Notes under the pieces: generated by a model
Seen by the model: only the letters and a program-made list of their open reading frames with translations
Databases searched by the model: none
What the model was told of the DNA's origin: nothing
Source of the DNA: a virus
Taxonomy: Duplodnaviria; Heunggongvirae; Uroviricota; Caudoviricetes
DNA: 64,000 nucleotides
Direction: 5' to 3' (one strand)
Virus record (IMG/VR): IMGVR_UViG_3300028800_000057
Shown here: piece after piece, positions 1 to 64,000 of the stretch
How the letters are laid out: each line of letters begins with the position of its first letter
Numbering within the stretch: position 1 is the stretch's first letter
Translations under genes and position numbers: made by a program

Positions 1-494
1 AGGGCTACTATACAGTAGTCTACTACCGTGACGCAGATGAAGCTGAGACTATTGCCCTGACTGCCAAGGAAGCTGCTACTAAGGAAACTAAGGAAACCGC
101 TGAGAGAGCCGCCAAAGAAGCGATTGAGTCTGCCGAGAAGACCGCGCGGGCTCCCCTTGAAGGTCTGATCCGAAGTGACTCTCTCGTTACCCCACAAGGA
201 GTCAAGACTCAGGTAGCCCCCACCTACAAGAACAGCTATGGCCAGAGTGTAAACATCAGCAAGATTGAACTGAGTGATGGTCGAGTGGTCTACCACGAGA
301 GCATGTACTTATTCGACGATGGCCGAGAGTATATCTGGGCATCAGAAGAAGTTCTTGCTAGTCTGTACGAGGAACGACTTGCTGAGCACCCCATCAGCCT
401 AGAAGAAGCTCAAGAGTATCTGAGTAAGTACTCGGGTTGCTACGGGGCCGCCATCTACAAGTACGTGGTAGCACGGGCTGCTTCTCAGGTATGA
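1..494 (+). CDS. hypothetical protein, 5' truncated at window edge (frame continues from nt 3; includes track ORF 285..494)
   Basis: open frame from window start to TGA at 492-494; E/K/A-rich N-terminal part. Confidence 0.45.
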   Translation, partial: GYYTVVYYRDADEAETIALTAKEAATKETKETAERAAKEAIESAEKTARAPLEGLIRSDSLVTPQGVKTQVAPTYKNSYGQSVNISKIELSDGRVVYHESMYLFDDGREYIWASEEVLASLYEERLAEHPISLEEAQEYLSKYSGCYGAAIYKYVVARAASQV

Positions 495-1006
495 CCCTCA
501 CGACCCGCTCAGTACTTTACAAGGACGGTAAGCCGTTCGAGCCCTGGACGGGTCAAGTTGATCTGAGTACAACTGGGGGAGAGGTCCACGAGATTGAACT
601 CCCCGAGTGGCTCTCGACTGAGGAGTACTGCAAGACCTACCGCACGTGGAAGTACTTCTGGGGTCTCGGCGCCAATCCTGAGTGGCCCGAGAAGTGGCAA
701 CGTATTTTGGTCAGGAAGGGCTACAGTCCAGCGGATAGGCTCGCGTGCATCCAGCTACTCATGACCAAGAAGTTCAGGAGCAAGTTCCGTAGTGACCTCT
801 GTGCCCAGCTCAAAACCTGGCTGGAAGAGGAGCGTTATCCGCACCCGTTCTCGCCCAAGCAATGGGACAAGCTCGTCAATAAGTATGTGGTCTGGAGGGC
901 CGCCCAACTTGAGACTGCTCTCAATAGGGATCAAAGTTACTACGGGGTGCCCGGGGACAACCTAGAAGTGAAGGTTCTTGTTGAGAATCTGAAGACTCGC
1001 GCGTAA
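491..1006 (+). CDS. hypothetical protein (track ORF 437..1006; likely start at ATG 491 overlapping upstream stop)
   Basis: long ORF, ATGA start/stop overlap. Confidence 0.5.
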   Translation: MTLTTRSVLYKDGKPFEPWTGQVDLSTTGGEVHEIELPEWLSTEEYCKTYRTWKYFWGLGANPEWPEKWQRILVRKGYSPADRLACIQLLMTKKFRSKFRSDLCAQLKTWLEEERYPHPFSPKQWDKLVNKYVVWRAAQLETALNRDQSYYGVPGDNLEVKVLVENLKTRA

Positions 1007-1009
1007 TAG
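978..1009 (+). promoter_or_regulatory. conserved promoter-like motif copy 1 (TTGTTGAG-N15-GCGTAATAG)
   Basis: exact bipartite motif, 6 nt upstream of ATG 1016. Confidence 0.6.
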
Positions 1010-1015
1010 TAGAGT

Positions 1016-1312
1016 ATGGCGACTACCATCTACTTCTACACGAAACTCTGGGAAAACTCTGGCATTCACATAATAAGTACATCCGACAAGCCCGGTAGGG
1101 GAGGTACTCTTCTCATTCGAGGTACTCAGCCGGGTTCATCATACTGCATCCATTTGGGCAAGGACGCCTTCCTGACCATCGAAGAAGCTCGGGCTGATGT
1201 GGCCAAGCGATACGCAAGCGCGGTCAAGTCTGCAGAGAGAAAGCTTGCAAAGCTCCGGGAAATTGATCCGGCTAAGATAGTTCCAATCGAAGACCCTGTT
1301 GAAGAACTCTAG
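1016..1312 (+). CDS. hypothetical small protein
   Basis: ORF directly downstream of motif copy 1; gagtATG leader. Confidence 0.55.
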   Translation: MATTIYFYTKLWENSGIHIISTSDKPGRGGTLLIRGTQPGSSYCIHLGKDAFLTIEEARADVAKRYASAVKSAERKLAKLREIDPAKIVPIEDPVEEL

Positions 1313-1470
1313 GCTGATGAAACCGGCCACCAGGCGCACAAGGAAAGAAACCCATGGTTAAAATACGGTATTGGCCCGACGGAACCCGTCGGTTATATTG
1401 ACCTAGTAGAGGGGAAAATGCAAAACCAGACATGTTGGAGTTTATGGAAAAGCCTACTGCACCTTGATTT

Positions 1471-1502
1471 CAATTGAGATTCGCACTCCTCACGCGTAAT
1501 AC
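1471..1502 (+). promoter_or_regulatory. conserved promoter-like motif copy 2 (cAATTGAG-N15-GCGTAATAc)
   Basis: same spacing; shares 17-mer ACTCCTCACGCGTAATA with copy at 9185-9209. Confidence 0.5.
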
Positions 1503-1524
1503 CTTGTGAAAGGACAACGACCCC

Positions 1525-1728
1525 ATGCAACTAACCCCTTCTTACGGACGCGACTACACCAGCCAGAAAGCTGTTAAAGCTGACTGGGATGCCAACAAGG
1601 ACTTCACAATTGCTGATGTCTTTGGTGGCCAAGCGGGACGTCAGATCAACAAGCAGGATGCCCCAGCGGGTACCTACAACATCCGTTACAAGAAGTTGAC
1701 ACAGGTGTGCGTCATCGTGGTGAAGTGA
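1525..1728 (+). CDS. hypothetical small protein
   Basis: ORF downstream of motif copy 2. Confidence 0.45.
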   Translation: MQLTPSYGRDYTSQKAVKADWDANKDFTIADVFGGQAGRQINKQDAPAGTYNIRYKKLTQVCVIVVK

Positions 1729-2084
1729 TGAGCGCTATAGATCGACTAATCAAGATGGTTCATGGTACTACTCAGACTTCACAGGGTGCGTACGTTCAGC
1801 CTGGAACCTACGCCCCGGGAGAAGTCCCGGGCTATGCATTCTGTGAACCGGTCTATGCCAGTGCCAGTGGGCGCTGGCATATTCGAAAGGTCGAGGGGAG
1901 GCTCTACCTCGGTGGAGGAATCGACACACCTAGCCTATGCGGCAAAGTGAAACCCTTTGGTCCTGAGTATGGTGCGCTCGGAGGTTGGGATCTCAATGTC
2001 AAGATTACGGAACATCACCTTGGGCATTGCTGCCCGGATTGCGTCAAGGCTTACCAGGAGGCCGTCAGTGGAAACTCCAAGTAG
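1707..2084 (+). CDS. hypothetical Cys-containing protein
   Basis: ORF; HCCPDC motif. Confidence 0.45.
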   Translation: MRHRGEVMSAIDRLIKMVHGTTQTSQGAYVQPGTYAPGEVPGYAFCEPVYASASGRWHIRKVEGRLYLGGGIDTPSLCGKVKPFGPEYGALGGWDLNVKITEHHLGHCCPDCVKAYQEAVSGNSK

Positions 2085-2295
2085 TGGTATTCCAGGGAAC
2101 TACAAGTCAAAAGATCCCCGGGGATTCATTAGATTTATTCTGAGTAATCTAGCTCAGAAGTTCAAGGAGTTGGACTCGTCCTTGCAAGCCAATAGTCTAA
2201 ACCCTGGAATTTGTCAGGGTGTCACTGAACTGGCTGCCTTTCTGGAGAAGGAAGCAGCCCGTTTGCGCGGTATCATTCGAGACAACGGAGTGTGA
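2076..2295 (+). CDS. hypothetical protein (track ORF 1957..2295; likely GTG start at 2076 after AGGAGG)
   Basis: AGGAGG 6 nt upstream of GTG; overlaps upstream stop. Confidence 0.35.
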
Positions 2296-2897
2296 CTATG
2301 CCTGACCCAGTTGATAGCCGAGTCTCTAACGTACGAACCATCTTGGTAGGGGTTCTGCATCGAGCCAAGAACATAGAGTCGTTTTTGGCTGGTCAGGAGT
2401 TTGACAAGACCGTGCGTCAGGAGACCCTCCGGACCGCTAACTTCCTAGCTACCGAAGTAGAAAACCTGCGCAAGATAGTTCAGGACTATCACAATACTAA
2501 CAACACCAAGCGGAAGATTGGTGAGTGCTATGACTGTGGGTTTGATCACGATTGGTACATGGTCAAGAACGAGGTTTGGCTTCAAGCGTGGCCAGAGGAC
2601 TACCCCAAGTTGAGGACCAGGCTCATCTTGGAGAATCAGGGGCGACGGGTCTTCGTTAGCCTGTGTTACGAATGCCTTGAGAAACGACTTGGGCGGGTGC
2701 TCACTATCGACGACTTTGACCTCGGGATACCGATAAACAGTGGAGTTAGAATGGGCTTCAAGTTAGGACTACGCGATGAAATGGGATATAGACAAGGCAC
2801 TGGCGACATACGGTCAACCGGGAGTTCTGGTGGAGCACTCAATAGCTCGAATTCTACTAGCCAAGTACCTGTGGAAGCAACACAAGATCAAACCTAA
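2292..2897 (+). CDS. hypothetical zinc-finger protein
   Basis: CYDCG...CYEC Cys pairs. Confidence 0.5.
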   Translation: MTMPDPVDSRVSNVRTILVGVLHRAKNIESFLAGQEFDKTVRQETLRTANFLATEVENLRKIVQDYHNTNNTKRKIGECYDCGFDHDWYMVKNEVWLQAWPEDYPKLRTRLILENQGRRVFVSLCYECLEKRLGRVLTIDDFDLGIPINSGVRMGFKLGLRDEMGYRQGTGDIRSTGSSGGALNSSNSTSQVPVEATQDQT

Positions 2898-3144
2898 ACT
2901 GGATGCTGATTCAAAGGCGGATGCTGTTCTCTGTTGGAGCCTTGGCATCGGTCGTTGGGGGAGTCCCAAGCTGTTTGTTATTGCTCTAACCCTCAGGGAA
3001 GCTCACCTCCGATTGCGCAAAGTTCTCCTAGGTCTTAGTGAGGAGGACCAGCAACGCTATGGGGTTCAGACGCGACCGAGACGCCCCAAGCTTAGTCGGC
3101 GTGAAGCGAAGCGTATTATCAAGAGGCATGCAGTCAAGAAATGA
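2776..3144 (+). CDS. hypothetical basic protein
   Basis: ORF, K/R-rich C-terminus. Confidence 0.4.
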   Translation: MKWDIDKALATYGQPGVLVEHSIARILLAKYLWKQHKIKPKLDADSKADAVLCWSLGIGRWGSPKLFVIALTLREAHLRLRKVLLGLSEEDQQRYGVQTRPRRPKLSRREAKRIIKRHAVKK

Positions 3145-3407
3145 TTGTAGGTTGCTACACCCTCGACTTGTACTGTGACGGGGATCCCGATTGCAAGTAC
3201 TCAGTGAACAGCTCACCTGGTTGTAGCAACATGTCGGCTCAGTTTACTGCTGAGACCGGTGGTGAGTGTCGGCGCCAGGCGCGTGACGAGGGTTGGATTC
3301 TGAATTTAGAAGAGCAAACGACTGTATGTCCGAAATGTGCCAAGAAAGGGTTTCGTCCTGGGCCAGCTCCTGACCCGACAGACCATATTGAAGAAAGTGA
3401 TAAGTAA
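3141..3407 (+). CDS. hypothetical Cys-rich small protein
   Basis: ORF with CPKC. Confidence 0.4.
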   Translation: MIVGCYTLDLYCDGDPDCKYSVNSSPGCSNMSAQFTAETGGECRRQARDEGWILNLEEQTTVCPKCAKKGFRPGPAPDPTDHIEESDK

Positions 3408-3409
3408 TC

Positions 3410-3616
3410 ATGGATCTAGACACGTTCATCAAACAACTTCAGGACCTGAGATCCCAGAAGGGTAATCTGGATGTCTTCTACCTTGTCCACTCCGACACCG
3501 AGCAATATGGGGTTGATTCTGTAGTGGTGGCTACGGCTGATGAGGCCGTCGAGGAAAGGGTAGGTATCAAGGAAGGGACTGAATACATTCTCATTCAGAG
3601 TGAGACAGTCTGGTGA
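3410..3616 (+). CDS. hypothetical small protein
   Basis: ORF. Confidence 0.4.
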   Translation: MDLDTFIKQLQDLRSQKGNLDVFYLVHSDTEQYGVDSVVVATADEAVEERVGIKEGTEYILIQSETVW

Positions 3617-3622
3617 AAATTA

Positions 3623-3654
3623 TTGTTGAGGTTCAACCGGCTCATGCGTAATAG
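3623..3654 (+). promoter_or_regulatory. conserved promoter-like motif copy 3
   Basis: TTGTTGAG-N15-GCGTAATAG exact, 5 nt before ATG 3660. Confidence 0.6.
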
Positions 3655-3659
3655 CTGCC

Positions 3660-4205
3660 ATGGCACTCATTGAGACCCCTATCCATTGGCTTTGGTTGGC
3701 ACGCGGATCCGAGATCAACTTGAATCTCAGTCCAACAGGCCACGCCTTAATGGTACTAGACAACCACGAGAGAAGTATTGGAGAAGGAGGAAGAGTTCCC
3801 CTGAGGGTCCCCCTCATCTGGATTAGCACTAGACCTGAGGCGCATCCTTCGGTCGAAGGGCTCATAATGGGACACTTTCTTCGTCTGCTTGAGCGAGCAC
3901 GTCTGTTTGATCAAGCACGCGTGCTTCAGATGCGCACCCCTCACTTGTACGGGATCTTGAAGTCGAAGGGGCTGCGAGGGGGCGTGAGCAGTGGGGCTGA
4001 TGGATCACCGTTGACCGACTCAGCTGAGCTAGGGTTCGTCTGCTTGAGCCACACCCTATCCAACATCACAGGGTTTACCGTATTGTCACCAGGAAGGGTT
4101 GGTGACCTCTTGCTCCCGCACTATGTACAGGAGAACAACAACGAACCTGACCCCTCAGTGGAAATTACACGAGTGAGTAGGTACGAGAGAAAGTGGGTCA
4201 TCTGA
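3660..4205 (+). CDS. hypothetical protein with C-terminal SRYERKWVI tail
   Basis: ORF after motif copy 3; shared C-terminal motif family. Confidence 0.55.
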   Translation: MALIETPIHWLWLARGSEINLNLSPTGHALMVLDNHERSIGEGGRVPLRVPLIWISTRPEAHPSVEGLIMGHFLRLLERARLFDQARVLQMRTPHLYGILKSKGLRGGVSSGADGSPLTDSAELGFVCLSHTLSNITGFTVLSPGRVGDLLLPHYVQENNNEPDPSVEITRVSRYERKWVI

Positions 4206-4459
4206 TGGCCAAGCGTCGCGCGGGTATGGATAAGAGGCCCGGGATGTCCACATGGGATCATCAGCAAGCTGACAAATGGGTTCAGAAGTTCCTGGTACTC
4301 CTCGCCGAGAAGGGGCATAAGCCCGGGTTTCGATATGGCAAGAGTCTCTACCTGGACATGTTCGAGTTCTTCAGTCTAGTGTCGGCGGCCGTCGGCGGTA
4401 GCCCGATGGAGGTTGCTCTCGGGGTCGCTATCAGTGAACTGACCCGGGTAGAAGACTGA
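4193..4459 (+). CDS. hypothetical protein
   Basis: ORF. Confidence 0.35.
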   Translation: MGHLMAKRRAGMDKRPGMSTWDHQQADKWVQKFLVLLAEKGHKPGFRYGKSLYLDMFEFFSLVSAAVGGSPMEVALGVAISELTRVED

Positions 4460-4676
4460 GGTGGTTGTAGGAGCCGTCGTCGTTGGTGGTCCACCTCTGA
4501 CCCCTTCGACTATGATGAGGCTCCTGATGGTCCTTCTGGAGGCAGCAAGGGTCCATGTAGAAAGTGGCCGAGCACCGAGGATAGTGCTTGAGACAGAGTA
4601 GGCAAAATCCCGTGAAGCCTAATTCTGAGTACTCGTCTCGACACTCATGCTCGGTATGCTCAGGACACTTCATTGA

Positions 4677-4976
4677 CTACCCAGTCTGCTTGCGCTCAAA
4701 CATATTCCAGCTCGGGTCCTGCTCCGAGAGCGCGCGACAGCGCATGGTGGCGGCCAGCATATCAGGGATGGTGCGTGCCATCAAGGAGTCTTTCATTTCC
4801 TCTGGTAGCCCCTGGTACAGGGTGACGATCGATCTTGCCTCAGTTGAATTGACCAAGTAGCCCCTGACATGGGTAGCCTGCCTCAGCGCGACAGCTTCAA
4901 ACTCAACAATGATTTCAGCGTGGTCAGCCTTCGGTGGTAGAATGAATGTCCCTGATATAAAGTCCTTAGCTTCCAT
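4677..4976 (-). CDS. hypothetical protein
   Basis: ORF in minus block. Confidence 0.4.
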   Translation of the reverse strand: MEAKDFISGTFILPPKADHAEIIVEFEAVALRQATHVRGYLVNSTEARSIVTLYQGLPEEMKDSLMARTIPDMLAATMRCRALSEQDPSWNMFERKQTG

Positions 4977-5133
4977 GGTATCCCCTTTTCCCGGATGATA
5001 AGGTAAGTTACGCGCATGGCATAGTCGATCTCAACTACTTTCTTATGAAAAGTACTTCACGAGGCTATAATACTAGGCTCAAGTATCGTCAACCCTAGCA
5101 AGTAACAGGGTTTCTCCTAGGTATATTCAGACA

Positions 5134-5658
5134 CTACCACATGAGAAGATCTGATATCTCTCCAGCTTTCATCATAGCTAAGTTCTTGTTCTTGTAGCGA
5201 TAATCCCCAGTAACCTCCATAGCCCTATCAGCCCAGCGTGGGAGAACGAAGTTCTCGGCTTGCTCGATACTCTGAAACTCTATTTCTAGTAGTATCAGGC
5301 CGTCGAGGGTATCAAGAAAGGTGTCTACCTCGTACTTAGTCACCATCCTATCGGTGGTAAGCACGGTGCGGAGCTTACGCAGTGAGTACTTGCACTTGGG
5401 CCAAAGAGTATCGAATACCCACTGAGGGATCTCGGTCTCCCACTCGGGTCGTTCGAGGTCACCGTCACCCTTGACGGTCATGGTGTGGAGGATTCCGCTG
5501 CTCCGGCGCAACCTAAGTTCAGAGTCTGAGTCTAGGAGGTATCCCTGTTCGATCAGGACTGACTGGCTACCCTGAAGTTCCCCCGGAGCGAACTTCAGTC
5601 GAAACTTCCGCTCTATCTCAGTTCGAATATCTTCAGGTTCTCCGTTGGGCATGCCCAA
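5134..5658 (-). CDS. CYTH-domain protein (triphosphate tunnel metalloenzyme family)
   Basis: N-terminal EIERKF (ExExK) signature and acidic strand pattern typical of CYTH. Confidence 0.55.
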   Translation of the reverse strand: MGMPNGEPEDIRTEIERKFRLKFAPGELQGSQSVLIEQGYLLDSDSELRLRRSSGILHTMTVKGDGDLERPEWETEIPQWVFDTLWPKCKYSLRKLRTVLTTDRMVTKYEVDTFLDTLDGLILLEIEFQSIEQAENFVLPRWADRAMEVTGDYRYKNKNLAMMKAGEISDLLMW

Positions 5659-5679
5659 CGTACACCGAGTTCTCGGGTT

Positions 5680-6459
5680 TCAGATCCCGAGGGCCCGCTT
5701 GTGCTCGGGCCCTAAACCCGCTTCTTGCCCGCACCGATTGCACGAGCCCATTGTAAGTACCGCTTGGGTCAGCTCTTCATTGGTGCTGTCGACGGTCCCA
5801 ATGGGATAGCAGAATCGACTCTCACCGGCGACGACGGTCCCGTCATGGGATACCGAGGGGGTACAGAACCCGGACTTGCCCATCATCCCACGGACCCTCA
5901 AGGTCATGATCGCCGACGCAATCGACCTGGTCGAATGGGTGATGGATCTTAGGTTAAAGCTGCTTGGGGCAATACGTGGGTCAAGACCCTTAGGATCAAA
6001 CTTGGGACTCGCGGCTCGGCCGATGGTAGATAGAATGCAGAGCTTGTCTACGTAGATCACCTTCTTATGCTCGAACCTAGGTGGTTTGCGCGGATAGTAT
6101 CGCTCGTCGTTGGTGACCTGGATGAGGATGTTATCCCTCCACCATACATCGTCACGTAAGATTTGATTGCGGAGTTCCACATTGTCGAGCCAGAGCCCGT
6201 GGGTCAGGATTGTAACAATCCAATTCCGCTTGGCGACCATCTCGACCATCTCTACAATGCGAGGGTGGTCGGTGCACTCTCCGCCGGAGAGCATCATCAT
6301 CACCGGCATCTTCGCTTGAATAACCTGACACTCAACACGCTCTGTGAACTTGAGAGCCTTCTCGAAAAGTTCAATGGACATGTGCTCGCCTGCAGGGGTT
6401 GCATCCTCGAGACAGTGGCTACAGCCCATTGCGCAGTGTGAGGTTACTTTGATTAGCAT
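5680..6459 (-). CDS. radical SAM domain protein
   Basis: CAMGCSHC (Cx3Cx2C) near N-terminus and SGGECT (GGE) motif. Confidence 0.65.
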   Translation of the reverse strand: MLIKVTSHCAMGCSHCLEDATPAGEHMSIELFEKALKFTERVECQVIQAKMPVMMMLSGGECTDHPRIVEMVEMVAKRNWIVTILTHGLWLDNVELRNQILRDDVWWRDNILIQVTNDERYYPRKPPRFEHKKVIYVDKLCILSTIGRAASPKFDPKGLDPRIAPSSFNLRSITHSTRSIASAIMTLRVRGMMGKSGFCTPSVSHDGTVVAGESRFCYPIGTVDSTNEELTQAVLTMGSCNRCGQEAGLGPEHKRALGI

Positions 6460-6555
6460 CTTCGAGGATAATATCGTGGTGATGTGCCTATTGCAAGGGA
6501 TATCTGGCTTGGTTACTGGGTCAGATACTTTTAATCTTGGTGCTATATTGAGGTT

Positions 6556-7104
6556 GTGATAGGTTGTCCACCCATGCCCTCAAAGATAACGATACTCGTG
6601 ATACTTCCGGCGATTGCAACACTGATGCTGATCATTGGCTACGCTGGATCGAAGTCAATAGGAGTGGGGTCCCGTCCCGCCCCTGCTTGTCCGACTTGCC
6701 CGGTATGCCAAGACTACTCGGATGTCATGAAGACCATCAACACCTTGAGTCACCAGTTGGGGGTTGAGTCAGCTGGAAAGAAGGTCGATGAGATGGGCCA
6801 AGCCAAGTTTCAGGTTGGTCAGTATCAAAAGGTGGAGCAAGCTGAGGCTGACAAGGTAGAACTCCAGAAGTATCTGAGGAGTTGCGCCAAGGTCCCTACC
6901 GCGTGGTTCTGCTTTGATGGGCTACTTGATCGAATTGAAGTGGCAAAGGGTGCCTATTCGTATTTCCTAGTGATCAACAAGGTTACCATGCCTCAGTTGT
7001 TCGGTATCTGCAATTTCATGTGGTCAACCACCTCAATGGATCGGTGGGCTCGACACAACAACCATACCTGCAAAGAGTTCGACATTCATTACACAGAGCC
7101 CTAA
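6556..7104 (+). CDS. hypothetical membrane protein
   Basis: N-terminal hydrophobic segment ITILVILPAIATLMLIIGYAG. Confidence 0.45.
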   Translation: MIGCPPMPSKITILVILPAIATLMLIIGYAGSKSIGVGSRPAPACPTCPVCQDYSDVMKTINTLSHQLGVESAGKKVDEMGQAKFQVGQYQKVEQAEADKVELQKYLRSCAKVPTAWFCFDGLLDRIEVAKGAYSYFLVINKVTMPQLFGICNFMWSTTSMDRWARHNNHTCKEFDIHYTEP

Positions 7105-7366
7105 CTTATTGATGCGTACATCTTGGGTATGGCAGAGCTTAAGAGTAGCATACCCCCGCCGGTTGAAGCAGTTCGAGGCTTGTACATCAACCCAAAGATC
7201 TCACCCCCGAAGCCTGTGAGGATCATTCCGCAGGTGGCACCGATTGGAGTCAACAAGGCCCCACCGAAGAAGAGTGGTCGCCCCCGACGCTTCAATGCCA
7301 ACTTCAGTTGACGTCTTAGAGATCCCCCGGTACACTAGCCCCACTTTCAATCTGGATTCATTCTAT

Positions 7367-7395
7367 AAGGCTTTCGGAGATAATCCGAAAGCCTT
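7367..7395 (-). terminator. 12-bp stem hairpin (AAGGCTTTCGGA/TCCGAAAGCCTT) immediately 3' of minus gene 7398..7886
   Basis: perfect inverted repeat; no clear U-tract. Confidence 0.4.
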
Positions 7396-7397
7396 AG

Positions 7398-7886
7398 CTA
7401 TATGACCGGTGGGCGTTCGTATCGAGACAGATAGTTCCTTGGCCCAACGCTAATCTCACGAGGTAGTTTGATTTGTGGGTCTGACGTTATGTTCATGTAC
7501 TGAAAGTTGGCTTGGACATCAATCTGAGAATAGGCTACCCCGAGCTCTATGGTTGTGTATTCCCCGTTGATGAAGCCAACTATGTCGCCAAGCTCGTCAC
7601 GGACTGGAAGGGTAGAGTCGCACCCGAGACTGAAGATGACCCCGTGCAGGGTTCCGTGGAACATGTGTTGAACCCGACGTACTGCTGACTCCAGGTACTG
7701 AGTCACAACCTGCTCTAAGCTATCATCTATGGTCGCTCTGAAGCTCTGACTGGTAGGGTTGAGCCCGTCTCCGCCAGCCCATAGCGTGGTGTGGAAGTAT
7801 TCTGAAAAGGTGATGAACCTCCCATAGGTTGCGAAGGTTGGAACCTCGCCGAGGGGGATCTGGTACCAGTGAACAGGGACAATCAT
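7398..7886 (-). CDS. hypothetical protein with C-terminal SRYERPPVI tail
   Basis: ORF; shared C-terminal motif. Confidence 0.55.
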   Translation of the reverse strand: MIVPVHWYQIPLGEVPTFATYGRFITFSEYFHTTLWAGGDGLNPTSQSFRATIDDSLEQVVTQYLESAVRRVQHMFHGTLHGVIFSLGCDSTLPVRDELGDIVGFINGEYTTIELGVAYSQIDVQANFQYMNITSDPQIKLPREISVGPRNYLSRYERPPVI

Positions 7887-8073
7887 GAGCGCTCAACTGA
7901 CCTGTATTGGTGACATCTCCCTACTATTCTACACCAATTACAATAGCAGATCAATCACCGCTGTTGATACCCGTCAGGCCCAATGGTCTACTATTAGAAT
8001 GTAACTACTAACCCTACATACTTAATTTGCCCTTGGAAACGCGGGTATTCACCACCTCACCCCAGGGTTACCC

Positions 8074-8736
8074 TTGTATATGGCTGCAGAGGGCTATTTA
8101 GTTTCAATAAGCCCTAAGTTTTTGGTTGAGAACCACCATGCCTCGCACGTAATATCAAGTGTAAAGAGGTGGGACGTGACTACCAAGATTTTCTCCAGCC
8201 TGATTAGACTTGACAGCTCCACAGCCAAGAACAACTGCCATGAGGTGATGGCTACCCTGCACATCAACTTCTACCGGCAAGAGGCTCATACTAGAACCCT
8301 GACGGTTGATCTAAGGGCCGTCGAAGCGGAGTCTGAGTTCGTCAAGGTCCGTTTCTCGGGTTCGGTCAATCAGCGAGATCGCTCGGTGACTGGGCAGTGC
8401 ACGGATGAGATTCTGCGTTACTGGGGACACATCCCTGAGGTAGCTGAACTCTGTCGGCTCTGGGAGCGCTGGACTAGTAACGACAATAGGCTTGGAACCC
8501 GAGACCAGAATGCCGCTCTCGAAGGTGTGAGTGAGGTTGGTTTTGATGACTACGAGAAGTGGGTCAAGACCTACCTAATCGATGTGGGTCTCTACTGTGA
8601 CCACGGTTACATCTGGGGTTCTGACACTCTCATCGAAATCATACCTTCAGAGATCCTGTCGAAAATTGAGCAGGTGGTCGAGAGACTCAAGACTCTTATG
8701 CCAACCTTTGAGATGAAGGAATGCGTAAATGCCTGA
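8074..8736 (+). CDS. hypothetical protein, paralog of 10785..11336 (WGHIPEVAELCRLWERW motif)
   Basis: shared 17-aa near-identical motif with minus-strand paralog. Confidence 0.55.
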   Translation: MYMAAEGYLVSISPKFLVENHHASHVISSVKRWDVTTKIFSSLIRLDSSTAKNNCHEVMATLHINFYRQEAHTRTLTVDLRAVEAESEFVKVRFSGSVNQRDRSVTGQCTDEILRYWGHIPEVAELCRLWERWTSNDNRLGTRDQNAALEGVSEVGFDDYEKWVKTYLIDVGLYCDHGYIWGSDTLIEIIPSEILSKIEQVVERLKTLMPTFEMKECVNA

Positions 8737-9184
8737 ACCCCTTAGAAAACCAGCGATGGGGTTGAACAGCAATCTATCCCGAGATGGGGTTGAGTACTAT
8801 GTTCAGACTGAGGATCTCCCCAGTAAGTCCAAGATCACGACCCAAGTGTTCGTCGACGGTGGGGTGGTTGTCTATACTGATCACTACGACTACAGCGGGC
8901 ACCTGGGAAGTACTGACCTGAGCAGTTGCCTCATCAAGGTAATGCGTGCGTGCCACCAAAAGACCGTCGTGGGGGTTCAGAAGGGAACACTCGAGTCCGC
9001 CCCAACCAGACAATCAAAGATTTGCCCTGCCCCTGCTCCCCCTAAAGCTAAACCTAGAAGCCCCTCTGATGTTTGGGACTCCTTGGTGAAGGAAGCGCAC
9101 CGGAGAAACATGAGACTTCGAATGTCGACCAGACCGCCTCCGGCCTGGGACACCATCGTTGAAAACCTGAGAAGATCAGGTTGA
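8729..9184 (+). CDS. hypothetical protein
   Basis: ORF. Confidence 0.45.
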   Translation: MPEPLRKPAMGLNSNLSRDGVEYYVQTEDLPSKSKITTQVFVDGGVVVYTDHYDYSGHLGSTDLSSCLIKVMRACHQKTVVGVQKGTLESAPTRQSKICPAPAPPKAKPRSPSDVWDSLVKEAHRRNMRLRMSTRPPPAWDTIVENLRRSG

Positions 9185-9209
9185 GAAACCTACTCCTCAC
9201 GCGTAATAG
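9178..9209 (+). promoter_or_regulatory. conserved promoter-like motif copy 4
   Basis: aGGTTGAG-N15-GCGTAATAG. Confidence 0.55.
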
Positions 9210-9514
9210 TGAACATGATCTACCCAAAGCAACCGAATCAGGAACCAGAAAACTTCTCAAAATGGATGGGCTTCGAAGTCAAACCATCGGAGTACTACCC
9301 GGGCAAGGTATTCGTAGCAACCAACGAGCGTGGGCTAGCCATACTGGAAGCCTGCTATGATGGAATCTACTGGGCGGCCAAGATTCGAATCGATGACAAG
9401 TTCGTTGGTCAGGCCATGTCCATGGATCGCTCGACGGCAAGACGTGAGGCTGAACGAAGGCTTGCTGATGATATGGCCAAGGATCCGGACGCTCTGACCG
9501 TCATGTCTCACTGA
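9209..9514 (+). CDS. small protein with dsRBD-like C-terminal motif (likely ATG start at 9215)
   Basis: G.AMSMDRSTARREAERRLA resembles GxGxSK..AK..AA..AL. Confidence 0.45.
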   Translation: MNMIYPKQPNQEPENFSKWMGFEVKPSEYYPGKVFVATNERGLAILEACYDGIYWAAKIRIDDKFVGQAMSMDRSTARREAERRLADDMAKDPDALTVMSH

Positions 9515-9559
9515 CATTCTTGCACTACTTAACTCAGCTGTTATCACTGGAGATACGAC

Positions 9560-9898
9560 ATGCCTGAACTGAAAAACCCTGACTTCTCGACTTGGTTCGG
9601 GACTCCCATGGTTCAAGACCAAAAAGACCCCAATGTATCTCACGGTGAACCCCGTGAAGGGGTTTTATTAGTCGAGACCCTGTACGTTCAGAACCCCTTG
9701 GCAAAAGGGAAGCGACGGGGTGAGGATTGGACCGCCACGATAGAGGTCAGCCTACCCTCCGATTGCATACTCGATACGGTGGCCAAAGGTACTGGTTTTG
9801 AGTCAGATCGATCTGAAGCCCGCGCTCGCGCGATAGCCAATCTCAAAGAACAACTTGACCCAATGATCCAAAACCTAGTATTCTTGGGAGTACTATGA
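9560..9898 (+). CDS. small protein, tandem paralog with dsRBD-like C-terminal motif
   Basis: AKGTGFESDRSEARARAIANL. Confidence 0.45.
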   Translation: MPELKNPDFSTWFGTPMVQDQKDPNVSHGEPREGVLLVETLYVQNPLAKGKRRGEDWTATIEVSLPSDCILDTVAKGTGFESDRSEARARAIANLKEQLDPMIQNLVFLGVL

Positions 9899-10203
9899 GC
9901 GGAGAAGCCAGAAAAGCCTACTTTACCCATGACCCCCAGTTCGATACTTGGTTGGAGAAAACCCTAACAGATGAGGGTACTTACGAGGACAGCGAAGGGT
10001 CCCTCACCGAGTGGTATAACGGGGTCCATTGGAATACTAGGATTCGCATCAAGGGGGACGGTCCTCATATCACCGATGACTTGGTGGCCGAGGGTTGTAG
10101 CGAGGACCGCGCGCTTGCGCGCCAGGAAGCGGAACGTCTTCTGAGGGTGAAGCTTCGGTCCCTCTTGGAAAATGCTGAATCTTTTGGGTTCAGTGATTGT
10201 TGA
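9895..10203 (+). CDS. small protein, tandem paralog with dsRBD-like C-terminal motif
   Basis: AEGCSEDRALARQEAERLL. Confidence 0.45.
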   Translation: MSGEARKAYFTHDPQFDTWLEKTLTDEGTYEDSEGSLTEWYNGVHWNTRIRIKGDGPHITDDLVAEGCSEDRALARQEAERLLRVKLRSLLENAESFGFSDC

Positions 10204-10228
10204 GATCCGCGCCCCTCGCGCGTAATAG
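10197..10228 (+). promoter_or_regulatory. conserved promoter-like motif copy 5
   Basis: TTGTTGAG-N15-GCGTAATAG, gagtATG leader. Confidence 0.6.
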
Positions 10229-10233
10229 AGAGT

Positions 10234-10572
10234 ATGACCTACTCAATCGAAGAACAGAAGCAAATAGCCGAGACCATTCTCAATCAATTGGGTGGGCACA
10301 TCAAACCCATGATTGGTGCCTACAATGTGTTCTCACACGCTGAAGGCGCGCTGTCCTTCCGGTTCAGGTGTCATGCACAGAACCAATCCAATTACTGCAA
10401 GATCACCTTGGTTAACGACACCTACAAGATCGAGTTCAAGTCGATTCGTGGGACCAAGATTACGGACAAGGGTACGTTTGAAGACGTCTATGATGACGTT
10501 CTGAGACCGTTGTTCGAGGGTGAGACTGGTCTGTGCTTGGCATTGCCCGTAGTGCACTTTGCTCGGGCGTAA
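10234..10572 (+). CDS. hypothetical protein
   Basis: ORF after motif copy 5. Confidence 0.5.
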   Translation: MTYSIEEQKQIAETILNQLGGHIKPMIGAYNVFSHAEGALSFRFRCHAQNQSNYCKITLVNDTYKIEFKSIRGTKITDKGTFEDVYDDVLRPLFEGETGLCLALPVVHFARA

Positions 10573-10784
10573 GGGGACGGTTGATTCGAGGCCCAGTTGG
10601 ATACCAGCTGGGCCTCGGTCGTTCCATCAATCTTGAATCACCAATCGACCAAGCCGGCGCTCCGCGCGGTGCTTGGTCTTCTTGATGTAGCGCTTGGTCT
10701 GCCGGCTATGACAGACATAAGTGAGCTCCCAATAGTCCAGCTTGGACATCGAGATGCACTTGGTTGTTCGATTGAGTTGGCTGG

Positions 10785-11336
10785 TCATGCTCTGAAGTCA
10801 ATCTTCTTGACCAGGGTCCGGATGCGCGCCACAACCTTAGCAGGCATCGGGTCGAATAGCCATGACTTAGCAAACTCGTAGCCCCGGTCAATGAACAAGC
10901 CCTTGCGCTTCAGAAGTTCGCATGCCCAATCGTAGTAATTTGCATCATCAGGTCTAGCTTCCGTAGCCAAGGCGGCCGTTTGCGGACGCGTTCCGGCGAT
11001 GATATCATTCAGATGCCAGCGCTCCCACAGGTCACAGAGTTCGGACACCTCAGGGATGTGACCCCAGATCTCTCGGATTGTTGAGACGCACTGACACGAG
11101 GCGATGTACCCTTTTCGATTCCATACATCACCCACGATGGACAGGGTCAGGATCTTGTTCCGACCTTCTTTTAGGTCAACAGAGCGGCTACCCTTCGTAG
11201 GCTTGTAGGTGAGCTTGACCTTCAGAGTACCTCGAACATCCTCAGGTACTATCTCACTAGCAAAGTGATCAGGTAGGCTGATGGTGACTTCATAGTCTTC
11301 TGATGATTTTGTAGCCATGCCCTGTATTACGTACAA
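10785..11336 (-). CDS. hypothetical protein, paralog of 8074..8736 (WGHIPEVSELCDLWERW)
   Basis: shared motif. Confidence 0.55.
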   Translation of the reverse strand: MYVIQGMATKSSEDYEVTISLPDHFASEIVPEDVRGTLKVKLTYKPTKGSRSVDLKEGRNKILTLSIVGDVWNRKGYIASCQCVSTIREIWGHIPEVSELCDLWERWHLNDIIAGTRPQTAALATEARPDDANYYDWACELLKRKGLFIDRGYEFAKSWLFDPMPAKVVARIRTLVKKIDFRA

Positions 11337-11359
11337 TGGGCACTGATCTCAACAAGAAT

Positions 11360-11631
11360 CTACCGGAGTTCCATCATTCTAGTGTGATAGGCACTCTCGA
11401 CCCGTGCGCGCCAAGCGTTGATCTTACCACCCACTTCGCGTTTCTGGTCTGCAGGGACGTCGCCCATCATCCGGAGTACCCCTGTGAAGTCGCTCTGCTT
11501 ACCGAGTATGCAAGCTCTTGCGCTACTCAACGCTTCAGGAGTACGAACCGAAGCAAACTGCTGACGATAGTTTGCTTCAATTACTTGGAGTCTGGCTTCA
11601 ATACTCTGGACAGCTTCCTCTGAGGTAGGCA
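11360..11631 (-). CDS. hypothetical helical protein (track ORF 11360..11803 trimmed to internal ATG to avoid overlapping promoter and + gene)
   Basis: ORF; start choice is inference. Confidence 0.35.
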
Positions 11632-11662
11632 TGATACTCAAGTACACCGAAAGATGTACTTC

Positions 11663-11694
11663 TTGTTGAGATTCCTGCCCGTCATGCGTAATAG
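11663..11694 (+). promoter_or_regulatory. conserved promoter-like motif copy 6
   Basis: TTGTTGAG-N15-GCGTAATAG exact. Confidence 0.6.
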
Positions 11695-11699
11695 AAGAC

Positions 11700-12032
11700 A
11701 TGCCCACCGAAACCGCACGGACCCCCGCTGACTTCGACGCTGCTCTTGAGACTTTCGTCCGTTTGGCCGAGACTAATTCCAACAAGGACAAGTCAGAGCT
11801 CAATCAAGTCACCCTGACCGTCATGCGCGGCCCGCGCTACTGTCGCGTTGTCAGCGCATACACAAATGCTTCGGATCAACGTTCGGTTTTCTGCTTCGTT
11901 GACCGAGATGGGACTATCCTCAAGGCTCACAGTTGGAAGGGTCCTGCAAAGGGCGCGCGGGGTAGCATATTCAACACGGACAAGGGTGCAGCCGCTGTCA
12001 CTCCGTACGGGGCTGTCTACTTCAGACGCTAA
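11700..12032 (+). CDS. hypothetical protein
   Basis: ORF after motif copy 6. Confidence 0.5.
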   Translation: MPTETARTPADFDAALETFVRLAETNSNKDKSELNQVTLTVMRGPRYCRVVSAYTNASDQRSVFCFVDRDGTILKAHSWKGPAKGARGSIFNTDKGAAAVTPYGAVYFRR

Positions 12033-12036
12033 GGAG

Positions 12037-12354
12037 CCTATGGCAAAAGTCACAAGTAGGGTGATTGGAAGGATGATTGGGGAGATCAATGCTGAGGCCA
12101 TCGCTAGGATGGATGCTTTGGCTGAACAGTGGAGAACTGATGTACTAATTCCTTGGTGTCAAAAACATAAGCTCACCATCTTGATCGGCAATGGTACATG
12201 GAAATTCTATGACAAGAACGGTGAATACTTTGACGGAACCGAGCAAGATATGATGAAACCTATTAACAACGTCCTTGGTCAACCCGGACTAGGGTACGGT
12301 GACTACTTCGGGTACCATGTGGAATCAGTAGAGGAAAGCGACTTACTAGCCTAA
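12037..12354 (+). CDS. hypothetical protein (internal ATG of track ORF 11848..12354, preceded by AGGAGCC)
   Basis: SD-like sequence, ORF. Confidence 0.4.
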   Translation, partial: PMAKVTSRVIGRMIGEINAEAIARMDALAEQWRTDVLIPWCQKHKLTILIGNGTWKFYDKNGEYFDGTEQDMMKPINNVLGQPGLGYGDYFGYHVESVEESDLLA

Positions 12355-12365
12355 AGGAAAGAACC

Positions 12366-12590
12366 ATGCCACGAAGCGACCATGTTGTAATCGAGGGAAG
12401 AGTGACCTCTGCTCTGGGTGGTGGTCAGTATGAGGTCAAGTCCCAGGATGGGTCTGATGCAATTCGGGCTCAACTCTGCGGAAAGATGAAGAAATTCGGC
12501 ATTCGCTTGATCCCTGGTGATGATGTGAAAGTCGAAGTCGCGCCGTCGGACAAGACCCACGGTCTTGTCACTTGGAGAACTAAAAAATGA
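12366..12590 (+). CDS. infA: translation initiation factor IF-1 homolog
   Basis: S1-like 74-aa protein; strong similarity to IF1 pattern (HVVIEGRV..G.Y.V....G....A.L.GKM+K..IR+..GD.V.VE..PYD...G.+..R.K). Confidence 0.8.
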   Translation: MPRSDHVVIEGRVTSALGGGQYEVKSQDGSDAIRAQLCGKMKKFGIRLIPGDDVKVEVAPSDKTHGLVTWRTKK

Positions 12591-13162
12591 TGAGCCTGAA
12601 GTTTAGACCACCAGGGTACAGTAGTCCAGAGATGAAAGCTCGTGCTAGAAATCTTTGCACAGAGATCCTTCGTGAGCTAACCGAGTCCAATATGCCCGCG
12701 GTGGCCGAGCTAGACTCTGAGGATCACTATCGAATTGCACTCACGGTTAAGAAGGAGACCTATAACGTGGTGGAGGTTCACGAGATATTCGAACGACGCC
12801 ACCCAACGGGAAAGTTCAAGTTCAAGTACCATCGAATCTATGTGGGCAAGATTCGTGAGTGTGTCTGCAGGATGTACGAGCAGACCGAGGTAGCGAAGAA
12901 CCACTCTATGGTCAAGGTGGCGAATGTTTTGAAGGATCGCTTCCGGGCGATTGAGTCTGCAAGCATTGCGAACCGACTCAGCAAGGATATTGAAAAAGCA
13001 AGGGTGACCCTCGTTGCTAACCTGCGCCGGGACTTCCCTGAATTCACGCAGTACATCCAGGATAGCCCGACGACTGACGTTGAGCTGCGGTTCCGAGTAG
13101 ATGACTTGACCGCAAGACATATGCTCGTAGCTATCGCCCTTGGAGGAGGACTACCCAGGTGA
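12587..13162 (+). CDS. hypothetical protein
   Basis: ORF. Confidence 0.5.
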   Translation: MMSLKFRPPGYSSPEMKARARNLCTEILRELTESNMPAVAELDSEDHYRIALTVKKETYNVVEVHEIFERRHPTGKFKFKYHRIYVGKIRECVCRMYEQTEVAKNHSMVKVANVLKDRFRAIESASIANRLSKDIEKARVTLVANLRRDFPEFTQYIQDSPTTDVELRFRVDDLTARHMLVAIALGGGLPR

Positions 13163-13261
13163 AGGGCTACCTTAGTTAGAAAACGTAACTATTACATCTT
13201 GTTAGGTGTCAGGTTACCTTAGGGTTGCAATTTCAGAGATGCTAGCGTAGAAATACTTCAA

Positions 13262-13498
13262 ATGCCCACCACCCTCCAAGTTTCAGTCGAATTCAACCCA
13301 TTAGAACTAAGTTATGGAGACATGAGGGCTCTGCTTCTCGTTGACTTCGAGAAGCAGTTCATAAGGATGTTGTTGGACCGGCACGGTGGTAATCTATCGA
13401 AGGCGGCCAAGGAAGTGCGGATGGACCGGAAGCACTTGCACGACCTGGCCAAGAAACATGGATTGAGACAAACCCGTAAAGTACTGGAAAAGGAGTAA
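13262..13498 (+). CDS. small Fis-type helix-turn-helix DNA-binding protein
   Basis: C-terminal GGNLSKAAKEVRMDRKHLHDLAKKHGL resembles Fis/NtrC HTH. Confidence 0.5.
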   Translation: MPTTLQVSVEFNPLELSYGDMRALLLVDFEKQFIRMLLDRHGGNLSKAAKEVRMDRKHLHDLAKKHGLRQTRKVLEKE

Positions 13499-13505
13499 GT
13501 GAGTT

Positions 13506-13733
13506 ATGTCATGTTCCAACTGTGGTAGTGAGTATTGTGATGGCGAGAAGTGCGATGAGAACGGGGGCCAAGATCCATTTCCCGACCCAACTATTGACGA
13601 CGATGTTGAAGAGGGGGGTGACGATGGTGTAGAGGGTCTTGATGACGATGAAGATCTTGATGATGACGAAGATCTTGATGATGACGAAGATCTTGATGAT
13701 GACGAAGATCTTGATGATGACGACGAGGAGTGA
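13506..13733 (+). CDS. highly acidic repeat protein (DEDLDDD x4) with N-terminal Cys cluster
   Basis: tandem 21-bp coding repeats; about 50% D/E. Confidence 0.5.
   Translation: MSCSNCGSEYCDGEKCDENGGQDPFPDPTIDDDVEEGGDDGVEGLDDDEDLDDDEDLDDDEDLDDDEDLDDDDEE
13641..13722 (+). repeat. tandem 21-bp repeat GATGACGAAGATCTTGATGAT x about 4 (coding, inside acidic protein gene)
   Basis: direct inspection. Confidence 0.7.
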
Positions 13734-14197
13734 TGCCCACTAATACCCTGACCCGCGCCGAAGCTCACAAGATAGCTAGAGAACTCCTGCAAAGAGAGCG
13801 TAAGCTGGGCGACGAAGCCAATGACCACCACATCGTGAACTTGCTGCTGGATGCGCTTGGGGTCCCAGATTATCCCAAGCAGAGCTACAGCCCTCCTGTC
13901 AAGGATGCACCTAAGGATCCGTATGCTTGCTGGTTTGGTCACGAGATGCGGTGTACAGATGACCGGCAAACCAAGTTCTTCTACGCGGGGACAAGCTACG
14001 CCCTCGATGAAGAGTTAGTTGGTGAGCTTTGGATGTGCAACATCGAACTTTGGACTCCTACCGTCAAGACCAAGGGTTTCAATAAGGATAGATCCGTTTC
14101 TAGGTCGCAAGCCGAAGACCTGTTGCGCTTGTTCGTAGCTAAGGTAGCCACTATCGCGCAGGAGCTTGGGATCTCAGGAGAGGTGAAATCATGCTAG
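13730..14197 (+). CDS. hypothetical protein
   Basis: ORF. Confidence 0.5.
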   Translation: MMPTNTLTRAEAHKIARELLQRERKLGDEANDHHIVNLLLDALGVPDYPKQSYSPPVKDAPKDPYACWFGHEMRCTDDRQTKFFYAGTSYALDEELVGELWMCNIELWTPTVKTKGFNKDRSVSRSQAEDLLRLFVAKVATIAQELGISGEVKSC

Positions 14198-14382
14198 TGT
14201 GTGATAGATGTGGCGAGAGTTACCCGCGAGGGAGTAAGTACTCGACAAGTGACTACTGCGGTACTTGTACCTTCATTCACGGGAGCTTGCCGGAACCCAA
14301 AGTGGATCCCCCACCACTCAAGTACATAGACAGAGCCAACCTACGCTCAAAGGATACGATTGATCCCGAGCCTCCGGTGTAG
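14191..14382 (+). CDS. small zinc-ribbon protein
   Basis: CDRCG...CGTC. Confidence 0.4.
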   Translation: MLVCDRCGESYPRGSKYSTSDYCGTCTFIHGSLPEPKVDPPPLKYIDRANLRSKDTIDPEPPV

Positions 14383-14393
14383 GCTACTGGAGT

Positions 14394-14723
14394 ATGGATC
14401 AAGAATCAGCTATCCAGGTCTTCCTAGCTAGGTACAAGAATCCATTCATCCTAAATGTCTTGAAATCACACATAAGGACCCCAGCGGGCCGCAACAAGCT
14501 AGCTGCAAGTATGATTCAGCCAGTCAAACTGGCGGTTAGTTACTTGGAGTCAACAAGGAAATCCTTGAGTGACATCGAGTACCCTATGCAGTCGCGCGTG
14601 GATGAGTACCAGCGGTTCATAGCTGCAGTTCCTGAGGATGAGCAGAAGGCTGACCCTTTCCCAGAACTGGAGACTCTTGTCAATAAGCTTGCAGCCCTCA
14701 TCGAAAAGCGTAAATTGGGTTGA
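14394..14723 (+). CDS. hypothetical protein
   Basis: ORF. Confidence 0.45.
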   Translation: MDQESAIQVFLARYKNPFILNVLKSHIRTPAGRNKLAASMIQPVKLAVSYLESTRKSLSDIEYPMQSRVDEYQRFIAAVPEDEQKADPFPELETLVNKLAALIEKRKLG

Positions 14724-14748
14724 GATCCTGAGTATTCATGCGTAATAG
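14717..14748 (+). promoter_or_regulatory. conserved promoter-like motif copy 7
   Basis: gGGTTGAG-N15-GCGTAATAG. Confidence 0.55.
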
Positions 14749-14753
14749 TAGGT

Positions 14754-14999
14754 ATGGCAATCTCAGTTATCGATGGTCCTCTAGTTCAGGCTGAAGGACC
14801 CCATGACCACGAGGGTCTCGGTCGCGAGAGGTTTTGGGACATGACTCCCAAGCAACGTCGAGACAACCTAAGCCGGATCACAGAGCAAGCCAATGCTGGT
14901 GCCCTCCAAGCTCCGGATAAAGAGTTCGCTCGGGGTTGGCTGAGTGAGCTTGAACGCTACCGTCGTCACCATGGCGACCCGCTAGGAGATCCCCAGTGA
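14754..14999 (+). CDS. hypothetical protein
   Basis: ORF after motif copy 7. Confidence 0.5.
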   Translation: MAISVIDGPLVQAEGPHDHEGLGRERFWDMTPKQRRDNLSRITEQANAGALQAPDKEFARGWLSELERYRRHHGDPLGDPQ

Positions 15000-15601
15000 A
15001 GCACCACTACAAGTCGAATGAGGCAGCCAGGCAAGCCAAGAGCTTAGGTAAGAGTATCGTAGACGGATTTGCTCTTAAGGGGATCACGAATGCGAGTTGC
15101 AAGCTGGATGACAGGGGGCGCTACGGGATCTTCTTCGATTTCAACCCAAACGAAATCCATGTGCTCGTCATTGAGGATCACCGGAAGAGCCAGTTCGATC
15201 CGAAGAAGGAAGACCCTCCTCTGCTTTCTCTCCAGTATCGAACCATCTATGCGTTAGATGGTTCGGGGAGTAGACCCATCTGCAACGGCCTTACTGTAGG
15301 CAAGACGCTCCCCTCATTGCGCACCATACTCAACAACCTTGGTGTCCGCTACATCAGGCTTCAGACATCTCACTTCAGGTACCTTCAAGCTGATTTAGAG
15401 ACACGTGTCTTCAAGTTGGAAACCCAGAGTCTTGAGGAGGAGTTTCCGAGGTTCAAGGCCAATGTTGGAGGGGAGCCGGGTACTGGATCAGACTTGCACT
15501 CGATTCACTTTGACAAGATACCTATCGGGCGCGCACGGCAAATCTTAGAGATCCTCACCAAATACTTACCTGAGGATTATGAGGTAGGTGAAGGTAACTA
15601 G
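14996..15601 (+). CDS. hypothetical protein
   Basis: ORF. Confidence 0.5.
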   Translation: MKHHYKSNEAARQAKSLGKSIVDGFALKGITNASCKLDDRGRYGIFFDFNPNEIHVLVIEDHRKSQFDPKKEDPPLLSLQYRTIYALDGSGSRPICNGLTVGKTLPSLRTILNNLGVRYIRLQTSHFRYLQADLETRVFKLETQSLEEEFPRFKANVGGEPGTGSDLHSIHFDKIPIGRARQILEILTKYLPEDYEVGEGN

Positions 15602-15632
15602 TTGTAATATTGGTTGAATTTTCAGATTCTTG

Positions 15633-15664
15633 TTGAGTTATGGCGGGATCCTGCGTAATACATG
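15633..15664 (+). promoter_or_regulatory. conserved promoter-like motif copy 8 (TTGTTGAG-N15-GCGTAATAc) with no long ORF downstream
   Basis: motif; only a 38-codon ORF then an 11-bp-stem hairpin follow. Confidence 0.5.
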
Positions 15665-15855
15665 GCATGACCCGCTGGAATAGAACAGCGAGCTTCTGGC
15701 GGCAAACCAGAGGAATGATTGGAACCGACCCAATCAAGAGTTCAACCCTAACCACGAAAGGACTGTGTGACAGAAAAACTTAGAAAATCGATGAGCACCC
15801 GTGAGGGTGGCCACTGAGGCGGGTGCTCATAACTTACTAGTGCTATGCTGTAGTT

Positions 15856-16098
15856 ATGAGTGTCGAGGACAGAATCAGTCTGCTGATATGGAACTCGGAA
15901 GCTGAAACAACCGTTGGAGTTCCACCAAGACCTGGTGAGAAGCCGAAACCCAAGGTTGAGCCCGAGCCGCCCAAAGCTGAACCGGAGCCATCTGGGGCTT
16001 CACCAGCTCGCCCCAGACCTGAGACCATTTACTTTGAGCCTGCGTCGGAGCCGCCTAAGTCGATCGGGAAAGATACCGGAAAACCTAGCGGAGAATGA
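15856..16098 (+). CDS. hypothetical Pro/Glu/Lys-rich protein
   Basis: ORF, low complexity. Confidence 0.3.
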   Translation: MSVEDRISLLIWNSEAETTVGVPPRPGEKPKPKVEPEPPKAEPEPSGASPARPRPETIYFEPASEPPKSIGKDTGKPSGE

Positions 16099-16150
16099 GC
16101 CAGGTTGAATTCTTCCGTGGTGTAATAACACTGAACGGAAGGAACTTGCA

Positions 16151-17056
16151 ATGCCAACAGACAGTGTGAAGACAGAGATTGTGAAGATTGGTTCTGATGA
16201 GGTGGATGCTATTAGAGACAAGGCTGGAAATGGGTGGGTAGTTGTCAGAAGGGTGTGCGAAGTCCTTGGTATTGCTAGTAGTAATCAGATCGTCAAGTTG
16301 AAGAAAGCTCCTTGGGCAGTTGGTATGGACATCATATCAACTGGTCCAGATGGTAAGGAATATGAGCATTTCTGTCTTTCTGTTGACTCAACTCCCATGT
16401 GGCTTGCTACTATTCAAACCGCTAGGGTAAATCCGAAGGTAAAAACCAAGCTTATCCAATTTCAGAAGTTGGCGGCCAAGGCCCTTGCTGACTGGGCTTA
16501 TGGGCGTAACGGAGCCGGCTCTAGTCTCAAGTCTGATGCTATTGCTGAGACGCTAGCAGGGCTAACCAAAGTCATCGTTGAGCTGAACAACAATGTCCAG
16601 GCTCTCAGAGCCCCACTCCTCTCCCACGAACCATCAAGGCAGTTGGCCCGTAAGGTGGAGGATGAGTCGGACGCCGGTGAAGAGGTCAACCTTGTCGACC
16701 TAGCTCCGAGTGAGATTCGTAAGCTACTGAACAGGATGGTCCGTAGATCAGTGGACTACGGATTCGAGTCCGAGTATCGAGCGGCTTGGGACAAGCTCTA
16801 CAGACTGTACTCAAGGGCAAGTGGGGTCGATGTTGCCCAGGAGGCTTTCGAAGCTGGGGTACTTCGTGGGAAAGAAGTGGCAACCTTGGATTGGATTGCT
16901 AAGTATGGCCACCTATACCACCTCTACCGATACGCCAAATCAATTCTGAAGCCTGGGAAGCCAAGAGAGTTGCGTAAAGTTCTCAATAAGGCTATAAAAA
17001 CTGAGGAAGTAGAGTTGTCTGGGATTACAGATTTCGAGAGTATCTGGGATAGTTAA
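16151..17056 (+). CDS. putative DNA-binding/anti-repressor-like protein (Bro-N/Ant-like N-terminal region)
   Basis: N-terminal region resembles phage Ant/Bro-N architecture; weak. Confidence 0.4.
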   Translation: MPTDSVKTEIVKIGSDEVDAIRDKAGNGWVVVRRVCEVLGIASSNQIVKLKKAPWAVGMDIISTGPDGKEYEHFCLSVDSTPMWLATIQTARVNPKVKTKLIQFQKLAAKALADWAYGRNGAGSSLKSDAIAETLAGLTKVIVELNNNVQALRAPLLSHEPSRQLARKVEDESDAGEEVNLVDLAPSEIRKLLNRMVRRSVDYGFESEYRAAWDKLYRLYSRASGVDVAQEAFEAGVLRGKEVATLDWIAKYGHLYHLYRYAKSILKPGKPRELRKVLNKAIKTEEVELSGITDFESIWDS

Positions 17057-17306
17057 TGCTTGACATATCAACCATGAGTATCCGGACGAGGGCTTGGTAT
17101 CTTGCCCGCGCCATTGTTGTCAATCCTTCTGAGGGGGCTGTTCGTCTCTTACTGCAGCTATTTGGGGCCGCCCCTTGTGACGGGTGCGGGTACATCAAAA
17201 GTGGTTGCAGGTGCAACCCGAAGCGGAAGATCCCGCGTCGTCACTGGACTGACTTCTGTAGAGCCGACCGCGCGGAACGGTCGGCTAGAATGGAAAGACT
17301 ACGGTA

Positions 17307-18083
17307 GTGGAACTCATCGAAGCCACCAAGTTCTATGTCCGTCACCGGGAAGGATACCCGGAGACGGTCCTGGGGGACTATGCCCAGCGAGGGTTTACTG
17401 AGTGCGGGGTACAGCTCGAATCCTTTGAGTGGATTGACGACATTGACGAGATACCCGACCTGGGTTCTCATGTAGGGGTTGCTGGTTACATCGGGGATGT
17501 CCATCGGGCTCTTACTCGACTGAACCGACCCATACCGGTGAACGTCGACTACCCTGGGCCGCTTCATCATGTCTTGGGGCGCACTGTCCGGCGCGGGATA
17601 CTTGGGGATGTTCGAGCTTCCAACACCCCAGTGTTCATCAAGCCGGTCAAGCACAAGGAGTTCACTGGATTTGTCTGGTACAACCGTCTGGAGGATCGCC
17701 GGAGGATCGTGACTCAGCCAGACGATGTCGAGGTTTGGATCTCAGACTTCGTGTACTTCAGAGCTGAGTTTCGTAGCTACATCTTGAAGAATGTGATCCT
17801 AGATGTCCGAATCTACAAGGGAGATTGGTCCTTAGCTCCAAATCGTAGGGTCGTCGAGGACTCTGTAGCCCTCATGGCTCAGACGAAACAAGCCCCGTGG
17901 GCCTACTGCCTGGATTGGGGTGTCGACGAGAGCGGGCGCACTCTTCTCGTTGAAATGAATGACGGATACGCAATGGGGCACTATGGACTGAACCCGGCGC
18001 TCTATGCTAGGATGCTTTCAGCCCGTTGGTACGAGATGGCCACTGAAGGACTCAAAGTTCATGCGACTACCAGTATCGATTAG
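17307..18083 (+). CDS. putative ATP-grasp-like protein
   Basis: VFIKP...LLVEMNDGYAMGHYGL pattern; weak. Confidence 0.4.
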   Translation: MELIEATKFYVRHREGYPETVLGDYAQRGFTECGVQLESFEWIDDIDEIPDLGSHVGVAGYIGDVHRALTRLNRPIPVNVDYPGPLHHVLGRTVRRGILGDVRASNTPVFIKPVKHKEFTGFVWYNRLEDRRRIVTQPDDVEVWISDFVYFRAEFRSYILKNVILDVRIYKGDWSLAPNRRVVEDSVALMAQTKQAPWAYCLDWGVDESGRTLLVEMNDGYAMGHYGLNPALYARMLSARWYEMATEGLKVHATTSID

Positions 18084-18396
18084 TACTATTGATGCTAAAC
18101 ATTGCTCACTCAACTGCCGGATCATGAATCTAGGTCGTTGTATGGCGCATGAACACCACCCTGAAGAACTAAAGAGAGATGACTCCAACTACCTTCGAAC
18201 TGAGTACTGTAGCCGGCTAGCCTCCGACAAGTGGCAGGTCATCGAGACCTGTCCCAAGTGCGAGGGACGTTGTGAGGGGGAGAAAGATTCATTTCACACA
18301 GTATGCCTCAAGTGTGGGACTCAATTTGTTCGTACTAATGACCAAGATGAACATTATCTTCGGGAGGCCCGCCCTTCTGAGAAACGTACAGGTTAG
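18061..18396 (+). CDS. small Cys-rich protein, YLRTEYC family member 1 (track ORF 18004..18396)
   Basis: CSLNC...GRC...NYLRTEYC shared with 18411.. and 23478.. Confidence 0.45.
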   Translation: MRLPVSISTIDAKHCSLNCRIMNLGRCMAHEHHPEELKRDDSNYLRTEYCSRLASDKWQVIETCPKCEGRCEGEKDSFHTVCLKCGTQFVRTNDQDEHYLREARPSEKRTG

Positions 18397-18410
18397 GAAA
18401 AGGTTAAGTC

Positions 18411-18629
18411 ATGCAAGCTCTAAAAGTTATCATCCCGTTCGATGCTAGGTGCTGCTCGCTCAACTGTGTGTTCAATAGAACCTACAGTGGGACCTGCACC
18501 GTTCAAGGGGAAGAACCAGGCAAAGCCGAGAAGATTGGTCGAGACGGTGATCTGTATCTCAGGACTGACTACTGTGTCAACAACGCCTCGAGCGACGGAA
18601 GGATCACTCACTTACCAGTAGAAGAGTGA
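18411..18629 (+). CDS. small Cys-rich protein, YLRTEYC family member 2
   Basis: CSLNC...GTC...LYLRTDYC. Confidence 0.45.
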   Translation: MQALKVIIPFDARCCSLNCVFNRTYSGTCTVQGEEPGKAEKIGRDGDLYLRTDYCVNNASSDGRITHLPVEE

Positions 18630-18973
18630 CCCTTGGCATTCCGAACGTGGTACTCAAGAATGGTGTTGGGTATCACTTCGGGTCCAAAGCGTTTCTCGAT
18701 AACAGCCTTCTTGATCAGATAGTCTCGCAGGGTATCCTCAACTATCTGAATGGCTTCTTCGATGGTAGCCACACTCTTACTGGTCGAGTACAGAATAGCT
18801 ACCCCACTAACACGCAATTCGTACTTATAGTACTTCTTCGAATCAAAGGCCCATTCGGTGATCGTAGCCTTGTATGGTCCAGCCTCGATTTGCCAACTAG
18901 TTGTGGTTCCGTCAGCAGAGGGTACGCCCTCTACTGGTTCTCCAAGAAGTACACTAATTCCGTTGATGATCAT
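18608..18973 (-). CDS. hypothetical protein
   Basis: ORF. Confidence 0.45.
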   Translation of the reverse strand: MIINGISVLLGEPVEGVPSADGTTTSWQIEAGPYKATITEWAFDSKKYYKYELRVSGVAILYSTSKSVATIEEAIQIVEDTLRDYLIKKAVIEKRFGPEVIPNTILEYHVRNAKGHSSTGK

Positions 18974-19214
18974 TGGCTTTTGATTCCTTTCATAGTCTGC
19001 TCTTCAGATCTGCAGGAGCAGATCCATTGCTCTCCTACCTTCATGATGTGTGAAGGCGAGGGGCAACTTTGGGCTATGTCAACCTTGGTAAGAAGCCTCT
19101 CCGTACAACTCGCTGGCATCAGAAAGTTTGGGATCGCTTTCTGATTGTGGCGAAGGAAGATCCCAGCTGCTATTAGGGCAGACCCTAGGATAAATGCAAA
19201 TGCATACCAAGCTT

Positions 19215-19886
19215 TCATTGCTTATTCTTTCTTCTTGTGTGCCTTGTTGGGCTTACTAGGAGTTGCTTGCGCAAGTAGGCATCACACTCGCTCCTAGCTT
19301 CGTTGAGTTCAACTACTGGGTAGTTCTTGGAGCTGAATGCTGACACTATCAGGTGGGAGAACTCTTCGGGGAGCTTGGTTGGGAAGGCGAGCCAGTACCA
19401 CCCTTGGTACTTACCAAACCCTACCCGAAACGGTTTGATCTCTCCGACTACCACCTTGTCATTGAGAAGGAACTTGCCCCCGCACGGAGGGCTCAAGGTC
19501 GTTGACCGGCTCAGGTCAAGGGTATCCTTGACCCATGATAGCCAACGCCGTGGGCCATGCTTGGGCTTGCCTAGGCACTTCCGAACGTAATCTTCACAGT
19601 CGTCCTTGGCCTTCTTCGGGTCCTCTACAGGATGATTGCTGGTGTCCTTCTTTGGGATGTTCCCTTCTTGCTCGGCGATCCAGTACCATCCGTTGAACTG
19701 AACGAAACCTACTCGGAACGGAACAACCCGCGCAACTCTAACCTTCTGGTAGAATAGCTCGAACCCACGCGGGTTGCTCTTGTTCCATACCTCTAGCGGC
19801 TCTAACCGCCAAGCCATGAGCCTAGCTTTTGGCTGTATTCTCATGGGGCGAGTTACACCGTCATCAGGTAGCTGCAGCTTTGGCAC
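19215..19886 (-). CDS. hypothetical protein with internal duplication (PFRVGF..GWYW.A ... DC.DY.RK.L twice)
   Basis: two repeats within ORF. Confidence 0.5.
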   Translation of the reverse strand: MPKLQLPDDGVTRPMRIQPKARLMAWRLEPLEVWNKSNPRGFELFYQKVRVARVVPFRVGFVQFNGWYWIAEQEGNIPKKDTSNHPVEDPKKAKDDCEDYVRKCLGKPKHGPRRWLSWVKDTLDLSRSTTLSPPCGGKFLLNDKVVVGEIKPFRVGFGKYQGWYWLAFPTKLPEEFSHLIVSAFSSKNYPVVELNEARSECDAYLRKQLLVSPTRHTRRKNKQ

Positions 19887-20556
19887 GCATGGATGCGAGA
19901 AGAGCCTGAGCCTTGCTCTTCTGAAGCAAGGCTTCCGGGCTTGATTGCATCCCGCTGACTGCCTGGTTCAGCTCCTCACGGGCGACTGCTGACTTCTGTT
20001 GGGCCGCTTGAAGCGCTCCCCCGAGGTGAGTTGAGTCAACCCCAGTTGTCAGGTCCTGGACCTTCCGGACAGCGTTGAGGGCTTGAGTATCGGCCGTAGC
20101 TTGACTGACAGCTCGTCGAAGTTGCTGCAACTCCCTGACCATTATGGTGTGGCGCTCTTTCAACTTGTCCATGGTCACGGAAAGGAGCCGATGGTTCTCG
20201 AGTAGGGCTGCTTCTTGGGATTTGACGTCCTCTTGCTCTTCTTTCAGCTCGTTGACGTGAGCCGCCATTGGGATCTGGTCATCATCATTGGTGGGGTCCC
20301 CATCGTCCATATTGGCCTGAATAGCAGCCATGAACTCGTCAATGTGTTGCTGGATGGCCGCTACTTGCAGGTGCATGGCCTTGGCGGCCACATCAGCTCT
20401 GATGCACTCAGTGGATTCAGTCTGCATTGCTGCTTCCAACTCACGAATGAGCTGTTCATGCGCAGGGACTGAGTTAGCGTCAATGACCTTATCAAGTACC
20501 GAGTGAGCGCTCGCCTTGACGATCAAGGTTGCTTTCGAGAAAATGCTTAGTGCCAT
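19864..20556 (-). CDS. PspA/IM30 (phage-shock protein A / Vipp1) family coiled-coil protein
   Basis: N-terminus LSIFSKATLIVKASAHSVLDKVID..EQLIRELEAAM parallels PspA [24 protein letters not shown]..., all-helical about 230 aa. Confidence 0.65.
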   Translation of the reverse strand: MALSIFSKATLIVKASAHSVLDKVIDANSVPAHEQLIRELEAAMQTESTECIRADVAAKAMHLQVAAIQQHIDEFMAAIQANMDDGDPTNDDDQIPMAAHVNELKEEQEDVKSQEAALLENHRLLSVTMDKLKERHTIMVRELQQLRRAVSQATADTQALNAVRKVQDLTTGVDSTHLGGALQAAQQKSAVAREELNQAVSGMQSSPEALLQKSKAQALLASMRAKAAAT

Positions 20557-20588
20557 ACTGTTTTGCCTCTTGTTCTGTTGTTGAAGTT

Positions 20589-22580
20589 CTAGTCGTCGCT
20601 TGAGCTTGAATCATTGCTTGAGAAGTCGCTGTCACTTGAGGATGAGCTCGTGTCGACTGACTCACCACCAAATCCACCTCCGTCATCGTCATTGCTGCTG
20701 GTTTGGACTGACTCACCACCCCAACCACCTCGACGATTGTCATCATCGTCATCTGAGCGGCGGCTCTCACGACCACCACCATACCGACGATCCTCGTCTA
20801 GTTCTCGTCGAAGTTCACGATTCTCGGCATTGACTTCGATGTCGTTGAGGGCAAGGCCAAGCCCCAATCCAAGGCCAAGTCCAGAGTCGTCTCGGCCGTA
20901 GTTGTTGACCACTGTAGTGTGGGACACGTGACTGCTGGAGCGACTCGAGCCGCTGCCACCTGAGTAACCCGATGAGGGGCGATACGAGTTAGACGAAGGA
21001 CGTCGAGCATCCGCTAGCCGACGCATCAGTACTTGAACAGCATTGATTGCGTTGTTGATCTCAGACTCAGCAGCTCTAGCTAGTGTGACTTGTTGTTCAG
21101 CTGAGTCCCAGTTCTGAGTAAGAACTCCACTCTTGGCCAGAGCAATTGCTGACTGTCGTGCTTGGGTCCTTTGGATGACCACCGTACGTTGTTCAAGTGC
21201 TGGGAGTTCAGCGCCATCCCCGAAGGTTGTCCTAATTTGGCTGATGAGTGAGTCGAGGGTGACAAGCTTATCCGCTATCACGTACTGGTCGAGCCTGCTG
21301 ATATCCCCTTCGATCCGTTGCTTCCGAGAGTTTAGGTCATATACCTGCTGGGCGGCTCTCCTGGCTAGTATCGTTCCATCTTTGCAAACGTCGGTTACTG
21401 CTTGATATCTCTTCTCTTCCAGGTTCTTCTGGGCTTGCTCGAAGGAAGAGATCGCCTGCTGTAGGATGGCCCGGGGACCATCTACTTTCATGGATCTCTC
21501 TGCATTGATATTATTGGTTGCAATCTCGATTTCCTTAGCTAGGGCGTCGATGGTTGGTTGGGCTGAGTCACGTAGACGACTTATGCCTCGGATGGAGTTG
21601 GAGAGTTTGATAGCCTCGGCATCCACTCTCTCCAAGTTGGCTTGCACCCTTTCAAAGGTTGCAGTCATTGCATTGTAGGCATCAGCACTTAGGCCCACGC
21701 TTTCTGGGTCATTGGCGGAGCCAGTCATATTGACGTACTGACTCTTGGCCGAGTCCATATTGGACTTCAACGCTTCAAGTTGATCTTGTAGGGCCGAGAA
21801 CTCGGCAGGATTGATAGTCGTCTTGAGAGGGGCCAAGAGAACCCCAATGGTGGTCAGGTGGCTTTCAAACCCAGTGATTAGGTTGTTACAGGCGCCCCGA
21901 GTACCCTGAGCTTGTTGCTGAGCCGCGTCACGCTCCGACTTCGCCATTCGATATCGTATGAACAACCAGATCCCAGCCCCGATAACACCGGCAAGGAGCA
22001 GCCATTTCAGGAAGGAGAATCCTCCACTGAGGTCTGCTGGCTTCTCGTTGTGATTGACGATGGTGACAGGACCACTGGAGACAATGGCGTTCGCCTTCGT
22101 TGTCGACAGAAGGGTGTGGGTTCTGATGAGCCCAGCTTTGGCGGCGCCAGTCAGGTCCCCTTTACCAATAAGTCCGCCCATCTCCTCACCAATATCCACA
22201 ATCTTGTTGTGAGTGAGTACATTCTGGAAAGGGCCCTTCTTGGCGAACTGGACCGCAACCTTACCGTTGGGTTCGAGGATCAGCAGGAAGATGTTGCTCT
22301 TGAGGCGCCCGCCAGCTGACTGCCATGAGGGACACTTACTCAACAGAGCACCGGCGTATTTGTCAAGGTTCCCATATCTGTTCATCTCGTCTGTCGTGAT
22401 GACTCGAACGAGGGCTGGGTCCGCACCATCACCGGCGATCTTCCTGAGAAGAGGTTCGATCTCGGAGGCTTTGACTTTCCCTGTTGTATCAAAGACGGGG
22501 CTATTGCACTCGTCTGCAAGCGCCGGGCGCGCTAGGACTAGCACTAAGAGTGCTAGTATCACAGTGATCGATCTGATCAT
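20589..22580 (-). CDS. TPM-domain (YgcG-like) membrane protein with signal peptide, TM helix, long coiled-coil and Gly/Ser/Asp-rich C-terminal tail
   Basis: signal peptide; IFLLILEPNGKVAVQFAKKGPF resembles TPM core; TM GVIGAGIWLFIRY; GLGLGLGLGL and D/S/G tail. Confidence 0.6.
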   Translation of the reverse strand: MIRSITVILALLVLVLARPALADECNSPVFDTTGKVKASEIEPLLRKIAGDGADPALVRVITTDEMNRYGNLDKYAGALLSKCPSWQSAGGRLKSNIFLLILEPNGKVAVQFAKKGPFQNVLTHNKIVDIGEEMGGLIGKGDLTGAAKAGLIRTHTLLSTTKANAIVSSGPVTIVNHNEKPADLSGGFSFLKWLLLAGVIGAGIWLFIRYRMAKSERDAAQQQAQGTRGACNNLITGFESHLTTIGVLLAPLKTTINPAEFSALQDQLEALKSNMDSAKSQYVNMTGSANDPESVGLSADAYNAMTATFERVQANLERVDAEAIKLSNSIRGISRLRDSAQPTIDALAKEIEIATNNINAERSMKVDGPRAILQQAISSFEQAQKNLEEKRYQAVTDVCKDGTILARRAAQQVYDLNSRKQRIEGDISRLDQYVIADKLVTLDSLISQIRTTFGDGAELPALEQRTVVIQRTQARQSAIALAKSGVLTQNWDSAEQQVTLARAAESEINNAINAVQVLMRRLADARRPSSNSYRPSSGYSGGSGSSRSSSHVSHTTVVNNYGRDDSGLGLGLGLGLALNDIEVNAENRELRRELDEDRRYGGGRESRRSDDDDDNRRGGWGGESVQTSSNDDDGGGFGGESVDTSSSSSDSDFSSNDSSSSDD

Positions 22581-22957
22581 ATCTCAATTATGATTGGATT
22601 TACTCCAATCATTCCTTTCTTTGAGTTAACTTTTTTGGCCTTTGGGTGGGTACAATCCGGGCGATGCCCTTCAATCTTTTTGGCCCAGCACAGGTGACAG
22701 ACCATACCCATCGAACTTATTTGGTGAACCCACTCAGGCGGGTTACGCTTGATGGTAGTTGATTCGAAGTACCTCTCGCTCTTCCACTGAGCGGGGTTAT
22801 CGTTCCAAGATACAAGAGCCTTGCGCTCTTTTAGGTCAACCTCGATTACTCGGATCTTCCAGATCCCAAGCTCGGTCTTAGTGGTATGACCCACTTTGCG
22901 CCGGTGACAGTCGTAAATGGTATCCCCGGCTTTGAGACTAGTGAATGAAACAGCCAT
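22577..22957 (-). CDS. hypothetical protein
   Basis: ORF, ATGA overlap with TPM gene. Confidence 0.45.
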   Translation of the reverse strand: MAVSFTSLKAGDTIYDCHRRKVGHTTKTELGIWKIRVIEVDLKERKALVSWNDNPAQWKSERYFESTTIKRNPPEWVHQISSMGMVCHLCWAKKIEGHRPDCTHPKAKKVNSKKGMIGVNPIIIEI

Positions 22958-22959
22958 GG

Positions 22960-23466
22960 TTACTTCGTAGTGAGGTACTGGTAAACTCGGTATGGGATCT
23001 CGCAGGCTACTTCGCCATGCTGATCACAGATTTGGACCTTGCTGTTTCGTAGGGCCACGGGTTTACCAACGGGGATCATGATGGTCCAGGTATCTTCCAT
23101 GTCATTTAGCAAGTCCTCAAGTATCTGTTGAGGAGTCACATTCTTGGTCACCTTGCGCTTTGATGTCTTCTTGGGCGACTTTTTGGTTTTGGTGGGTGGG
23201 AAGGTCAGTTGTGGGATTGGCAGGTTAGCGTGAAGGCTACCGATTACCCTCTCCACAATGAGTTGGGCCCGACCTCTATCAGCGTACGTATCTGGCATGA
23301 CCGGGTGCTTACTTGAGTCAGAGTTGAGTACTTCCCTAGATCCCTTGAAGTACTCAACAAACCACCCGTGTCGCTTTTCAGTCGGCTCCCAGAGGGAAGC
23401 TTGGTACTCACCGATCAGCATCAAGATCTTGTTGCCTTGCTGGGTTACTGCAATCGCTTTATCCAT
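22960..23466 (-). CDS. hypothetical protein
   Basis: ORF. Confidence 0.45.
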   Translation of the reverse strand: MDKAIAVTQQGNKILMLIGEYQASLWEPTEKRHGWFVEYFKGSREVLNSDSSKHPVMPDTYADRGRAQLIVERVIGSLHANLPIPQLTFPPTKTKKSPKKTSKRKVTKNVTPQQILEDLLNDMEDTWTIMIPVGKPVALRNSKVQICDQHGEVACEIPYRVYQYLTTK

Positions 23467-23477
23467 TCCTCATATCC

Positions 23478-23687
23478 TTATCGGGCGTTCGTTCTACAGT
23501 ATTCGGTTCTGGCGTACATCTCGAAGCTACCGTTCAGGTGCAACGTCTCAGGTTCTAATTGAGCAGTACATACTCGACCTGATGACTTATTTGGGCACTC
23601 TGGGGCGCAAAATTGTCCTTGGGTTACAACTGAAGTGGATAGGGTGAGTCTCTTACGGGGTGGGGCTTGCTTGGGGAGTACTGACAT
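23478..23687 (-). CDS. small Cys-rich protein, YLRTEYC family member 3
   Basis: CAPEC...GRVC...EMYARTEYCRTNA. Confidence 0.4.
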   Translation of the reverse strand: MSVLPKQAPPRKRLTLSTSVVTQGQFCAPECPNKSSGRVCTAQLEPETLHLNGSFEMYARTEYCRTNAR

Positions 23688-23997
23688 TTTCGGCTCGCTG
23701 GATGTAGAGAGGGGTGTGTTCTTGGCCGATCAGAATACCCCACCGGTCACTGACCTCGTTCACGAAGGCAACCCAATCGTTTAGGGTTGGACCACTTTCA
23801 GGGTGGCGCGTGCATGCCTCTGGGTGCTTGACTGTACTATCGTCATTGGCTACCGCTACATACTCTCTGGAGACTGGGCAAAATCGTGCAACACAGACCC
23901 CTAAGTTCACCCAAACAGTTCGGCCATCCGAGGATATCTCGCCACAATCGTCTGGAAGTATTGTCCTAATCAGTTTTCTCCTACTCTTAAAGTCCAT
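23653..23997 (-). CDS. hypothetical protein
   Basis: ORF. Confidence 0.4.
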   Translation of the reverse strand: MDFKSRRKLIRTILPDDCGEISSDGRTVWVNLGVCVARFCPVSREYVAVANDDSTVKHPEACTRHPESGPTLNDWVAFVNEVSDRWGILIGQEHTPLYIQRAENVSTPQASPTP

Positions 23998-24076
23998 CGA
24001 TTATCCTTTACCCTCAACTTCCATCTACTCGAAACACAATAGAGCACAAATTCTGTCCTGATGATAGTGGCTCTCT

Positions 24077-24355
24077 TTATTTTCTTTGACCCACTACCCA
24101 AACCAAGCCAACAGCGAGTCGGTGCTTGCATTTGTGACCACTTTTGCTATCTGGGCAGGTACACGTTGAGGTTCTTGTCGCCGGATCAGCATAGACATAG
24201 TAAGTATCCGTACCTCCAGTGACTTCCCACGTCAGGTCACCTATCGGTTTGACTGTGCCTACTAGGCCAACGGCCCTGGATATCCTGGTCGCCAGGCTTG
24301 GGTGGGTCCGAGCCCAAATGCCAGCTAGTCTTTCAATGGCTTGGGTGCGATCCAT
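24077..24355 (-). CDS. SWIM zinc-finger protein
   Basis: CTCPDSKSGHKCKH = CxCxnCxH. Confidence 0.55.
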   Translation of the reverse strand: MDRTQAIERLAGIWARTHPSLATRISRAVGLVGTVKPIGDLTWEVTGGTDTYYVYADPATRTSTCTCPDSKSGHKCKHRLAVGLVWVVGQRK

Positions 24356-24361
24356 ACTCGC

Positions 24362-24393
24362 TATTACGCGCTGGCGTAATGAATCTCAACAAG
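24362..24393 (-). promoter_or_regulatory. conserved promoter-like motif copy 9 on minus strand (TTGTTGAG-N15-GCGTAATAG, cgagtATG leader)
   Basis: reverse complement exact, drives SWIM gene. Confidence 0.6.
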
Positions 24394-24413
24394 TTTTGGT
24401 GTAGTCAAAACTA

Positions 24414-24794
24414 ATGGACTTGGACCTTGAGCGATTTTGGGCAGTGGTGAGGCCCCATCGGAGAAAGCCAGCCCCAAAGCCAGTACCTGAGCCACGACGG
24501 AAGTCCGTCATTTGGATTCAGGCGGTCGAGTCTGGTAATATAACTTGCACAGATCGGATACGAGTACCACTCAGGGTGGACAAGAACAACAACTTACTTT
24601 GTGAACTAAGTTTTCCTGAACTTGATCGAGATGTTACGATTGTTGGGTTTCGAATGTACATTCGAGACAATACTCATGAGTTTAGGTACATTGAGTGTGC
24701 CCCGCGGGTCGTCATGCTGGGTGGTAGTATGAAGCTGAATCTCAGCATCGTGGATGATCTAAGCCTAATCAACCAGTTGATATCAATTCGATGA
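24414..24794 (+). CDS. hypothetical protein
   Basis: ORF. Confidence 0.45.
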   Translation: MDLDLERFWAVVRPHRRKPAPKPVPEPRRKSVIWIQAVESGNITCTDRIRVPLRVDKNNNLLCELSFPELDRDVTIVGFRMYIRDNTHEFRYIECAPRVVMLGGSMKLNLSIVDDLSLINQLISIR

Positions 24795-25294
24795 CTGAGT
24801 TTGTTGATCCACTTAAGATGGTTCGTAGCGTGTACAGTCACGTTGACTCTGAGAATCACGAGATCAACCTTGCTGATGACTCAAAGCGTCGGTGGTTCGG
24901 TTTCTCGTGCGTCGGCTGCAATGATGAGTACGTTACCTGGCAATGCTCGGGCAAGGCGTTGGGGTGCCTCATGGTCTATGAACATCCCGGTGAAGACCAG
25001 CTGCTGCTCAAGTTGGTGAGTACTCAAGCTGGTAGAATCTCTATTCGAGATGCGCTCAATCGACTTGTACAATTTAGGGTGACAGCAAAGATCTTCTCTC
25101 AGATGAAGTCTAACGCTGTACATGCTTCAAACCCACTTGATGACCCTAGTACTGAAGTTGAGATCCTCGAAGACATGCTTATGGACGATGCTGCTAGACT
25201 AACCACTTCAAGTGATAAGACCCTAATCAATTCATTGAAGACTAGCTTTCGCAATAACATCCCGAGTCGTTACAACCGGAGACCTGTGATATGA
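24791..25294 (+). CDS. hypothetical protein with C-terminal SRYNRRPVI tail
   Basis: ORF; tail family. Confidence 0.5.
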   Translation: MTEFVDPLKMVRSVYSHVDSENHEINLADDSKRRWFGFSCVGCNDEYVTWQCSGKALGCLMVYEHPGEDQLLLKLVSTQAGRISIRDALNRLVQFRVTAKIFSQMKSNAVHASNPLDDPSTEVEILEDMLMDDAARLTTSSDKTLINSLKTSFRNNIPSRYNRRPVI

Positions 25295-25905
25295 GCTACC
25301 CGCTCGCTGGGTACTACTGGGTTCAGTACAACAATAAGGAGAAGACAACCTTCATTGCGCGTCTATCCTGGTCAGAGGGTGCTGGTATCTGGTCTGTCTT
25401 TGGGCATGGTGTCGAAGTACCGCTTGACTCATTTACAATCCTTGAGGGGCCCTTACAGTGCTCGGTGACTAAGCCTCCCGCCAAGGAAGACTTACCTACG
25501 CGCCAGGAGAGGGTACTCAAGAGCTTTGAACCCATCGAGCCCTTGGGCCATGAGCGAGAGCCAGACGACCCAGCTACCTTGGAAGAGATTCTGGCCTGCT
25601 TCACAGGACGTGGTGGGACCGTTACGATCAATGCTGTTGACTTCTGTGCAATTCGTGAGGCTCCAGCCGGTAGGTTTCAACCAATTACCACGAGAGATCT
25701 GTTGATGACTGGGTGGGTTGCTACCCTCGATGAAGTACTTTCGATTTATGTATCTCGCAGAATCCCTGTTGGTTATTACTACTGGGGCTACCACCCAGAG
25801 CTCCATGCTAGGTACGTAGATGGTATGGGGATTCAACCACACTTAGACTCCCAAACCATTCGTCAGGTCCAACGAGGCTTGGAGCCCTTCTTGTCTCAAC
25901 CCTAG
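25291..25905 (+). CDS. hypothetical protein, copy 1 of tandem paralog pair (TINAVDF...GYYYWGYHPELHARY)
   Basis: ORF; homologous to downstream copy. Confidence 0.5.
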   Translation: MSYPLAGYYWVQYNNKEKTTFIARLSWSEGAGIWSVFGHGVEVPLDSFTILEGPLQCSVTKPPAKEDLPTRQERVLKSFEPIEPLGHEREPDDPATLEEILACFTGRGGTVTINAVDFCAIREAPAGRFQPITTRDLLMTGWVATLDEVLSIYVSRRIPVGYYYWGYHPELHARYVDGMGIQPHLDSQTIRQVQRGLEPFLSQP

Positions 25906-25929
25906 AACCTTGATAGCTTTGTCTTAAGT

Positions 25930-26452
25930 GTGAAGCCTGTCGACCCCATTGGAAGACGTGAGAAGAACCTAGAGCGTGTAGCGCTTAGGCACGGTCTTAC
26001 CTTCTACCTGGATGGACATTACATTGTGAAAACCAATGGATGGGAAGGAGAGCTCCGCGAGGCGACCGATGAAGAGATTCAGATGTGGTCGATCTTGTGT
26101 CCTGAAGACCCCGATCACCTAATTGCAAGCGTTGAAGAGGTTCGTGCTTGCTGGACTGAACGAAAAGGACCATTCACCATCAACGCACGTGACTACCACA
26201 GCTTGAAAGGGTGCGGTCGAGAGTTTGAACCAGAGAAAAGAGGACTTGATACAAGGGCTCATCGGGGAGTATATTGGTAAGAAGGTCTATGTTTCTAAAG
26301 CTATACCTATTGGGTTCTTCTATGAAGGGGATCACATCCCTGCCCTACATTGGTATCCAGTCCGAGGGAACTTCGACCCAGAACCAGAGCTCTCTGCTGA
26401 AGTCGAGTTACAGGTGTGGAACACTCTGTACCCGTTCAAGTTGAGTGGGTGA
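25930..26452 (+). CDS. tandem paralog copy 2, split between two frames at an A-run near 26233-26245 (track ORFs 25930..26280 and 26225..26452); same frame as copy 1 across a single TAG
   Basis: homology of both fragments to copy 1; no ATG at start. Confidence 0.35.
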
Positions 26453-26769
26453 TGTCTGATAAATCCGACCCTAGCAGAGAAGTTACCTTGGAGGAGTTGG
26501 ATTCTACCTATCTAATGTACGTAGAGAATCAGCTAAACCACCTTCTTGGGTGTATTACCAGCCCTCAGCACTCTCATCGAGTTGAAGTCATGGTATTGAA
26601 CATGATCAATACGAGAGACAAGATTGAGGAACTCAGGAAGAAAGCGGTAGCCGGTAAGCTAACTCTAGGTGAGGCGATCCAGCACTTCAAGGTTGAAAAG
26701 AAGAAGAGGAAACCTCGCCGACGCAAGGTGCTAACTCGATACGAGAGGGTGATCAAAAACTTCTTGTAA
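26416..26769 (+). CDS. hypothetical protein with C-terminal TRYERVIKNFL tail
   Basis: ORF; tail family. Confidence 0.5.
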   Translation: MEHSVPVQVEWVMSDKSDPSREVTLEELDSTYLMYVENQLNHLLGCITSPQHSHRVEVMVLNMINTRDKIEELRKKAVAGKLTLGEAIQHFKVEKKKRKPRRRKVLTRYERVIKNFL

Positions 26770-26787
26770 CGTTCCCATGACAAGAAC

Positions 26788-27144
26788 GTGGAACCACCTA
26801 GTTGCCCGACTCATCCACCCCCGACCCCCGGTGTTGACTACCTGACTTGTAAGGCAGCCTGGGAGCTCCTTCACGAGTCCTTCCAGTCACTGACCTCTGT
26901 AGGTAGAAAGCCTCTCATCGAACGTCAGTGCTTTCGTCAGCATCCAAAGCGAATGGGTGACTTCTCGGAGACCCTTGAAGTTCGAATTGGTAAGCGCCTC
27001 ATCAAGGTGGACATTGTGTTCATTCTTGAAAAAGGGCTCAACGTTAAGATCTGCGAAGAAGGATCAGATCAGCTTCTTCAAGATGAGTGGTTCACTCAGC
27101 AGTCACAGTACGAGAAGCAATTGACTACCTGCTTCTTGGTGTAA
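26788..27144 (+). CDS. hypothetical protein
   Basis: ORF. Confidence 0.45.
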   Translation: MEPPSCPTHPPPTPGVDYLTCKAAWELLHESFQSLTSVGRKPLIERQCFRQHPKRMGDFSETLEVRIGKRLIKVDIVFILEKGLNVKICEEGSDQLLQDEWFTQQSQYEKQLTTCFLV

Positions 27145-27150
27145 CGCCTA

Positions 27151-27846
27151 TTGATGCATGAGTCTTGGACCCACATCCTAAGCGACGAGATGGCGAAACC
27201 TTACTTCGCTGAGTTGCTCACGTTTGTGGCTGCGGAGCGAGAGTCTCACAAGGTATACCCACCGAAAGGTAAGGTGTTCACTGCCTTCGAGGTCACCCCC
27301 TTTGACAAGGTTCGAGTGGTGATCCTAGGTCAAGACCCATACCCTAGCCCAGGACATGCTCATGGGATGTCTTTCTCAGTCCCTCCTGGAGTCCGCCCGC
27401 CTAAGTCCCTGGTCAACATCTACAAGGAGCTTCAGAGCGACTTGGGGGTAGCCCCGGCGAGTCATGGCAACCTGATGAGTTGGGCTGAGCAAGGTGTCTT
27501 CCTACTCAACACGGTATTGACAGTCCGAGATGGGGAGCCAGGATCACATCGAGGTAAGGGTTGGGAAAAACTCACCAACAAAGTGATCAAGTTACTCTCG
27601 GCGCGAGAGGGCCGTATCGTGTTCCTTTTATGGGGAAGAGATGCTCAGAGCTTCGCCCCAATGATCAATACCTCCGAGCACCGGGTCATTATCTCAGCAC
27701 ACCCCTCTCCGTTTAGTGCCCATCAAGGATTCTTTGATTCAAAGCCTTTTTCGCAGGCCAACAAGGCTCTGATGCAGAAGGGCTTCGACCCCATCGATTG
27801 GGACCTCTCGAAGCAACCTCACGTGGAGTTAGCCAATGCCAAATGA
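27151..27846 (+). CDS. ung: uracil-DNA glycosylase (family 1 UNG)
   Basis: GQDPYPSPGHAHGMSFSV water-activating loop, LLNTVLTV, HPSPFSAHQGFF motifs. Confidence 0.85.
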   Translation: MMHESWTHILSDEMAKPYFAELLTFVAAERESHKVYPPKGKVFTAFEVTPFDKVRVVILGQDPYPSPGHAHGMSFSVPPGVRPPKSLVNIYKELQSDLGVAPASHGNLMSWAEQGVFLLNTVLTVRDGEPGSHRGKGWEKLTNKVIKLLSAREGRIVFLLWGRDAQSFAPMINTSEHRVIISAHPSPFSAHQGFFDSKPFSQANKALMQKGFDPIDWDLSKQPHVELANAK

Positions 27847-28480
27847 TATCGAGGTAGAGATCATACCTGATGTGTCAATTGGTTGCTCCGTAGGACATCC
27901 AATAGTTAGTCTAGATCCTCCAGATCAACGTTCTGATATCGGGTTCCTCCCTTCGTTGACAGAGGATACTTCTAGTTCCACTCCGATGCTTTATTTTGCA
28001 GGCCCACATGAGTTCGTTGGTGCTTTCCCAATGAACCACGAGCTACAGGTTATACCCCCACCACCTGAAAGTAATAGCCTGCGTGTAACACCCTATGACG
28101 AACCATTCTCATTCAACGCGACTGATTTAGATCTAGCATACCTAAGTACCCCTCCAGATCAAGTTCTTATAGCTAGTGAGAGTGGGTCATCCCAATGGGG
28201 TCCAGTCCCAGAGCACCTTACTAGACTAGAGGTTCAAAACGGACTTACTGAGGGTAGCATTATATTTAATGCTCAGGGTGGGTTAGAGGTCATCCGCATT
28301 GATGCTAACGGTGACTTCTACGTGCATGGGAACAAGGTAGACAACGACCACGAGATCTACCAGCACTTTAGGAAGTTCTTAGGGATGTCTTTCAGCCTCC
28401 CGGTCCCAGATCCTCGACCGCGAGATGGCATCGAGACTCGGTATGAGCGCATTCTCAAGAATCTTGAAGTGGATCAGTAA
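27836..28480 (+). CDS. acidic hypothetical protein with C-terminal TRYERILKNL tail
   Basis: ORF; tail family. Confidence 0.5.
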   Translation: MPNDIEVEIIPDVSIGCSVGHPIVSLDPPDQRSDIGFLPSLTEDTSSSTPMLYFAGPHEFVGAFPMNHELQVIPPPPESNSLRVTPYDEPFSFNATDLDLAYLSTPPDQVLIASESGSSQWGPVPEHLTRLEVQNGLTEGSIIFNAQGGLEVIRIDANGDFYVHGNKVDNDHEIYQHFRKFLGMSFSLPVPDPRPRDGIETRYERILKNLEVDQ

Positions 28481-28719
28481 ATTCCGAGATACTTCTCGAA
28501 CTGTCGGATTCTCTTCTTGAGTTGATTCAGGCCTCTCACAATCTCCATACGCAGTTGAGAATCGTACTTGATGGACTCGATGGTACTGATGGTTGTCTCC
28601 AACTCTTCTCGTAGCTCGTACAAGTGAGCTAAAGCATCCGCCGCCTGCACATGCTTGATAGTAGGGGCTTCCTCTGAAGTGAACCTCCTAGAGCTAGGAG
28701 GTTTGGTATCGTTGGTCAT
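28474..28719 (-). CDS. hypothetical small helical protein
   Basis: ORF. Confidence 0.35.
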   Translation of the reverse strand: MTNDTKPPSSRRFTSEEAPTIKHVQAADALAHLYELREELETTISTIESIKYDSQLRMEIVRGLNQLKKRIRQFEKYLGIY

Positions 28720-28765
28720 TGGGGTTGGGACTCTACAGCTAAGGTTCTTTTGCGCTTAACCTATT

Positions 28766-29020
28766 ATGGATTTTGGAGTGGCTTTCGGACTACTACATGA
28801 AGGCAAAGCAATAAAACGAAGTACCTGGGATTGTTGGATCGAGATACGAGATCTACCAGCTCACCGAGAGTCACTACCAGCGGACAGCTTTGAGATTGGT
28901 ACCTTCTTAGTACTAATCCAACCGACTGGTAACTACACACGTTGGACACCATTCGACCAAGACTTGCTAGCTAGGGATTGGGAGGAGACGCCAACTCTAG
29001 CTAAAGACCTCGTGGTGTAA
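28766..29020 (+). CDS. hypothetical protein
   Basis: ORF. Confidence 0.4.
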   Translation: MDFGVAFGLLHEGKAIKRSTWDCWIEIRDLPAHRESLPADSFEIGTFLVLIQPTGNYTRWTPFDQDLLARDWEETPTLAKDLVV

Positions 29021-29030
29021 TAGGAGTACT

Positions 29031-29351
29031 ATGAAGAAGTCACTCATCCCCGCTCTCGCTCTAGTCTACTTGGCGTTTCTTCCTGCTGGGAGATGCAACA
29101 AGCCACCACCAGTTAACCCAATACCACCGGTTGAGGTTGATGCTGGACCAGCACCAACCCCGGACACCTCAAGTTGCAATGGTTACTGTGATCACTTGAA
29201 GAGTCTTCCGTGTTCAGAGGGTACTAACCCAAAGTGTTTAGAGACTTGTCAGAAGGTCCTAATCGCTAACCTCATCAAGCTACCGATTGATTGTGTAATG
29301 GCAGCAACAACAGTCAAGTCCGCAGTCAATTGCGGAGCTGAGTGTAAGTAA
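29031..29351 (+). CDS. secreted Cys-rich small protein (signal peptide, 8 Cys)
   Basis: MKKSLIPALALVYLAFLPAG signal peptide. Confidence 0.5.
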   Translation: MKKSLIPALALVYLAFLPAGRCNKPPPVNPIPPVEVDAGPAPTPDTSSCNGYCDHLKSLPCSEGTNPKCLETCQKVLIANLIKLPIDCVMAATTVKSAVNCGAECK

Positions 29352-29368
29352 CCCCTAAGGAGCGTGTT

Positions 29369-30196
29369 ATGCCTAGAACATTTGGTGGGCCTCATAGTTA
29401 CGGCTACAAGAAAGATCGTCCAGATCACGGAATGCCCGGGATCAGTATTCTATCAGGTAAGTTCAAAGTAACTGCGATACCGAGGTCTATCAGTTACCGA
29501 GACCAGGTACTAGCTGGTCCTGGGATCATGGACCAAGGTAGGGTAGGAAGTTGTGTCGGCCATGCCACTGATGGTTCAATCGAGACTCGACTGACCATTG
29601 CTGGGACTACAATCTCGCATAGATCTCCTGTTTGGATCTATGACGTCGCCCGTTGTACCGAGCGCGCGAGGGACTATGTGGGGGTACCTAACAGCGAACT
29701 CCCCTCATTGGAAGACTCAGGAGCTATGCCCTCAGATGCTTGGACAGGAGTGGCTCAGTGGGGTCTTGCGGCTTACGAGGATAGGCCTACAAGTGACGAT
29801 ACCGCCAACAATGAACCTAGGCTGGGTCTCGTTGAGAGCGCTTCAGACGTCATCCTAACGGGAGCCTACCGTATCGACGACACTGGGGCAGCTCGCATCC
29901 TCGCTATGCAGACAGCCTTGGCGAACGGGTTCCCAATTGCTATAGCCATTCAAGTCGACACTGCCTTCGAGGACTTCGACGGTAAGACTCCCATTGGCGC
30001 CCCGAACCCAAATGATATCCTAGGTGGGCACTACATCTACGTGACTGGGTACGATACCCAATCCAACGGTACTACAATATTCAACGGTCCTAATAGCTGG
30101 ACTGATAAATGGGGTGACGGCGGTTTCTGGATTGGAAACGAGGACTTCATCGCTGGAACAACCGATATCTATGTGGCAGACGTAAAGACTACTTGA
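29369..30196 (+). CDS. papain-like (C1 family) cysteine peptidase
   Basis: QGRVGSCVGHA (Cys), GGHYIYVTGY (His), NSWTDKWGDGGFW (Asn/Trp) triad context. Confidence 0.7.
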   Translation: MPRTFGGPHSYGYKKDRPDHGMPGISILSGKFKVTAIPRSISYRDQVLAGPGIMDQGRVGSCVGHATDGSIETRLTIAGTTISHRSPVWIYDVARCTERARDYVGVPNSELPSLEDSGAMPSDAWTGVAQWGLAAYEDRPTSDDTANNEPRLGLVESASDVILTGAYRIDDTGAARILAMQTALANGFPIAIAIQVDTAFEDFDGKTPIGAPNPNDILGGHYIYVTGYDTQSNGTTIFNGPNSWTDKWGDGGFWIGNEDFIAGTTDIYVADVKTT

Positions 30197-30222
30197 GCTA
30201 GGTCTCAACCTATTCTAGGGTA

Positions 30223-30633
30223 GTGCGCATGCGTATTACCCTAGAACCACATCCTGGATGCGATATTCAAATCACTATCGATCCAACTGAGGACAAGAAG
30301 TTCTTCCTGGAGTTGTTGCTGCCTGCATACAAGAAGAATGTCCTAGGGGAACACGAGAATCCGTATCCAGTACTGATGAGTAAGTTCCGCTCGAGTCCTC
30401 CGAAGGCAGCCAAACTAAAGACCGATCGTGGGTGGCTTTGCACTTACGACGTCACTGATGTAGTATCAGAGGACTACCAGGTTAAGTTTCCGACTTACAG
30501 TATCTTGTGGATCATGATCCACTTCGACGCACTGAAGGTCACCATCAAAGGACCTAACAGTGTAACAGTGTTCAAGATCCCACCACCTCCAGGTGTCACC
30601 GTTGACCCAGAAACCCATCAGGTCCAGGTATGA
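30223..30633 (+). CDS. hypothetical protein
   Basis: ORF. Confidence 0.45.
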   Translation: MRMRITLEPHPGCDIQITIDPTEDKKFFLELLLPAYKKNVLGEHENPYPVLMSKFRSSPPKAAKLKTDRGWLCTYDVTDVVSEDYQVKFPTYSILWIMIHFDALKVTIKGPNSVTVFKIPPPPGVTVDPETHQVQV

Positions 30634-30658
30634 GCGAGTCATTGAGGGCATAGCAGTA

Positions 30659-30715
30659 GCCTCGAAGTACCCTCGAAGGCATAGGTGGCCCTCGAATGGT
30701 GTGGCCCTCGAATGG
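30659..30715 (+). repeat. iteron-like direct repeats: CCTCGAA x4 including perfect tandem 16-mer GTGGCCCTCGAATGGT x2 (30684-30699, 30700-30715)
   Basis: direct inspection in 460-bp non-coding region upstream of methyltransferase. Confidence 0.65.
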
Positions 30716-31093
30716 TAAGGTTACCCGCTGCCTAATCTGTGAGACAATTCGTTGGAAGACCGAGAGCAAGGACAGGGGTAGGCGCGTGGTACTCTTCCAA
30801 CCCCGCCGCTCCACTGAGTGGGATCGGGTAATGCCTCCTTGCCTCAAGACTTAGACCAGAAGTGCTTCTTTGCAGGTCGGACTCCCCTACTTCTAAGGTG
30901 GAAGTCGTTGGTGTCGGTGTCCCAAGGTCTCCTACGTCTACGTCTGAGGCTAATTAGTACGAGGCCAACTGCAACTGCAACTACGGCTAGAATTATCGAT
31001 AGTGCCACGAAACTGTATTACGCTTCAGCACACCTGATCTCAACGATAAATTGACTTTCCTGTGGGCCGACTCTCTCGGTGTAATGGTTTTCA

Positions 31094-32383
31094 ATGGAAA
31101 GCCAGATCGTACTAGGGGATTGCAGAGAGGTCCTCAAGTCCCAACCTGACAACGTCTTCGATTCAGTGGTGACAGACCCCCCCTCAGGGATCAAGTTCCT
31201 TGGGCTCGAGTGGGATACTTTCAAACCGACCGAGGATGAGGAGGGGGTAGAGGGGCGCGCTGAGCTGCTGGCCTTCCAGAACTTCCTAGCTGTATCCTTT
31301 CGAGAGGTCTACCGAGTCCTCAAGCCTGGTGGGTTCGGATTGGTCTGGGCGCTCCCGCGCAGTAGCCATCATACGAAGATGGCCCTAGAGCGCTGCAGGT
31401 TCGAGATTAGGGACACCCTGTACCATATCTTTGGCCAAGGGTACAAGAAAGGGACTGATGTCAGCAAGGAGCTCGAGACTCTAGGGGACATTGAGTTGGC
31501 GGAGAGGTGGTTGGGCTACCACACAGGATTGAAGCCAGCTGTCGAGGAGTGGGTGCTCGTCCGTAAACCACTCGAAGGTACGGTCGTCGACAACATCCGA
31601 AAGTATGGGGCTGGAGCTCTAAATATTGATTCTTCCAGAGTTTTCACTGATTGGGATGAACCTGACCGACCCGATACTTGGAAGAATAGCGGTCACACCT
31701 CGAAACCAGAAGCGGTAAAGGTTGCAGCTCCGCCGGGGAACGGAATCAATTGCCACCCGCTCGGAAGGTGGCCCTCTAATCTTATCCTATCCCACTGTCC
31801 TGATTGCAAGCGTATCGGGACCAAGGTCATCAAAGGAGACCCGCGCGGTAACTGCAAGGGGACCCGTCCAGGGGGTTTCTATGCTCCAGGATCAGACTCA
31901 GGTGATGGGAAGCCAAACGCCTATGTCTACGGAGACCAGGAGCTACCGATCTACGAGTGCGTTGAGGGTTGCCCAGTGGGTATCTTGGATAGAAATGGGA
32001 GCAACTCTCGGTACTTCAAGACATTTGATCCAGACCCAGAAGCCAACTTCATCTACCAAGCGAAGCCGTCACCTTCGGAGAAGAATGCTGACTTGGATGA
32101 GGGCCTCGTCAATGAACACAAGACTGTTAAGTCGTTGAAGTTAATGTCTTATCTGGTCCAACTAGTAACTCCCCAAGGCGGGAGAGTACTTGACCCATTC
32201 GCGGGATCCGGTACTACTTTGGTTGCGGCTGCAGAGCTAGACTTCGGGTTTCTGGGTATCGAGAAGGACCCTAAGACTTGGCCTGTTATTCAAAGTCGGG
32301 TGGCCAATGTCCTCAAGCGTATTGAGCTGGCGCGAGAGAAGCTAGCTGGGTTCAATGCAATGTTCGAACTGGAGAGTGAGTGA
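31094..32383 (+). CDS. DNA methyltransferase (N6A/N4C beta-class) with variant motif IV DPPS, C-terminal FELESE
   Basis: FDSVVTDPPSG ... DPFAGSGTT (motif I). Confidence 0.75.
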   Translation: MESQIVLGDCREVLKSQPDNVFDSVVTDPPSGIKFLGLEWDTFKPTEDEEGVEGRAELLAFQNFLAVSFREVYRVLKPGGFGLVWALPRSSHHTKMALERCRFEIRDTLYHIFGQGYKKGTDVSKELETLGDIELAERWLGYHTGLKPAVEEWVLVRKPLEGTVVDNIRKYGAGALNIDSSRVFTDWDEPDRPDTWKNSGHTSKPEAVKVAAPPGNGINCHPLGRWPSNLILSHCPDCKRIGTKVIKGDPRGNCKGTRPGGFYAPGSDSGDGKPNAYVYGDQELPIYECVEGCPVGILDRNGSNSRYFKTFDPDPEANFIYQAKPSPSEKNADLDEGLVNEHKTVKSLKLMSYLVQLVTPQGGRVLDPFAGSGTTLVAAAELDFGFLGIEKDPKTWPVIQSRVANVLKRIELAREKLAGFNAMFELESE

Positions 32384-32655
32384 TGTCCTCATATTATGAC
32401 GGTGGTTTTGATGAGTGGGTAGAGGACTTATTTTTCACGGTGCCAAGGGAGAAGTTCAAAGAGATCAAACTTCTCCTTGAACCTTACCGGGAGATGATTG
32501 ACAACAAGCTTACTAACGACTTCGAGCCCGAAACCATGTCATGGAGAACCTATCGCAACTCTCTGTGGAGTTGCCTCCCTGAAGAGATCAACCAGAAGAC
32601 TGCCGAGATACTAGCTCGGGACCTTCCACCAAGCGATAGTTTCTCCAGCGCTTGA
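32380..32655 (+). CDS. hypothetical protein
   Basis: ORF, ATGA overlap. Confidence 0.4.
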   Translation: MMSSYYDGGFDEWVEDLFFTVPREKFKEIKLLLEPYREMIDNKLTNDFEPETMSWRTYRNSLWSCLPEEINQKTAEILARDLPPSDSFSSA

Positions 32656-33211
32656 GCGAGATCTTCCCTCCTTTGTCTGTGTAGACGAACTCTGCATCCA
32701 CGTTGATGACCGTGAATGGTGGGCTGCTGAGACGCCTTTGATCCTTGGTCTGCCACCTTTGGCCAGCTACAGGAAGTGACTTTTGTGGGCCTTCCTTGGT
32801 GACCTTGGCTGCATCCTCTCTAACGATCGGATACTCTCCGCTTTTGGAAGTAGACTTCTTGGGGGGCTGACTTTGGACCACCTGAGAGGGTGGGGGCCGT
32901 GGAGGCTCCGAAGGCAATGGATCCGAGGCAAGTTCTTCAACGACCTCAACGACTTCGGGCTCCTGTTTTTGTGGCCCCGGCACGACGGTAATCGGTTGAG
33001 GAGGTTCTGGTTCTCCTATATCTAGGACAAGTGTGTACTTGTCCCCAATCACGTTCTCTCGAACTGTCTCATTGGCAGTTCGCCCTCCGGAGACCCTAAA
33101 GAATCTCCCCCTCACACAGAAAGTTTCGCCTGGGTCAAAAGCCCTAACTATGCGTTGAGCAATGCTTTCTGGTGTTTCCGATTCATCAAAAAGTAACCTA
33201 GATATTCGCAT
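32588..33211 (-). CDS. hypothetical Pro-rich protein
   Basis: ORF. Confidence 0.4.
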   Translation of the reverse strand: MRISRLLFDESETPESIAQRIVRAFDPGETFCVRGRFFRVSGGRTANETVRENVIGDKYTLVLDIGEPEPPQPITVVPGPQKQEPEVVEVVEELASDPLPSEPPRPPPSQVVQSQPPKKSTSKSGEYPIVREDAAKVTKEGPQKSLPVAGQRWQTKDQRRLSSPPFTVINVDAEFVYTDKGGKISLKRWRNYRLVEGPELVSRQSSG

Positions 33212-33377
33212 CCGCGCTGCCCCATATACTCACTGAATCAGTGTTTGTCCAGTTGTGGCCGACAAGTAGTTTGTCTATCACCAAAAGATCCCAATATTAT
33301 TCAAGTGTTAGAAAGTAACCCAGCATTCAAAAGTAGAAGCAATTGCCCGAAGTATACACCGTGGGGTAGAGGATGGG

Positions 33378-33821
33378 ATGAAGTCTCCGTTGGACAAGGT
33401 TCAGGATCTAATCTCCCTGGCTCTGGATGGCAACCCAGATCAAGCAGAAGCGAGGAATGCAGCAATTACCGCTGTGAAACTGATTCGGAAGCATGATCTG
33501 TTGGTAATTGACTTCGAGGTCGGAAAGGTACGACGAAGCCCAGGACAGTTATCATCGAAGAAAACCCAAAGGTTAGCTGAGGAGCGTGTGAGCCGCGCTG
33601 TCTCGGGTCTAGTGAATAAGTCCATCATCGGTGAGTACCCAATGGTCCGAGCTACACAGCTAGCTGAGGAGGCGGTGTCGTCGGGTGAGATCACACAGAG
33701 TCAGTGGGACACCTACTACAAGCAGTTGCGCGTGTGTTTGCTTTCAAAAGTCAGGCATGGAGTCCTAGTCTCGAAAAGTGGGTGGCAAGGGGGCTACCAA
33801 CTAGCTCGAAGTGGGAAGTGA
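33378..33821 (+). CDS. hypothetical protein
   Basis: ORF. Confidence 0.45.
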   Translation: MKSPLDKVQDLISLALDGNPDQAEARNAAITAVKLIRKHDLLVIDFEVGKVRRSPGQLSSKKTQRLAEERVSRAVSGLVNKSIIGEYPMVRATQLAEEAVSSGEITQSQWDTYYKQLRVCLLSKVRHGVLVSKSGWQGGYQLARSGK

Positions 33822-33849
33822 CTAACCTTTCAATATCTCATTTGGGGGC

Positions 33850-34413
33850 ATGAGTACCATAGAGTGTTTCTTTCTGAGGCCAGCTGCTTTTGCTCAAGAA
33901 ACCCTAAGGAGGTTCTCACTCTCGAATGACTCCAGTGCTTGTCCTATCACTGGATATCACACTTGCTCTGTAGACATAAACGTCGTCCCCTTCGAGCTAT
34001 CCGACCTTGACGGTAAGCCAGGTGAAGGCATTGATCATGATGACCCACGCTGGCCTACCTCTTGTGCTTGCGGGTATCAGTTCGAACCTGAGGATCAATG
34101 GCAGCATCAGCTAACTAGATTGTATTGGAGATCTGATCACCTAGCCATGAGGACAACTCTTCAGAAAGCTCCCGTGGGGTCTATGTATTACGCAGATTGG
34201 TACGATTGGAAGGGGCCCGATAACCACTGTCTAGTCGTTATTACTCCTGGTGGGCCATGGGTTGTAGATGGGCCGTCATCTAATGGGAACGGAACTAAGG
34301 GAAATCCTTGGACTCGTACTGGTGAAGTCCCAAGAGTTACTGCTAACCCAAGTATTCACTTTCCCGGTCAATACCACGGGTGGTTGCGCAATGGGGTCCT
34401 AGAAGAGTGCTAA
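33850..34413 (+). CDS. hypothetical protein
   Basis: ORF. Confidence 0.45.
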   Translation: MSTIECFFLRPAAFAQETLRRFSLSNDSSACPITGYHTCSVDINVVPFELSDLDGKPGEGIDHDDPRWPTSCACGYQFEPEDQWQHQLTRLYWRSDHLAMRTTLQKAPVGSMYYADWYDWKGPDNHCLVVITPGGPWVVDGPSSNGNGTKGNPWTRTGEVPRVTANPSIHFPGQYHGWLRNGVLEEC

Positions 34414-34493
34414 AGAGTGTCTAAGGGTGTGGGTGGTTAGTTGAGGGAGAAGTATCTGTCTATGCCGGGACATAGGAAAGGAGAACCGCACCT

Positions 34494-36346
34494 ATGCCCC
34501 ACAGCAACCCAAACTTCTATGATGCCATTGTTACTGGTATCACTAGCAGTCAGGATCACTGGTCCTCAGGATCCTTCCCGAATTCCTACATCACGCACGT
34601 TGCTCAAATTATCTACAATGCTATCTCTCCTAGCACTAGTAGCAACATTGACGCTGAAGCTGAGCTCCTTCAGTCAATCGTCGGCGGGTTGTTCTCAACC
34701 AACCACCTAATACCGTCACTCGACCCAAGCTACAACACCATTGCAGTAGCAATTAACAATCTATTTCAACAAGTAAGAAGTACGCTTGATGGGATATCTT
34801 CCGGGGGTGGGATCGCTACTGGACTTCAAACCTCAGCGCTAATACCGGTCAGTATATCAGGAGCTGCGCCCCCTGCTGCTGGACAAGTGCTGACTGCTAC
34901 CTCTAGTACCACTGCCGATTGGGAGAATTCTGGGGGTGGCGTTACATTAGCTACAACAACTCCTGCATCAGAAGCTGTCGGTGGTGCAGGTGCTGTCGGG
35001 GTTGGGACAACTGCTGCTCGAGACGACCACATCCATCCGATGCCCGCCTTTGGAACGACTACAGGAACGTTCTGCCAAGGTAACGACTCGAGGTTGGTAA
35101 CTATCTCAGGATCAACCCCTGCATCAGAAGTAGTTGGTGGATCTGGGGCTGCAGGGTCAACCGGTCATACATCAGATGCTGGGCACATTCATCCAATGCC
35201 CGCCTTTGGAACAACTGCAGGAACCTTCTGCCAAGGTAACGACACCAGGTTTATCAGTATCTCAGGGTCAACCCCTGCATCGGAAGTAGTTGGTGGATCT
35301 GGTGTTGTAGGGTCAACCGGGCATGCATCAGATGCTGGTCATGTTCATCCAATGCCAGCTTTCGGAACGACTACAGGAACGTTCTGCCAGGGGGTGATGC
35401 TCGACTCTCAGATGATAGGACGGCTTCTGGAATCAGAACCGCAACTACAATAGTCTCAGTAGCCTCTGCGGCTGCTCCTTCAGCTGGTCAAGTTCTTACC
35501 GCTTCCTCTGATACTGTTGCTGCTTGGGTTACACCATCAGGTGGCGGTGGTGGTACTTTCCCAGGAACTTACACCTATGCCACACTACCAAGTGCAGCTA
35601 GTGCTGGGGTTGGGGCTCAACAGATTGTGTCAGATGTCCCAGATTGTACTTTCATATCAGATGGAACAGTTTGGCAGCCATTCTGCAGTGGGGTCCTTGT
35701 AGTTCCACCAGCTATCCCAGTTTCAGCACTTACTGCTTACGGTGCGTCAACTTCAAATACTACCCTTACGCAAGAGGGGCCATTTTGGAGACTTACAACG
35801 TCAGAGCAGTTGAATCAAGTACTTCACGCATGGCTTGTTGGGCCCTTAGCGAAAGATGGCAGCGGTCAGTACACCATCGAAATCGGCATTGACTCTTCAG
35901 ATACTTTACTGATTCAACCCTTTGGTACACTTGGGATATACACTGATGATGCTGTAAGCCAGGGTTGTAGTTGGTTCTGGTACAATCAAGGCACTACCCT
36001 AGCTATTTCAGCACACTATTATTCTACAATACCCAGTTATGCTTCCGCTGCTGGCGCTGTTTCGATGGGCTTAGCACCAAGAGTCAAGTTTCTACGCGTT
36101 GGGTATATAGCATCATCGAATGTAACTACCGTTGATGTATCAACTAATGGTACTGACTGGTTTAGGATTTTCAGCAGCCCCAACAGCTGGTTCTATAACT
36201 TTGGGGCCCCAACGACGTTTACTAGGTTTGGAATTGATATCGATTGTTCCAATAACAACAACCTCGCCGCTGGTTCAAGCAGAATGTCAGCACGTATTTG
36301 TCATTTTGTGCAGACGGCAGGGCCGCCACCTGCCCCTGTACTATAA
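34494..36346 (+). CDS. tail-fibre-like protein with HIHPMPAFGTTxGTFCQGND repeats; reading frame shifts -1 at a G5 run near 35388-35394 (track ORFs 34494..35453 and 35627..36346 are one gene)
   Basis: frame-2 translation upstream of 35627 is stop-free back to about 35330 and carries APSAGQVLTASSDTVAAW, which is also in 36827..37639. Confidence 0.5.
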
Positions 36347-36353
36347 CCACTGA

Positions 36354-36797
36354 CTATCGTGGCCAGGGATCAGCTCGCCGGAGACCGCACTTGTTGTCTC
36401 CGGTTACCTCTGGTTCCTCGAAGTTGTGGTTACGCCCGTTGTACAGAGTCTCACCGGTTAGCTTCTGGTACTGATCAACCCAAGCCCTAGCTTGACGCTC
36501 TTGGTTTGGATTGATTCTACCCGCTTGAAGGAGTGCTGATACCTTCTGAGGGCTGATTCCGTAGAACGGATTACCCCTCTGTGACTCTAGCAACGGATGA
36601 TCATCGTGGTCACCTGGCATCCGTGCAGTAAACAACGGGTTCTGTGGAGGTAGAACATACCGTTCATCTTCAGTAACTCGGTCATTTGCGTGATCTCGAA
36701 GGGTTGGGTTGTTATCTTGACCCCCTGAGAATAAGTCACGGATGTTTTTGGTAACAGGCATAGAGCTAAGTGTACCTTCAACTTCTGAGGACCACAA
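36354..36797 (-). CDS. hypothetical protein
   Basis: ORF. Confidence 0.4.
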   Translation of the reverse strand: MWSSEVEGTLSSMPVTKNIRDLFSGGQDNNPTLRDHANDRVTEDERYVLPPQNPLFTARMPGDHDDHPLLESQRGNPFYGISPQKVSALLQAGRINPNQERQARAWVDQYQKLTGETLYNGRNHNFEEPEVTGDNKCGLRRADPWPR

Positions 36798-36826
36798 CCC
36801 TGGTTGAAGTTCTTATGCCGCGGTAG

Positions 36827-37639
36827 TTGAGTATGACTACCGAAAGGTTTGCCAACAAGGCTATCACGACCCTCAATGGTGGGATTAACGGGGTTGTAAC
36901 CTCTTTGGTGGTTACTGATGCCTCCGAGTTCCCCACCCTACCACAATTTAGAGTGCTAGTTGAGGATGAGCTCATGCTAGTGACTGGGGTCAGCGGAGTT
37001 AGCTTCACTGTTCAAAGAGGATTAGAAGGAACACTGAACGTACCCCACGCCAATGGGGCTGCAGTAACTCATATTTTGACTGCTGGGGCACTATCAGAAA
37101 TTTCAGCCTCTGGACTCAGGACAGCAACGACAGTAGTTGATGTATCAGCGTCCACTGCACCATCACCAGGTCAAGTTCTTACCGCTTCCTCTGATACTGT
37201 TGCTGCTTGGGCAACCCCAACACCAGGTAGTACCCTCGTAACCACTCAGTTTGATATTGACCTCACCACAACAGCGAATACTGCGATAGATACTCGTCCA
37301 TCGACTCCGACAGGACCTGGTCGATGGAAGTTAAAGTCGATTGACCTCCGATTAAAGGTCGCTATTACAGGGGTTGGTACCCCTAGTTCAGTTCTCAGTA
37401 TTGGGGCAGTCTCTGGTGAGCAGCAGATAGTTGTTGATCAGACAGTAACTGACTCATCAACTGTTGGTTCAAGTGTTGGAGGGTTTGCTCTTGGGACCTT
37501 GGGGTTTGATATGAGCCAATCCACTGGCTTTGAAGCCATGTATCCGGCTGGTCAAGCAATTTACGCAAATGTAACTCAATCAGGAAACCCTGCAACTGGT
37601 ACAGTAACCGCTTACTTGCTCTGGCAAGGGCTGCCGTGA
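36827..37639 (+). CDS. tail-fibre-like protein (fibre N-terminal-domain-like start, Thr/Ser/Gly-rich)
   Basis: composition, shared module with 34494..36346. Confidence 0.45.
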   Translation: MSMTTERFANKAITTLNGGINGVVTSLVVTDASEFPTLPQFRVLVEDELMLVTGVSGVSFTVQRGLEGTLNVPHANGAAVTHILTAGALSEISASGLRTATTVVDVSASTAPSPGQVLTASSDTVAAWATPTPGSTLVTTQFDIDLTTTANTAIDTRPSTPTGPGRWKLKSIDLRLKVAITGVGTPSSVLSIGAVSGEQQIVVDQTVTDSSTVGSSVGGFALGTLGFDMSQSTGFEAMYPAGQAIYANVTQSGNPATGTVTAYLLWQGLP

Positions 37640-37825
37640 TGGTGTAGTCCACCTATGAAGTTCATCTGCCACCCCGTCGTCGATGATAAAGGGAACGCCA
37701 TCAAGTGGCGTATCGAGGGTGGCGACCGGAGGTACCGTGGGGTTTTCCTCGAGGCCCTGAAGGACCGAGTTCGCCTGGAGTACCCAGACGCTGAATTCGA
37801 TGAAGGTGACCCAGTCTCTTGGGGC

Positions 37826-38515
37826 TCAAGCTTCTAGGGCTTCGATCGACTTGCGGATGTTGATCTGAGCCAGGTGCTCGTAGGAGCTGAAGCGCATCTC
37901 GGGGGTGGAGTAGAACGGGTCCCGAAGGAACCGCTTGAGTATGCTCGCGCGCCCCTTACGGTAGGCTTCGAGCTCCACAAACTGATACTCCAGACGGATG
38001 TCTCCCTCATACTTAACAAATTGGTCCAGACTCTCACCGAAGATGGCCAGGTCGATGTCATGGAGGATCATCTCCTCGCGCGTCTTGGGCTCTCTCGTGT
38101 ACTGACTGAAAAGTATTAGGTCACGGATCTTAGCACTGACCGGTGATGGGACTTGAAGCATGCGCTCCACACGAGATTGACCAATGTTCGCGCTCTGAAC
38201 CTCGTTGTCCCGTGCAGTCGGGTCATATACAAAGTCATGATACCAGAACGTCAATTCAAGGGTTATGCTCGGCTCCTGGAAGAATCGATCGTAGACTTCG
38301 AACATATGACGGAGGTGATCCCTCACATGGTAGTACCGACCTTTACCACTGTACGCCCCAAGGATCTCCTCAATCAAACTCGGGCTGGCTCCCTGAGCCT
38401 CAGCTCTCTTTAGGGTAGTTTCCCATCGAGATAACAGGTAGGCGGTAGTACTCACTCTACTATTGTGCCACATTTGAAGGGTCCAGACAAATAAAAAGGG
38501 CTTGGTTTGCACCAA
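37826..38515 (-). CDS. HD-domain phosphohydrolase
   Basis: YHVRDH ... WYHDFVYD ... LHDIDL (H..HD..D). Confidence 0.55.
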   Translation of the reverse strand: MVQTKPFLFVWTLQMWHNSRVSTTAYLLSRWETTLKRAEAQGASPSLIEEILGAYSGKGRYYHVRDHLRHMFEVYDRFFQEPSITLELTFWYHDFVYDPTARDNEVQSANIGQSRVERMLQVPSPVSAKIRDLILFSQYTREPKTREEMILHDIDLAIFGESLDQFVKYEGDIRLEYQFVELEAYRKGRASILKRFLRDPFYSTPEMRFSSYEHLAQINIRKSIEALEA

Positions 38516-38523
38516 GCCCTTTT
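38486..38523 (-). terminator. rho-independent terminator after flotillin gene (stem AAAGGGCTTGGT/ACCAAGCCCTTT then T-run on minus strand)
   Basis: 12-bp stem, TTTTTATTT tract. Confidence 0.65.
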
Positions 38524-38543
38524 CAACTAACGATTACCGACTA

Positions 38544-40481
38544 CTAGGTTGTAGCTGGCTTGTCAGTCTTCTTACCTATCATCTTGCCAACTGAGGATGC
38601 GATCTCGTTGACTGCGCCCATGGTCTTCTGAACAGTCTCGACCGTGGAGGCGTCTGCGCCGGCCAAGAACCCACCGAAGGCCTGGGAGAGGCCCATGCCC
38701 GCGTTGAAGTGCTGGGACATCTTGGCGACGTCCTCAGGGGTACCGTAGACGTTGGCTTGGATCTTTCCGTAGAACTGGGCAGTCGCTTTGGCCGACTCGA
38801 TTCTGACCAGGGCTTCTTGGGTGATTTGGAGTTTGGCCAACTCGAAGTTCTGAGCCGCCTCACCGTTGGCTGCACGAGCTTCTAGTTCAGGCTTGAGGAC
38901 CTCTTCAACTCGTTGCTTGTCGATCTGGACCTCGCGAGCCTTGACCTCGACAGGGACCATGGCCAGAGCTTTCTGACCCTCAGCAGCAGCTAGCAGCTTG
39001 GCTTTCTCACCGTCAGCTTGGGCAATGAGGGTTGCCTTGTTACCAGCGGCTTGAAGTTCTGCTGCTTTCGAATCTGCTGTTGCCTTCTTGGTTGTAGCTT
39101 CAGCATCCGCATCAGCCGATGCTTTGCGCGCCTCAGCCTCTTTCATGGTCCGATAGGCGCCGGCATCAGCGGTCCTCTGGGCGGTTACATAGTTCTTCTC
39201 AGCTTCACCTTGAGCCGCAATAACTGCCTTCTGCTTCTCTCGGTCTGCTGCAGCAACTACCTCTACCGTTTGGATATTCTGACGAGCCTTCTGTCGGTCA
39301 GCTTCAGCATCCGCTAAGAGGGCTTCCGCCTTGGCTTTCTCGGCTTCAGATCCAGCAATGGCTTTCTGTTGGTCCCGCTTGGCGACTTCCACCTTCTGTT
39401 CAGCAACCACGATGGCTTGCTGTTGCTGACGCTTGGCAACCTCGACGGCCTGTTCTTGAGAAACCTTGGCAAGGATTGTCTGTTGTGCGTTCTCGGTTGC
39501 AGCCACATCGATTTTCCGTTGAGCTTCGATCTGGCTTTGCTTACCAATGCGTTCCTGCTCAGCTTGAATTGAGAGTACTTGAGCCGACTGATTCGCTTCA
39601 GCCTCAGCTTGCTTCCTCTCCAGCTCTAGGATCTGAGTTCGTGTCTGAACGTCCTGATCCTTTCGAGCTTGCTCACCGGTGCGGACGATGGTGTTCCTCT
39701 CGGTGAGGTTCTTCTGAGTGATTTCCGCAATGGTTCTCAGCCCTTGGGCGTCGAAGATGTTATCATTTTTCAGGTTGGTAATATCGGTCTGATCCAACTT
39801 GGAGATGGTGACTGTTTCAAGGAGGAACCCGTTGTGCTTCAAGTCCGCAGTGACCCCCTCCACAACTTCCTTCAAGAACTCATCTCGGTCGCTGTTTAGT
39901 TGTTCTAGGGTCTTCTTGGCAGCACTCGTGCGCAGAGCTGATACCAGCTTGTCTTCAATGAGGGCCGCTACACTCGACTCATAGGACCGTCCGTCAGACT
40001 TTCTTTGTTGTTGAGAATTCACATTGACTTCGCTCATCTTGTCACCAAGGGAACGGGCTGCTGCTTTGATATCCTCATCCGAGGCTTGTACCCGAACGTA
40101 GAACTCAGCTTGGACGTCGGCGCGCAACTTATCACTGGTGATGAGAGCATCGGCCCCAATACGTTGTACTGGCAACTTGATGGTCTCAAGGGACACTCGA
40201 ACTATCTGGTGGATGACAGGGAGGATAACCTGACCACCATCTCGAATGACCTTCAACCCGCCCATGCCAGTCTTGACAAAGGCCTCACTTGCCTTTGTTT
40301 TGACATACAACTTGGTGATTACGAGAAGTGTTACGCAGATCAGAACCAGCGTGATTCCGCTGATAGTCATGATGACGGAGGACACCCCCGGTACATGGTG
40401 CGTTGTGAATGTGTTTACTGCTATTGGACTGGCAATTAGAGCTATCCCAAAGAGCAACAGAAAAAATAGACCTATACCCAT
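38544..40481 (-). CDS. flotillin-like SPFH/band-7 protein (YqiK-like) with N-terminal TM and long Ala/Glu/Lys/Gln coiled-coil
   Basis: TM helices, SPFH-like VIRDGGQVILPVIHQIVRVSLETI, extended EA-repeat coiled coil. Confidence 0.7.
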   Translation of the reverse strand: MGIGLFFLLLFGIALIASPIAVNTFTTHHVPGVSSVIMTISGITLVLICVTLLVITKLYVKTKASEAFVKTGMGGLKVIRDGGQVILPVIHQIVRVSLETIKLPVQRIGADALITSDKLRADVQAEFYVRVQASDEDIKAAARSLGDKMSEVNVNSQQQRKSDGRSYESSVAALIEDKLVSALRTSAAKKTLEQLNSDRDEFLKEVVEGVTADLKHNGFLLETVTISKLDQTDITNLKNDNIFDAQGLRTIAEITQKNLTERNTIVRTGEQARKDQDVQTRTQILELERKQAEAEANQSAQVLSIQAEQERIGKQSQIEAQRKIDVAATENAQQTILAKVSQEQAVEVAKRQQQQAIVVAEQKVEVAKRDQQKAIAGSEAEKAKAEALLADAEADRQKARQNIQTVEVVAAADREKQKAVIAAQGEAEKNYVTAQRTADAGAYRTMKEAEARKASADADAEATTKKATADSKAAELQAAGNKATLIAQADGEKAKLLAAAEGQKALAMVPVEVKAREVQIDKQRVEEVLKPELEARAANGEAAQNFELAKLQITQEALVRIESAKATAQFYGKIQANVYGTPEDVAKMSQHFNAGMGLSQAFGGFLAGADASTVETVQKTMGAVNEIASSVGKMIGKKTDKPATT

Positions 40482-40525
40482 TTTGATTTACATCTTTCCC
40501 CCTGCGAGAGCAGGGTTTAATAAAC

Positions 40526-41173
40526 TCACCCACCAATGGTGGGATCAACAACTATTGTGTACACATCAAGAGCTTCGTTGTATTCGAAGGTTAGAATTGG
40601 AGTGCCTTTGGCAATAGGCTTGTCCGACCTGCATTGGATTTGGTAGCGGTCCCCACTCCTATTCGTGATTTGAGCTACCCCACCAGTACTGTCACAAGCT
40701 AGGGTGACAGTTCCAATACACCCAATGAGGTCTACCTTCTTCACTGAATCGGTTTCAGTGGTGGGCATGAACTTACCCACGGTTCGACTCACGAAGGCAG
40801 TACCAAAGAACATCGTGATGGAGGCAACGGCTACTGAGATAAGAGCGAACCCACTCCACACCTTGATGAGTGCTCCGAGTATCGTGTTCATGCAGATCCC
40901 AGTACCTGCAAATATCAAGGACAGAGACATGAATGAGATGGCAAGTGGTACCCTCCCAAACCCTAGGAAGCCAAGTAACCAACTCCCCTGTCCCTCCCCA
41001 TCCTGATCCCCTTCAGCGTCATGATCCCCGTCTAGGTGAAAGTCACCGTGGATGTCCCCATGAACCCCTACGTCGTGACCAGCACCTGAAAACCCGACTC
41101 CAAGTACGGATAGTATTCCGATTGCCAGCGGGATGTAGAAGATCAGATTATACCACTTGAAAAAGTCAGACAT
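40526..41173 (-). CDS. NfeD-like membrane protein (YqiJ-like) with His-rich segment and C-terminal OB-fold
   Basis: TM segments, GHDVGVHGDIHGDFH, C-terminal PIAKGTPILTFEYNEALDVYTIV. Confidence 0.6.
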   Translation of the reverse strand: MSDFFKWYNLIFYIPLAIGILSVLGVGFSGAGHDVGVHGDIHGDFHLDGDHDAEGDQDGEGQGSWLLGFLGFGRVPLAISFMSLSLIFAGTGICMNTILGALIKVWSGFALISVAVASITMFFGTAFVSRTVGKFMPTTETDSVKKVDLIGCIGTVTLACDSTGGVAQITNRSGDRYQIQCRSDKPIAKGTPILTFEYNEALDVYTIVVDPTIGG

Positions 41174-41194
41174 TTACGGCTATTACACCGGTCG

Positions 41195-41222
41195 CCAACA
41201 ATCTTCAGAAAAAGATTGTTGG
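41195..41222. promoter_or_regulatory. perfect 11-bp-arm palindrome CCAACAATCTT-N6-AAGATTGTTGG between divergent genes
   Basis: direct inspection. Confidence 0.45.
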
Positions 41223-41240
41223 AAGGCGTAAGTAACCCCT

Positions 41241-41591
41241 ATGACTAAACTTCAGCCAGGTACCATCTTTGAAGACTCAGAGGGGTATCTCTTTTGGGTC
41301 CTCCTTGTTGACTCAGAGAGGAACCTTGTGTATGTGCAAGATGATCCACTACACGTACTCTCCCCATGTACTCGAGTGATTCGGATCTTCACTATCTGTG
41401 ATGCACTTGAGGATGAGTTCACAGTTCGAGACCCAACCTACGACGAGATGGGCCGGTTCCTTGGGGTGAACCGAACGACGTTCGTCGACTCCCATAACCT
41501 GGACACAATCCCGTCGCCCCCTAACCTAGAGAGCCTCAGACCAACCGCAGAGCATCCTTCAATCCTGGAGACATACTCGCAAAAAGCCTAG
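41241..41591 (+). CDS. hypothetical protein
   Basis: ORF. Confidence 0.4.
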   Translation: MTKLQPGTIFEDSEGYLFWVLLVDSERNLVYVQDDPLHVLSPCTRVIRIFTICDALEDEFTVRDPTYDEMGRFLGVNRTTFVDSHNLDTIPSPPNLESLRPTAEHPSILETYSQKA

Positions 41592-41946
41592 TATTGTACT
41601 CGTGGAATGATGTCGATGGATCAGTGATAACCGACTGATCTGCCCACTTCACAACACCAGCTTCTTTGGAACGCGGCTCCCCCTTCCAAGATCGAATTAG
41701 AAATGCCAAACAAGGGCGAGGCTCCCCACATTCTACTCGGTCCTTGTCTTCGAAGATAGGCTCACAGTGGATTACCTCGATCCCAGTCTCCTCCCATACT
41801 TCCCGTATGATAGCCTCCTCAGCTGTCTCGCCCGGGTCGATCTTCCCACCGGGTAGCCCAAAGTCGTCAGGGTTGTCTTTGCGCGATACTACAAGTATCT
41901 GACCCCTTTTGACAAATAATCCGGTTACCGAGAAAAGTTGGCTCAT
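41536..41946 (-). CDS. NUDIX hydrolase
   Basis: Nudix box GLPGGKIDPGETAEEAIIREVWEETGI. Confidence 0.75.
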   Translation of the reverse strand: MSQLFSVTGLFVKRGQILVVSRKDNPDDFGLPGGKIDPGETAEEAIIREVWEETGIEVIHCEPIFEDKDRVECGEPRPCLAFLIRSWKGEPRSKEAGVVKWADQSVITDPSTSFHEYNTRLFASMSPGLKDALRLV

Positions 41947-41947
41947 A

Positions 41948-42424
41948 TTAGTACAGCGGGCTCTTGTTTAGGTTAATTGTCACGTCTTGGAAGAGTATGG
42001 ATCCATTCTTCACAGAGGCAAAGTAGGCAAGAACCAAGATGTTCCTGTCTAGTCTGCGTAACCAGGCAGCTGCATGTTGCATATCTTCGATCTGTTTATT
42101 CTGGAGAGCTACTTTTCCCATACCACCGAAACGATACTGATAGTACCCGCAACCTGCATGGGCAATCAAGTGGATAGTATTGATCTTGTGCCCTTTGACA
42201 AGAAAAGAGGTTCCTGACCGGCAGGCCTCTGACTCAATAATCGAGGCTCCTACCATGTCCAGGAGCGCGGGTCCGCCGGGCATCGCCATCACATCGTACC
42301 GCTGACAACCGCTGTTCCTGAGTAGCTCAAAGATTGGTTTACTGAACCGGCCATCACTGCACTGAATGACTAGTGTATCAGGGTGATCCTCTTTGAACCC
42401 AGGTAGTGTGGTGAATTCGCTCAT
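41948..42424 (-). CDS. beta-carbonic-anhydrase-like protein (Cys-His-Cys zinc site pattern)
   Basis: IQCSDGRF and IAHAGCGYY resemble CSDSR / HxxCG. Confidence 0.35.
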   Translation of the reverse strand: MSEFTTLPGFKEDHPDTLVIQCSDGRFSKPIFELLRNSGCQRYDVMAMPGGPALLDMVGASIIESEACRSGTSFLVKGHKINTIHLIAHAGCGYYQYRFGGMGKVALQNKQIEDMQHAAAWLRRLDRNILVLAYFASVKNGSILFQDVTINLNKSPLY

Positions 42425-42519
42425 TTTAGTTGTCTTTCCTACTGAAGTTGCGGTACTTATCTACACCGGACCAAAATGTCTAGGACTTTCAATCTTTTCC
42501 TTGAAGATGGTGGCAGGAG

Positions 42520-43119
42520 ATGAAGGGTAGAATATTCGGGCTAACTGGTGGAATAGCTTGTGGAAAGAGCGTTATATCCAGACTATACCAGGATAACGGG
42601 GTCCGCATGGTGGATGCCGACGTGGTGGCTCGAGACGTAGTGGCCCCGGGCACCCCAGCGCTATCCCTCTTAGTGAGTAACTTTGGAAGGGACATTCTAC
42701 TCCCCGACGGGTCTCTTGATCGTCCGAGATTGGGGGCTTTGGTATTTACGGATTCAAAGAAGAGGGCCGTTCTTGACAACACCCTCCGTCGATACTTGAA
42801 TGACGAGATACGACTTCGCCTAAAGCAGGCCGTTGACCAATACCCACTGGTTGGGTTTGAGGCTCCCCTACTCATTGAACACGGGCACCACCTGGAGTTC
42901 AGACCCATAGTCGTTGTAGCAGTATCATCCGAGATACAACTACAACGATTGATGGACAGAGATGGGTTCAACGAGCAAGAGGCGCTCGCGCGCATCAGCT
43001 CTCAGCTTCCAATCAGTGACAAAGTCAAACTTGCAGACTATGTACTGTGGAACGAAGGATCTAAGGACGAACTTTACAAGGAAGCACTACACGTGCTCTC
43101 CAAGATCAAGTTCCCCTAA
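42520..43119 (+). CDS. coaE: dephospho-CoA kinase
   Basis: GLTGGIACGKS P-loop, VDADVVARDVVAPG. Confidence 0.8.
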   Translation: MKGRIFGLTGGIACGKSVISRLYQDNGVRMVDADVVARDVVAPGTPALSLLVSNFGRDILLPDGSLDRPRLGALVFTDSKKRAVLDNTLRRYLNDEIRLRLKQAVDQYPLVGFEAPLLIEHGHHLEFRPIVVVAVSSEIQLQRLMDRDGFNEQEALARISSQLPISDKVKLADYVLWNEGSKDELYKEALHVLSKIKFP

Positions 43120-43120
43120 G

Positions 43121-43390
43121 TCAGTACCCGTCATCCTCACGACGTCGGCGCCCACCACCCCCGCTACTCTTCTTCTTGGGTCCGAAGTCATCCTCGGGAA
43201 AAGATGTGACACCACTGGGTGCTGGCGCTGGTAGACCCTCTTTCTGTGCCTTCTTGATATCCCTGCATGGTTTACATCGGCGGGGATCTGTGAAGTTCAT
43301 TCGAGAGAAGAACTCCTGGTCCTTTGACCTAAATACAAAGTCTTTTCCACAATCGCAGCAATTAAGGGTCTTATCTTCGAAGTCTGACAT
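43121..43390 (-). CDS. zinc-ribbon protein with Gly/Arg-rich tail
   Basis: CCDCG...CKPC. Confidence 0.45.
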   Translation of the reverse strand: MSDFEDKTLNCCDCGKDFVFRSKDQEFFSRMNFTDPRRCKPCRDIKKAQKEGLPAPAPSGVTSFPEDDFGPKKKSSGGGGRRRREDDGY

Positions 43391-43584
43391 GTTTGGGGAA
43401 TGGTTTCGTTGATTCAGTTCGGGTTCACAGGTCAGCCAGAATAGCCGCCTTCTAATCCTACACCGGTCAACCTCACTGAAGGATTATTAGGTGAGAGCAT
43501 GTACCATCATGTAAACCATAAATTATCAATAACCCCTAAAGTGGTGTACTGAAAAGCCGTTACTAGTGTAAGAAGGGAGGGAAC

Positions 43585-43995
43585 ATGACAGGGAACATGC
43601 TTATAGTTGAGGACGAGCCAGTACTCAGGAGTACTTTCACCCGTATTCTCAAGTCATTAGGACTGACTGTTACAGCGGTGGGGTCGGTGACAGAAGCCAA
43701 GAAGGCATTCCAGGGTGGAGTATTTTCTTTGGTGATGTCCGACATGATGCTACCTGACGGGACAGGGCGGGACTTTCACTCTTGGGTGACTGAGAACTTT
43801 CCTGACCACCATCACAGGTTTTTCTTCTGTTCAGGGAGCATGAGTGCGGACCTGAGAGAGTATGTCGACTCGAATGACTGCAAGCTACTTGCAAAGCCAC
43901 TGGATCTCTCAGCCCTAATTGCGGCTATCGGAGAGAATTGTGATGCCCCTCAAACCAATAGAAGATCTGCTAATGCAGATGGGGTTCTGTCCTGA
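43585..43995 (+). CDS. stand-alone response-regulator receiver (REC) domain protein
   Basis: MLIVEDEPVLR ... VMSDMMLPDGTG. Confidence 0.6.
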   Translation: MTGNMLIVEDEPVLRSTFTRILKSLGLTVTAVGSVTEAKKAFQGGVFSLVMSDMMLPDGTGRDFHSWVTENFPDHHHRFFFCSGSMSADLREYVDSNDCKLLAKPLDLSALIAAIGENCDAPQTNRRSANADGVLS

Positions 43996-44386
43996 GGACT
44001 TCGATTCGATTCGAAGGGCGCGTACTCGAGAAGAAGCTACTCAGAAACTTGAGTCCCTGAAAGCACGCTTCAAGAAAGAACTCCGGAAGAAGATACCGGA
44101 CCTTCACCCCGACCGGACCCGTGGGGACCCCAAGAAGACCATCCAATTTCGTCTTCTACTCGACTTTGCGCGCGAGTTGGAAGATACTCAAATCCCTCAG
44201 GTGGTGGTACCCCCGCGTGTCATGGTCTACGAGGTAACCTTCCACAACCCAATCCCTAGGACTCGTAGTAAGAATGCATGGGCGGGGCTCCCAGATGAGA
44301 TTAGGACTAAGGTGACTTCGACCGCTCCAGCAACTACAGTGGCCGGAATGAGACCATCCGGTGTCGTTAGTACTCGTGGAAGATAG
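43919..44386 (+). CDS. hypothetical protein
   Basis: ORF. Confidence 0.35.
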   Translation: MRLSERIVMPLKPIEDLLMQMGFCPEDFDSIRRARTREEATQKLESLKARFKKELRKKIPDLHPDRTRGDPKKTIQFRLLLDFARELEDTQIPQVVVPPRVMVYEVTFHNPIPRTRSKNAWAGLPDEIRTKVTSTAPATTVAGMRPSGVVSTRGR

Positions 44387-44756
44387 CCCGCAACGACCGG
44401 TGGCTCCCATACCGCTTCCGGACTTGTCCCATTTGACCCAGGCAGAGCTTTCTGCCCTTCGTGGGTACCTGACTACAAAAAGCAAGGAGGCCCGGAAGGA
44501 AGCCACCAAGGTAATCGGGAAGGATCATAAGGTTCGAGATCTCTGGCTGAAGACCCTCGGCCTCAAGAGCGATGCAACCCCAGAAGAGCGGGCTGCCGTC
44601 GAGACCCCGTTCTACGAAGAAATTCTACGTCAACCCGAGGCTTTCGTGTTATATGCTTGGGCCAACGGGCTCGCTACTCTGGATAGGCATGTATGGGAAA
44701 CAATGCTAGACCGATCAAAGGTGACGACAGAAAAGAAACCACTATCGAAACGTTGA
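44361..44756 (+). CDS. hypothetical protein
   Basis: ORF. Confidence 0.35.
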   Translation: MSLVLVEDSPQRPVAPIPLPDLSHLTQAELSALRGYLTTKSKEARKEATKVIGKDHKVRDLWLKTLGLKSDATPEERAAVETPFYEEILRQPEAFVLYAWANGLATLDRHVWETMLDRSKVTTEKKPLSKR

Positions 44757-45142
44757 AGAGGCTTGGGCCCAGCGCTTCAGACCTTACCTTGCTCCAGATC
44801 TTGGATCAAGAGAGGAATCTTTTCTCCTTGGCTAGCAAGGAGATCATGCATTTCCTTGTCGACGAGCTAATTCGTCGAAAGGTCTACCCGGAGGATACGC
44901 CTGAAGGTAACCCGAACTCCGTGTTCACTATGGTCGAGGGCTGGGGCGCCTACTGGCATGTCTGGAAGGGGACCTTGGAGTGCCCTCACTGCAAAGCTGA
45001 CCTACGAGATCACAAGATGGGTCCTCCTGGTCTCAGGCAAATTGGAGTAGTAGACAGGGGCTTGGACAAGATCACCCACTGGGTTTGCCCTGATTGCAAG
45101 GGGACGTGGGGTCGTGAGTTCACGCTAACGAAACAGGGATAG
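44693..45142 (+). CDS. hypothetical zinc-binding protein
   Basis: CPHCK...CPDCKG. Confidence 0.4.
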   Translation: MGNNARPIKGDDRKETTIETLKRLGPSASDLTLLQILDQERNLFSLASKEIMHFLVDELIRRKVYPEDTPEGNPNSVFTMVEGWGAYWHVWKGTLECPHCKADLRDHKMGPPGLRQIGVVDRGLDKITHWVCPDCKGTWGREFTLTKQG

Positions 45143-45578
45143 TGTACACGGTCTTCCCGGCTTTTCTTGCGTAGGTGATGGCTTGCCCAGTACCTGACTT
45201 GAAGTTGCCGTTGAAGAACGCTACTACAAAGGTCCCTCGGTCCACTAGGTACTCATTCCGCTTCTTGTAGCTCAAGTAGTGATCGTCCTCAGTAATTGGT
45301 TCCTGAAGTTCGATGACCAAGTCTGCGCGTCGAGTCCAGTTCCTAGTCGAGAGGGGTTGTCTATCGACGGTGTCCGGAACCACTACGATGAGTTTAGGCC
45401 TGATACCTTCTCGGTAGTGAAGGGCTGCCTTGAGAAATTCTGTGTCCACCCCACTTGCACCACCAAGGTAGACTTCGTCAATACTTAGGTTCATAAGCAA
45501 GGTAGCGGCTGCAGTCCACACCCGTTTCGTACTCTTGGGGCCAATAGTACGGTGACCCGTGATAGCAGCCGATTTCAT
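45120..45578 (-). CDS. YpsA-like SLOG-family (DUF1273) nucleotide-binding protein
   Basis: ITGHR, GGASGVDTEF, VVVPDTV, YKKRNEYLVDRGT, FFNG..GTGQAITYARKAGKTVY parallel YpsA motifs. Confidence 0.65.
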   Translation of the reverse strand: MKSAAITGHRTIGPKSTKRVWTAAATLLMNLSIDEVYLGGASGVDTEFLKAALHYREGIRPKLIVVVPDTVDRQPLSTRNWTRRADLVIELQEPITEDDHYLSYKKRNEYLVDRGTFVVAFFNGNFKSGTGQAITYARKAGKTVYTIPVSLA

Positions 45579-46075
45579 AGGTCGTAGATGAAGACTGGAA
45601 GATCACCCATTGTCTCTTGGATCAGAGGTTCTACCTGATCCCACTTTCCACCAGCGAGTCCACACCCAATCCTCGGGGCGTGAATAGTGGAGCCCTTCGA
45701 GCGAGCGCTCTCTGCTACCTTGGTCAAGCAAGTTCGAAGTGCATCGTATCGAAGCGGTGATGGACCTGGGTCCTCTTCAACCGCGTGCTGTAGACTTCCA
45801 GCCCTCCCATAACCAACCTGGGCAATCATGTTGGCGACCCAGAGACCAGGACCGACCAAAGCCCAGCCAACATTACCGAGGGCGAAGTCACCAGATCTAG
45901 TGTTGTGCCCTTCCTTGTACCACTTCCGGTACTGCCCTTCCGGTTCGGTCCAGCGCTTGGATAACGCCAACACGAAGCCCTTTCCCCAACCGCCCCTATC
46001 ATTGCAAATATGCATAATGATTCTAGATTCACTCGGTTGTGGACGAGTAGCGTCACCCTGCAAGTAAGTGATCAA
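45575..46075 (-). CDS. macro-domain protein (ADP-ribose binding/hydrolase fold)
   Basis: GDAT...IIMHICNDRGGWGKG resembles macro GD..D..AIVNAAN..L..GGGV. Confidence 0.55.
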   Translation of the reverse strand: MITYLQGDATRPQPSESRIIMHICNDRGGWGKGFVLALSKRWTEPEGQYRKWYKEGHNTRSGDFALGNVGWALVGPGLWVANMIAQVGYGRAGSLQHAVEEDPGPSPLRYDALRTCLTKVAESARSKGSTIHAPRIGCGLAGGKWDQVEPLIQETMGDLPVFIYDL

Positions 46076-46159
46076 TGCGCCTCCGATCTCTTGGTACTCT
46101 ACGTTTCTATTCCGCGCAAGCTATCAACGTCAAGCCGAGTAACTTTCTATAACCTATGA

Positions 46160-46591
46160 CTATTTTTTCTCTGGGTGGCATAAGTTACGAATGACTCTCT
46201 CGTGTCGGGTGGGGACGCACTCGCGAGGGGACCCAGTCTTACTCTTCAGGTGTGGCATCTCTCGGAGCAGCTGGTCAAGTACTTCTTGGTGGCCTGCCTC
46301 GGCCTTCTCCCATGTCGAATAACGCCACTGGGCCTGATCCATAGTTCCTCCGAATACCATGGTCTCAAATAGGAGTGGCTCGGCTCCGTCCATCCAGCGG
46401 TGATTGATGCCCATGAGGAAAGTAGTTGATACAAGGATCTCCTCGGTCCCAGAAAGATACTCATCCTTTCGTACTCTTCGAACTCCATGATCAGGATCTT
46501 GTACAATCCACTCAAGGCATTCGATAGAGCTGACGGGGACCGCCGTCTTTCCCTCGAGTTTGAAGAAACGACACATCGAGGGAAGATACAC
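46160..46591 (-). CDS. hypothetical protein with C-terminal TRHERVIRNL tail
   Basis: ORF; tail family. Confidence 0.45.
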   Translation of the reverse strand: MYLPSMCRFFKLEGKTAVPVSSIECLEWIVQDPDHGVRRVRKDEYLSGTEEILVSTTFLMGINHRWMDGAEPLLFETMVFGGTMDQAQWRYSTWEKAEAGHQEVLDQLLREMPHLKSKTGSPRECVPTRHERVIRNLCHPEKK

Positions 46592-46721
46592 CGTTGACAG
46601 AACTAGGACAACTGATTATCCTGGGTGGCATGTCGAAGTATACGTAGATTTCTTCAGCTCGCGGCCCGCCGCCTCATGTTCGTTTTTCAAATAACTTTGA
46701 AACGACTAGGAGGTTAGTGCG

Positions 46722-47189
46722 ATGCATACCGTGATAAAGAAACTACGAACAGATTTAGTCAAGAGTATCCAAGACACTTTGGAGATCAGTAGAAAGATCC
46801 AAAGCCTCAAGTGGAAAGATGGATCGTTACCCGAGGTGCAGCGTCTTCGCTCCGCCAAGAACGAGCAGGGGCAGAGGGTCAACGGAAGTCGATCCCTAAA
46901 GCCTTACCTTCGCCCCGAGACCGGCGATGAGCGAAACCGTCTCTGGACGAAGAAAAGGAGCCTTGGCTTCACGACTCGTGATTACTTGCTCCTTTGGGCT
47001 ATGCTTCGAGGGCGCGCGTACAAGAGTGTTGAAGCTAAATGCAAAGAGGATAACTATCCGAGTACCTACGGGATGGCCTGTATCCTCGAAGGGTACTTTT
47101 CGGACACCAGGTGTCCGATTGGAGCTGACGAGATCAACGAGTGGGTCAAGGGTGGTGCTGCTCCCCAACTCATTGAGGTGGCTGCCTAG
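46722..47189 (+). CDS. hypothetical protein
   Basis: ORF. Confidence 0.4.
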   Translation: MHTVIKKLRTDLVKSIQDTLEISRKIQSLKWKDGSLPEVQRLRSAKNEQGQRVNGSRSLKPYLRPETGDERNRLWTKKRSLGFTTRDYLLLWAMLRGRAYKSVEAKCKEDNYPSTYGMACILEGYFSDTRCPIGADEINEWVKGGAAPQLIEVAA

Positions 47190-47659
47190 TGTCCAGCATC
47201 CAAGTAGAGCTAGACAAGCTCAACAAGGAAGCCGTCGAGAAGACGGCTGAGGCAGAGAGGCTAGTACGGCTATCTGCTATGTTTCCAGATCTACAAAAGC
47301 ATGTGGGTCGATGGAACAAGGTGGCCTACTACTCAGTATCAGTGAACTCGAAAGTTGAAAGGTTTGACCTTCGACATAACTGCGGGTGTTGCTCTGACAG
47401 TCCTTTGGAGGTTTGGCCTTACTTGGAAACTCCGGAGGGTAATGTATACTCTGACCCACCGAGCTTTCAAGTTGGGGAAAAGCATTACCTAGGGGGTGAC
47501 AGGCCCTACCCTAAGTGGAGGGAGAAGCTCCAAGCGGCTGGGATCCCTGAGGTGGTTATCGGGGCAATCTCGATGCACTTCCAAGTGGACAAAGATGCTC
47601 GGGTTCAGGCTGCCTACGAGGATGATGAGGTTCCTGAAGACCCTGATCCACTCGTCTGA
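47189..47659 (+). CDS. hypothetical protein
   Basis: ORF. Confidence 0.4.
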   Translation: MSSIQVELDKLNKEAVEKTAEAERLVRLSAMFPDLQKHVGRWNKVAYYSVSVNSKVERFDLRHNCGCCSDSPLEVWPYLETPEGNVYSDPPSFQVGEKHYLGGDRPYPKWREKLQAAGIPEVVIGAISMHFQVDKDARVQAAYEDDEVPEDPDPLV

Positions 47660-47815
47660 TCTTCGTGCTTGGCTGTGATCTCAGGCTTACCCAAGCACGA
47701 ATCACACACGTGTACTCCGGTTCGACTCGCTTCAATCACGCTCGGATGAAGTGGGTCGAACCAGGAGGCCCAATGACACTTCGAGCATTCAAGTTCAACG
47801 GTCCCTCTCGGACGG

Positions 47816-48160
47816 ATGTTGTCTTCCATGGAAACTACTACCCCGCAGAAACTTTACCTTGTAACTCGTGAGGATCTATCACCTGCTCAACAAGCTGTCC
47901 AGGCTGCACATGCCCTGACTGAGTACCTAATGCAGCATAAAGAAGGTGCTTTGAGTTGGCACTCAAGCTCAAATACCCTGGCTTTACTGTCAGTTCCGAC
48001 TGAGGAGAGTTTGAGCGCCTTGGCCCACAAAGCTAGACGTAAAGGGTTTATGATCTCGGAGTTTAGAGAGCCAGACAGACTTGACGAATTGACTGCGGTG
48101 GCCTTCGAACCGAAAGCCAAACCACTTTTGCGTAACATTCAATTGGCTCTTAGGCTATAG
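47816..48160 (+). CDS. PTH2-like (peptidyl-tRNA hydrolase type 2 fold) protein
   Basis: KLYLVTREDLSPAQQAVQAAHA resembles Pth2 K.v.VVR.DL.M.KGK.AAQ..HA. Confidence 0.4.
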   Translation: MLSSMETTTPQKLYLVTREDLSPAQQAVQAAHALTEYLMQHKEGALSWHSSSNTLALLSVPTEESLSALAHKARRKGFMISEFREPDRLDELTAVAFEPKAKPLLRNIQLALRL

Positions 48161-48358
48161 TTGAGTATGACGGTGACCAATTGCAAACAGAGTCTCTACT
48201 TCCCTGTGGATATGTACCACGAGGTTCGTGAGGAGGCTGTACGCCTTGATCGATCCGTCTCGTGGGTTGTCGTTCAAGCCTGGAGGATAGCGAGATCAAA
48301 GATCAAGAATCTTCCCGGTGTAACTGATCCACCTGATAGTGATACCAAGCTTCCGTAG
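48161..48358 (+). CDS. hypothetical small protein; its stop codon lies inside the tRNA 5' arm
   Basis: ORF. Confidence 0.3.
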   Translation: MSMTVTNCKQSLYFPVDMYHEVREEAVRLDRSVSWVVVQAWRIARSKIKNLPGVTDPPDSDTKLP

Positions 48359-48420
48359 CTCAGCGGTAGAGCAGTGAATTCTAACCTCATTGGTCGTGGG
48401 TTCGAACCCCTCCGGAAGCG
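48349..48420 (+). tRNA. tRNA-like cloverleaf with anticodon CUA (amber-suppressor type); 7-bp acceptor, D-arm GCTC/GAGC, T-loop TTCGAAC; one mismatch each in anticodon and T stems
   Basis: manual fold: loop TT-CTA-AC with U33 and A37. Confidence 0.55.
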
Positions 48421-48421
48421 C

Positions 48422-49342
48422 TCAGAGTTTCCACATGACCGTTGTATTTGGGCCTACCCCAATATGGTTATCTAAGTTGTGCAGGTGATCCATTCTCTCC
48501 AGTGAGAGCTTGAACTTCTTAGGGATAGCTTCGAACCCATAGTAGGAGCCGGCCATTGCTCCGGCGATAGCAGCTGTCGTGTCTGTGTCCCCACCCGCTC
48601 TGATGGCGGCCATGACAGCATCCTCGTATGAATCAGTGAGCATGAAGGCGGCTGCCGCTGAGGGTACCGTTTGGGTTACATGAGACTTGGTTCCAAAGAC
48701 ACTGAATGCCTCCGGTAGGGAAAGTCGGTCTTTGGTCTTTCCGAGTATGATGAGCTTGTCTTTGATCTTGGAGTTGCTCAGAAAATCCAAGGTAGCTTCA
48801 ATAAGATCAAACTTTGGTACCCCCTGCCAGATGAAAGCAACCATCAAGGCAACTGCTGCTGAACCCTCTCGAGCTTCCACTGACTTATGGGTGATCCTAG
48901 ACTCCATCCTTGCAAACTCGGATACCGTCAGCGGATCATCATGGTAAAATGCTCCCATGGGGGCCGCCCGCATTGCGGTACCATTGCCTTCGGCGCCATC
49001 AATCCCACTATCTGTCCAGCGAAAACCCTCCTTCAAGCGTTGAAGTGAGGCTTTGGTGGTCTTACCCATCCCCCGAGTATCCCCGGCGATGTACCAGTGG
49101 AGATACCGGTTGGCGACATCGCGCGGGTAAAAACCCCCACAGATGTACAGGGATTCTGTAAGCATCTTCGCCATCATAGTATCATCAGTCCATTGGCCAG
49201 GGGTGAGCTGATGATACTCACTTGGCAAGTAGTCTCCCCTCCAACTTAGGAGCATAGGATCGCTCGCAAGCCGTGTTTCGAAGGGCATTCCAAGAGCATC
49301 TGCCACAGCCTCACCTACTAGAGGTGCCGGATCACTAACCAT
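48422..49342 (-). CDS. ADP-ribosylglycohydrolase (ARH/DraG family)
   Basis: VADALGMPFE ... QWTDDTMM ... GGDTDTTAAIAGA. Confidence 0.8.
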   Translation of the reverse strand: MVSDPAPLVGEAVADALGMPFETRLASDPMLLSWRGDYLPSEYHQLTPGQWTDDTMMAKMLTESLYICGGFYPRDVANRYLHWYIAGDTRGMGKTTKASLQRLKEGFRWTDSGIDGAEGNGTAMRAAPMGAFYHDDPLTVSEFARMESRITHKSVEAREGSAAVALMVAFIWQGVPKFDLIEATLDFLSNSKIKDKLIILGKTKDRLSLPEAFSVFGTKSHVTQTVPSAAAAFMLTDSYEDAVMAAIRAGGDTDTTAAIAGAMAGSYYGFEAIPKKFKLSLERMDHLHNLDNHIGVGPNTTVMWKL

Positions 49343-49348
49343 GTATTG

Positions 49349-49425
49349 TCACTACACCAAGGGGACATGAAGTCCCCTCAGAGACTTCATGTCGATTTCA
49401 CTTGAAGATTAAAACTAGCTGGTGT
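49349..49425. ncRNA. candidate structured RNA between divergent ARH and Ro60 genes: 11-bp hairpin GACATGAAGTC/GACTTCATGTC enclosed by outer pairing CTACACCA/TGGTGTAG
   Basis: direct inspection of nested complementarity; function inferred from Ro60 adjacency. Confidence 0.3.
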
Positions 49426-49480
49426 AGATAGGTGAGTTCCTCATATCGAGGGGCAACTTGTCCAGTCCGTTAGGACTGGA

Positions 49481-51118
49481 ATGCTAGAAATGGAGGCCAC
49501 CGTGGCCAAGAATAATATCGTCGGTTTGAACCCGAATGCGAGCAATTATGCTGGTGGGGATGCGTATGCTATGGCGCCGGAGAATGCCCTGGCACAACTA
49601 GCTGTAACTGGTTGTTTTAACAGTACCTTCTATACAACTGCTGAGTCACAGGCAGAGCAGGTTCTCGACCTAGTCGGGAAGTCTGATCCTGAGTTCGTGG
49701 CTAAGCTAGCGGTTTATGCCCATACGACTGGGTACATGAAGGACATGCCGGCGGCCCTCCTGGCCAACTTAGCTGTTCGTAACCCTGAGCTCTGCGTGAA
49801 GGTCTTCCCGCGCGTAGTCAGCAACGGTAAGATGTTGCGCAACTTTGCTCAGATCATTCGGTCTGGGAAGTTTGGTAAGAGGAACGCTTCCTCGCACCGG
49901 CTGCGAAAGGTCATTGCCCAGTGGTTCGACTCTAGGACTGACGACCAAATATTCTTCAACTCGGTCGGTAACAACCCGACCTTGGGTGACGTGGTGAAGG
50001 TGGCTCGGGTGCGCCCGACGTCTAGGACCAGGTCTGCTCTCTATGCTCACCTGGCGGGCAAGGATAAGGGTTTCTTCGACGGTGAGGACTTCGTTACGGC
50101 TGAGTCTCTCCCGGCGCTAGTAGCGGCTTATGAAGCCTTCCGGGTGTCCCCGGTGGGTGAGGTTCCTAATGCACCCTTCGAGATGCTATTGGGACTTAAG
50201 TTGAGTCTTGATGATTGGAAGGCGGTAGCCGCCAAGGCAACTTGGCCTCAGACCTTCAAGAATCTCAATACGTTCGCTCGTCACGGAGTTCTTGCGGACC
50301 CTGAGATGGTCAACTTGATTGCAGCCAAACTACATAACAAGGATCTGATCGAAAAGGCTCACGTCTTTCCATACCAGATCATGATGACCTACAAGGCGGT
50401 TACGGATCGGAGCATCACCTTCCGTGGTTCAAAGCCCAATGATGACGACTTTGAACAGATGCCGAACAAGATCATTGTAGCTCTTGAGGAAGCTCTTGAA
50501 CTAGCTACAATGAACGTTCCTGCCTTCGATGGGCAGAACGTAGTCATCTGTGTCGACGTGTCTGGGTCGATGTCCACAAGCCCTGTAACTGGTTCTCGAA
50601 AGGGTTCCACTACAAAGGTCATGAGCATCGATGTGGGTTCGTTGATTGGTTCGTCCATCCTCAGAAGGAACCCGCGGGCTAGACTCATCGCCTTCGAGGG
50701 TCGAGTAGTCCCGGTCAAGGTGCATGCTGGCAACAGTGTCATGCAGAATACCAAGATCTTAGCCTCCGTTGGTGGTGGTTCAACTGATTGTGCTAAACCT
50801 TTGGCTTTGCTCAATGCAGAGGCCGCCAAGGTTGACGTGGTCATCTTCGTCTCGGATTACGAGTCTTGGACTGGTAATCATGGGATCACAGGGGCGACTC
50901 AAATGCAAGGGCAATGGGACTTACTGAAGTGTAGGAACCCCAATGCCAAGTTGGTCTGCTTGGATCTCGCACCTCACAACACGAATCAGGTTGTAAGCCG
51001 ATCTGATACTTTTGGTATCGGTGGGTTCTCTGATCAGGTTTTCAGCATGATCAGTGATTTTGTCACTGGTTCCGGCAAGAACCAGTGGGTAGACATCATC
51101 AATCAAGTTGAACTCTGA
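49481..51118 (+). CDS. Ro60/Rsr-like TROVE-domain protein with C-terminal vWA (MIDAS DVSGSM)
   Basis: NYAGGDAYAM..LAQLAVTGCFNSTFYT ... KVFPRVVSNGKMLRNF TROVE-like; VVICVDVSGSMS vWA. Confidence 0.7.
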   Translation: MLEMEATVAKNNIVGLNPNASNYAGGDAYAMAPENALAQLAVTGCFNSTFYTTAESQAEQVLDLVGKSDPEFVAKLAVYAHTTGYMKDMPAALLANLAVRNPELCVKVFPRVVSNGKMLRNFAQIIRSGKFGKRNASSHRLRKVIAQWFDSRTDDQIFFNSVGNNPTLGDVVKVARVRPTSRTRSALYAHLAGKDKGFFDGEDFVTAESLPALVAAYEAFRVSPVGEVPNAPFEMLLGLKLSLDDWKAVAAKATWPQTFKNLNTFARHGVLADPEMVNLIAAKLHNKDLIEKAHVFPYQIMMTYKAVTDRSITFRGSKPNDDDFEQMPNKIIVALEEALELATMNVPAFDGQNVVICVDVSGSMSTSPVTGSRKGSTTKVMSIDVGSLIGSSILRRNPRARLIAFEGRVVPVKVHAGNSVMQNTKILASVGGGSTDCAKPLALLNAEAAKVDVVIFVSDYESWTGNHGITGATQMQGQWDLLKCRNPNAKLVCLDLAPHNTNQVVSRSDTFGIGGFSDQVFSMISDFVTGSGKNQWVDIINQVEL

Positions 51119-51140
51119 GTAACCAAGTATAGTTAGTTGA

Positions 51141-51707
51141 TTGCAAAGGGCACTGCGGATTTACTTCTGCGGTGTCCTTTGTGTAATGTCCTTCACCCCA
51201 GAGACCTTGATCGGCAGTTTGATTACTGCCGTCTTATCCGGTGGCGGTACCGCGTTCACTACTGTCTTCGCTCTTTTCAAGGACATTCGAAAGAAGGTCG
51301 AGGAACTTGAGAAGAAGGTTGGTTCTTTTGAATCTAAAACCGGACTTGCTTACGCAATAGTCAGGCTAGAGGAGACCATCAAGGATGTCAAACGAGACAC
51401 TGAGGAGACAACCGACGCTCGTAGGCGTCGCCCGTCCTTCCTCAGCTTTGATGATATGCTTGAGGCTGATACGACAGCCCTACCTTCCCTAATCCATCGT
51501 ATTAAGAACTTTGAAGTCAAGGTGAGGGAGATTGAAGAGAGCCTTCAACGACTTGACATGAGGGTCAAGCGCATGGTTATGGAGGAGGAATTCGAAGCTG
51601 CTGATCGTAAGCGTGCCGAGGAAATAGCGGGAGTTAGAACTACTGTGTTTGAGGTCAAAGGGCTCCTCCAAGGCTTGCACATGGCATTAGGCCTCACTAA
51701 GAGATAA
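51141..51707 (+). CDS. membrane-anchored coiled-coil protein
   Basis: N-terminal TM, helical remainder. Confidence 0.45.
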   Translation: MQRALRIYFCGVLCVMSFTPETLIGSLITAVLSGGGTAFTTVFALFKDIRKKVEELEKKVGSFESKTGLAYAIVRLEETIKDVKRDTEETTDARRRRPSFLSFDDMLEADTTALPSLIHRIKNFEVKVREIEESLQRLDMRVKRMVMEEEFEAADRKRAEEIAGVRTTVFEVKGLLQGLHMALGLTKR

Positions 51708-51709
51708 CC

Positions 51710-51955
51710 ATGGATCGGCCCCACCCAAAGATCTTCAGGCACCAGTCTGGGCTCATGCAATCAGTCAAGGCTGAGTTGGATGGGGTTCTTGAGGCTACGA
51801 TAGCCGTGGTGGAAAAGGTTAAGAGTGACCCACCTCCAAAGGAGTCACTGCATCCCGTTGATCCTGGTCTCTACAAGTTGACTTCAGCGGATAGTGGAGA
51901 GCACCCAGGATTGATTGAGACAGTTGTAATCCCGAACAAGAGGAAGAAGACCTAA
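51710..51955 (+). CDS. hypothetical small protein
   Basis: ORF. Confidence 0.35.
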   Translation: MDRPHPKIFRHQSGLMQSVKAELDGVLEATIAVVEKVKSDPPPKESLHPVDPGLYKLTSADSGEHPGLIETVVIPNKRKKT

Positions 51956-51958
51956 GTA

Positions 51959-53797
51959 CTATCGAAGTGGGCCATCCCCTGCAAGACCGCTCGGGATACC
52001 TGCCACACTAATGGTAGCATCCACTGTCCCTGAGGAGATCAGGATGCGCGAGATATTGTTGCTACCCTTGTTGTTCACATACATGTGGTCCGCACCGTCC
52101 CAGGCAACCTCGTCTGGAGTTGTCCCGACACTGATAGTTGAGTCAACTGTCCCTGAAGAGATCTCTATGAGTGATACAGTTCCGTCACCGGAATTAGTGA
52201 CATACATGTGGTCCGCCCCATCCCACGCTATTTTATTCGGGCTACTCCCTACGAAGATCATAGCATCGACATTGTTACTCGTCAGACTGATTCGGATTAC
52301 TTGATTGGATAACGAGCTAACCACATACATGTGGTCCGCACCGTCCCAAGCAACTCCCTTAAAGTCGTTTAATAGAGGGATAGTCAGGTTGACTGTTGCG
52401 GTTGTAGTGTCCACGCTAGACACTGTTCCATCGCTACTATTGACCGCAAACATGTGGGACACACCGTCCCAAGCGATAGCACGAGGGGAGTTCCCAAGTG
52501 TAATTGCGGATCCAAGTAGAGCGCCTGTTGCGATCTGGATCCTATGAGCAGTGTTCCCACCACGACCAACAACATACATGTATGAGCCACCATCCCATTC
52601 AATTCCGAATGGGTTAGTTTCAGCACTGCTTATGGTAGTAGTACTCAGATCTGCTATTGCTATCCTGGTAACTGTGTTGTCGTTCTGACTAGCGACATAC
52701 ATGTAGAGTCCACCGTCCCATGCAATATCAACCGGTTCACTACCAACACTAATGAGATCACTTACTACTCCAGAAGAGATTAGAATCCTCCTAGCTACGT
52801 TTGTACTATCCATGGATACGTACATGTAGAGGCCGCCATCCCAAGCAACCCCAGTTGGAAATCCTGACCCCAGGGAGATGGTCGCATCGACAGCTCCGCT
52901 CGAGATCAGGATTCTAGATACAGTGTTGGTGCCATTGTTAGTGACATACATGTGGGCCCCTCCGTCCCACGCAACCCTATATGGATTAGAACCAACAGGG
53001 ATGATCAGATCAACAACTCCTGTTGAGATCAGGATCCTGTAGACTGAACCATCCTGGTCCACTGTGTACATGTGGGCCCCACCATCCCACGCGATATCAA
53101 TTGGAGATATCCCAACAGGGATGACTAAGTCAATAACTCCAGTAGAAGCAATGATTCTAGAGACCGTCCCTTGCCCAAAGTTTGCTGTGTAGATGTGACC
53201 AGACCCGTCTCGTGCAACGCCCCATGAATTAGGGGCATTCATCAGATGTACTGACGAATAACTAGGCCAAGTATCTACTGATACTTCCAGAATCTTGTTC
53301 GTGTTTGGGTTAGTATTGTTGGCAGTTACCCACATATTGAAGCTGCCATCCCAAGCCACCTTGTTGGGAACACCGTCACTACTACTGAAGTTGATGTTAG
53401 AGTCTACAACCCCCGAGACAATTGCAATTCGAGTAATCGTGTTTTCATTGTCAACCACGTACACGAAGCTAGTATCCCTAGCTAGCGCAATCGGTTGAGA
53501 TCCAATGTTAGTAGTACTATCTAGTGCAAGACTGGATATCCTAACTCTTTGAACTGAATCCCCATCAACCTCAGCCAAGTACATATAGGATCCACCATCC
53601 CATACTATCGCTTGGGGGTTGTCACCAGCGGTAACGGTGCTGTCAATAGCCCCGGTAGCTATGTTGACGCGCGGTACTAGATTTGCTGAGCCAAGAGGGA
53701 CCCACATGTGCCCCCCAATAAGTGGGCGCTTGCCTAAGGCCCACTCGGGGGCTCGTGCAATGGTTCTCATTAGAGTGCCCTCACGTACTCGAACCAA
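51959..53797 (-). CDS. YVTN/NHL-type beta-propeller repeat protein (about 14 x AWDG..HMYV repeats), likely receptor-binding/tail-associated
   Basis: regular about 40-aa repeats. Confidence 0.6.
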   Translation of the reverse strand: MVRVREGTLMRTIARAPEWALGKRPLIGGHMWVPLGSANLVPRVNIATGAIDSTVTAGDNPQAIVWDGGSYMYLAEVDGDSVQRVRISSLALDSTTNIGSQPIALARDTSFVYVVDNENTITRIAIVSGVVDSNINFSSSDGVPNKVAWDGSFNMWVTANNTNPNTNKILEVSVDTWPSYSSVHLMNAPNSWGVARDGSGHIYTANFGQGTVSRIIASTGVIDLVIPVGISPIDIAWDGGAHMYTVDQDGSVYRILISTGVVDLIIPVGSNPYRVAWDGGAHMYVTNNGTNTVSRILISSGAVDATISLGSGFPTGVAWDGGLYMYVSMDSTNVARRILISSGVVSDLISVGSEPVDIAWDGGLYMYVASQNDNTVTRIAIADLSTTTISSAETNPFGIEWDGGSYMYVVGRGGNTAHRIQIATGALLGSAITLGNSPRAIAWDGVSHMFAVNSSDGTVSSVDTTTATVNLTIPLLNDFKGVAWDGADHMYVVSSLSNQVIRISLTSNNVDAMIFVGSSPNKIAWDGADHMYVTNSGDGTVSLIEISSGTVDSTISVGTTPDEVAWDGADHMYVNNKGSNNISRILISSGTVDATISVAGIPSGLAGDGPLR

Positions 53798-55176
53798 GCT
53801 CGAACCCTAAAGCTGTAGTGATTACCGGATGCTTGCTGACCCACCTGGAGTTGCACCGAGTTCCCATTAATCACCTGTCTGAAGTAGGTGGCTGAGGTAA
53901 GAGATCGACTATCATCAGACAGAGATAGGGTTCCTCCGGCGCGGTGATAGGTGACCACCCCACGCTCCCTCTGGAGGTTATCCCCAGTACCTGTATTAGT
54001 AGCAATGTTGTCAGTTACTACAAGCAAGTCGTATCCATCTGCTGGTGGACCTACAATAGTGTCGATAATATGCCAGGTTACCCCGCCGCCAGTACCATTA
54101 TAGGTGGTGAGTGGTGGCGCGATATCAGGACCAAGTTCACACTTCCAAACCTGGTTATGGAAAGAAGCTACGGGTGCTGGATCCGCTACAGCTGTCTGCC
54201 TAAACGTTTTTCCAGCATAAACGCTACCTTCTCTAACATAAACCTGAAACCCTGTAGTCATCCAGGGAATAAATGGGTAAGGTACTAAACTACCACCAAT
54301 ATACCAGTAAATAGTGTTTGACCCTAACGACCCTCTAGATAGTAACACTAGATCAGCGTTACTAAGAGTTACCCCATCAAAGTGTGATGGATTACCTGGA
54401 TCAGGGGAGGCAACTAAGGAGACTGCTTTGACCGTCATCCTATCGGTCATTATCCCAAGTGGGTTACCTGAACCAAGTGAAGCGTCAAAGAAAAGCCCAA
54501 AGTTTTGGTATGGAAAGATCTCACTGGGTTGTAGTTCATCAGTCCCCGTGTTACCAACTGCAGACCAAGTCCCTGCCGGGCTTATAGGTAGGTTGAGCTC
54601 ACTTGAAGTCAGGGTTGGGGTGTTGAAGGTAGTAGTACCAGTAATATTGAGCTTTGTGAAATTTCCAATCGAACCCCCATCAATAAACGCCTCTACACTC
54701 GAGCCGCCACCACCCCCGCCACGCTTGATGAATTGATTGAGGGTCCTAGCCCAACCAAAGACCGGATCATTCTCGAAGCGTTCTCCTAGGGCGCCTACAC
54801 GAAATGAGCTAGCTGTCAGGGTATAGATCCCAAACGTCGTCGTGTATGCCGGACCCCCGTTGTTGGCTATGGACTGGAAGATGTAGGCTCGACCAGCTAC
54901 CCCTGCAGGAACCGTGAAGGTTACCGTGCTACCGGGGGTCGAGACGATACCTGTTATGGGGTCTACGTTAGCGAGGACTGGGACAACAGTATCCTCATCA
55001 GTACCTACTACCCTGAGAGTCCACTGCCCAACGCTATCAGCACTTACTAGCGTGATGGATATCGTGTTGCCTGGAGTGACGTTTACTCCAGCTGGGTAGT
55101 TCGGATCTCCTGTGTGATCAGGGTTGATTAGCGGACCAGTGCCATCTTGAACTAGAACGTGCGGAGACGCAGCCAT
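53770..55176 (-). CDS. hypothetical large structural (fibre/baseplate-like) protein
   Basis: ORF, Gly/Thr-rich. Confidence 0.45.
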   Translation of the reverse strand: MAASPHVLVQDGTGPLINPDHTGDPNYPAGVNVTPGNTISITLVSADSVGQWTLRVVGTDEDTVVPVLANVDPITGIVSTPGSTVTFTVPAGVAGRAYIFQSIANNGGPAYTTTFGIYTLTASSFRVGALGERFENDPVFGWARTLNQFIKRGGGGGGSSVEAFIDGGSIGNFTKLNITGTTTFNTPTLTSSELNLPISPAGTWSAVGNTGTDELQPSEIFPYQNFGLFFDASLGSGNPLGIMTDRMTVKAVSLVASPDPGNPSHFDGVTLSNADLVLLSRGSLGSNTIYWYIGGSLVPYPFIPWMTTGFQVYVREGSVYAGKTFRQTAVADPAPVASFHNQVWKCELGPDIAPPLTTYNGTGGGVTWHIIDTIVGPPADGYDLLVVTDNIATNTGTGDNLQRERGVVTYHRAGGTLSLSDDSRSLTSATYFRQVINGNSVQLQVGQQASGNHYSFRVRAWFEYVRAL

Positions 55177-55483
55177 ACCATGACTGCCGTATGAGTGCTC
55201 TATCAGCGCCCATACCTCAGGACTCCCAATAAAGTTTTGACGTACTAGCTATGGTAGTAACCAATGAAGCTCAGTGCGTACTTCAACCTTGGAGATGTTA
55301 TTCTCTATGGCCGATGGAAAAACCACCGTGGTCGCGTTGTCTCATTCGGGCAAGACAAGCACGGAAACCCAACCATTGAGATTGAACCGATCCCCAAGGG
55401 ACGGAAGCAAAACAAGGTGATGGGGCTCTACAAGATCTGGCATGAGCACAAGGACCCTGTGGTAGCTGCAGAGCACCAACTAG

Positions 55484-56134
55484 TTAGAAATGTTTGCGCC
55501 CGTTTTTCTGGTGATGATGAGGTTTAGCCTCTCGCTTGTGTTGTCTAGACTTGGCCAGAATGTTCTTCCGAACCGTCATCATGTCGAGGGTTGATATCGC
55601 CCCCTGAATGGTCTTACCGTCCAAGTGATCCATCTCGTGTTGAATCGCTTTGGCAAAGAAGTCCTCAGCCTCGATTTCAGTGGGGAATCCCTCACCATCT
55701 AAGTACTTCACCTTGATGGTCTCGTAGCGAGGCATCTTTGCGCTACCACCGGGGAAGGACAGACAGCCCTCCCGGCTCATGACCGGTTCTTTTCCTTCGG
55801 GTAGGACCAACTCTGGGTTGATGAAGATATGAGGGTCAGAACGTTCCAAGTCCTCTGGCCACCGGACGTCGACCACGAACATTCGGATGCTCTTCCCAAC
55901 CTGGGGGGCCGCTAGACCTACCCCACCCTCTAACATCATGGTCAAGAGCATGTCTCGCGCCAGCTGCTTGATCTCCTCAGTGACCTCTTCTACGGGAACA
56001 CAGACCTGATTGAGGATATCGCTAGGGTAGTAGACCATCTTCAGCGGGCTAATTCCGGTGATCTCCTCAGATCCTTTAGCAGATTCCTGTTCTAGAGCAT
56101 TTGAGTAGGCAATGGCTATGTGATCTCGTATCAT
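55484..56134 (-). CDS. def: peptide deformylase
   Basis: GVGLAAPQVG, EGCLSFPG, QHEMDHLDG. Confidence 0.85.
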   Translation of the reverse strand: MIRDHIAIAYSNALEQESAKGSEEITGISPLKMVYYPSDILNQVCVPVEEVTEEIKQLARDMLLTMMLEGGVGLAAPQVGKSIRMFVVDVRWPEDLERSDPHIFINPELVLPEGKEPVMSREGCLSFPGGSAKMPRYETIKVKYLDGEGFPTEIEAEDFFAKAIQHEMDHLDGKTIQGAISTLDMMTVRKNILAKSRQHKREAKPHHHQKNGRKHF

Positions 56135-56727
56135 TTGTCACCAAACTGTTCGTAAGCACGTGACGCTACCGCGCCTTTGGCATTATCACCTTGATAATGC
56201 CCCTTGTAAAGATCAACTTCACCACGAATGGTGAAAAATCGTATTTGACAGATTCTCATCCCTGGGTATAACCTGATAGGATAGGTGGCTAGTACTTCGA
56301 GTGTGTACTGACCATAGAAACCAGGGTCCCCGAGACCGGCGGTTACATGAACCAGCACAAATAGCCGTCCTATGCTTGACTTACCGTCAATTGCTGGGAC
56401 ATACTTGTTGGTTCCGACACTCTCTCTAGTGTGCATCAGGTATCCGATGCCAGGTTTGAGTATGAACCCCTCAGGACCCATCTTGAAGGAGTTCGTTGGG
56501 TTGTCCACCTTGGGGTCCAAGTAACTACCGCTCTTCCAGACCTTATTGTACACTGTGATTCCATCGCCAAGTGTGAGGTCATAGGAGGCTGGGTTTAATT
56601 GAGAAACCTCGAACGGACTTATGTCGATCTCACCGAGATGAGTCTCCATTTCAATCTCTTTCCCCGACAGAATACCTTGTTGCATAGGATTCAAGTACAC
56701 CGATTTAATGGGGTGTGTAACCGGCAT
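56131..56727 (-). CDS. dcd: dCTP deaminase
   Basis: IDGKSSIGRLFVLVHVTAGLGDPGF..TLEV...P..L.PGMRICQI. Confidence 0.8.
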   Translation of the reverse strand: MPVTHPIKSVYLNPMQQGILSGKEIEMETHLGEIDISPFEVSQLNPASYDLTLGDGITVYNKVWKSGSYLDPKVDNPTNSFKMGPEGFILKPGIGYLMHTRESVGTNKYVPAIDGKSSIGRLFVLVHVTAGLGDPGFYGQYTLEVLATYPIRLYPGMRICQIRFFTIRGEVDLYKGHYQGDNAKGAVASRAYEQFGDK

Positions 56728-56761
56728 TTAAGAGACCCAGTTACAAACATCTGGTTGATTG

Positions 56762-57079
56762 TTAGGACAGTGGGGTTGGTTCGACGATGCCAGCCTCGAG
56801 CAAGACCTTGATGAAGAGGTTGCAGAGGATCTCGTCAGTGGCTTGCCAGGGTAGCTCTATGGTGAAGTTGCGCGTCGCGGCTATATGCCTCACGAGGTAC
56901 TCCAAAGACTCTCGTACGGTCAACGGGGGGTCTCTGGATACCATTTCCAAGACCATCTCGGATGGCGTACCTCGGCAAATGAGAAGGCTGTGATTCCTGA
57001 AGTAGACTGAACGTGGCAGCTTCTCGGTACCGGTGGCGAAGCTAGGGGTGTCGCTCATAGCACCTTGGTGGGTCCGCAA
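56762..57079 (-). CDS. hypothetical protein
   Basis: ORF. Confidence 0.4.
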   Translation of the reverse strand: MRTHQGAMSDTPSFATGTEKLPRSVYFRNHSLLICRGTPSEMVLEMVSRDPPLTVRESLEYLVRHIAATRNFTIELPWQATDEILCNLFIKVLLEAGIVEPTPLS

Positions 57080-57372
57080 TGGGTTGGAGCTAGCTTCTTA
57101 GGGGTAGACTTGACTGCCACCCATGCTGGGGCAAGTCCAATTGAGGAAACTGTTACTACCTGCTTGGTAGTTCCACGTGTAAGATCAGAAACTACTGAGG
57201 TGACTTGGAACTCACCGTTCACTTTTAGCTCTTCGGTGCGCCCCCGGTTCACTCGACTCAGTGTGAATGCGATCTTAATCTTACTGCCGATTGGTATTGG
57301 CTCAGGAAGATCCATGCGCACCTCAGGTGACTGCTTCATATCGCTGAATTTAACGATGCTTGCTCGGTTCAT
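57055..57372 (-). CDS. hypothetical protein
   Basis: ORF. Confidence 0.4.
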   Translation of the reverse strand: MNRASIVKFSDMKQSPEVRMDLPEPIPIGSKIKIAFTLSRVNRGRTEELKVNGEFQVTSVVSDLTRGTTKQVVTVSSIGLAPAWVAVKSTPKKLAPTHCGPTKVL

Positions 57373-57828
57373 GTTCGACTTACCTCAGAAGTAACACTAA
57401 GATCGATACACCAGAAAAATGATCTAGACACTGGGATCTTGGAGGGTGTATAAGACGAGACCCTCACATGGCCGTAGAGGAAGGTTCCCTGATCCTTGAC
57501 CCTTACCAAAGGGTACGCGGAACTCTGTGCAGCTCTACAGAGACCTCCACGAAAATCAATAAATGCCTCAGTACGGAATTGGCCATCACTTCTCATCGAA
57601 GTGTCTCCGTATCTGGTTTCATTGGGCTCTGTTCTTCGAGAGAGCTATTTGGACTCGAAGAATAATCCCTCTGTAAGAGCGGCTGCGAGATGTTCTCCCT
57701 CAGTCCGCTTTGATTAGTACCCCGAATAGAGATTAGAACGAATGACCGATCTAACACTGTTGAAGTCGCTCCGCGGATCATCTGATCCAAGGTCTACTTC
57801 TTCATTGGGATCGATCATTATCTCTATG

Positions 57829-57857
57829 ATTACTTCTCTCTCTACGAGAGAAGTAAT
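57829..57857. other. perfect 12-bp-stem hairpin ATTACTTCTCTC-TCTAC-GAGAGAAGTAAT in about 620-bp gene-poor AT-rich region
   Basis: direct inspection. Confidence 0.5.
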
Positions 57858-57994
57858 TAGTGGTGAAGCTGAGGACTCAAATTCCACATTCAATTCGAAT
57901 ACTGATAGCAACTTCAACCACAATAACCGTAACTTCAAATACTCTCAGTGAGAACAAGATAACCGATACCTCAACCCATATAGAAGCAACCCCA

Positions 57995-58735
57995 CTACCT
58001 CGTACCCCTCAACATGTAGAAGCTCGTAGCGTAAGTCCAACAGATGGACGGATTGATACTGGTTCCAATTTGAGCTCCAACTTCATTCGCCCTATCGAAG
58101 AACTTCTTGGCCTCAGTGGGCCGATTCAGTACCAATAGTTCAATAGCTTTAGACCAGAAGTTCAAAATTAGTGTGTCAAAAGACTTGTCTTCGTCTCTTG
58201 GCTCATCGTTGTGCATGTTAGATATGTAGAACAGAACTCCATCATCGCTTCGATCCGTCATCCACCTCATCCAGCCTATGGATAGGGCCTCAAAGGTCTT
58301 CCGAGACCAACGTCTCCCCTTTGTTTTCGTAGGGATTAGATCGCTGCGCACGACATCTAAGCAGTAGTTCAAGCAGAATATCAACAGCCTTGTTTCGAAC
58401 TTGTCGGGGCTGACAGGAAGTAACCTCAAAGTCTTTTCAGAATAAGTCGTAACCCTCTCTCTATTCGGTGTATCAGAAAAAGCCGCGTCAAAAACAGCCT
58501 TCTGTGCAGCCATCTCTGAGATGATAGTACTAGTATCCTCAGAGTCATCAGGCAGATCAGGATCGTTGCTTAGACTTAGTGGCTCAGATGGTGAGAGATG
58601 TTTGCGTACCCCTCCTCTAGAGGTAGACCTCTTGCGACTACTATTAACCATTGATTCGTTCACAGCCTTATTTGAAGTTGACAACAACAAGTCCACTGAG
58701 ATAATACACCGAGTCCGACATAGGTAGAGAATCAC
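57995..58735 (-). CDS. hypothetical protein
   Basis: ORF. Confidence 0.45.
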   Translation of the reverse strand: MILYLCRTRCIISVDLLLSTSNKAVNESMVNSSRKRSTSRGGVRKHLSPSEPLSLSNDPDLPDDSEDTSTIISEMAAQKAVFDAAFSDTPNRERVTTYSEKTLRLLPVSPDKFETRLLIFCLNYCLDVVRSDLIPTKTKGRRWSRKTFEALSIGWMRWMTDRSDDGVLFYISNMHNDEPRDEDKSFDTLILNFWSKAIELLVLNRPTEAKKFFDRANEVGAQIGTSINPSICWTYATSFYMLRGTR

Positions 58736-58758
58736 ACTAGTAGGTAGAGTTTGGTGCT

Positions 58759-59889
58759 TTGACCTTAAAAAGGGAAACTGTGGCTAATTTAGTAGGAAAT
58801 TTACCTGATGATTTCATACCCTCAAACTTTACTGTGTTATATGACACCTACTCACCATTTGTTACGAGGTTAGTCACACGGTACAATCGTGTTCAAGCTA
58901 ATTTCGAGGACCTTCTCCAGCACGTATGGATGAAGTTGGTCGAAGTTGACGTCATTCAGAAGTACAATGACTCAAGCTCCCTCCCTAAGAAGATGACCGC
59001 GCTCGAAGCGTGTGCTTATCTAGATATAGAGTGGGGATCACTGAAGCGCGCCGTTCACCGTCACCTTATTGGTGAGGATCGCCATCTCGACCGCATTCGA
59101 AGTGTGTCAAAAGACACTAAGGGCAAACTCCTTCGACGGGATCACGGCACCTGCCACTGTTGCGGTAGGAACATGGTTGAGTTTGGCAAGGCTTTCAACC
59201 GGTACAAGAGTGATCCGTTGAGGACTAACTGGTTCAAGAGAATGCTGGCATCGCTTGGCCTGACCTCGAAGCAGAAGACCTTCTGGTACGCCGTGAAGGA
59301 CCCTAGCGTTGCCTTCCGAAGGGGTATGGATGAAGCCGACCGGTACAAGACCACTTGCTTCATCTGCTTGCGCCAGATCAGTCCTCCAGTGGTACGTTCC
59401 AAGTCTGAGTGGGCCCCAGTACCCATTGAGGGTACGTGGGCTTCAAAGAAGGCGCTTTACTCTCGAGAGGATATTGAACGGTTCCGGTTGGAGCGGGAAG
59501 CTAGAGGCAAGCGTAATAACAAGGCCATCTGTCCTAGGAAGATCAAGTCAAAACCGTTCTTCAAACTGTATCTTGCTCGCGCGGTTCACAACATCTACGC
59601 CAACTGGTGTCGGACTCGGTCTCGACGGTACAAGGAGCACTTCCCAGGGACAGACCCTGAGACGGGTCGGTCATGGGAAGACACCCTCGTGTCAAACACC
59701 TCGACTCAAGACACACTGTCCGAGTTGCATGAGGCTGTAAAGATCCTTGTGGATAACAACTCGGATGTGATGACGAAAACCCACGAAGACGTCATCATCT
59801 TGCTAGCGAAGGGGTGCTCCCCTGAAGAGATTGTTGTGCGTCTTGGGCTGCCCAAACGTGGACTCAAGACCCTCTCACTCGGGACTTGA
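58759..59889 (+). CDS. sigma-factor-like protein (region 2- and region 4-like segments with inserted Cys-rich segment)
   Basis: FEDLLQHVWMKLVE (region 2-like); DVIILLAKGCSPEEIVVRLGL (region 4 HTH-like). Confidence 0.5.
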   Translation: MTLKRETVANLVGNLPDDFIPSNFTVLYDTYSPFVTRLVTRYNRVQANFEDLLQHVWMKLVEVDVIQKYNDSSSLPKKMTALEACAYLDIEWGSLKRAVHRHLIGEDRHLDRIRSVSKDTKGKLLRRDHGTCHCCGRNMVEFGKAFNRYKSDPLRTNWFKRMLASLGLTSKQKTFWYAVKDPSVAFRRGMDEADRYKTTCFICLRQISPPVVRSKSEWAPVPIEGTWASKKALYSREDIERFRLEREARGKRNNKAICPRKIKSKPFFKLYLARAVHNIYANWCRTRSRRYKEHFPGTDPETGRSWEDTLVSNTSTQDTLSELHEAVKILVDNNSDVMTKTHEDVIILLAKGCSPEEIVVRLGLPKRGLKTLSLGT

Positions 59890-60680
59890 GAATCCTCTTG
59901 TTCAGGGGGTCTGATGTGACAGCTCGAACTCGTCTCATCAAAGCCTCCCTAGAACTCAAGCGCCTAGTATTCAGCTCGTTGCCTTGGGGCCTTCGAGTTG
60001 CGCACTTGCTCCACCAGATCCGGTTCGCGTCCGACGCCTCCGTCTTTGGTCAATCCATCTACGGGTTATTTCTCCTCTACGGAGTTGAGGGGATGCCCAC
60101 CCCACCTATGGTACCTAAAAGTATCAAGGATATCAACAGATTGCACGGGTATGGTCGAGATTTCGGCCAAAAGGCGTTAGGCCTTGCCCTTCGATTGTTC
60201 AAATCCGACTCGATGAAGGTCGAGCGGTCTCAAGAGACTCTATCTCTTGTATTCATGAAGCTTTTCTCTGACTCAACCCTAGAGAGTAAATTCAAGGGGA
60301 AGCCACTCGCCTACGCTGAGAATTATGCATACTTAGCTGTAAGGAGTGAGGCAGTCAGTTTGATGCGTAAAGAAAGGCTACGCGCCCACAGTGACATTGA
60401 AGATCTCGTCACCGAGCCAGCTTCATGGGATAGCCTAGGCGACATGATCCCGAGGGCTGAGCAAGAAGCTCTACTGAAGGAGCTAGAGCGCGCTGTCAAC
60501 CCGGAGACGTTCCCTGATATCGTGGAGTACTTCCAGCTCCTGCTAGAAGGTCACAATACAGAGGAGATTGCGCGGGAGAGGTTACTTCCTAGCCTACAAG
60601 ACAAGGCAATGACCCAGCAAGGGTTGAGGCGGTATGAAGGGGTGATCAAGAGGGTTCTTGAGCGCCACTTTGGTGTATAG
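59886..60680 (+). CDS. second sigma-factor-like protein
   Basis: ETLSLVFMKLF...ENYAYLAVRSEAVSLMRKER; FPDIVEYFQLLLEGHNTEEIARE. Confidence 0.45.
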   Translation: MRILLFRGSDVTARTRLIKASLELKRLVFSSLPWGLRVAHLLHQIRFASDASVFGQSIYGLFLLYGVEGMPTPPMVPKSIKDINRLHGYGRDFGQKALGLALRLFKSDSMKVERSQETLSLVFMKLFSDSTLESKFKGKPLAYAENYAYLAVRSEAVSLMRKERLRAHSDIEDLVTEPASWDSLGDMIPRAEQEALLKELERAVNPETFPDIVEYFQLLLEGHNTEEIARERLLPSLQDKAMTQQGLRRYEGVIKRVLERHFGV

Positions 60681-60686
60681 CCGGAC

Positions 60687-62024
60687 GTGACTCAACCTGT
60701 AGACGTCATCCTCCACGGTCAGTGTTTGGATGTTCTCCGTACTTACCCAGACAACTTCTTTGATAGTGTCGTAACAGATCCGCCTTACGGGCTCGGTGGG
60801 CGTGACCCAACGCCGGAAGAGATCTTAGCTTACCTGAATGGGGCGGTCCTTGTAACAGGGGAGTTCATGAACAAGGATTGGGACTTACCCTCAGTCCTGG
60901 TCTGGAAGGAATGCCTTAGGGTCGTCAAGCCCGGTGGGTTCTTGTTCTCGTTCGCCGGGACTCGGACGATTGACATCCTCTCAATTGGAATCCGGATCGC
61001 TGGGTTCACGAATCGTGACACTATCCCGGTTGAGATGGGGCCGCCAATCCTTCGGTGGCTTCGTGCTCAAGGGATGCCCAAGAATGTTGATGTCGGTAAG
61101 GAGTTCAAGAAGGCGGGCCTCCTCGACCTAGCGGTTCTATGGAAAGAGTTCGGAACGGCTCTTAAACCTTACTGGGAACCAATACTCGTCTTCCGCAAAC
61201 CTATTGCTGAACAGACCCTGCTCAAGCAGCTTGAAGTCACTGGGACTGGGGTCATCAACATCGAGGCTTCTAGGGTCAAGCACTCATCCCTAGCAGACTT
61301 CGCCAAGCACAAGGCGGGGGTAGACGCCATCAAGGCGCGCGGGGGCAAGATGGGTAACTCGTGGAAGAACTCTTCTGACCTGTCTGGAGCCAATGATGTC
61401 TCGACTTCGGGTCGACTCCCTCCGAACGTCATCTTCGTTCATTCGGACTTATGCCGGAAGGTTGGTAGTCAGGTAGTGGCTATGCCGCCCATCAATCGCT
61501 TTGATGATGGAGCTAAGCCATTTGGTGGCGGTGCCGGTCACAAGTACACAACAGTCCATCGAGAGGATGAGACCATTGATACTTGGGAGTGTCACCCCTC
61601 GTGTCCGATCTACCATCTCAATCAACAGCACAAGGTTGAGGCTGGTGGGGCTTCGAAGTACTTCCTGAATGTTGACCCTGATTCCCTATTCTTCTACGTC
61701 CCCAAACCCAATCTCCGAGAGAAGAGTGCCGGGCTTGAGGAGGGGGAAGAGAACGAGCACAATACGGTCAAACCTGTACGGCTCATGGAGTACTTGGTAA
61801 CTATGGCGACCCCTACCAACGGGACTGTCCTAGACCTTTATTGTGGATCAGGTACGACTTGCGTAGCTGCTATTAATAAGGGATTCCACTTCGTAGGCAT
61901 CGAGAAGGAAGAGCCATCGGTCAAGACCGCTCGGTTGAGAGTCCTGGCTGCTCAAGCGGATCGTCGGGAGTTTGAGGACCGAGAGGTAATGGCTGGGGCA
62001 ATGTATGAGCTTGAATCAGAGTGA
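60687..62024 (+). CDS. DNA methyltransferase (N6A/N4C beta-class, canonical DPPY), C-terminal YELESE
   Basis: FDSVVTDPPYGLGG ... DLYCGSGTT. Confidence 0.85.
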   Translation: MTQPVDVILHGQCLDVLRTYPDNFFDSVVTDPPYGLGGRDPTPEEILAYLNGAVLVTGEFMNKDWDLPSVLVWKECLRVVKPGGFLFSFAGTRTIDILSIGIRIAGFTNRDTIPVEMGPPILRWLRAQGMPKNVDVGKEFKKAGLLDLAVLWKEFGTALKPYWEPILVFRKPIAEQTLLKQLEVTGTGVINIEASRVKHSSLADFAKHKAGVDAIKARGGKMGNSWKNSSDLSGANDVSTSGRLPPNVIFVHSDLCRKVGSQVVAMPPINRFDDGAKPFGGGAGHKYTTVHREDETIDTWECHPSCPIYHLNQQHKVEAGGASKYFLNVDPDSLFFYVPKPNLREKSAGLEEGEENEHNTVKPVRLMEYLVTMATPTNGTVLDLYCGSGTTCVAAINKGFHFVGIEKEEPSVKTARLRVLAAQADRREFEDREVMAGAMYELESE

Positions 62025-62262
62025 GTTTCTGGGCTCGAGTTAGATTCTTGATCTTCAGCTCTCGCTTTAGAGCTGAGCTCTTATCCTCCACTGGCTCTCG
62101 GTAGGTTAGCTTCCATGGTCTTCCCGCTCGAGTAAACTTGGCTCCGGTTCCATTGTTGTGGGCCGTCAGTCGCTTCTCAAGGTCGTTCGTGATCCCGGTG
62201 TAAAGCTTCCCAGTCACCTGACTCCTGATAATGTATACAACCCAGATGGAACCGTTAGACAT
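61921..62262 (-). CDS. GIY-YIG domain protein (YhbQ/UPF0213-like)
   Basis: VYIIRSQVTGKLYTGITNDLEKRLTAHNNGTGAKFTRAGRPWKLTY. Confidence 0.7.
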   Translation of the reverse strand: MSNGSIWVVYIIRSQVTGKLYTGITNDLEKRLTAHNNGTGAKFTRAGRPWKLTYREPVEDKSSALKRELKIKNLTRAQKLTLIQAHTLPQPLPLGPQTPDDPLEQPGLSTERS

Positions 62263-62773
62263 ACTTCATAAATTCCTACTATCAGGGAAGTTTCAATGGA
62301 TGAGCAGTGTGTTTCTACACCAGGAAGGGTGGTCTGTAGTAGCTAACCACCACTGCGTCATAGCTTTCAAAGGGGAAGTAGGTGAGAAGGTTGAGGACGC
62401 ACCATTACTTCCTGTTCTGCAGCTACCTCGTCCTAAGGAGGCTGTGAGGGTAGAGCTGAGTTCCCTGTTGAGGTGGGTCACCAAGATTAAGCCCTTACTT
62501 GATGTGATTGATGTGGACTTGAAGTTTCAAGGAGTCCTTGCAGGGATCAATATCGACTTGAGGAAGTTGTCCTTCATCCTCAAATTATTACCCCCAGGAG
62601 AAGTGTTCGTGTGGGACTCCACTTTGGCTCAGGGGATCAAGTCCTTGGGTTTTGAACGGGGGCCGTGGAGGGGTTGCTTGGCGGGCGTAGGGATCGAAGC
62701 TTCGGAGTGTACCAATGTCTTCGTGGTGGAAGAGTCGGCTATTGACTTGATGTTGGAGTTGGAGAGCGAGTAG
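62231..62773 (+). CDS. hypothetical protein with C-terminal LELESE tail
   Basis: ORF; shares ELESE terminus with both methyltransferases. Confidence 0.45.
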   Translation: MYTTQMEPLDILHKFLLSGKFQWMSSVFLHQEGWSVVANHHCVIAFKGEVGEKVEDAPLLPVLQLPRPKEAVRVELSSLLRWVTKIKPLLDVIDVDLKFQGVLAGINIDLRKLSFILKLLPPGEVFVWDSTLAQGIKSLGFERGPWRGCLAGVGIEASECTNVFVVEESAIDLMLELESE

Positions 62774-62774
62774 C

Positions 62775-63470
62775 TCACCAGGTGAAGTCGCCTTCTGCCT
62801 TCTTCATTTTCATGTGGTGCAGGATCATAGGACCGTAGAACATACTTGCAAAGGTCCCACCAGCCCACCTCTTGCGGTCATAGTCCGAGAGGTTCCTCAT
62901 GGCTCGCTCACGTCTCATTTGGATGTTGTAGGCGGCCGCGTCGATGATCTGTTGACGATACTCTCCATAAGTTGGGGAGTGGGCAAGGACCCACGTTGAG
63001 AAGTCAACATACCCCTCATCATAGAAGCAATCATCTATAGGGAACTTGGCATAGCTCCCATGCGTGAACTCGTGGGTTAGCTTTTCCAGGGTCTGCCCAG
63101 GGTTGCCTTCTACGCTCGGGCTCAGTTGCACCTGACCAGTCATCATGTTGAAGGAGGCGGTGGCGCCGGACATGTGCATGCCATCTGCCATAGGGAGGAT
63201 GGTGGGTAGGGGCTCCTTGCCGAATGGTCCAAGGGCTTCAATTAGATAGGTGTGGATCTTGGGCAGCCAGGATTCAACGAAGCGGTCCCATTCTGAATTG
63301 AAGACCTTGCAGACGAACTTCGGGGGCTCGGAGGCGAAAAGGCTTTTCACAACCAAGGGTCCTGATAAGTAAAAGTTTCTCTTGACGTACCCCAGCCCCT
63401 CGGTGTACTGCTGGTGCTCAAGGTTTGACCTCCCCAGGTAGGGGAATGTCGGGCCAAGAAAAAAGATCAC
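62775..63470 (-). CDS. putative zinc metallopeptidase (HEFTH motif)
   Basis: LTHEFTHGSY HExxH with downstream acidic residues. Confidence 0.45.
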   Translation of the reverse strand: MIFFLGPTFPYLGRSNLEHQQYTEGLGYVKRNFYLSGPLVVKSLFASEPPKFVCKVFNSEWDRFVESWLPKIHTYLIEALGPFGKEPLPTILPMADGMHMSGATASFNMMTGQVQLSPSVEGNPGQTLEKLTHEFTHGSYAKFPIDDCFYDEGYVDFSTWVLAHSPTYGEYRQQIIDAAAYNIQMRRERAMRNLSDYDRKRWAGGTFASMFYGPMILHHMKMKKAEGDFTW

Positions 63471-64000
63471 ACAGGCGAAAAAAGACCTTGACGGTCTACC
63501 GCCCCCTGAGCTAGGCTACAGTCTCAAGGCTCAAGAAGCCAATCAATCGGAGTAACGTGTCCTCTCTACTCAAAACCGCAACATTAGAATCCAGGCCGGC
63601 GAGAATATCGCTGTCGGGTTCGTTGTGCGTCCATAGTCTAGGGCATTTTACAAGCGATATGGCCCAACTTAAGTCTTGGTATCCCACCTCAGCACGTATT
63701 GCCAATCCAGAGGTGGGTACATAGGGCGGCTAGTCTGAATAACGGAGTACCCGTAAACAGAAGGCCGCCCTGGGAAACCACGGTGGCCTTAGTCGTTTTA
63801 GGGCCATTCCCCCGATAAAACCAACACACAGGGAACTGTGTGAAAACTAGAGCTTCGTCTGTCACACACAGTGGCATCAGGATAGGTTTGTCAGTTCGTT
63901 AGGAAAGCAAAGGACAATGGGAATTACAGATCGCTATCGACTCGTAACCGCAGCTAGACCCCACACTATGGTGGTTGATTAGCAATCAGGCGAGTTGCGG

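Follow-up and report, generated by a model that had tools for sequence, protein, structure and literature searches.

Phage sigma cascades are known from SPO1 (gp28 and gp33/34), T4 (gp55), and phiEco32 (gp36). The Thermus phage phiYS40 is reported, in the work of Sevostyanova et al. 2007, to have promoters in temporal classes and middle and late transcripts that are mostly leaderless, and Arbiol et al. 2010 are said to have described PeSL ("promoter-early stem-loop") cassettes in T4-type phages. In Deinococcus-Thermus, leaderless genes are expressed from a −10 motif 6–7 bp ahead of the ORF (PMC12340547). The B. subtilis sigma-W (ECF, group 4) promoter reads TGAAAC-N16-CGTA, and ECF promoters adhere closely to their consensus, with 14–17 bp spacers (PMC5758882).

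Here, we describe a repeated bipartite motif (class I) and a related −10-only motif (class II) in a 64,000-nucleotide stretch of DNA (the window) from an uncultivated 443-kb phage. Taking the proposal as a whole, we lean toward a bipartite promoter that is read by a phage sigma factor and gives rise to the leaderless mRNAs of a middle regulon, in which case this phage would possess a dedicated promoter yielding mRNAs that lack a ribosome-binding leader. As in Deinococcus-Thermus and phiYS40, a −10 element stands 5–7 bp from the start codon, such that the transcript would begin at the AUG, leaderless genes would coexist with genes carrying GGAG-type Shine-Dalgarno sequences, and addition of a −35 box at ~17 bp would give a stronger class. 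The elements themselves differ, however, with GCGTAATA or GGTGTA here lacking T(−7) where those systems have TANNNT, and with GTTGAGA as the −35 block; furthermore, phiYS40 is described as using the host sigma-A, whereas this phage appears to supply its own sigmas.

The likeness to ECF systems lies in the two short, highly conserved blocks close to consensus, in the 15–16 bp spacer, which falls inside the ECF range, in a −10 block that opens with CGTA as for sigma-W, and in the candidate cognate ECF-fold sigmas encoded nearby. In contrast to those systems, the −35 block lacks AAC, sigma 1 has an HNH insertion, the regulon comprises phage genes with leaderless starts, no anti-sigma factor was identified, and neither class I nor class II motifs precede the sigma genes, which thus lack the autoregulation typical of ECF sigmas. 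Compared with the SPO1, T4, and phiEco32 cascades, the consensus is a different one, the sigmas form a tandem ECF-like pair, the predicted transcription start falls systematically on the start codon, and the pairing of sigma with promoter is a candidate one. With the PeSL cassettes, the window shares repeated promoters beside small ORFs in a plastic region, as well as rearrangement or mosaic breakpoints at promoters, but the promoter type is another, no associated stem-loop is seen, and recombination is deduced here from a single pairwise comparison.

Copies of the bipartite motif

GTTGAGA-N15/16-(G)CGTAATA occurs 12 times in the window, along with one degenerate copy (chance expectation ~0.05), and all copies are confined to 1–31 kb. 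They are given below with the distance to the start codon or the leader, together with the IF1 gene:

978–1018, + strand: class I, TTGTTGAGA-N14-GCGTAATAG, 6 nt, ATG 1016 (98-aa ORF)
1471–1527, + strand: class I (CAATTGAGA...GCGTAATAC), 22-nt leader with AAAGGA, ATG 1525
3623–3662, + strand: class I, 5 nt, ATG 3660 (181 aa)
5006–5037, − strand: degenerate class I, GTTGAGA-N16-CGTAACT, leadered (AAAAGGGGA), gene start 4976
8123–8178, + strand: class I, 16-nt spacer, leader with AAAGAGGTG, GTG start 8176
9178–9217, + strand: class I, 5 nt, ATG 9215
10197–10236, + strand: class I, 5 nt, ATG 10234
11316–11355, − strand: class I (ACGTAATAC), 5 nt, ATG 11318
11663–11702, + strand: class I, 5 nt, ATG 11700; putative operon including the IF1 homologue
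12366–12590, + strand: translation initiation factor IF1 homologue, 74 aa, PF01176
14717–14756, + strand: class I, 5 nt, ATG 14754
15630–15831, + strand: class I, 5 nt, ATG 15667, 38-codon ORF, then a strong hairpin at 15791–15831
24353–24392, − strand: class I, 5 nt, ATG 24355 (92 aa)
31006–31046, − strand: class I (TCGTTGAGA...GCGTAATAC), 6 nt, GTG 31008 (54 aa)

The repeated motif proposed in an earlier note on this DNA is real, as the pattern TTGTTGAG-N15-GCGTAATAG with at most 3 mismatches has 10 matches in the window (978, 3623, 9178, 10197, 11663, 14717, and 15630 on the + strand; 11324–11355, 24361–24392, and 31015–31046 on the − strand); shuffled sequences average 0.05 matches and never exceed 1. 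The copies listed in that note are confirmed, including the one at 1471, which is genuine but more diverged (CAATTGAG...GCGTAATAC), and its sites are right, apart from 15633 and 24362–24393, which we correct to 15630 and 24361–24392; two copies had been missed, and 8123–8155 (16-nt spacer) and the degenerate 5006–5037 (− strand) are absent from its list. The 17-mer it found to be common to two copies is ACTCCTCACGCGTAATA, at 1471 and 9178, and the matrix scan it had named as a check, run on the window with a matrix built from the copies, gave no further position at the reporting threshold. The spacing described there as invariant is N15 in 11 window copies, but N16 in one, and family-wide the two lengths occur 39 and 10 times, respectively, a distribution that sigma-dependent promoters would be expected to show.

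The window has 14 CGTAATA heptamers, 12 of which sit 15–16 nt 3′ of GTTGAGA/G/T, and the ORF immediately 3′ of each copy has the same orientation, its start directly abutting. In four copies, the motif overlaps the preceding ORF's stop codon. ORF 437–1006 terminates at a TAA within the −10 box of the copy at 978, and a TGA inside the −35 box ends the upstream ORF at both 9178 and 14717. The copy at 3623 occupies the entire 43-nt intergenic gap. The IF1 homologue, 3′ of the copy at 11663, has AAAGGA before the gene. As the earlier note had observed, one copy (15630) precedes no long ORF; the product of this unit would be a small protein or, alternatively, a structured RNA. In an unbiased enrichment analysis of the hexamers ahead of first ATGs, CGTAAT/TAATAG, GGTGTA, and the Shine-Dalgarno sequence AAAGGA ranked highest.

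Start-codon geometry and conservation in relatives

The start codon (ATG, or GTG at 31008) lies 5–6 nt past TAATA(G/C) in 10 of the 12 window copies, and the others have a leader of ~20–30 nt (20–23 nt in two copies) carrying an AAGGA/GAGG Shine-Dalgarno sequence. The distance of 5–25 nt given previously was therefore right but understated, and the conserved "GAGTATG leader" described along with it is in fact the stretch from the −10 box to the ATG, ATG included. Among further distinct copies, the ATG stands at offset 6 in 48 of 88 at similar-GC loci, compared with 1 of 62 chance matches at unrelated-GC loci, and 51 of the 55 ORFs starting at that ATG run to at least 40 aa. Family copies that bear the hallmarks but have no adjacent ATG show a Shine-Dalgarno sequence and a start codon 15–21 nt downstream, as expected if transcription starts ~6 nt past the box, and in relatives a few copies have no ORF after them.

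Related huge-phage contigs carry the same motif with the same spacing, although the boxes belonged to the search pattern, and their invariance there is thus partly by construction. Searching IMG/VR with the −10 half only (CTCGCGCGTAATA-N6-ATG) recovered family copies that all have GTTGAG upstream. In a relative with ~76% nucleotide identity, both boxes are kept while the spacer drifts, codon-type (third-position) substitutions begin at the ATG, and homology upstream can end at the promoter. The leadered form of the copy at 1471 is kept in relatives L022 and L130, and the copy at 8123 in L022. The motif is common to a clade of 200–500 kb phages, which the earlier note had overlooked, as it had the coincidence of predicted transcription start and start codon.

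Position, orientation, a spacer that tolerates ±1, and conservation among relatives support well the reading of the motif as a promoter, which we consider very probable; this part of the earlier interpretation stands, and the specialized factor that it invoked is plausible. As the start codon falls where a transcript from a −10-like box should begin, the mRNAs are likely to be leaderless, with the start point deduced from this geometry. We take for granted that the host is capable of leaderless translation. The GTG start at 31008 is a counterpoint to the leaderless reading, GTG being a poor leaderless start in E. coli.

Candidate sigma factors and competing explanations

Three features of the window bear on the recognition factor:

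58678–58707, + strand: canonical-type promoter TTGACA-N18-TAATAC, upstream of the sigma operon
58780–59889, + strand: ECF-like sigma 1, with sigma region 2, an inserted HNH/Zn domain, and a C-terminal helix-turn-helix
59916–60680, + strand: ECF-like sigma 2 (assigned at fold level only)

The two-sigma module is conserved in 11 of 11 IMG/VR relatives, sigma 2 adjoins sigma 1 throughout the clade, and TTGAC(A/G)-N18-TAnnnn is found at the sigma operon in the window and 8 relatives. This TTGACA-type promoter suggests a "middle" motif regulon, not an immediate-early one, and we infer such timing for class I.

Direct recognition by the host primary sigma (sigma-A/sigma-70) holoenzyme would make the copies strong early promoters with a TTGAGA −35, a 17-bp spacer, and a TAATA(G/C) −10, with transcripts that are leaderless all the same and extra conservation explained by what is optimal for the host itself or by selection for very high promoter strength. 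We consider this possible but rather unlikely. TTGAGA does match 5 of the 6 positions of TTGACA at a spacer of 17–18 bp, the many small ORFs of unknown function resemble typical phage early regions, the window's sigma-operon promoter has a similar −10 (TAATAC), and a 512-kb relative carries class I with a sigma 1 of only 42% identity, which would fit a conserved host factor too. However, T(−7), the best-conserved primary-sigma contact in the −10 element, is replaced in class I copies by G, C, A, or T, and the invariant bases, GCG-TAATA with CT further upstream, occur in no primary-sigma consensus. The −35 block reads TTGAGA in every case, never TTGACA, with G and never C at position 5 in all copies, whereas the sigma-gene promoter has a perfect TTGAC(A/G), and a generic sigma-70 consensus scan of the region showed no enrichment (18 sites vs 14.9 expected). 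A −10 element without T(−7), the ECF-like CGTA, and this −35 block make a specialized recognition factor plausible at the level of sequence, and we judge it about as likely as not that the motif is read by a phage sigma and not by the host primary sigma. A host primary sigma could have unusual −10 preferences.

Two further explanations appear very improbable to us. The motif could act at the RNA level, as a signal for Shine-Dalgarno-independent translation initiation or for processing in polycistronic transcripts, with CGUAAUA replacing the ribosome-binding site and being recognized, for example, by a phage factor such as the encoded IF1 homologue. The −10-like block does lie at the exact Shine-Dalgarno place, 5–6 nt before the ATG, and several copies lie within co-directional gene arrays with no terminator ahead, yet the spacer between the two blocks differs among copies in its sequence and, by ±1, in its length, and neither prediction nor covariation points to a conserved RNA structure at the motif. 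Moreover, leadered copies keep the motif and add an ordinary Shine-Dalgarno sequence 8–11 nt further on, such that the motif, unlike a ribosome site, is not bound to the start codon, some copies have no ORF at all after them, and the divergent copies (24361–24414) point apart, as promoters do. Recombination or mobility repeats (gene-module boundary cassettes) or regulator binding sites, with promoter activity secondary, would agree with the breaks in homology between the window and relatives exactly at motifs, with the inversion in L022 of the segment 10199–11358, whose left and right edges are the inverted copies at 10197 and 11316–11355, and with the identical inverted pair in L022 at 1564 (+) and 3119 (−). 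Exchange between dispersed 40-bp repeats is, however, the expected by-product of any repeated promoter, and this reading leaves the ORF-ward orientation, the fixed ATG distance, and the two blocks with a free spacer unexplained, while the blocks lack the dyad symmetry that a dimeric regulator needs.

Under the promoter reading that we prefer, a bacterial core RNA polymerase with a sigma-70-family factor would recognize GTTGAGA as the −35 element and (cCTCGy)GCGTAATA, 15–16 bp further downstream, as an extended −10. Transcription would start on the A of the ATG or within 1 base of it, 6 nt past CGTAATA, such that most first genes of short operons would yield leaderless mRNAs, with ribosomes recognizing the 5′-terminal AUG, and ordinary AAGGA/GGAG Shine-Dalgarno sequences would serve the genes further downstream as well as a minority of the first ones. 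The specificity factor would be one of the two phage ECF-like sigmas at 58780–60680, which would be made first, by the host primary sigma, from their conserved canonical promoter. Class I would then be the "middle" regulon of a phage sigma, made up of small genes with no known function together with the IF1 homologue, with the related class II serving the rest of the region.

The −10-only class II

Class II, GGTGTA-N9/10-ATG without a −35 box, was likewise overlooked in the earlier note. It has the start-codon geometry of class I, extends over the remainder of the window, and occurs throughout the clade, with GGTGTA ranking first among hexamers (38-fold) in 197 kb of sequence from 10 distant relatives. 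The window copies are:

24398–24416, + strand: GGTGTA-N10-ATG (126 aa)
27138–27156, + strand: GGTGTA-N10-ATG (230 aa)
29014–29033, + strand: GGTGTAATAG, ATG 11 nt past GGTGTA
31078–31096, + strand: GGTGTA-N10-ATG (429-aa DNA methyltransferase)
41171–41243, divergent pair: GGTGTA (−) to ATG 41173, GGCGTA (+) to ATG 41241
46574–46592, − strand: GGTGTA-N10-ATG
49340–49358, − strand: GGTGTA-N10-ATG (306 aa)
56683–56701, − strand: GGTGTA-N10-ATG
60672–60689, + strand: GGTGTA-N9-GTG (445-aa DNA methyltransferase)

The class I copy at 24353–24392 stands back to back with a + strand class II promoter. A perfect palindrome with 11-bp arms (41195–41222) lies between the divergent pair, and another palindrome (49364–49393) just upstream of the copy at 49340–49358.

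The class I motif and its start codons

The earlier note had described a bipartite, promoter-like motif in ten copies with invariant spacing, and the repeated motif itself is real: at most 3 mismatches allowed, TTGTTGAG-N15-GCGTAATAG matches 10 times in the 64-kb window, whereas dinucleotide-preserving shuffles average 0.05 matches and never exceed 1. Reading the contexts and listing every CGTAATA raised the number from ten to twelve class I copies (GTTGAGA-N15/16-(G)CGTAATA), or thirteen with a degenerate one:

978, 1471, 3623, 8123, 9178, 10197, 11663, 14717 and 15630, plus strand: class I copies
11355, 24392 and 31046, minus strand: class I copies
5037, minus strand: degenerate thirteenth copy, GTTGAGA-N16-CGTAACT

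The coordinates first reported stand except for two that were wrong by 1–3 nt, the N15 spacing applies apart from one window copy with a 16-nt spacer, and the 17-mer said to be shared by two copies is present at 1471 and 9178 (ACTCCTCACGCGTAATA). Class I copies are confined to 1–31 kb of the window, 12 of the 14 CGTAATA heptamers in the window sit 15–16 nt 3′ of GTTGAG, and on both strands every copy (13/13) faces the start of the ORF next to it. A matrix made from the class I copies found no further position above the reporting threshold when the window was scanned.

A start codon follows TAATA(G/C) by 5–6 nt in 10 of the 12 window copies, mostly as ATG at 5 nt, the exceptions being a gap of 6 nt at copy 978 and of 6 nt before the GTG at 31008. 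The 3′ ORF has no earlier possible start than this codon, and the ORFs that begin there encode 38–181 aa. The usual distance from a −10 element to the transcription start is 6–7 nt; if CGTAATA/TAATAS is the −10 element, +1 would fall on the A of the ATG and class I transcripts would be leaderless, that is, would begin at the start codon without a Shine-Dalgarno leader. Shine-Dalgarno words occur 5′ of 2 of the 11 motif-adjacent genes, compared with 21 of 44 other ATG-start genes and 18% at random positions, while copies 1471 and 8123 and the degenerate copy lie 20–30 nt from their start codons, with AAAGGA, AAAGAGGTG or AAAAGGGGA. An unbiased count of hexamers 11–18 nt before first ATGs returned CGTAAT/TAATAG/GTAATA, GGTGTA and AAAGGA as signals.

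Taking all GC-matched loci together, a −10-like element lies 5–7 bp from the start with no Shine-Dalgarno between in 61 of 97 copies, compared with 1 of 62 chance hits. In orthologue pairs, synonymous-type substitutions begin at the motif-adjacent ATG, and 5′ of it homology is lost or promoter-like, which points to this ATG as the true translation start. On this evidence the class I motif is very probably a promoter, and it is likely, with the transcription start placed by geometry, that it yields leaderless mRNAs. The gene at 3660–4205 (+) has 151 aa in the public annotation of the 443-kb contig and 181 aa when read from the promoter-adjacent ATG; it appears that leaderless starts in these phages are misplaced by standard gene finders.

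The copy at 15630 (15633 in the earlier note, which had remarked that it precedes no long ORF) is indeed followed by a 38-codon ORF only, and then by a hairpin with a 12-bp stem at 15791–15831 (window 15667–15831, +). The 194-nt RNA after this promoter folds with z = −3.65, and a small RNA from it is possible on the basis of this predicted fold.

Relatives and the class II sites

No nucleotide or protein match to the window was found among INPHARED phages or PLSDB plasmids, and no relatives of the sigma in GTDB genomes. The window's proteins recur on a contig of 443,068 bp found in assemblies from JGI, ENA and Logan, and homologues of its sigma-like protein on contigs of 230–512 kb, which places the window among huge phages of an uncultivated clade. 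When IMG/VR and JGI metagenomes were scanned with the exact pattern, related contigs proved to carry several copies of the motif, among them:

IMGVR_UViG_3300037067_006016 and _010056
3300038415_000126 and _000117
3300028654_000001 (512 kb)
Ga0265330_10001592 (8 copies in 13 kb)

Forty-nine copies together give the family consensus tt.GTTGAGAtc-(N)-cCTCGyGCGTAATA-c.rGgy-ATG, in which the invariance of the boxes is, for the relatives, partly by construction, as both were in the search pattern. Between GTTGAGA and CGTAATA, 39 of these copies have N15 and 10 have N16. Flanking preferences and the ATG offset lay outside the search pattern. With the window left out, loci similar in GC content gave 88 distinct copies, 48 of them with ATG exactly 6 nt after CGTAATA; among 62 chance hits in loci that differ in GC content, 1 has it there. 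Of the 55 ORFs that begin at such an ATG, 51 reach 40 aa or more. Where no ATG is adjacent, family copies are mostly followed by a Shine-Dalgarno sequence and a start codon 15–21 nt 3′. Searching for the −10 half by itself (CTCGCGCGTAATA-N6-ATG) turned up no family copy that had another −35 box. A few family copies have no ORF 3′ of them (5010 and 5556 in one relative, L043, and 4420 in another, L128) and may give small RNAs; tRNA scans of the relatives found nothing 3′ of the ORF-less copies, and a hairpin directly follows the copies at L225 247 and L093 1055. In two unrelated-looking IMG/VR contigs, GTTGAGATCCAAGCAACTGAAGCGTAATA is followed by GAGGAGG and ATG (L050, 370, −; L105, 3855, +); this could be a chance match or a leadered form of the motif belonging to a different phage lineage.

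The relative IMGVR_UViG_3300037067_006016 (L022) shares ~76% identity and synteny with 1.5–15.4 kb of the window. Orthologous promoters keep both boxes and differ in the spacer, which is sometimes one base longer, and from the ATG onward the differences fall chiefly at third codon positions. Between the window and its relatives, homology may start or stop at a promoter: it is limited to the promoter and the 3′ gene for window copy 10197 and L022 1951, and to the promoter and the 5′ flank for 978 and L128 667 and for 11355 and L022 1564. Segment 10199–11358, between two inverted copies, is itself inverted in L022 (1950–3125). These homology breaks and the inverted segment suggest that class I repeats also serve as recombination boundaries, as would be expected of dispersed 40-bp identities. 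A PeSL-type mobile promoter cassette combines an early promoter with a stem-loop and has recombination breakpoints at the cassettes; breakpoints and an inversion lie at the phage promoters, and no conserved stem-loop was found.

Over the remaining window another element is repeated, GGTGTA (sometimes GGCGTA) followed by ATG 9–10 nt on, which we call class II:

24398, 27138, 29014, 31078, 37641, 41225 and 60672, plus strand (listed without a strand mark): class II sites
41189, 46592, 49358, 56701 and 58710, minus strand: class II sites

ATG stands at offset 10 for 9 of 38 GGTGTA (~0.6 expected) and at offsets 9–10 for 25 of 165 GYGTA (~2.5 expected per offset). No fixed −35 box was found in the upstream sequences examined; GYGTA and an equal distance to the ATG are common to class I and class II. 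The sequence flanking the sigma genes in ten relatives (L188–L198; GC 48–64%, sigma identity 36–77%), 197 kb in total and not preselected by any motif pattern for this signal, has GGTGTA as the top enriched hexamer before first ATGs (38-fold), and one-mismatch controls show no peak there; class II is clade-wide.

Two perfect palindromes with 11-bp arms and unlike sequences lie at about the −35 position, one between a divergent class II pair (41195–41222) and the other with GGTGTA on either side, on both strands, an ORF start being shown for the minus-strand copy only (49364–49393). Their role may be that of operators, or of insulators or terminators that act in both directions.

Polymerase specificity and the phage sigma genes

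An RNA element was considered and dropped, since RNAalifold found no pairs and thus no common RNA structure in the aligned copies, and an Rfam scan of the window returned one tRNA only. A T7-type promoter, for a single-subunit RNA polymerase, consists of one contiguous conserved block of ~20 bp over the start site, with no variable spacer. In class I, the two blocks lie about two helical turns apart, and the spacer between them is of variable length and not conserved between orthologues; two blocks with a spacer tolerance of ±1 argue for a sigma-dependent promoter and against the T7 type, which we rejected.

Class I may be read by a host or by a phage sigma factor. According to the first reading, class I is an early promoter for the sigma factor of the host, and the persistence of the motif in a phage whose sigma 1 has only 42% identity speaks in its favor. 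Against it, class I would make a poor primary-sigma promoter, because in every register its −10 box is short of A(−11) or of T(−7): when TAATAS is read as the hexamer, 14 of 49 copies have G at −7, 26 have C, 5 have T and 4 have A, and other registers lack A(−11). The invariant GCG before TAATA, and CT five bases further 5′, are foreign to every primary-sigma consensus. The −35 box TTGAGA matches TTGACA at 5 of 6 positions, position 5 being always G, with C in no class I copy, and a generic sigma-70 consensus scan gave 18 sites compared with 14.9 expected, which is no enrichment, and caught the motif in a shifted register only. We consider the host-sigma reading rather unlikely.

The promoters of ECF sigma factors have "AAC" in the −35 box, a group-specific −10 box that often contains CGT, a 14–17 bp spacer and close adherence to consensus, as in TGAAAC-N16-CGTA of sigma-W (PMC5758882). 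Class I resembles them in the invariant CGTA that opens its −10 box, in a fitting spacer and in its close adherence to consensus; unlike them, it has a −35 box, GTTGAGA, without AAC. Judged from these sequence features, the chances that a phage sigma reads class I are about even. The earlier suggestion of a dedicated transcription factor or phage-modified polymerase is to this extent supported in part, and sharpened. The relevant features of the window are as follows:

58678–58707, plus strand: candidate sigma-operon promoter, TTGACA-N18-TAATAC
58780–59889, plus strand: sigma 1, ECF-like
59916–60680, plus strand: sigma 2, ECF-like
7308, 46594 and 63488, plus strand: other intergenic TTGAC-type candidates
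46133 and 5092, minus strand: other intergenic TTGAC-type candidates

An ECF sigma factor consists of a sigma-2 and a sigma-4 domain and is without regions 1.1 and 3. The two sigma-like ORFs that the earlier note had named appear to hold up at the fold level, their structure models having a pLDDT of ~78. Sigma 1 carries an inserted HNH/zinc domain (ZRANB3-type) at residues ~114–214, between region 2.2-like and 2.4-like segments, an insert that the most distant relatives (L196–L198) seem to lack or to have in diverged form. All 11 IMG/VR relatives have the two genes side by side, with a methyltransferase gene 3′ of the pair in most of them and a divergent gene 5′. Presence or absence of sigma 2 was tried as a correlate of class I and rejected, since every relative has both sigmas and there is no discrimination.

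TTGAC(A/G)-N18-TAnnnn precedes the sigma operon in the window and in eight relatives, ~60–110 nt 5′ of the sigma gene in L188–L195. Its −35 box reads as canonical, of the kind that a host primary sigma would recognize. ECF sigma genes are usually preceded by their own promoter, whereas the phage sigma genes are not: no CGTAATA or GGTGTA promoter faces them in the window as a sign of autoregulation. In the simplest scheme, the host holoenzyme would transcribe the sigma operon, after which the phage sigma(s) would guide transcription from both promoter classes. A direct repeat, TAGGTAGAG, lies between the TTGACA promoter and the start of sigma 1 (58721–58729 and 58741–58749, 20 nt apart).

Genes under putative class I control and wider reading

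Nearly all genes driven by class I are small and unannotated. A divergent homologue of IF1 (74 aa, PF01176; 12366–12590, +) lies 3′ of the 11663 promoter, apparently inside its operon. Its best identity to cellular IF1 is at most 48%, and the best cellular matches are scattered over Patescibacteria, Gammaproteobacteria and others, and are thus uninformative as to the host. IF1, IF3, ribosomal proteins and sigma factors have been described in huge phages, for which a "redirection of translation" was proposed, with no cis-elements given and no mention of leaderless transcripts (Al-Shayeb et al. 2020). A functional link between the phage IF1 and leaderless initiation is speculation.

On the transcription side, phage sigma cascades are of a known kind (SPO1, T4, phiEco32). 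In Deinococcus, a −10 motif 6–7 bp 5′ of ORFs has been shown experimentally to drive leaderless genes, beside genes of the GGAG type, and this arrangement is widespread in Deinococcus-Thermus (PMC12340547); the classical leaderless phage case, Thermus phage phiYS40, is cited in that paper. The paper on phage AR9 remarks that leaderless transcripts are frequent in phages (PMC5312081). Literature searches for the motif strings returned primer noise only, and searches for "leaderless" with huge or jumbo phages nothing relevant. New here are the consensus, the phage clade and the unusual ECF-like sigma pair; the principle itself is known.

The most far-reaching reading, distinctly unlikely as a whole, is that phages of this 200–500 kb clade express operon-first genes from leaderless mRNAs, that tandem ECF-like sigmas, one with an HNH insertion, steer the host polymerase to two GYGTA promoter classes with transcripts starting at the AUG, and that the divergent, class I-made IF1 biases host ribosomes to 5′-AUG (70S-type) initiation. 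If this were true, phage messages would be set apart from Shine-Dalgarno-dependent host messages in both transcription and translation. 

Almost all knowledge of huge phages comes from metagenomes, and how they program gene expression is essentially uncharted. For one such clade the analysis gives testable cis-elements in the form of two promoter consensus sequences, a predicted sequence of expression (host-type promoter first, phage sigmas next, class I and II last) and the prediction that operon-first genes are translated without Shine-Dalgarno. This is a first concrete, testable expression logic for a huge-phage clade, ordinary in principle. In practice, gene callers appear to misplace leaderless starts, and the repeated promoters also mark recombination breakpoints.

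Elsewhere in the window, a Ro60/TROVE and vWA protein (PHROG 850) is encoded at 49481–51118 (+), and Rfam found no Y-RNA-like family at the gathering threshold. About 1 kb away lies a tRNA with anticodon CUA (48349–48421, +), an amber suppressor that ARAGORN calls tRNA-Pyl. Stop-codon recoding, which this tRNA brings to mind, is not evident in the window, as 24 predicted genes end in TAG and reading through it joins few ORFs, none meaningfully. The end of this tRNA overlaps the last base of a 306-aa gene on the opposite strand (48422–49342).

Follow-up and report, generated by a model that had tools for sequence, protein, structure and literature searches.

We describe a short peptide, here called the RYER tag, that recurs at or near the ends of small proteins encoded in a 64,000-nucleotide stretch of tailed-phage DNA (the window). 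Its sequence, conservation and placement suggest that it is probably a modular short linear docking peptide that brings diverse accessory proteins to one shared partner.

Occurrence and form of the tag

Seven genes in the window carry an intact tag, at the C-terminus in six of the seven, and a decayed copy lies inside a further, fused gene:

3660..4205, + strand: carrier 1, class A, tag SRYERKWVI-COOH at 4176-4202
7398..7886, - strand: carrier 2, class A, tag SRYERPPVI-COOH at 7401-7427
24791..25294, + strand: carrier 3, class A, tag SRYNRRPVI-COOH at 25265-25291; body unrelated to those of carriers 1 and 2
25498..25527, + strand: decayed internal copy, TRQERVLKSF, inside the fused gene 25291-25905
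26416..26769, + strand: carrier 4, class B, tag TRYERVIKNFL-COOH at 26734-26766, after a K/R-rich stretch
27836..28480, + strand: carrier 5, class B, tag TRYERILKNL at 28436-28465
30602..30854, + strand: carrier 6, an uncalled small gene with the tag near the N-terminus, at 30623-30649
46160..46591, - strand: carrier 7, class B, tag TRHERVIRNL at 46181-46210

The consensus is [S/T]-R-[Y/F/H]-[E/N/Q/A]-R, followed by zero or two residues and then by [V/I]-[I/L]. Class A tags end in ...R-x-P-V-I-COOH, with V-I-COOH always the end of the chain, and class B tags read ...R[VI][IL][KR][ND][LF]..., with 0-7 further residues after them. A first-pass annotation had reported the common ending on six ORFs; translation places the motif in all six at the coordinates given above, with the peptides as quoted, and the signal is stronger than was reported. 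The pattern [ST]R[YH][ENQ]R falls within the last 20 residues of 6 of 110 genes, compared with a mean of 0.007 and a maximum of 1 in 2000 per-protein shuffles of the same 110-gene set; the expression was picked after the data had been seen, but the excess over expectation is very large. Tagged tails are likewise among the top pairs in an unbiased comparison of every C-terminal 20-mer with every other. That the conservation lies in the protein and not in a DNA repeat, as had also been proposed, agrees with the scrambled synonymous codons: the quoted DNA strings (cgatacgaacgc, aggtacgagaga and cggtatgagcgc) were each located in the sequence, the tail codons vary at synonymous sites (for example, Ser AGT/TCT and Arg AGG/CGA/CGT/CGG), and the stop codons of the six ORFs are mixed (TGA, TAG, TGA, TAA, TAA and TAG). 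Further matches to the motif were discarded, namely a false positive at 58876 located within sigma-70 region 2, one at 23937 whose short ORF overlaps a gene on the opposite strand, and the tail of 19215, which is not conserved in its orthologues.

Carrier 6 starts at a conserved TTG codon (30602), overlaps the end of 30223-30633 and has the N-terminus M-TQKPIR-SRYERVIEG, with the tag seven residues from the N-terminus. In the window the gene is split by a 16-nt tandem duplication (30685-30716) into 30602-30718 and 30696-30854, and no predicted protein matching it was found in a library of 5.8 billion clusters. Substitutions in this family fall mostly at codon position 3 (28-41, versus 11-19 at positions 1 and 2), relatives differ synonymously at 24-28 of 79 codons, and the tag is kept in 4-5 genomes. 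Judged by this substitution pattern, carrier 6 is a real conserved gene overlooked by gene callers. Because it bears an N-terminal copy, the tag is not strictly C-terminal; of the earlier description of a terminal tag, the modular peptide on mostly unrelated bodies is upheld and the strictly C-terminal position is not. The decayed copy belongs to the N-terminal module of 25291-25905, which in the related contig L007 is a separate 80-aa gene ending in TRYERILEPR-COOH, while L010 has a fused form like that of the window, with TRQERVLKSF.

In BLASTP comparisons among the carriers, the tails alone align, and hhalign confines the match between the 24791 family and the 3660 and 7398 families to 9-13 tail columns. 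An N-terminal P[IV]xW motif is common to the 3660 and 7398 proteins, and hhalign aligns their families with 42% probability over the last ~50 residues; the two may be remote paralogues, which would reduce the number of independent tag acquisitions. The six proteins had been called otherwise unrelated, a statement that is accurate for most of them, where only the tag aligns, and less so for this possible pair.

Conservation in related megaphages

In related megaphages, whose contigs measure 226-465 kb, orthologues retain the tag down to 37-42% identity, and every carrier family checked has kept it; absence from orthologues, which the first-pass annotation had named as the outcome that would count against the motif, was looked for and is not what they show. 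The 3660 orthologue in L041 (71% identity) ends in VSRYNRKWVI-COOH. In the 7398 family all five members are tagged, the four homologues (42-58% identity) ending in [ST]RY[EN]R..VI-COOH, in which R, Y, R, V and I never vary. Orthologues of 24791 in L007, L008, L010 and L011 keep [SN]RY[EN]R.PVI at the stop, and those of 26416 in L007, L008, L010, L011, L030 and L034 keep [ST]RY[EQ]R[IV][IM]K[NS]F. In the 27836 family, DGIETRYERI.K is found in 12 of 13 homologues, down to 37% identity, and its T, R, Y, E and R are nearly invariant against a mean column identity of 53%. Tag codons among orthologues show 123 synonymous versus 61 mostly conservative non-synonymous differences; by this codon-level measure the tag is under purifying selection as a protein segment. 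It was not found outside this clade of uncultured megaphages, to which, in the sequences compared, it appears restricted.

The tag as a linker-borne addition

The 46160 family offers the clearest view of how a tag was gained. Carrier 7 bears it on an extension of ~42 residues beyond a conserved alpha/beta body of weakly WGR-like fold (the gene-caller start is M6, giving 138 aa). Linker and tag are present in 31 of 34 clade members versus 0 of 32 outgroup homologues, and the homologues of cultured phages stop before the tail; this distribution indicates that an older domain acquired the tag as an extension. In another relative (L043), a Pfam-significant HU/IHF domain is followed by a 22-residue linker and then by SRYERPPVI-COOH.

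The linker between body and tag is rich in proline (20%, versus 5% across the proteome) and in charged residues, and holds the tag away from the folded body. AF2 predicts the tag as a short helix outside that body, after a low-confidence linker; in the 27836 protein a small beta domain and a proline-rich linker precede a tail helix at 202-208. In these models the tag is terminal and linker-tethered. The tail helix of the 46160 protein reaches a pLDDT of 74-82, so it may pack against its own body. The class B tag is predicted to form an amphipathic helix of 2-3 turns with Y, ΦΦ and Φ on one face; for class A, a helix would not be possible.

A proposed shared partner and its possible location

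We propose that classes A and B present one surface, consisting of Arg/aromatic/Arg and an aliphatic pair, to a shared and most probably phage-encoded receptor, which would gather many unrelated accessory proteins at one place. Candidates for this partner would be the interior of the capsid, a site or compartment of replication, and a protease; we infer both that a common partner exists and which one it is. The two classes could also be different signals that share just SRYER. Several carrier bodies are plausibly nucleic-acid related (HU-like, WGR-like in fold, K/R-rich, UDG-coupled, or small and Cys-containing, the last encoded upstream of a DNA methylase), the HU match being the sole significant one. 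No gene for a capsid, scaffold, clamp or AAA+ protein that might be paired with the tag occurs in the window.

Co-packaging, ejection and cleavage by the C1 peptidase had been suggested in the first-pass annotation as hypothetical roles. Among the destinations, packaging into the virion is possible, if tentative: the tag would bind the scaffold or the inner capsid surface, so that the procapsid encloses the carriers, which are then injected alongside the DNA. The carriers are small accessory proteins, several of them DNA-binding or basic (HU-like, K/R-rich), and lie among genes of counter-defence type (Tad2-like, UDG, methylases, a macro domain and ADP-ribosylglycohydrolase). The flexible linker and the placement at either terminus would suit such a signal, as would the genome of 440-465 kb, a size from which a very large capsid can be expected. 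The ending KTRYESMLKNMNNKN-COOH occurs, possibly by chance, on an acidic protein of 222 aa in an unrelated phage contig, where its gene lies directly upstream of a putative capsid gene; against this, the scaffold assignment in L014 was made from position and composition only. Packaging is also opposed by the lack of a prohead-protease site before or after the tag, and by carriers 4 and 5, which are co-oriented and translationally coupled with UDG (the carrier 5 gene shares 11 nt with the 3' end of the UDG gene) in what resembles a replication-phase operon, an arrangement that argues mildly against late, packaging-time expression.

A wider and somewhat more doubtful proposal is that this clade uses a linear peptide address code with at least two tags, the basic RYER and an acidic ΦΦELESE-COOH, sorting DNA-acting proteins into a phage-built space, which would be the capsid interior or a replication compartment. 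Two methyltransferases and an unrelated third protein bear the second tag.

That the tag recruits its carriers to phage DNA, to the replisome or to a replication compartment is unlikely, though there are points in its favour. A DNA-associated hub, for example a clamp-like factor, or an import or retention factor would concentrate DNA-acting proteins at the phage genome; HU-like, WGR-like, UDG-coupled and methylase-adjacent Cys proteins are among the carriers, clamp-binding peptides likewise sit at either terminus on flexible linkers, and the window encodes proteins of membrane-remodelling type (SPFH, NfeD-like and a faint PspA match). However, the tag fits no known clamp motif, most carrier bodies are without an assigned function, and no clamp, chimallin or tubulin gene was seen in the available sequence.

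A role in proteolysis, as a degron, a tether for an AAA+ unfoldase or a recognition element for the neighbouring papain-like C1 peptidase (29369-30196), appears less probable still. The order of domain, flexible linker and terminal peptide is that of SspB, the class B core R-[VI]-[IL]-[KR] is similar to LRVVK, and class A tags are always chain-final; the peptidase has intact Cys/His/Asn catalytic motifs and in every relative is syntenic with the carrier cluster. Nevertheless, the most conserved part, [ST]-R-Y-E-R, has no equivalent in known degrons or the SspB peptide, the N-terminal copy of carrier 6 conflicts with recognition of a free C-terminus, and the peptidase is tied to the tag by proximity alone, their co-occurrence being uninformative because all relatives examined are syntenic.

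It is improbable that the tag is a site of post-translational modification, with a phage enzyme such as the R2K ATP-grasp ligase (17307-18083) or an ADP-ribosylation system acting on its conserved S/T, Y, E or R. The R2K ATP-grasp, a macro domain and an ADP-ribosylglycohydrolase are encoded in the window, and conservation of the tag in the 27836 family is highest at its polar residues; yet no transferase is linked to the carriers, and in the 46160 family the E position (E/A/S/V) and the Y position (Y/F/H/T/S) vary while the two Arg and the aliphatic pair are constant, a pattern more in keeping with a binding surface than with a fixed acceptor residue.

That the tags have no common function, having arisen by chance, as a DNA-level repeat or regulatory element at gene ends or through common ancestry of the carriers, is highly improbable and largely refuted, for although 3660 and 7398 are possibly paralogues and several tags abut or overlap the start of the next gene, the motif is seen in six genes against 0.007 by shuffles, the synonymous sites are scrambled, the bodies are unrelated by BLASTP and hhalign, L007 orthologues keep the tag without any downstream overlap, and the 46160 family added it onto an older domain.

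If the docking peptide is a true address label, it would provide a handle on the unannotated megaphage proteome: one regular expression would select functionally linked accessory proteins, and a single pull-down would reveal their common destination. Engineering, too, would have a direct use for a short, portable peptide able to send any protein to a phage capsid or compartment.

Comparison with known systems

Several familiar signals were considered and rejected. The Tat signal peptide ([ST]-R-R-x-F-L-K), which is N-terminal, has consecutive arginines and precedes a hydrophobic h-region and a cleavage site, does not agree with tags that are mostly C-terminal, have two residues between their arginines and lack a following hydrophobic stretch; C-terminal sorting domains such as PEP-CTERM, LPXTG and GlyGly-CTERM, whose motif precedes a transmembrane helix and a basic tail, were dismissed since no hydrophobic segment follows the tag. 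XRE/Cro-type HTH proteins contain a similar string (…[IL]SRYERG…), and no HTH family matches any carrier; where HTH_3 has Gly after the string, the tag has ΦΦ or x-P-V-I, and a proline-rich linker precedes it. No NCBIfam or Pfam model matches across any tail.

Hub-binding motifs such as clamp-binding peptides typically occupy either terminus on flexible linkers, and the tag resembles sliding-clamp motifs in being short and found at either terminus of many unrelated DNA-acting proteins. These include the bacterial QL[SD]LF, the PIP box, APIM ([KR][FYW][LIVA][LIVA][KR]) and the gp45-binding tails of T4 gp43, gp33 and gp55; no tag variant fits QL[SD]LF, PIP or APIM.

The C-terminal LRVVK peptide of SspB binds the ClpX N-domain. 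With it, ssrA and MuA RRKKAI, the tag shares an architecture in which a long flexible linker joins a folded domain to a terminal peptide with a basic-aliphatic-aliphatic-basic core, and the linker is flexible here as well (20% proline versus 5%; low AF2 confidence from body to tag). It differs in its extra invariant [ST]-R-Y-E-R and its occurrence near an N-terminus; none of the tags has an LRVVK-, LAA- or RRKKAI-like end at the extreme C-terminus, and the resemblance is limited to a loose R-Φ-Φ-K. The chemoreceptor pentapeptide NWETF ends a flexible C-terminal arm and tethers partner enzymes; like the tag, it is conserved and arm-borne, but it has another sequence and belongs to a single protein family of a cellular system.

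Both cells and encapsulins are well known to use linear targeting signals. Encapsulin cargo-loading peptides are terminal, lie on flexible linkers of diverse cargo and dock on the inside of an HK97-fold shell, and the tag is similarly terminal, linker-borne and spread over diverse carriers. The encapsulin consensus is Gly/Ser/Leu-rich (…SLxIGSLK…), in contrast to [ST]RYER(xx)[VI][IL], and encapsulin cargo genes adjoin the shell gene; around the carriers, no capsid or encapsulin family is among the Pfam and PHROG matches.

Among the closest parallels is the capsid-targeting sequence (CTS) of T4, a peptide of ~10 residues common to unrelated small proteins (IPI-III, Alt), several of them basic, DNA-associated or counter-defence proteins, that directs them to the prohead. 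Both are one short peptide on otherwise unrelated small phage proteins. The CTS (MKTYQEFIAE) is N-terminal, and the prohead protease cuts it off after a Leu/Ile-x-Glu site, whereas the RYER tag has another sequence, is C-terminal in six of its seven intact copies, is flanked by no conserved [LI]-x-E site and has a hypothetical packaging role. To our knowledge, the T4 CTS is essentially the sole linear targeting signal known in phages, and we know of no phage-nucleus import signal that has been reduced to a linear motif. Were the address code real, it would amount to a simple and transplantable kind of targeting signal, for which phages have no described example beyond the T4 CTS.

A shared peptide tag in the window

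The RYER tag, a shared short peptide of the form [ST]RYER(xx)[VI][IL] that is exemplified by PRDGIETRYERILKNLEVDQ and GPRNYLSRYERPPVI, probably serves as a short linear signal at protein termini, for docking or targeting. Six of the proteins that bear it (carriers, named here by the start of their ORF) have it at their C-termini, and these ORFs and their terminal peptides are exactly those claimed in the first-pass annotation.

C-terminal peptides of the six carriers
3660: SRYERKWVI
7398: SRYERPPVI
24791: SRYNRRPVI
26416: TRYERVIKNFL
27836: TRYERILKNLEVDQ
46160: TRHERVIRNLCHPEKK

The tag codons vary at synonymous sites (Ser as AGT, TCT or TCC; Arg as AGG, CGA, CGT, CGG, AGA or CGC), which bears out the earlier view that conservation lies at the protein level while the DNA differs. 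Because synonymous positions differ among the shared residues, no nucleotide repeat underlies the peptide, and the codon evidence excludes a DNA repeat or regulatory element as its origin. Stop-codon recoding was also rejected: an amber-suppressor tRNA exists, yet TAG closes 22 of 67 long ORFs, and all three stops, TGA, TAG and TAA, occur among the carriers.

Within a simple set of 110 genes built for the window, [ST]R[YH][ENQ]R occurs in the last 20 residues of six, against a mean of 0.007 and a maximum of 1 in 2000 per-protein shuffles; the expression was picked after inspection of the data, and it exceeds the shuffles by a very wide margin. An unbiased comparison of every C-terminal 20-mer with every other ranks the carrier tails at the top, and BLASTP alignments between carriers are confined to the tails. 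The six proteins had been described as otherwise unrelated, which holds for 24791, whose family matches the 3660 and 7398 families only over 9-13 tag columns, but less securely for the latter two. These two, 3660 and 7398, may be distant paralogues, judging from a common N-terminal P[IV]xW motif, an hhalign probability of 42% over the last ~50 residues and an intermediate third member of this type in a relative.

Source clade and conservation in orthologues

Proteins of the window are found identically on metagenomic contigs, the longest recorded as 443 kb, and syntenic relatives include L007 (226 kb), L008 (465 kb) and the IMG/VR contigs L010, L011 and L041-L045. The relevant contig records are the 464,890-bp ERZ25039473 contig_5628, the 225,778-bp Ga0619418_09450563 and ena:ERZ27245401 k141_93733 (146,615 bp, from the genome of the 443-kb contig). 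No cultured phage matched at the DNA level over a 7-kb block or carried the 27836 protein, and the source is therefore an uncultured megaphage clade.

Orthologues, whose lack of the motif the first-pass annotation had named as counter-evidence, retain the tag. DGIETRYERI.K is kept in 12 of 13 homologues of the 27836 family, down to 37% identity, with T, R, Y, E and R invariant or nearly so and a mean column identity of 53%; the single homologue without it is a chimeric sequence. When 1.84 billion representatives were searched exhaustively, four homologues of 7398 were recovered (42-58% identity), all ending in [ST]RY[EN]R..VI-COOH. The tag is likewise present in the 24791 and 26416 families, and in that of the N-terminal ORF described below, in L007, L008, L010 and L011, and the 3660 orthologue in L041 ends in VSRYNRKWVI. 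Pairwise differences at tag codons among orthologues are 123 synonymous versus 61 non-synonymous, the latter mostly conservative.

Tag classes, linker and predicted structure

Two forms of the tag can be distinguished. Class A, S-R-Y-[E/N]-R-x-x-V-I-COOH, lies exactly at the chain end, and class B, [S/T]-R-[Y/H]-E-R-[V/I]-[I/L]-[K/R/E]-[N/G]-Φ (Φ, an aliphatic or hydrophobic position), is followed by 0-7 further residues; in a MAFFT alignment a two-residue gap joins both into the one consensus. Proline makes up 20% of the 15 residues preceding the tag, versus 5% of the proteome. The AF2 model of 46160 (mean pLDDT 90) has a compact body (1-106), a linker (107-123, pLDDT ~67) and a helix (124-133) formed by RHERVIRNLC, and that of 27836, of low overall confidence, has a small beta domain followed by one helix, a linker and a short helix (202-208) formed by RYERILK. 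The class B helix geometry places Y, ΦΦ and Φ at i, i+3/4 and i+7, on a single face, whereas class A cannot be helical, given its Pro-Pro or x-Pro.

An N-terminal copy and further matches

The tag had been regarded as a C-terminal tail, which is true of the six C-terminal copies but not strictly of all: a seventh intact tag stands near the N-terminus of an uncalled small gene, whose frame overlaps the last part of gene 30223-30633 and begins TTG(30602)-TQKPIR-SRYERVIEG…. A free C-terminus close by is therefore not required for the tag, at least in class B. Protein-level conservation of this frame, which continues downstream of 30223-30633, is seen in L007, L008 and L010, with 28-41 substitutions at codon position 3 versus 11-19 at positions 1 and 2; synonymous differences affect 24-28 of 79 codons. 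Its sole canonical in-frame start is the conserved TTG, seven codons ahead of the tag Ser. No predicted protein in a library of 5.8 billion clusters matches this gene, so gene callers have missed it. In the window, a 16-nt tandem duplication at 30685-30716 (GTGGCCCTCGAATGGT, two copies), missing from L007, L008 and L010, frameshifts the gene into two ORFs and supplies a new ATG for the second half (30696-30854).

Gene 25291-25905 holds a decayed internal copy, TRQERVLKSF, and the counterpart of its N-terminal module in L007 is a separate 80-aa gene ending in TRYERILEPR. Matches at 58876 (sigma-70 region 2), at 23937 (a short ORF overlapping an opposite-strand gene) and at 19215 (a tail, PTRHTRRKNKQ, that orthologues do not conserve) were dropped, as was a proposed role of the tag in marking the junctions of split genes, the R2K fragment adjoining the L044 carrier being just a remnant. 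The 8729 tail AWDTIVENL is a candidate extra tail. Downstream of the sigma-like gene 58759-59889, the 264-aa product of 59886-60680 gives a weak ECF-sigma match (E = 0.018) and has a tag-like tail, LRRYEGVIKRVLERHFGV (RRYEGVIKRV), although its status as a true carrier is doubtful.

The tag as an add-on and its distribution

The RYER tag is an appended element. The 46160 protein is a member of a small phage family of wide occurrence (…FETMVFGG…RYSTWEEAEAGH…). Among its homologues with at least 51% identity, on contigs of up to 435 kb, 31 of 34 carry a ~20-residue linker (…EMPHLT.VVEEPEP.R…) and then TR[YFH][EAS]R[IV][IL][RK][DN]L, while the other three might be cut or miscalled gene models. None of 32 more distant homologues has the tag; these end 8-33 residues past the AGH helix, mostly within 22. 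Homologues from phages of Rhizobium, Pseudomonas and Dolichospermum and from a 642-kb uncultured phage have no tail, and 36 kb of the last contains no tags. Fold searches with the 46160 body gave weak WGR-like matches only, and the 27836 body gave weak PHROG matches only, with no function assigned.

In L043, a more distant clade member, a Pfam HU/IHF domain (30.1 bits versus a cut-off of 22.4) is followed by a 22-residue linker and SRYERPPVI at the chain end, and this 98.5-kb contig has five or six class A carriers in 30 kb, with new bodies of 167 and 131 aa. Carrier sets vary from genome to genome, and the 8.6 kb upstream of the window contain no carriers. DNA-pattern scans for T-RYER-[VI]-Φ-[KR]-N-Φ across IMG/VR, one genome for each of 185,579 prokaryotic species and JGI metagenomes returned only clade orthologues and chance or internal matches. 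On L014, an AT-rich IMG/VR contig of an unrelated phage, an acidic 222-aa protein (6565-7233, minus strand) ends in the class-B-like KTRYESMLKNMNNKN; it lies directly upstream of a putative capsid gene (316 aa) and could have a scaffolding role, and chance may account for the match. The tails have no match in Pfam, PHROGs or NCBIfam, and neither the motif nor a comparable phage tag was found described in the literature searched.

A second tag and the accessory region

Two N6/N4 DNA methyltransferases (31094-32383 and 60687-62024) share a second terminal peptide, M[F/Y/L]ELESE-COOH, with an unrelated protein of 180 aa (62231-62773).

Tails bearing the second tag
32360-32380
62001-62021
62750-62770

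Methylase orthologues in L007, L008 and L010 keep ΦΦELESE at the chain end, and the second tag strengthens the view that terminal peptides serve this clade as labels. RimK extends the C-terminus of ribosomal protein S6, and the acidic, Glu-ending tail together with the R2K ATP-grasp (17307-18083) is reminiscent of that pair.

The window is an accessory region, with genes for UDG, a Tad2-like protein, a C1 peptidase, two N6/N4 DNA methylases, R2K ATP-grasp, macro domain, ADP-ribosylglycohydrolase, Ro60/TROVE-vWA, NUDIX, SPFH and NfeD-like proteins, and sigma-like factors.

Further features of the accessory region
9209-9514, 9560-9898, 9895-10203: three tandem ~100-aa genes with a common N-terminal [DN].(F)S.W motif, which look like a small tandem paralogue family
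19864-22580: 663-aa protein with a hydrophobic N-terminal segment and a Ser/Asp-rich C-terminus, adjoining a faintly PspA/IM30-like protein
25930-26452: single 175-aa ORF in L007 and L008, here two overlapping ORFs (25930-26280 and 26225-26452)
38544-41173: SPFH/Band-7 protein (645 aa) beside a YqiJ/NfeD-like protein
41536-51118: NUDIX, CoaE, receiver domain, macro domain (45575-46075), WGR-like tagged protein (46160-46591), PTH2, ADP-ribosylglycohydrolase (48422-49342), Ro60/TROVE-vWA (49481-51118)
48349-48421, plus strand: amber-suppressor tRNA, anticodon CTA (ARAGORN, tRNA-Pyl; Rfam tRNA, 60.6 bits)

The genes at 19864-22580 and 38544-41173 are membrane-associated. The split at 25930-26452 either comes from an assembly error or makes this a frameshift pseudogene, and the C-terminal half of this gene is paralogous to that of 25291-25905. 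The segment 41536-51118 is an NAD/ADP-ribose and RNA-repair-type gene cluster, also kept in contigs L020 and L021. Bacterial Ro60 genes often lie near tRNA-like Y RNAs, and here the CTA tRNA is ~1 kb upstream of the Ro60/TROVE-vWA gene; TAG-terminated ORFs include carriers 7398 and 46160. The C1 peptidase orthologue in L008 (11463-13538, 691 aa) contains an intein with a LAGLIDADG-type domain (precomputed Pfam).

Possible destinations and similar systems

What the data establish is a modular peptide, specific to the clade, terminal and linker-held, under strong protein-level selection; we infer that it would dock to a single receptor common to the carriers. The readable carrier bodies are, or plausibly are, nucleic-acid related (an HU-like body, whose match alone is statistically significant; a K/R-rich body; a protein translationally coupled to UDG; and a small Cys-containing protein upstream of a methylase), which fits three destinations: the capsid interior; the phage DNA, replication site or compartment; and a protease or unfoldase. 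Delivery to the DNA-filled capsid, by analogy with T4 internal proteins, is possible and is put forward tentatively; delivery to the phage DNA, its replication site or a compartment is rather doubtful. Delivery to a protease or unfoldase appears improbable. The C1 peptidase (29369-30196), which the first-pass annotation had proposed as an alternative to co-packaging, is an intact papain-like enzyme and a constant neighbour of the carriers, but all relatives are syntenic, and its proximity is therefore uninformative on function. The tag is less likely to be a site of modification: the 46160 family varies at Y and E but retains both arginines and the aliphatic pair.

The tag does not have the features that mark Tat signals, transmembrane-helix sorting domains or XRE helix-turn-helix domains. 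Although it falls outside their respective sequence definitions, it would work in the same manner as the T4 capsid-targeting sequence, encapsulin cargo-loading peptides, the ClpX-binding tail of SspB and clamp-binding motifs.

Follow-up and report, generated by a model that had tools for sequence, protein, structure and literature searches.

Genes for PspA, SPFH and TPM-domain proteins are known genomic partners, as the original prediction on this locus correctly assumed (PMC11237479, PMC8581546). In Bacillus subtilis, PspA is bound, and presumably anchored, by the TPM-domain protein YdjH, and their network also includes the SPFH protein YdjI (PMC11237479, PMC8581546). Band-7/flotillin and YqiJ/YuaF proteins are also recurrent PspA partners (PMC11237479). 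Among phages, Band 7/SPFH ORFs of the T4-like phages 44RR, Aeh1 and RB43 were listed in 2006 (PMC1524935), and in gut 'Jug' huge phages a 'pspA-like gene' lies beside terD and is transcribed in vivo (PMC12880540). The stretch of DNA analysed here, hereafter the window, comprises 64,000 nucleotides of the IMG/VR virus record IMGVR_UViG_3300028800_000057. It carries two pairs of genes related to these families, each pair being transcribed on its own; some 16 kb that include plus-strand genes separate the two. Their features are as follows (the basis of each assignment is given in brackets):

19864..20556, minus strand: divergent PspA/IM30 (bacterial ESCRT-III-type) protein, 230 aa (iterated profiles and structure)
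20589..22580, minus strand: TPM-domain membrane protein, here TPM-CC, 663 aa (ORF and 24-member family alignment)
22515..22580, minus strand: predicted Sec signal peptide of TPM-CC, aa 1-22 (hydrophobic segment aa 1-25)
22086..22514, minus strand: TPM-fold domain, aa 23-165, predicted periplasmic (AlphaFold2 and Foldseek)
21954..22019, minus strand: single TM helix, aa 188-209 (hydropathy scan and alignment)
21006..21947, minus strand: conserved helical region, predicted cytoplasmic, aa 212-525, ~310 aa (alignments)
20592..21005, minus strand: low-complexity Gly/Ser/Asp/Arg tail, aa 526-663 (family alignment)
40526..41173, minus strand: YqiJ-type NfeD-like inner-membrane protein, 215 aa (Pfam YqiJ_N)
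38544..40481, minus strand: YqiK/FloT-type flotillin, 645 aa (Pfam Band_7)
38492..38525, minus strand: intrinsic-terminator-like hairpin with a 15-bp stem, a 4-nt loop and a T-run (closes the yqiJ-flotillin unit)

Results

All four genes are real and under purifying selection, with dN/dS values of 0.05 for PspA, 0.14 for TPM-CC, 0.12 for the YqiJ-like gene and 0.06 for the flotillin, computed from orthologues at dS about 0.9-1.6. The predicted assignments to PspA/IM30, TPM, SPFH/flotillin and YqiJ-type NfeD were confirmed by profile and fold searches, Foldseek among them, and those of PspA and TPM required remote-homology methods. Direct Pfam, NCBIfam, PHROG and PDB sequence searches detected neither the window PspA nor TPM-CC; both proteins lie below the Pfam thresholds themselves, and their membership is indicated by transitive profiles and by models.

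In the case of PspA, PF04012 (PspA_IM30) was matched by 8 of 33 close homologues (best 1.6e-10). The family profile reached 264 representatives in all; 140 of the more distant ones were scanned, and 117 of these matched PF04012 (best 1.9e-21). The widened profile matched Vipp1 (6zvr) over the full length at 4.9e-15, and hhalign against E. coli PspA aligned the N-terminal helix (E 6.5e-4). The structural model of the window protein is of moderate quality (pLDDT 69), and its best five Foldseek matches were all Vipp1/PspA, at E about 1e-2. The PspA family is nearly absent from GenBank phages.

The predicted order of TPM-CC is a signal peptide, a periplasmic TPM domain, a TM helix, a cytoplasmic helical region and a Gly/Ser/Asp/Arg tail. 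The signal peptide ends in a conserved A-x-A motif (PALA|DEC), whose alanines A20 and A22 show little or no variation in the alignments and at which cleavage would be expected. The TPM domain, which contains the invariant residues Cys25 and Cys83, gave no direct Pfam or PDB sequence match. Its AlphaFold2 model, however, has a pLDDT of 85.9, and its best seven Foldseek matches in the PDB were all TPM-domain structures, among them 5anp (E 6.4e-5, TM 0.62-0.71), 2kpt, 2lt2, 2kw7, 9h70 and 4oa3. To our knowledge, TPM domains lack an agreed biochemical activity. Basic residues follow the TM helix and place the C-terminal part, by prediction, in the cytoplasm. The helical region has invariant residues, including C231, D291-P292, Y302, M305, C399 and W491, and it matched no Pfam family and only generic coiled coils in the PDB. 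This region is not PspA-like. The tail carries two conserved GFGG-x-S motifs with invariant G621, G622, S624, G638, G639 and S641. The family link is strengthened by a Pfam-positive TPM_phosphatase protein of Candidatus Uhrbacteria, to which TPM-CC aligned with 100% hhalign probability (E 6.5e-55, 589 columns).

The PspA gene starts 32 nt after the end of the TPM-CC gene. This order, with a gap of 27-32 nt, is kept in the window, in the more distant relative L014 and in another relative, L016, despite different neighbours, and homologues of both proteins occur with matching contig sizes across about 12 contigs. Cellular genomes also have a gene for a long TPM protein directly ahead of the PspA gene, as seen in Candidatus Uhrbacteria and Paceibacterota MAGs. 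The original prediction had treated the whole minus-strand stretch 22957-19215 as one operon. The TPM and PspA genes on the minus strand were confirmed, but in L014 the pair stands by itself, and the genes orthologous to its neighbours in the window make up an operon at another site. The conserved unit is the two-gene TPM-PspA pair. A co-oriented gene for a small single-TM protein (18970-19218) lies downstream of the pair in the window and falls in a different operon in L014.

The second predicted minus-strand operon, an NfeD-like gene followed by an SPFH/flotillin with an extended coiled coil and a terminator, was found where it had been expected. The YqiJ-like protein has about three TM segments (TM scan) and a loop rich in His and Asp, and its C-terminal domain is soluble. 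It matched Pfam YqiJ_N at 1.1e-7 (32.5 bits, cut-off 23) and E. coli YqiJ at E 1e-6 (BLASTP); no OB-fold domain was detectable, Pfam YqiJ_OB being unmatched. The flotillin gene starts 44 nt further on and encodes an N-terminal membrane hairpin and an SPFH domain, together with a long coiled coil rich in Glu and Ala. The protein matched Pfam Band_7 at 8.3e-6 (26.4 bits, cut-off 23.6), the Pfam Flot model was not detected in it, and its alignment with E. coli YqiK (E 3e-58) spans 491 columns at 31% identity. Its homologues at E<=1e-10 (n=2023) are named flotillin or YqiK by their sources. The terminator-like hairpin lies 19 nt past the flotillin stop codon and has by far the longest stem among such sites in the region, the total of which is no higher than expected by chance.

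Discussion

By analogy with the cellular systems, the two pairs may serve to keep the host inner membrane sealed and energised through a long infection, and we give this reading a probability of roughly 60%. The signal peptide would export TPM-CC, so that the TPM domain faces the periplasm and one helix anchors the protein in the inner membrane, offering the helical region of ~310 aa and the Gly-rich tail to the cytoplasm. In this position, TPM-CC could act as an anchor or sensor which, like YdjH for the Bacillus PspA, recruits the phage's own PspA to the cytoplasmic side of the host's inner membrane. PspA, presumably soluble and of the bacterial ESCRT-III fold, would polymerise there and seal the stressed or leaky bilayer, thus maintaining the proton-motive force. 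The YqiJ/NfeD-like protein and the flotillin may build an SPFH scaffold in this membrane as well; scaffolds of this type govern fluidity and organise membrane proteins. The host membrane would thereby remain intact and energised until the phage itself triggers lysis. As the pairs lie 16 kb apart and, in L016, no flotillin gene was found closer than 10 kb to TPM-PspA, any joint action of the two is hypothetical. The presence of intact, diverged membrane-maintenance pairs in a phage-like genome suggests that the virus cares for the inner membrane of its host.

A narrower form of this explanation, possible but rather unlikely, is counter-defence, in which repair outpaces membrane damage and the modules serve specifically to neutralise host abortive-infection effectors or competing phages that kill the cell when they permeabilise or depolarise the inner membrane. 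PspA is known to oppose proton leakage (PMC11237479). The region is also rich in candidate host-takeover or anti-defence genes, encoding Tad2-like, ADP-ribosylglycohydrolase, NUDIX, Ant and Ro60-like proteins and two DNA methyltransferases. The four genes, however, show no tie to any particular defence system, in CPR bacteria the same genes are plain cellular stress genes, and we know of no anti-defence protein acting by membrane repair. It is quite unlikely that the proteins instead tune holin triggering, and thus lysis timing, or block the entry of later phages' DNA. All four proteins would act at the inner membrane, and the small single-TM gene downstream of TPM-PspA is compatible with such a role, but its operon differs in L014, and neither pair adjoins an identified holin, endolysin or spanin gene. 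Moreover, no antiholin or exclusion protein within these families is known to us.

The window probably belongs to the accessory part of a huge (~440 kb) bacteriophage-like genome from an uncultured source. That these are ordinary envelope-stress genes of a bacterial chromosome, megaplasmid or other large extrachromosomal element appears improbable. Such an origin would agree with the cellular occurrence of homologous TPM-PspA pairs and with the searches against 50,697 phage records, in which megablast of the window gave no match and eight concatenated window proteins gave almost none. It would also agree with the absence of capsid, portal and terminase genes from the window and the 6 kb walked leftward, where two tail-fibre-like matches (E 7.8e-5 and 2.5e-6) are the sole virion-type ones. 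On the other side, two viral contigs of IMG/VR are related to the window at 91% identity, and homologues of its proteins sit on contigs whose sizes cluster at 392-465 kb. The ORFs have a median of ~166 aa and are mostly without a Pfam match, and neither rRNA nor any other cellular RNA was detected. The PHROG matches of the window include tail-fibre-like proteins, P22 Ant, Tad2-like protein, phage-type methyltransferase, dCTP deaminase and peptide deformylase, and its gene content also includes IF-1 and a lone suppressor-type tRNA. These contigs and phage-type genes, together with a related gene pair in the cultured phage Phosso, did not bear out the concern that the contig is bacterial chromosome. 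Huge-phage origin is well supported, although short of proof because capsid, portal and terminase genes were not seen.

Some jumbo phages start infection within membrane-bound vesicles. A role of PspA, its anchor and the flotillin scaffold in budding or shaping intracellular membrane vesicles or compartments for genome protection or replication is nonetheless very improbable: PspA and Vipp1 belong to the ESCRT-III superfamily and remodel membranes (PDB 6zvr title), but homologues of nucleus-forming phage genes were not noticed and the cellular TPM-PspA pairs suggest maintenance rather than compartment building.

Comparison with known systems

Like the window, the pspA-ydjGHI (samGHI) operon of B. 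subtilis has a PspA gene beside a gene for a TPM-domain membrane protein, whose C-terminal part is likewise of low complexity or coiled coil. The gene order is, however, reversed, with TPM first in the window, where a YdjG-like zinc-ribbon/NTF2 protein was not seen, and the proteins have diverged too far for direct sequence detection. Moreover, YdjI is soluble and encoded in the same operon, whereas the window's SPFH protein is a flotillin of the YqiK type that is anchored in the membrane and encoded, with an NfeD partner of its own, in a separate unit. The CPR pairs (Candidatus Uhrbacteria, CAWIHE010000004.1; Paceibacterota, JAGOQO010000004.1) have the same two genes in the same order and of the same sizes (a TPM protein of 677-779 aa, then a PspA of 234-237 aa), and homology between TPM-CC and the Uhrbacteria TPM protein extends over almost the entire length. 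Identity is only ~25-30%, and the CPR proteins exceed the Pfam thresholds, which the phage ones do not reach. The CPR pairs are chromosomal, that of Paceibacterota adjoining rpoBC, and the intergenic gap in Uhrbacteria is 141 nt.

The second pair resembles E. coli yqiJ-yqiK and B. subtilis yuaF-floT, in which an NfeD-like gene is also followed by a flotillin gene after a short spacer. The window flotillin is ~90 aa longer, with one more hydrophobic segment at the N-terminus and an extended region rich in Glu and Ala, and its closer cellular homologues occur in Myxococcota MAGs (50-53% identity). The Sinorhizobium phage Phosso (469 kb, genes 491-494) has a yqiJ-like gene and a flotillin gene in the same order, with 31% (E 7e-11, BLASTP) and 35% identity to those of the window, followed by XpaC-like and TelA genes. 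PspA and TPM-CC homologues were undetectable in Phosso by tblastn, and eight other window proteins gave no match to it. A few uncultured phage entries carry TPM-fold (COG1512) proteins. SPFH and 'pspA-like' genes were thus known in phages before, but as single genes reported in passing; those accounts contain neither a PspA with a dedicated, putative TPM anchor nor such a pair alongside a flotillin-NfeD pair.

Results

Four membrane-associated genes of the window are arranged on the minus strand as two pairs, the first composed of a TPM-domain membrane protein (TPM-CC) and PspA, and the second of a YqiJ/NfeD-like protein and a flotillin.

20589-22580, minus strand: ORF of TPM-CC, 663 aa, first gene of pair 1
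19864-20556, minus strand: ORF of PspA, 230 aa, beginning 32 nt downstream of TPM-CC
40526-41173, minus strand: ORF of the YqiJ/NfeD-like protein, 215 aa, first gene of pair 2
38544-40481, minus strand: ORF of the flotillin, 645 aa, beginning 44 nt downstream of the YqiJ-like gene
38525-38492, minus strand: terminator-like hairpin (15-bp stem and T-run), 19 nt past the flotillin stop codon

The approximately 16 kb between the pairs is occupied mostly by plus-strand genes (a methyltransferase, a papain-like protease, a Tad2-like ORF and two tail-fibre-like ORFs), and the two pairs are therefore separate transcription units. The hairpin behind the flotillin gene is the strongest terminator-like hairpin of the region, which agrees with the original prediction of a second minus-strand operon, about 16 kb away, ending in a terminator. 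Sigma-70 promoter scans of the region gave matches at or below chance level. The same prediction treated 22957-19215 as one operon. In two loci of more distant relatives, L014 and L016 (PspA identity 54-60%), TPM-CC is followed by PspA with a gap of 27-28 nt, and in L014 the orthologues of the genes flanking the pair in the window (114, 69, 168, 223, 82 and 121 aa) form their own uninterrupted operon, 4 kb from the TPM-PspA pair.

18608-23997, minus strand: flanking-gene operon of the window, compared by gene order with L014 14622-16761

In the window a 126-aa ORF and the TPM-PspA pair stand inside this operon, with the 168-aa gene on one side and the 223-aa gene on the other. The pair, set into an operon that is whole in L014, thus behaves as a movable cassette. 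Because the flanking genes of L014 stand in a separate operon, the conserved unit is the two-gene TPM-PspA pair and the longer operon is a local arrangement, so that 22957-19215 as a single functional unit was rejected. The 223-aa ORF (19215-19886, minus strand), which has no family match, contains an internal duplication (FRVGFVQFNGWYWIAEQ and FRVGFGKYQGWYWLAF), is kept in relatives and has a dN/dS of about 0.08.

Linkage of the genes was also visible at the level of contigs. About a dozen contig sizes are common to TPM-CC and PspA homologues, and contigs of 36.6, 107.8 and 435 kb are common to TPM-CC and flotillin homologues, those of 36.6 and 107.8 kb occurring among PspA homologues as well. 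In L014 the TPM-PspA pair has a flotillin gene 7 kb away; in L016 none was found up to 10 kb from the pair. For all four genes dN/dS was 0.05-0.14, at dS 0.9-1.6, and by these estimates they are under strong purifying selection.

Judged from sequence profiles and a predicted structure, the 230-aa protein is a true but strongly diverged PspA/IM30. On its own it had no PF04012 match even at E<=10 in a direct Pfam search and no Pfam, NCBIfam, PHROG or PDB sequence match (phmmer for PDB), and the profile of its 33-member close family, compared with PDB, returned generic coiled coils only and no PspA or Vipp1. PF04012 was matched individually by 8 of these 33 close homologues (best 1.6e-10). A search of 1.84 billion representative proteins with the family profile retrieved 264 proteins at E<=1e-3, nearly all of about 230 aa and aligned end to end. 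Of the more distant representatives 140 were scanned, and 117 of them matched PspA_IM30 (PF04012; best 1.9e-21). A widened profile that includes the window PspA reached 4.9e-15 for Vipp1 (6zvr), residues 2-226 aligning with 1-217, and 6.8e-6 for E. coli PspA (4whe). The AlphaFold2 model (overall pLDDT 69, hairpin >85) has helices at 3-11, 17-27, 30-84, 88-173, 180-201 and 207-227, a layout of the ESCRT-III type with an N-terminal amphipathic helix, a long helical hairpin and shorter C-terminal helices. The five best Foldseek matches of this model in PDB were Vipp1/PspA assemblies, but only at E 1.3e-2 to 4.8e-2. In hhalign, LSIFSKATLIVKA of the window PspA was aligned to a stretch of E. coli PspA.

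The TPM domain of TPM-CC was recognized from its fold and from a cellular relative. PF04536 gave no match at E<=1 for TPM-CC or its 23 close homologues, Pfam, NCBIfam and PHROG scans and phmmer against PDB were equally empty, and a profile of the N-domain found nothing among PDB sequences. The model of the N-terminal domain (aa 23-185) reached pLDDT 85.9 and pTM 0.78, and ranks 1-7 of the Foldseek search against PDB were all TPM structures with a probability of 0.99-1.00 (BA41 5anp, the best at E 6.4e-5; cg2496 2kpt; BA42 2lt2 and 4oa3; PG_0361 2kw7; LMTP1 9h70), the list dropping past rank 7 to the noise level of <=0.25. The TPM-CC family was aligned by hhalign to a 677-aa protein of Candidatus Uhrbacteria with a probability of 100% and E 6.5e-55 over 589 columns, spanning the TPM domain, the TM helix, the helical region and the tail, and this protein passes PF04536 (28.1 bits vs a cut-off of 22.1). 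The architecture of TPM-CC, with signal peptide, TPM domain, TM segment and Gly-rich low-complexity tail, is typical of TPM proteins. Its topology signs are a signal peptide with a conserved A-x-A, invariant Cys25 and Cys83, and a single TM helix with basic residues after it; the predicted topology places the TPM domain in the periplasm, and the helical region (aa 212-525) and the Gly/Ser/Asp tail in the cytoplasm, on PspA's side. We know of no agreed catalytic residues for TPM domains. Phosphatase/nucleotidase activity of the domain is disputed even for characterised members (PMC11237479).

The cytoplasmic helical region (21006-21947, minus strand) is shared by the phages and a CPR bacterium as a conserved stretch in which Cys, Asp-Pro, Tyr and Trp positions are invariant. 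It matched no Pfam family and no other known one, and its profile matched only generic coiled coils such as Sec2 (1e-4). The match to the MIT domain of VPS4, which binds ESCRT-III tails in eukaryotes, was non-significant (E 0.4-0.7). A second PspA-like domain was also considered for the cytoplasmic region and rejected at an hhalign E of 0.1.

The flotillin passes Band_7 with 26.4 bits vs the Pfam cut-off of 23.6 (residues 61-256) and has 31% identity to E. coli YqiK in BLASTP (491 aligned columns, E 3e-58), the alignment extending as far as residue 506, across the candidate Glu/Ala-rich coiled coil behind the SPFH domain. Two hydrophobic segments, aa 1-27 and aa 30-63, make up its predicted N-terminal membrane anchor. 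Pfam Flot (PF15975), present in the orthologue of the cultured Sinorhizobium phage Phosso, was not reported for the window protein, and the match to NCBIfam FloT was weak (E 7.8e-4, far under the cut-off). At least 2023 homologues were found at E<=1e-10, many of them named flotillin or YqiK by their sources, and the nearest named cellular ones are from Myxococcota MAGs (50-53% identity). The NfeD-family partner lies directly upstream, a YqiJ_N protein ending 44 nt before the flotillin. It passes YqiJ_N (PF21001) with 32.5 bits vs a cut-off of 23 (residues 16-120), and had no YqiJ_OB (PF07290) or NfeD (PF01957) Pfam match at E<=10 and no PDB sequence match. Alignments of its C-terminal part extend to residue 192 with E. 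coli YqiJ and to residue 183 with the Phosso orthologue, which has YqiJ_OB; only from these orthologue alignments, we infer a C-terminal OB-fold domain. The family assignments of the original prediction, namely a PspA/Vipp1-family protein, a TPM-domain membrane protein with a Gly/Ser/Asp tail, an SPFH/flotillin and an NfeD-like (YqiJ-like) protein, are upheld by these matches.

Pairs of the TPM-PspA type also occur in cells. The closest cellular PspA relative among those looked up belongs to a Candidatus Uhrbacteria MAG (contig CAWIHE010000004.1, 1.02 Mb), where it is directly preceded by the 677-aa PF04536-positive protein, and in a Paceibacterota MAG (JAGOQO010000004.1) a 779-aa TPM protein is followed by PspA, adjoining rpoBC. 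A GTDB genome scan with the TPM-CC alignment gave nothing, and a second scan recovered the Uhrbacteria contig only. On a Candidatus Komeilibacteria-type contig (L025), a CPR PspA homologue is followed by a gene (5065-7659) for an 864-aa protein that matches the major-vault-protein shoulder and Vault_3; since the MVP shoulder domain resembles the SPFH fold, this may be a further PspA-SPFH pairing.

The phage origin of the window is well supported, and we place its probability at roughly 0.85-0.9. Relatives at 91% identity are IMG/VR UViG viral contigs, and the same or related proteins occur on contigs of 392, 435, 442, 443 and 465 kb. The ORFs are densely packed, mostly unannotated and short (median about 166 aa), and PHROG/Pfam matches include P22 Ant, phage-type N6/N4 methyltransferases, Tad2-like, IF-1, peptide deformylase, dCTP deaminase, Ro60-like, ADP-ribosylglycohydrolase and two tail-fibre-like proteins. 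The Rfam scan of the window found a single tRNA and no cellular RNA genes. Also in favour of a phage, the cultured 469-kb Phosso has a yqiJ-like and flotillin pair homologous to that of the window. No capsid, portal or terminase gene was found in the stretch of the 443-kb contig examined (the window and a leftward walk from it, which met small unannotated genes only), and the virion-type genes there are the tail-fibre-like ORFs only.

34494-35453, plus strand: tail-fibre-like ORF, PHROG tail/tail-fibre E 7.8e-5, with threefold 'HxHPMPAFGTTxGTFCQGND' repeats
36827-37639, plus strand: tail-fibre-like ORF, PHROG tail/tail-fibre E 2.5e-6

Both ORFs share a 'P..GQVLTA.S.T.A.W' motif. At both the nucleotide and the protein level, similarity of the lineage to GenBank phages is essentially nil: 23.5 kb of the window had no megablast match among phage records, and eight concatenated window proteins gave three weak, unrelated matches only in tblastn against phages, so that the window is not a relative of Phosso.

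Several other features accompany the membrane genes.

48349-48421, plus strand: tRNA with anticodon CTA (ARAGORN label tRNA-Pyl; Rfam tRNA 60.6 bits)
48422-49342, minus strand: ADP-ribosylglycohydrolase (Pfam E 1.6e-66)
49481-51118, plus strand: Ro60/TROVE and vWA protein (phrog_850 'RNA-binding protein', E 4e-36)
28766-29020, plus strand: Tad2-like ORF, 84 aa, PF11195 (anti-Thoeris) match in precomputed gene tables
51959-53797, minus strand: 612-aa protein with many 'AWDGxxHMYV...G.V.RI.I.SG.VD' repeats; beta-propeller matches weak
53770-55176, minus strand: 468-aa Thr/Gly-rich protein without family match, its start overlapped by the 612-aa repeat protein
31094-32383, plus strand: N6/N4 DNA methyltransferase (phrog_67)
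60687-62024, plus strand: N6/N4 DNA methyltransferase (phrog_67)

The tRNA, which reads the amber stop codon and is the only one in the window, directly abuts the ADP-ribosylglycohydrolase gene, and this gene and its neighbour, the Ro60/TROVE and vWA gene, flank the suppressor-type tRNA. TAG still ends 26 of the 94 long ORFs of the window, including the TPM-CC and flotillin genes, and any recoding would therefore be partial or stage-specific. The Tad2-like ORF, between the membrane gene pairs, is set in what looks like a host-takeover or anti-defence island. The 612-aa and 468-aa proteins may be receptor-binding or tail-associated. The two methyltransferases are paralogous, each with a large insertion between the halves of its Pfam domain.

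Discussion

PspA was named after the host's response to phage. In phage genomes themselves the gene is almost absent: three PspA queries, run by tblastn against 50,697 GenBank phage records, gave no more than two unannotated faecal fragments, both from the Uhrbacteria and E. coli queries, and nothing with the window PspA. TPM-CC had no match at all among GenBank phages. TPM-fold proteins occur in a few uncultured phage entries, and annotated SPFH or flotillin genes in Phosso and a crAss-like phage. In T4-like phages, SPFH ORFs have been on record since 2006 (PMC1524935), and gut Jug phages have a transcribed 'pspA-like' gene adjoining terD (PMC12880540); a broad jumbo-phage review makes no mention of the PspA, TPM, SPFH/flotillin or NfeD families. 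In Phosso (L018, PV764938.1, 355001-359181) an XpaC-like (PF10112) gene and a gene for TelA ('toxic anion resistance') come after the yqiJ-like and flotillin genes and make up a further membrane or stress pair, which echoes the terD-pspA-like neighbourhood of the Jug phages.

The possible role of the set can be considered against the Bacillus ydj operon, in which the conserved PspA partner is YdjH; the typical architecture of YdjH-type partners has been described, and among the neighbours of PspA, Band-7/flotillin and YqiJ/YuaF proteins recur (PMC11237479). Both PspA and the SPFH protein YdjI are bound by YdjH and depend on it to reach the membrane (PMC8581546). By analogy, TPM-CC would anchor, and perhaps regulate, the phage PspA on the cytoplasmic side of the host's inner membrane, where PspA could polymerise and seal the damaged bilayer, while the flotillin-YqiJ pair would build an SPFH scaffold in the same membrane. 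A plausible benefit is an intact, energised membrane throughout a long huge-phage infection. The function may also be narrower: counter-defence against membrane-targeting abortive-infection effectors, lysis timing, superinfection exclusion or the building of phage membrane structures. We consider it rather unlikely that a phage clade of about 400 kb has long kept a private ESCRT-III-type system, made of PspA, a dedicated TPM anchor or sensor and a flotillin-NfeD scaffold, in active use and not as passenger stress genes, this use being a new form of counter-defence (repair of damage by abortive-infection effectors or rival phages) or the shaping of phage-specific membrane structures.

The presence of PspA, its specific membrane partner and flotillin-NfeD in a huge-phage clade, all under strong purifying selection, suggests that these viruses actively manage the integrity of the host membrane, a barely studied side of infection biology. 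The TPM-PspA pair is minimal, self-contained, very diverged and also found in CPR bacteria, and is therefore a clean system for TPM recruitment or regulation of ESCRT-III-type PspA. The flotillin-NfeD half is open to experiment, because Phosso (469 kb) is cultured and, as the window does, carries a homologous yqiJ-like and flotillin pair.

The gene order from YqiJ-like protein to flotillin is the same in the window, in Phosso and in E. coli yqiJ-yqiK. The components and their pairings are those of known bacterial systems, and what is new is a huge-phage clade that carries a diverged, conserved set of them.
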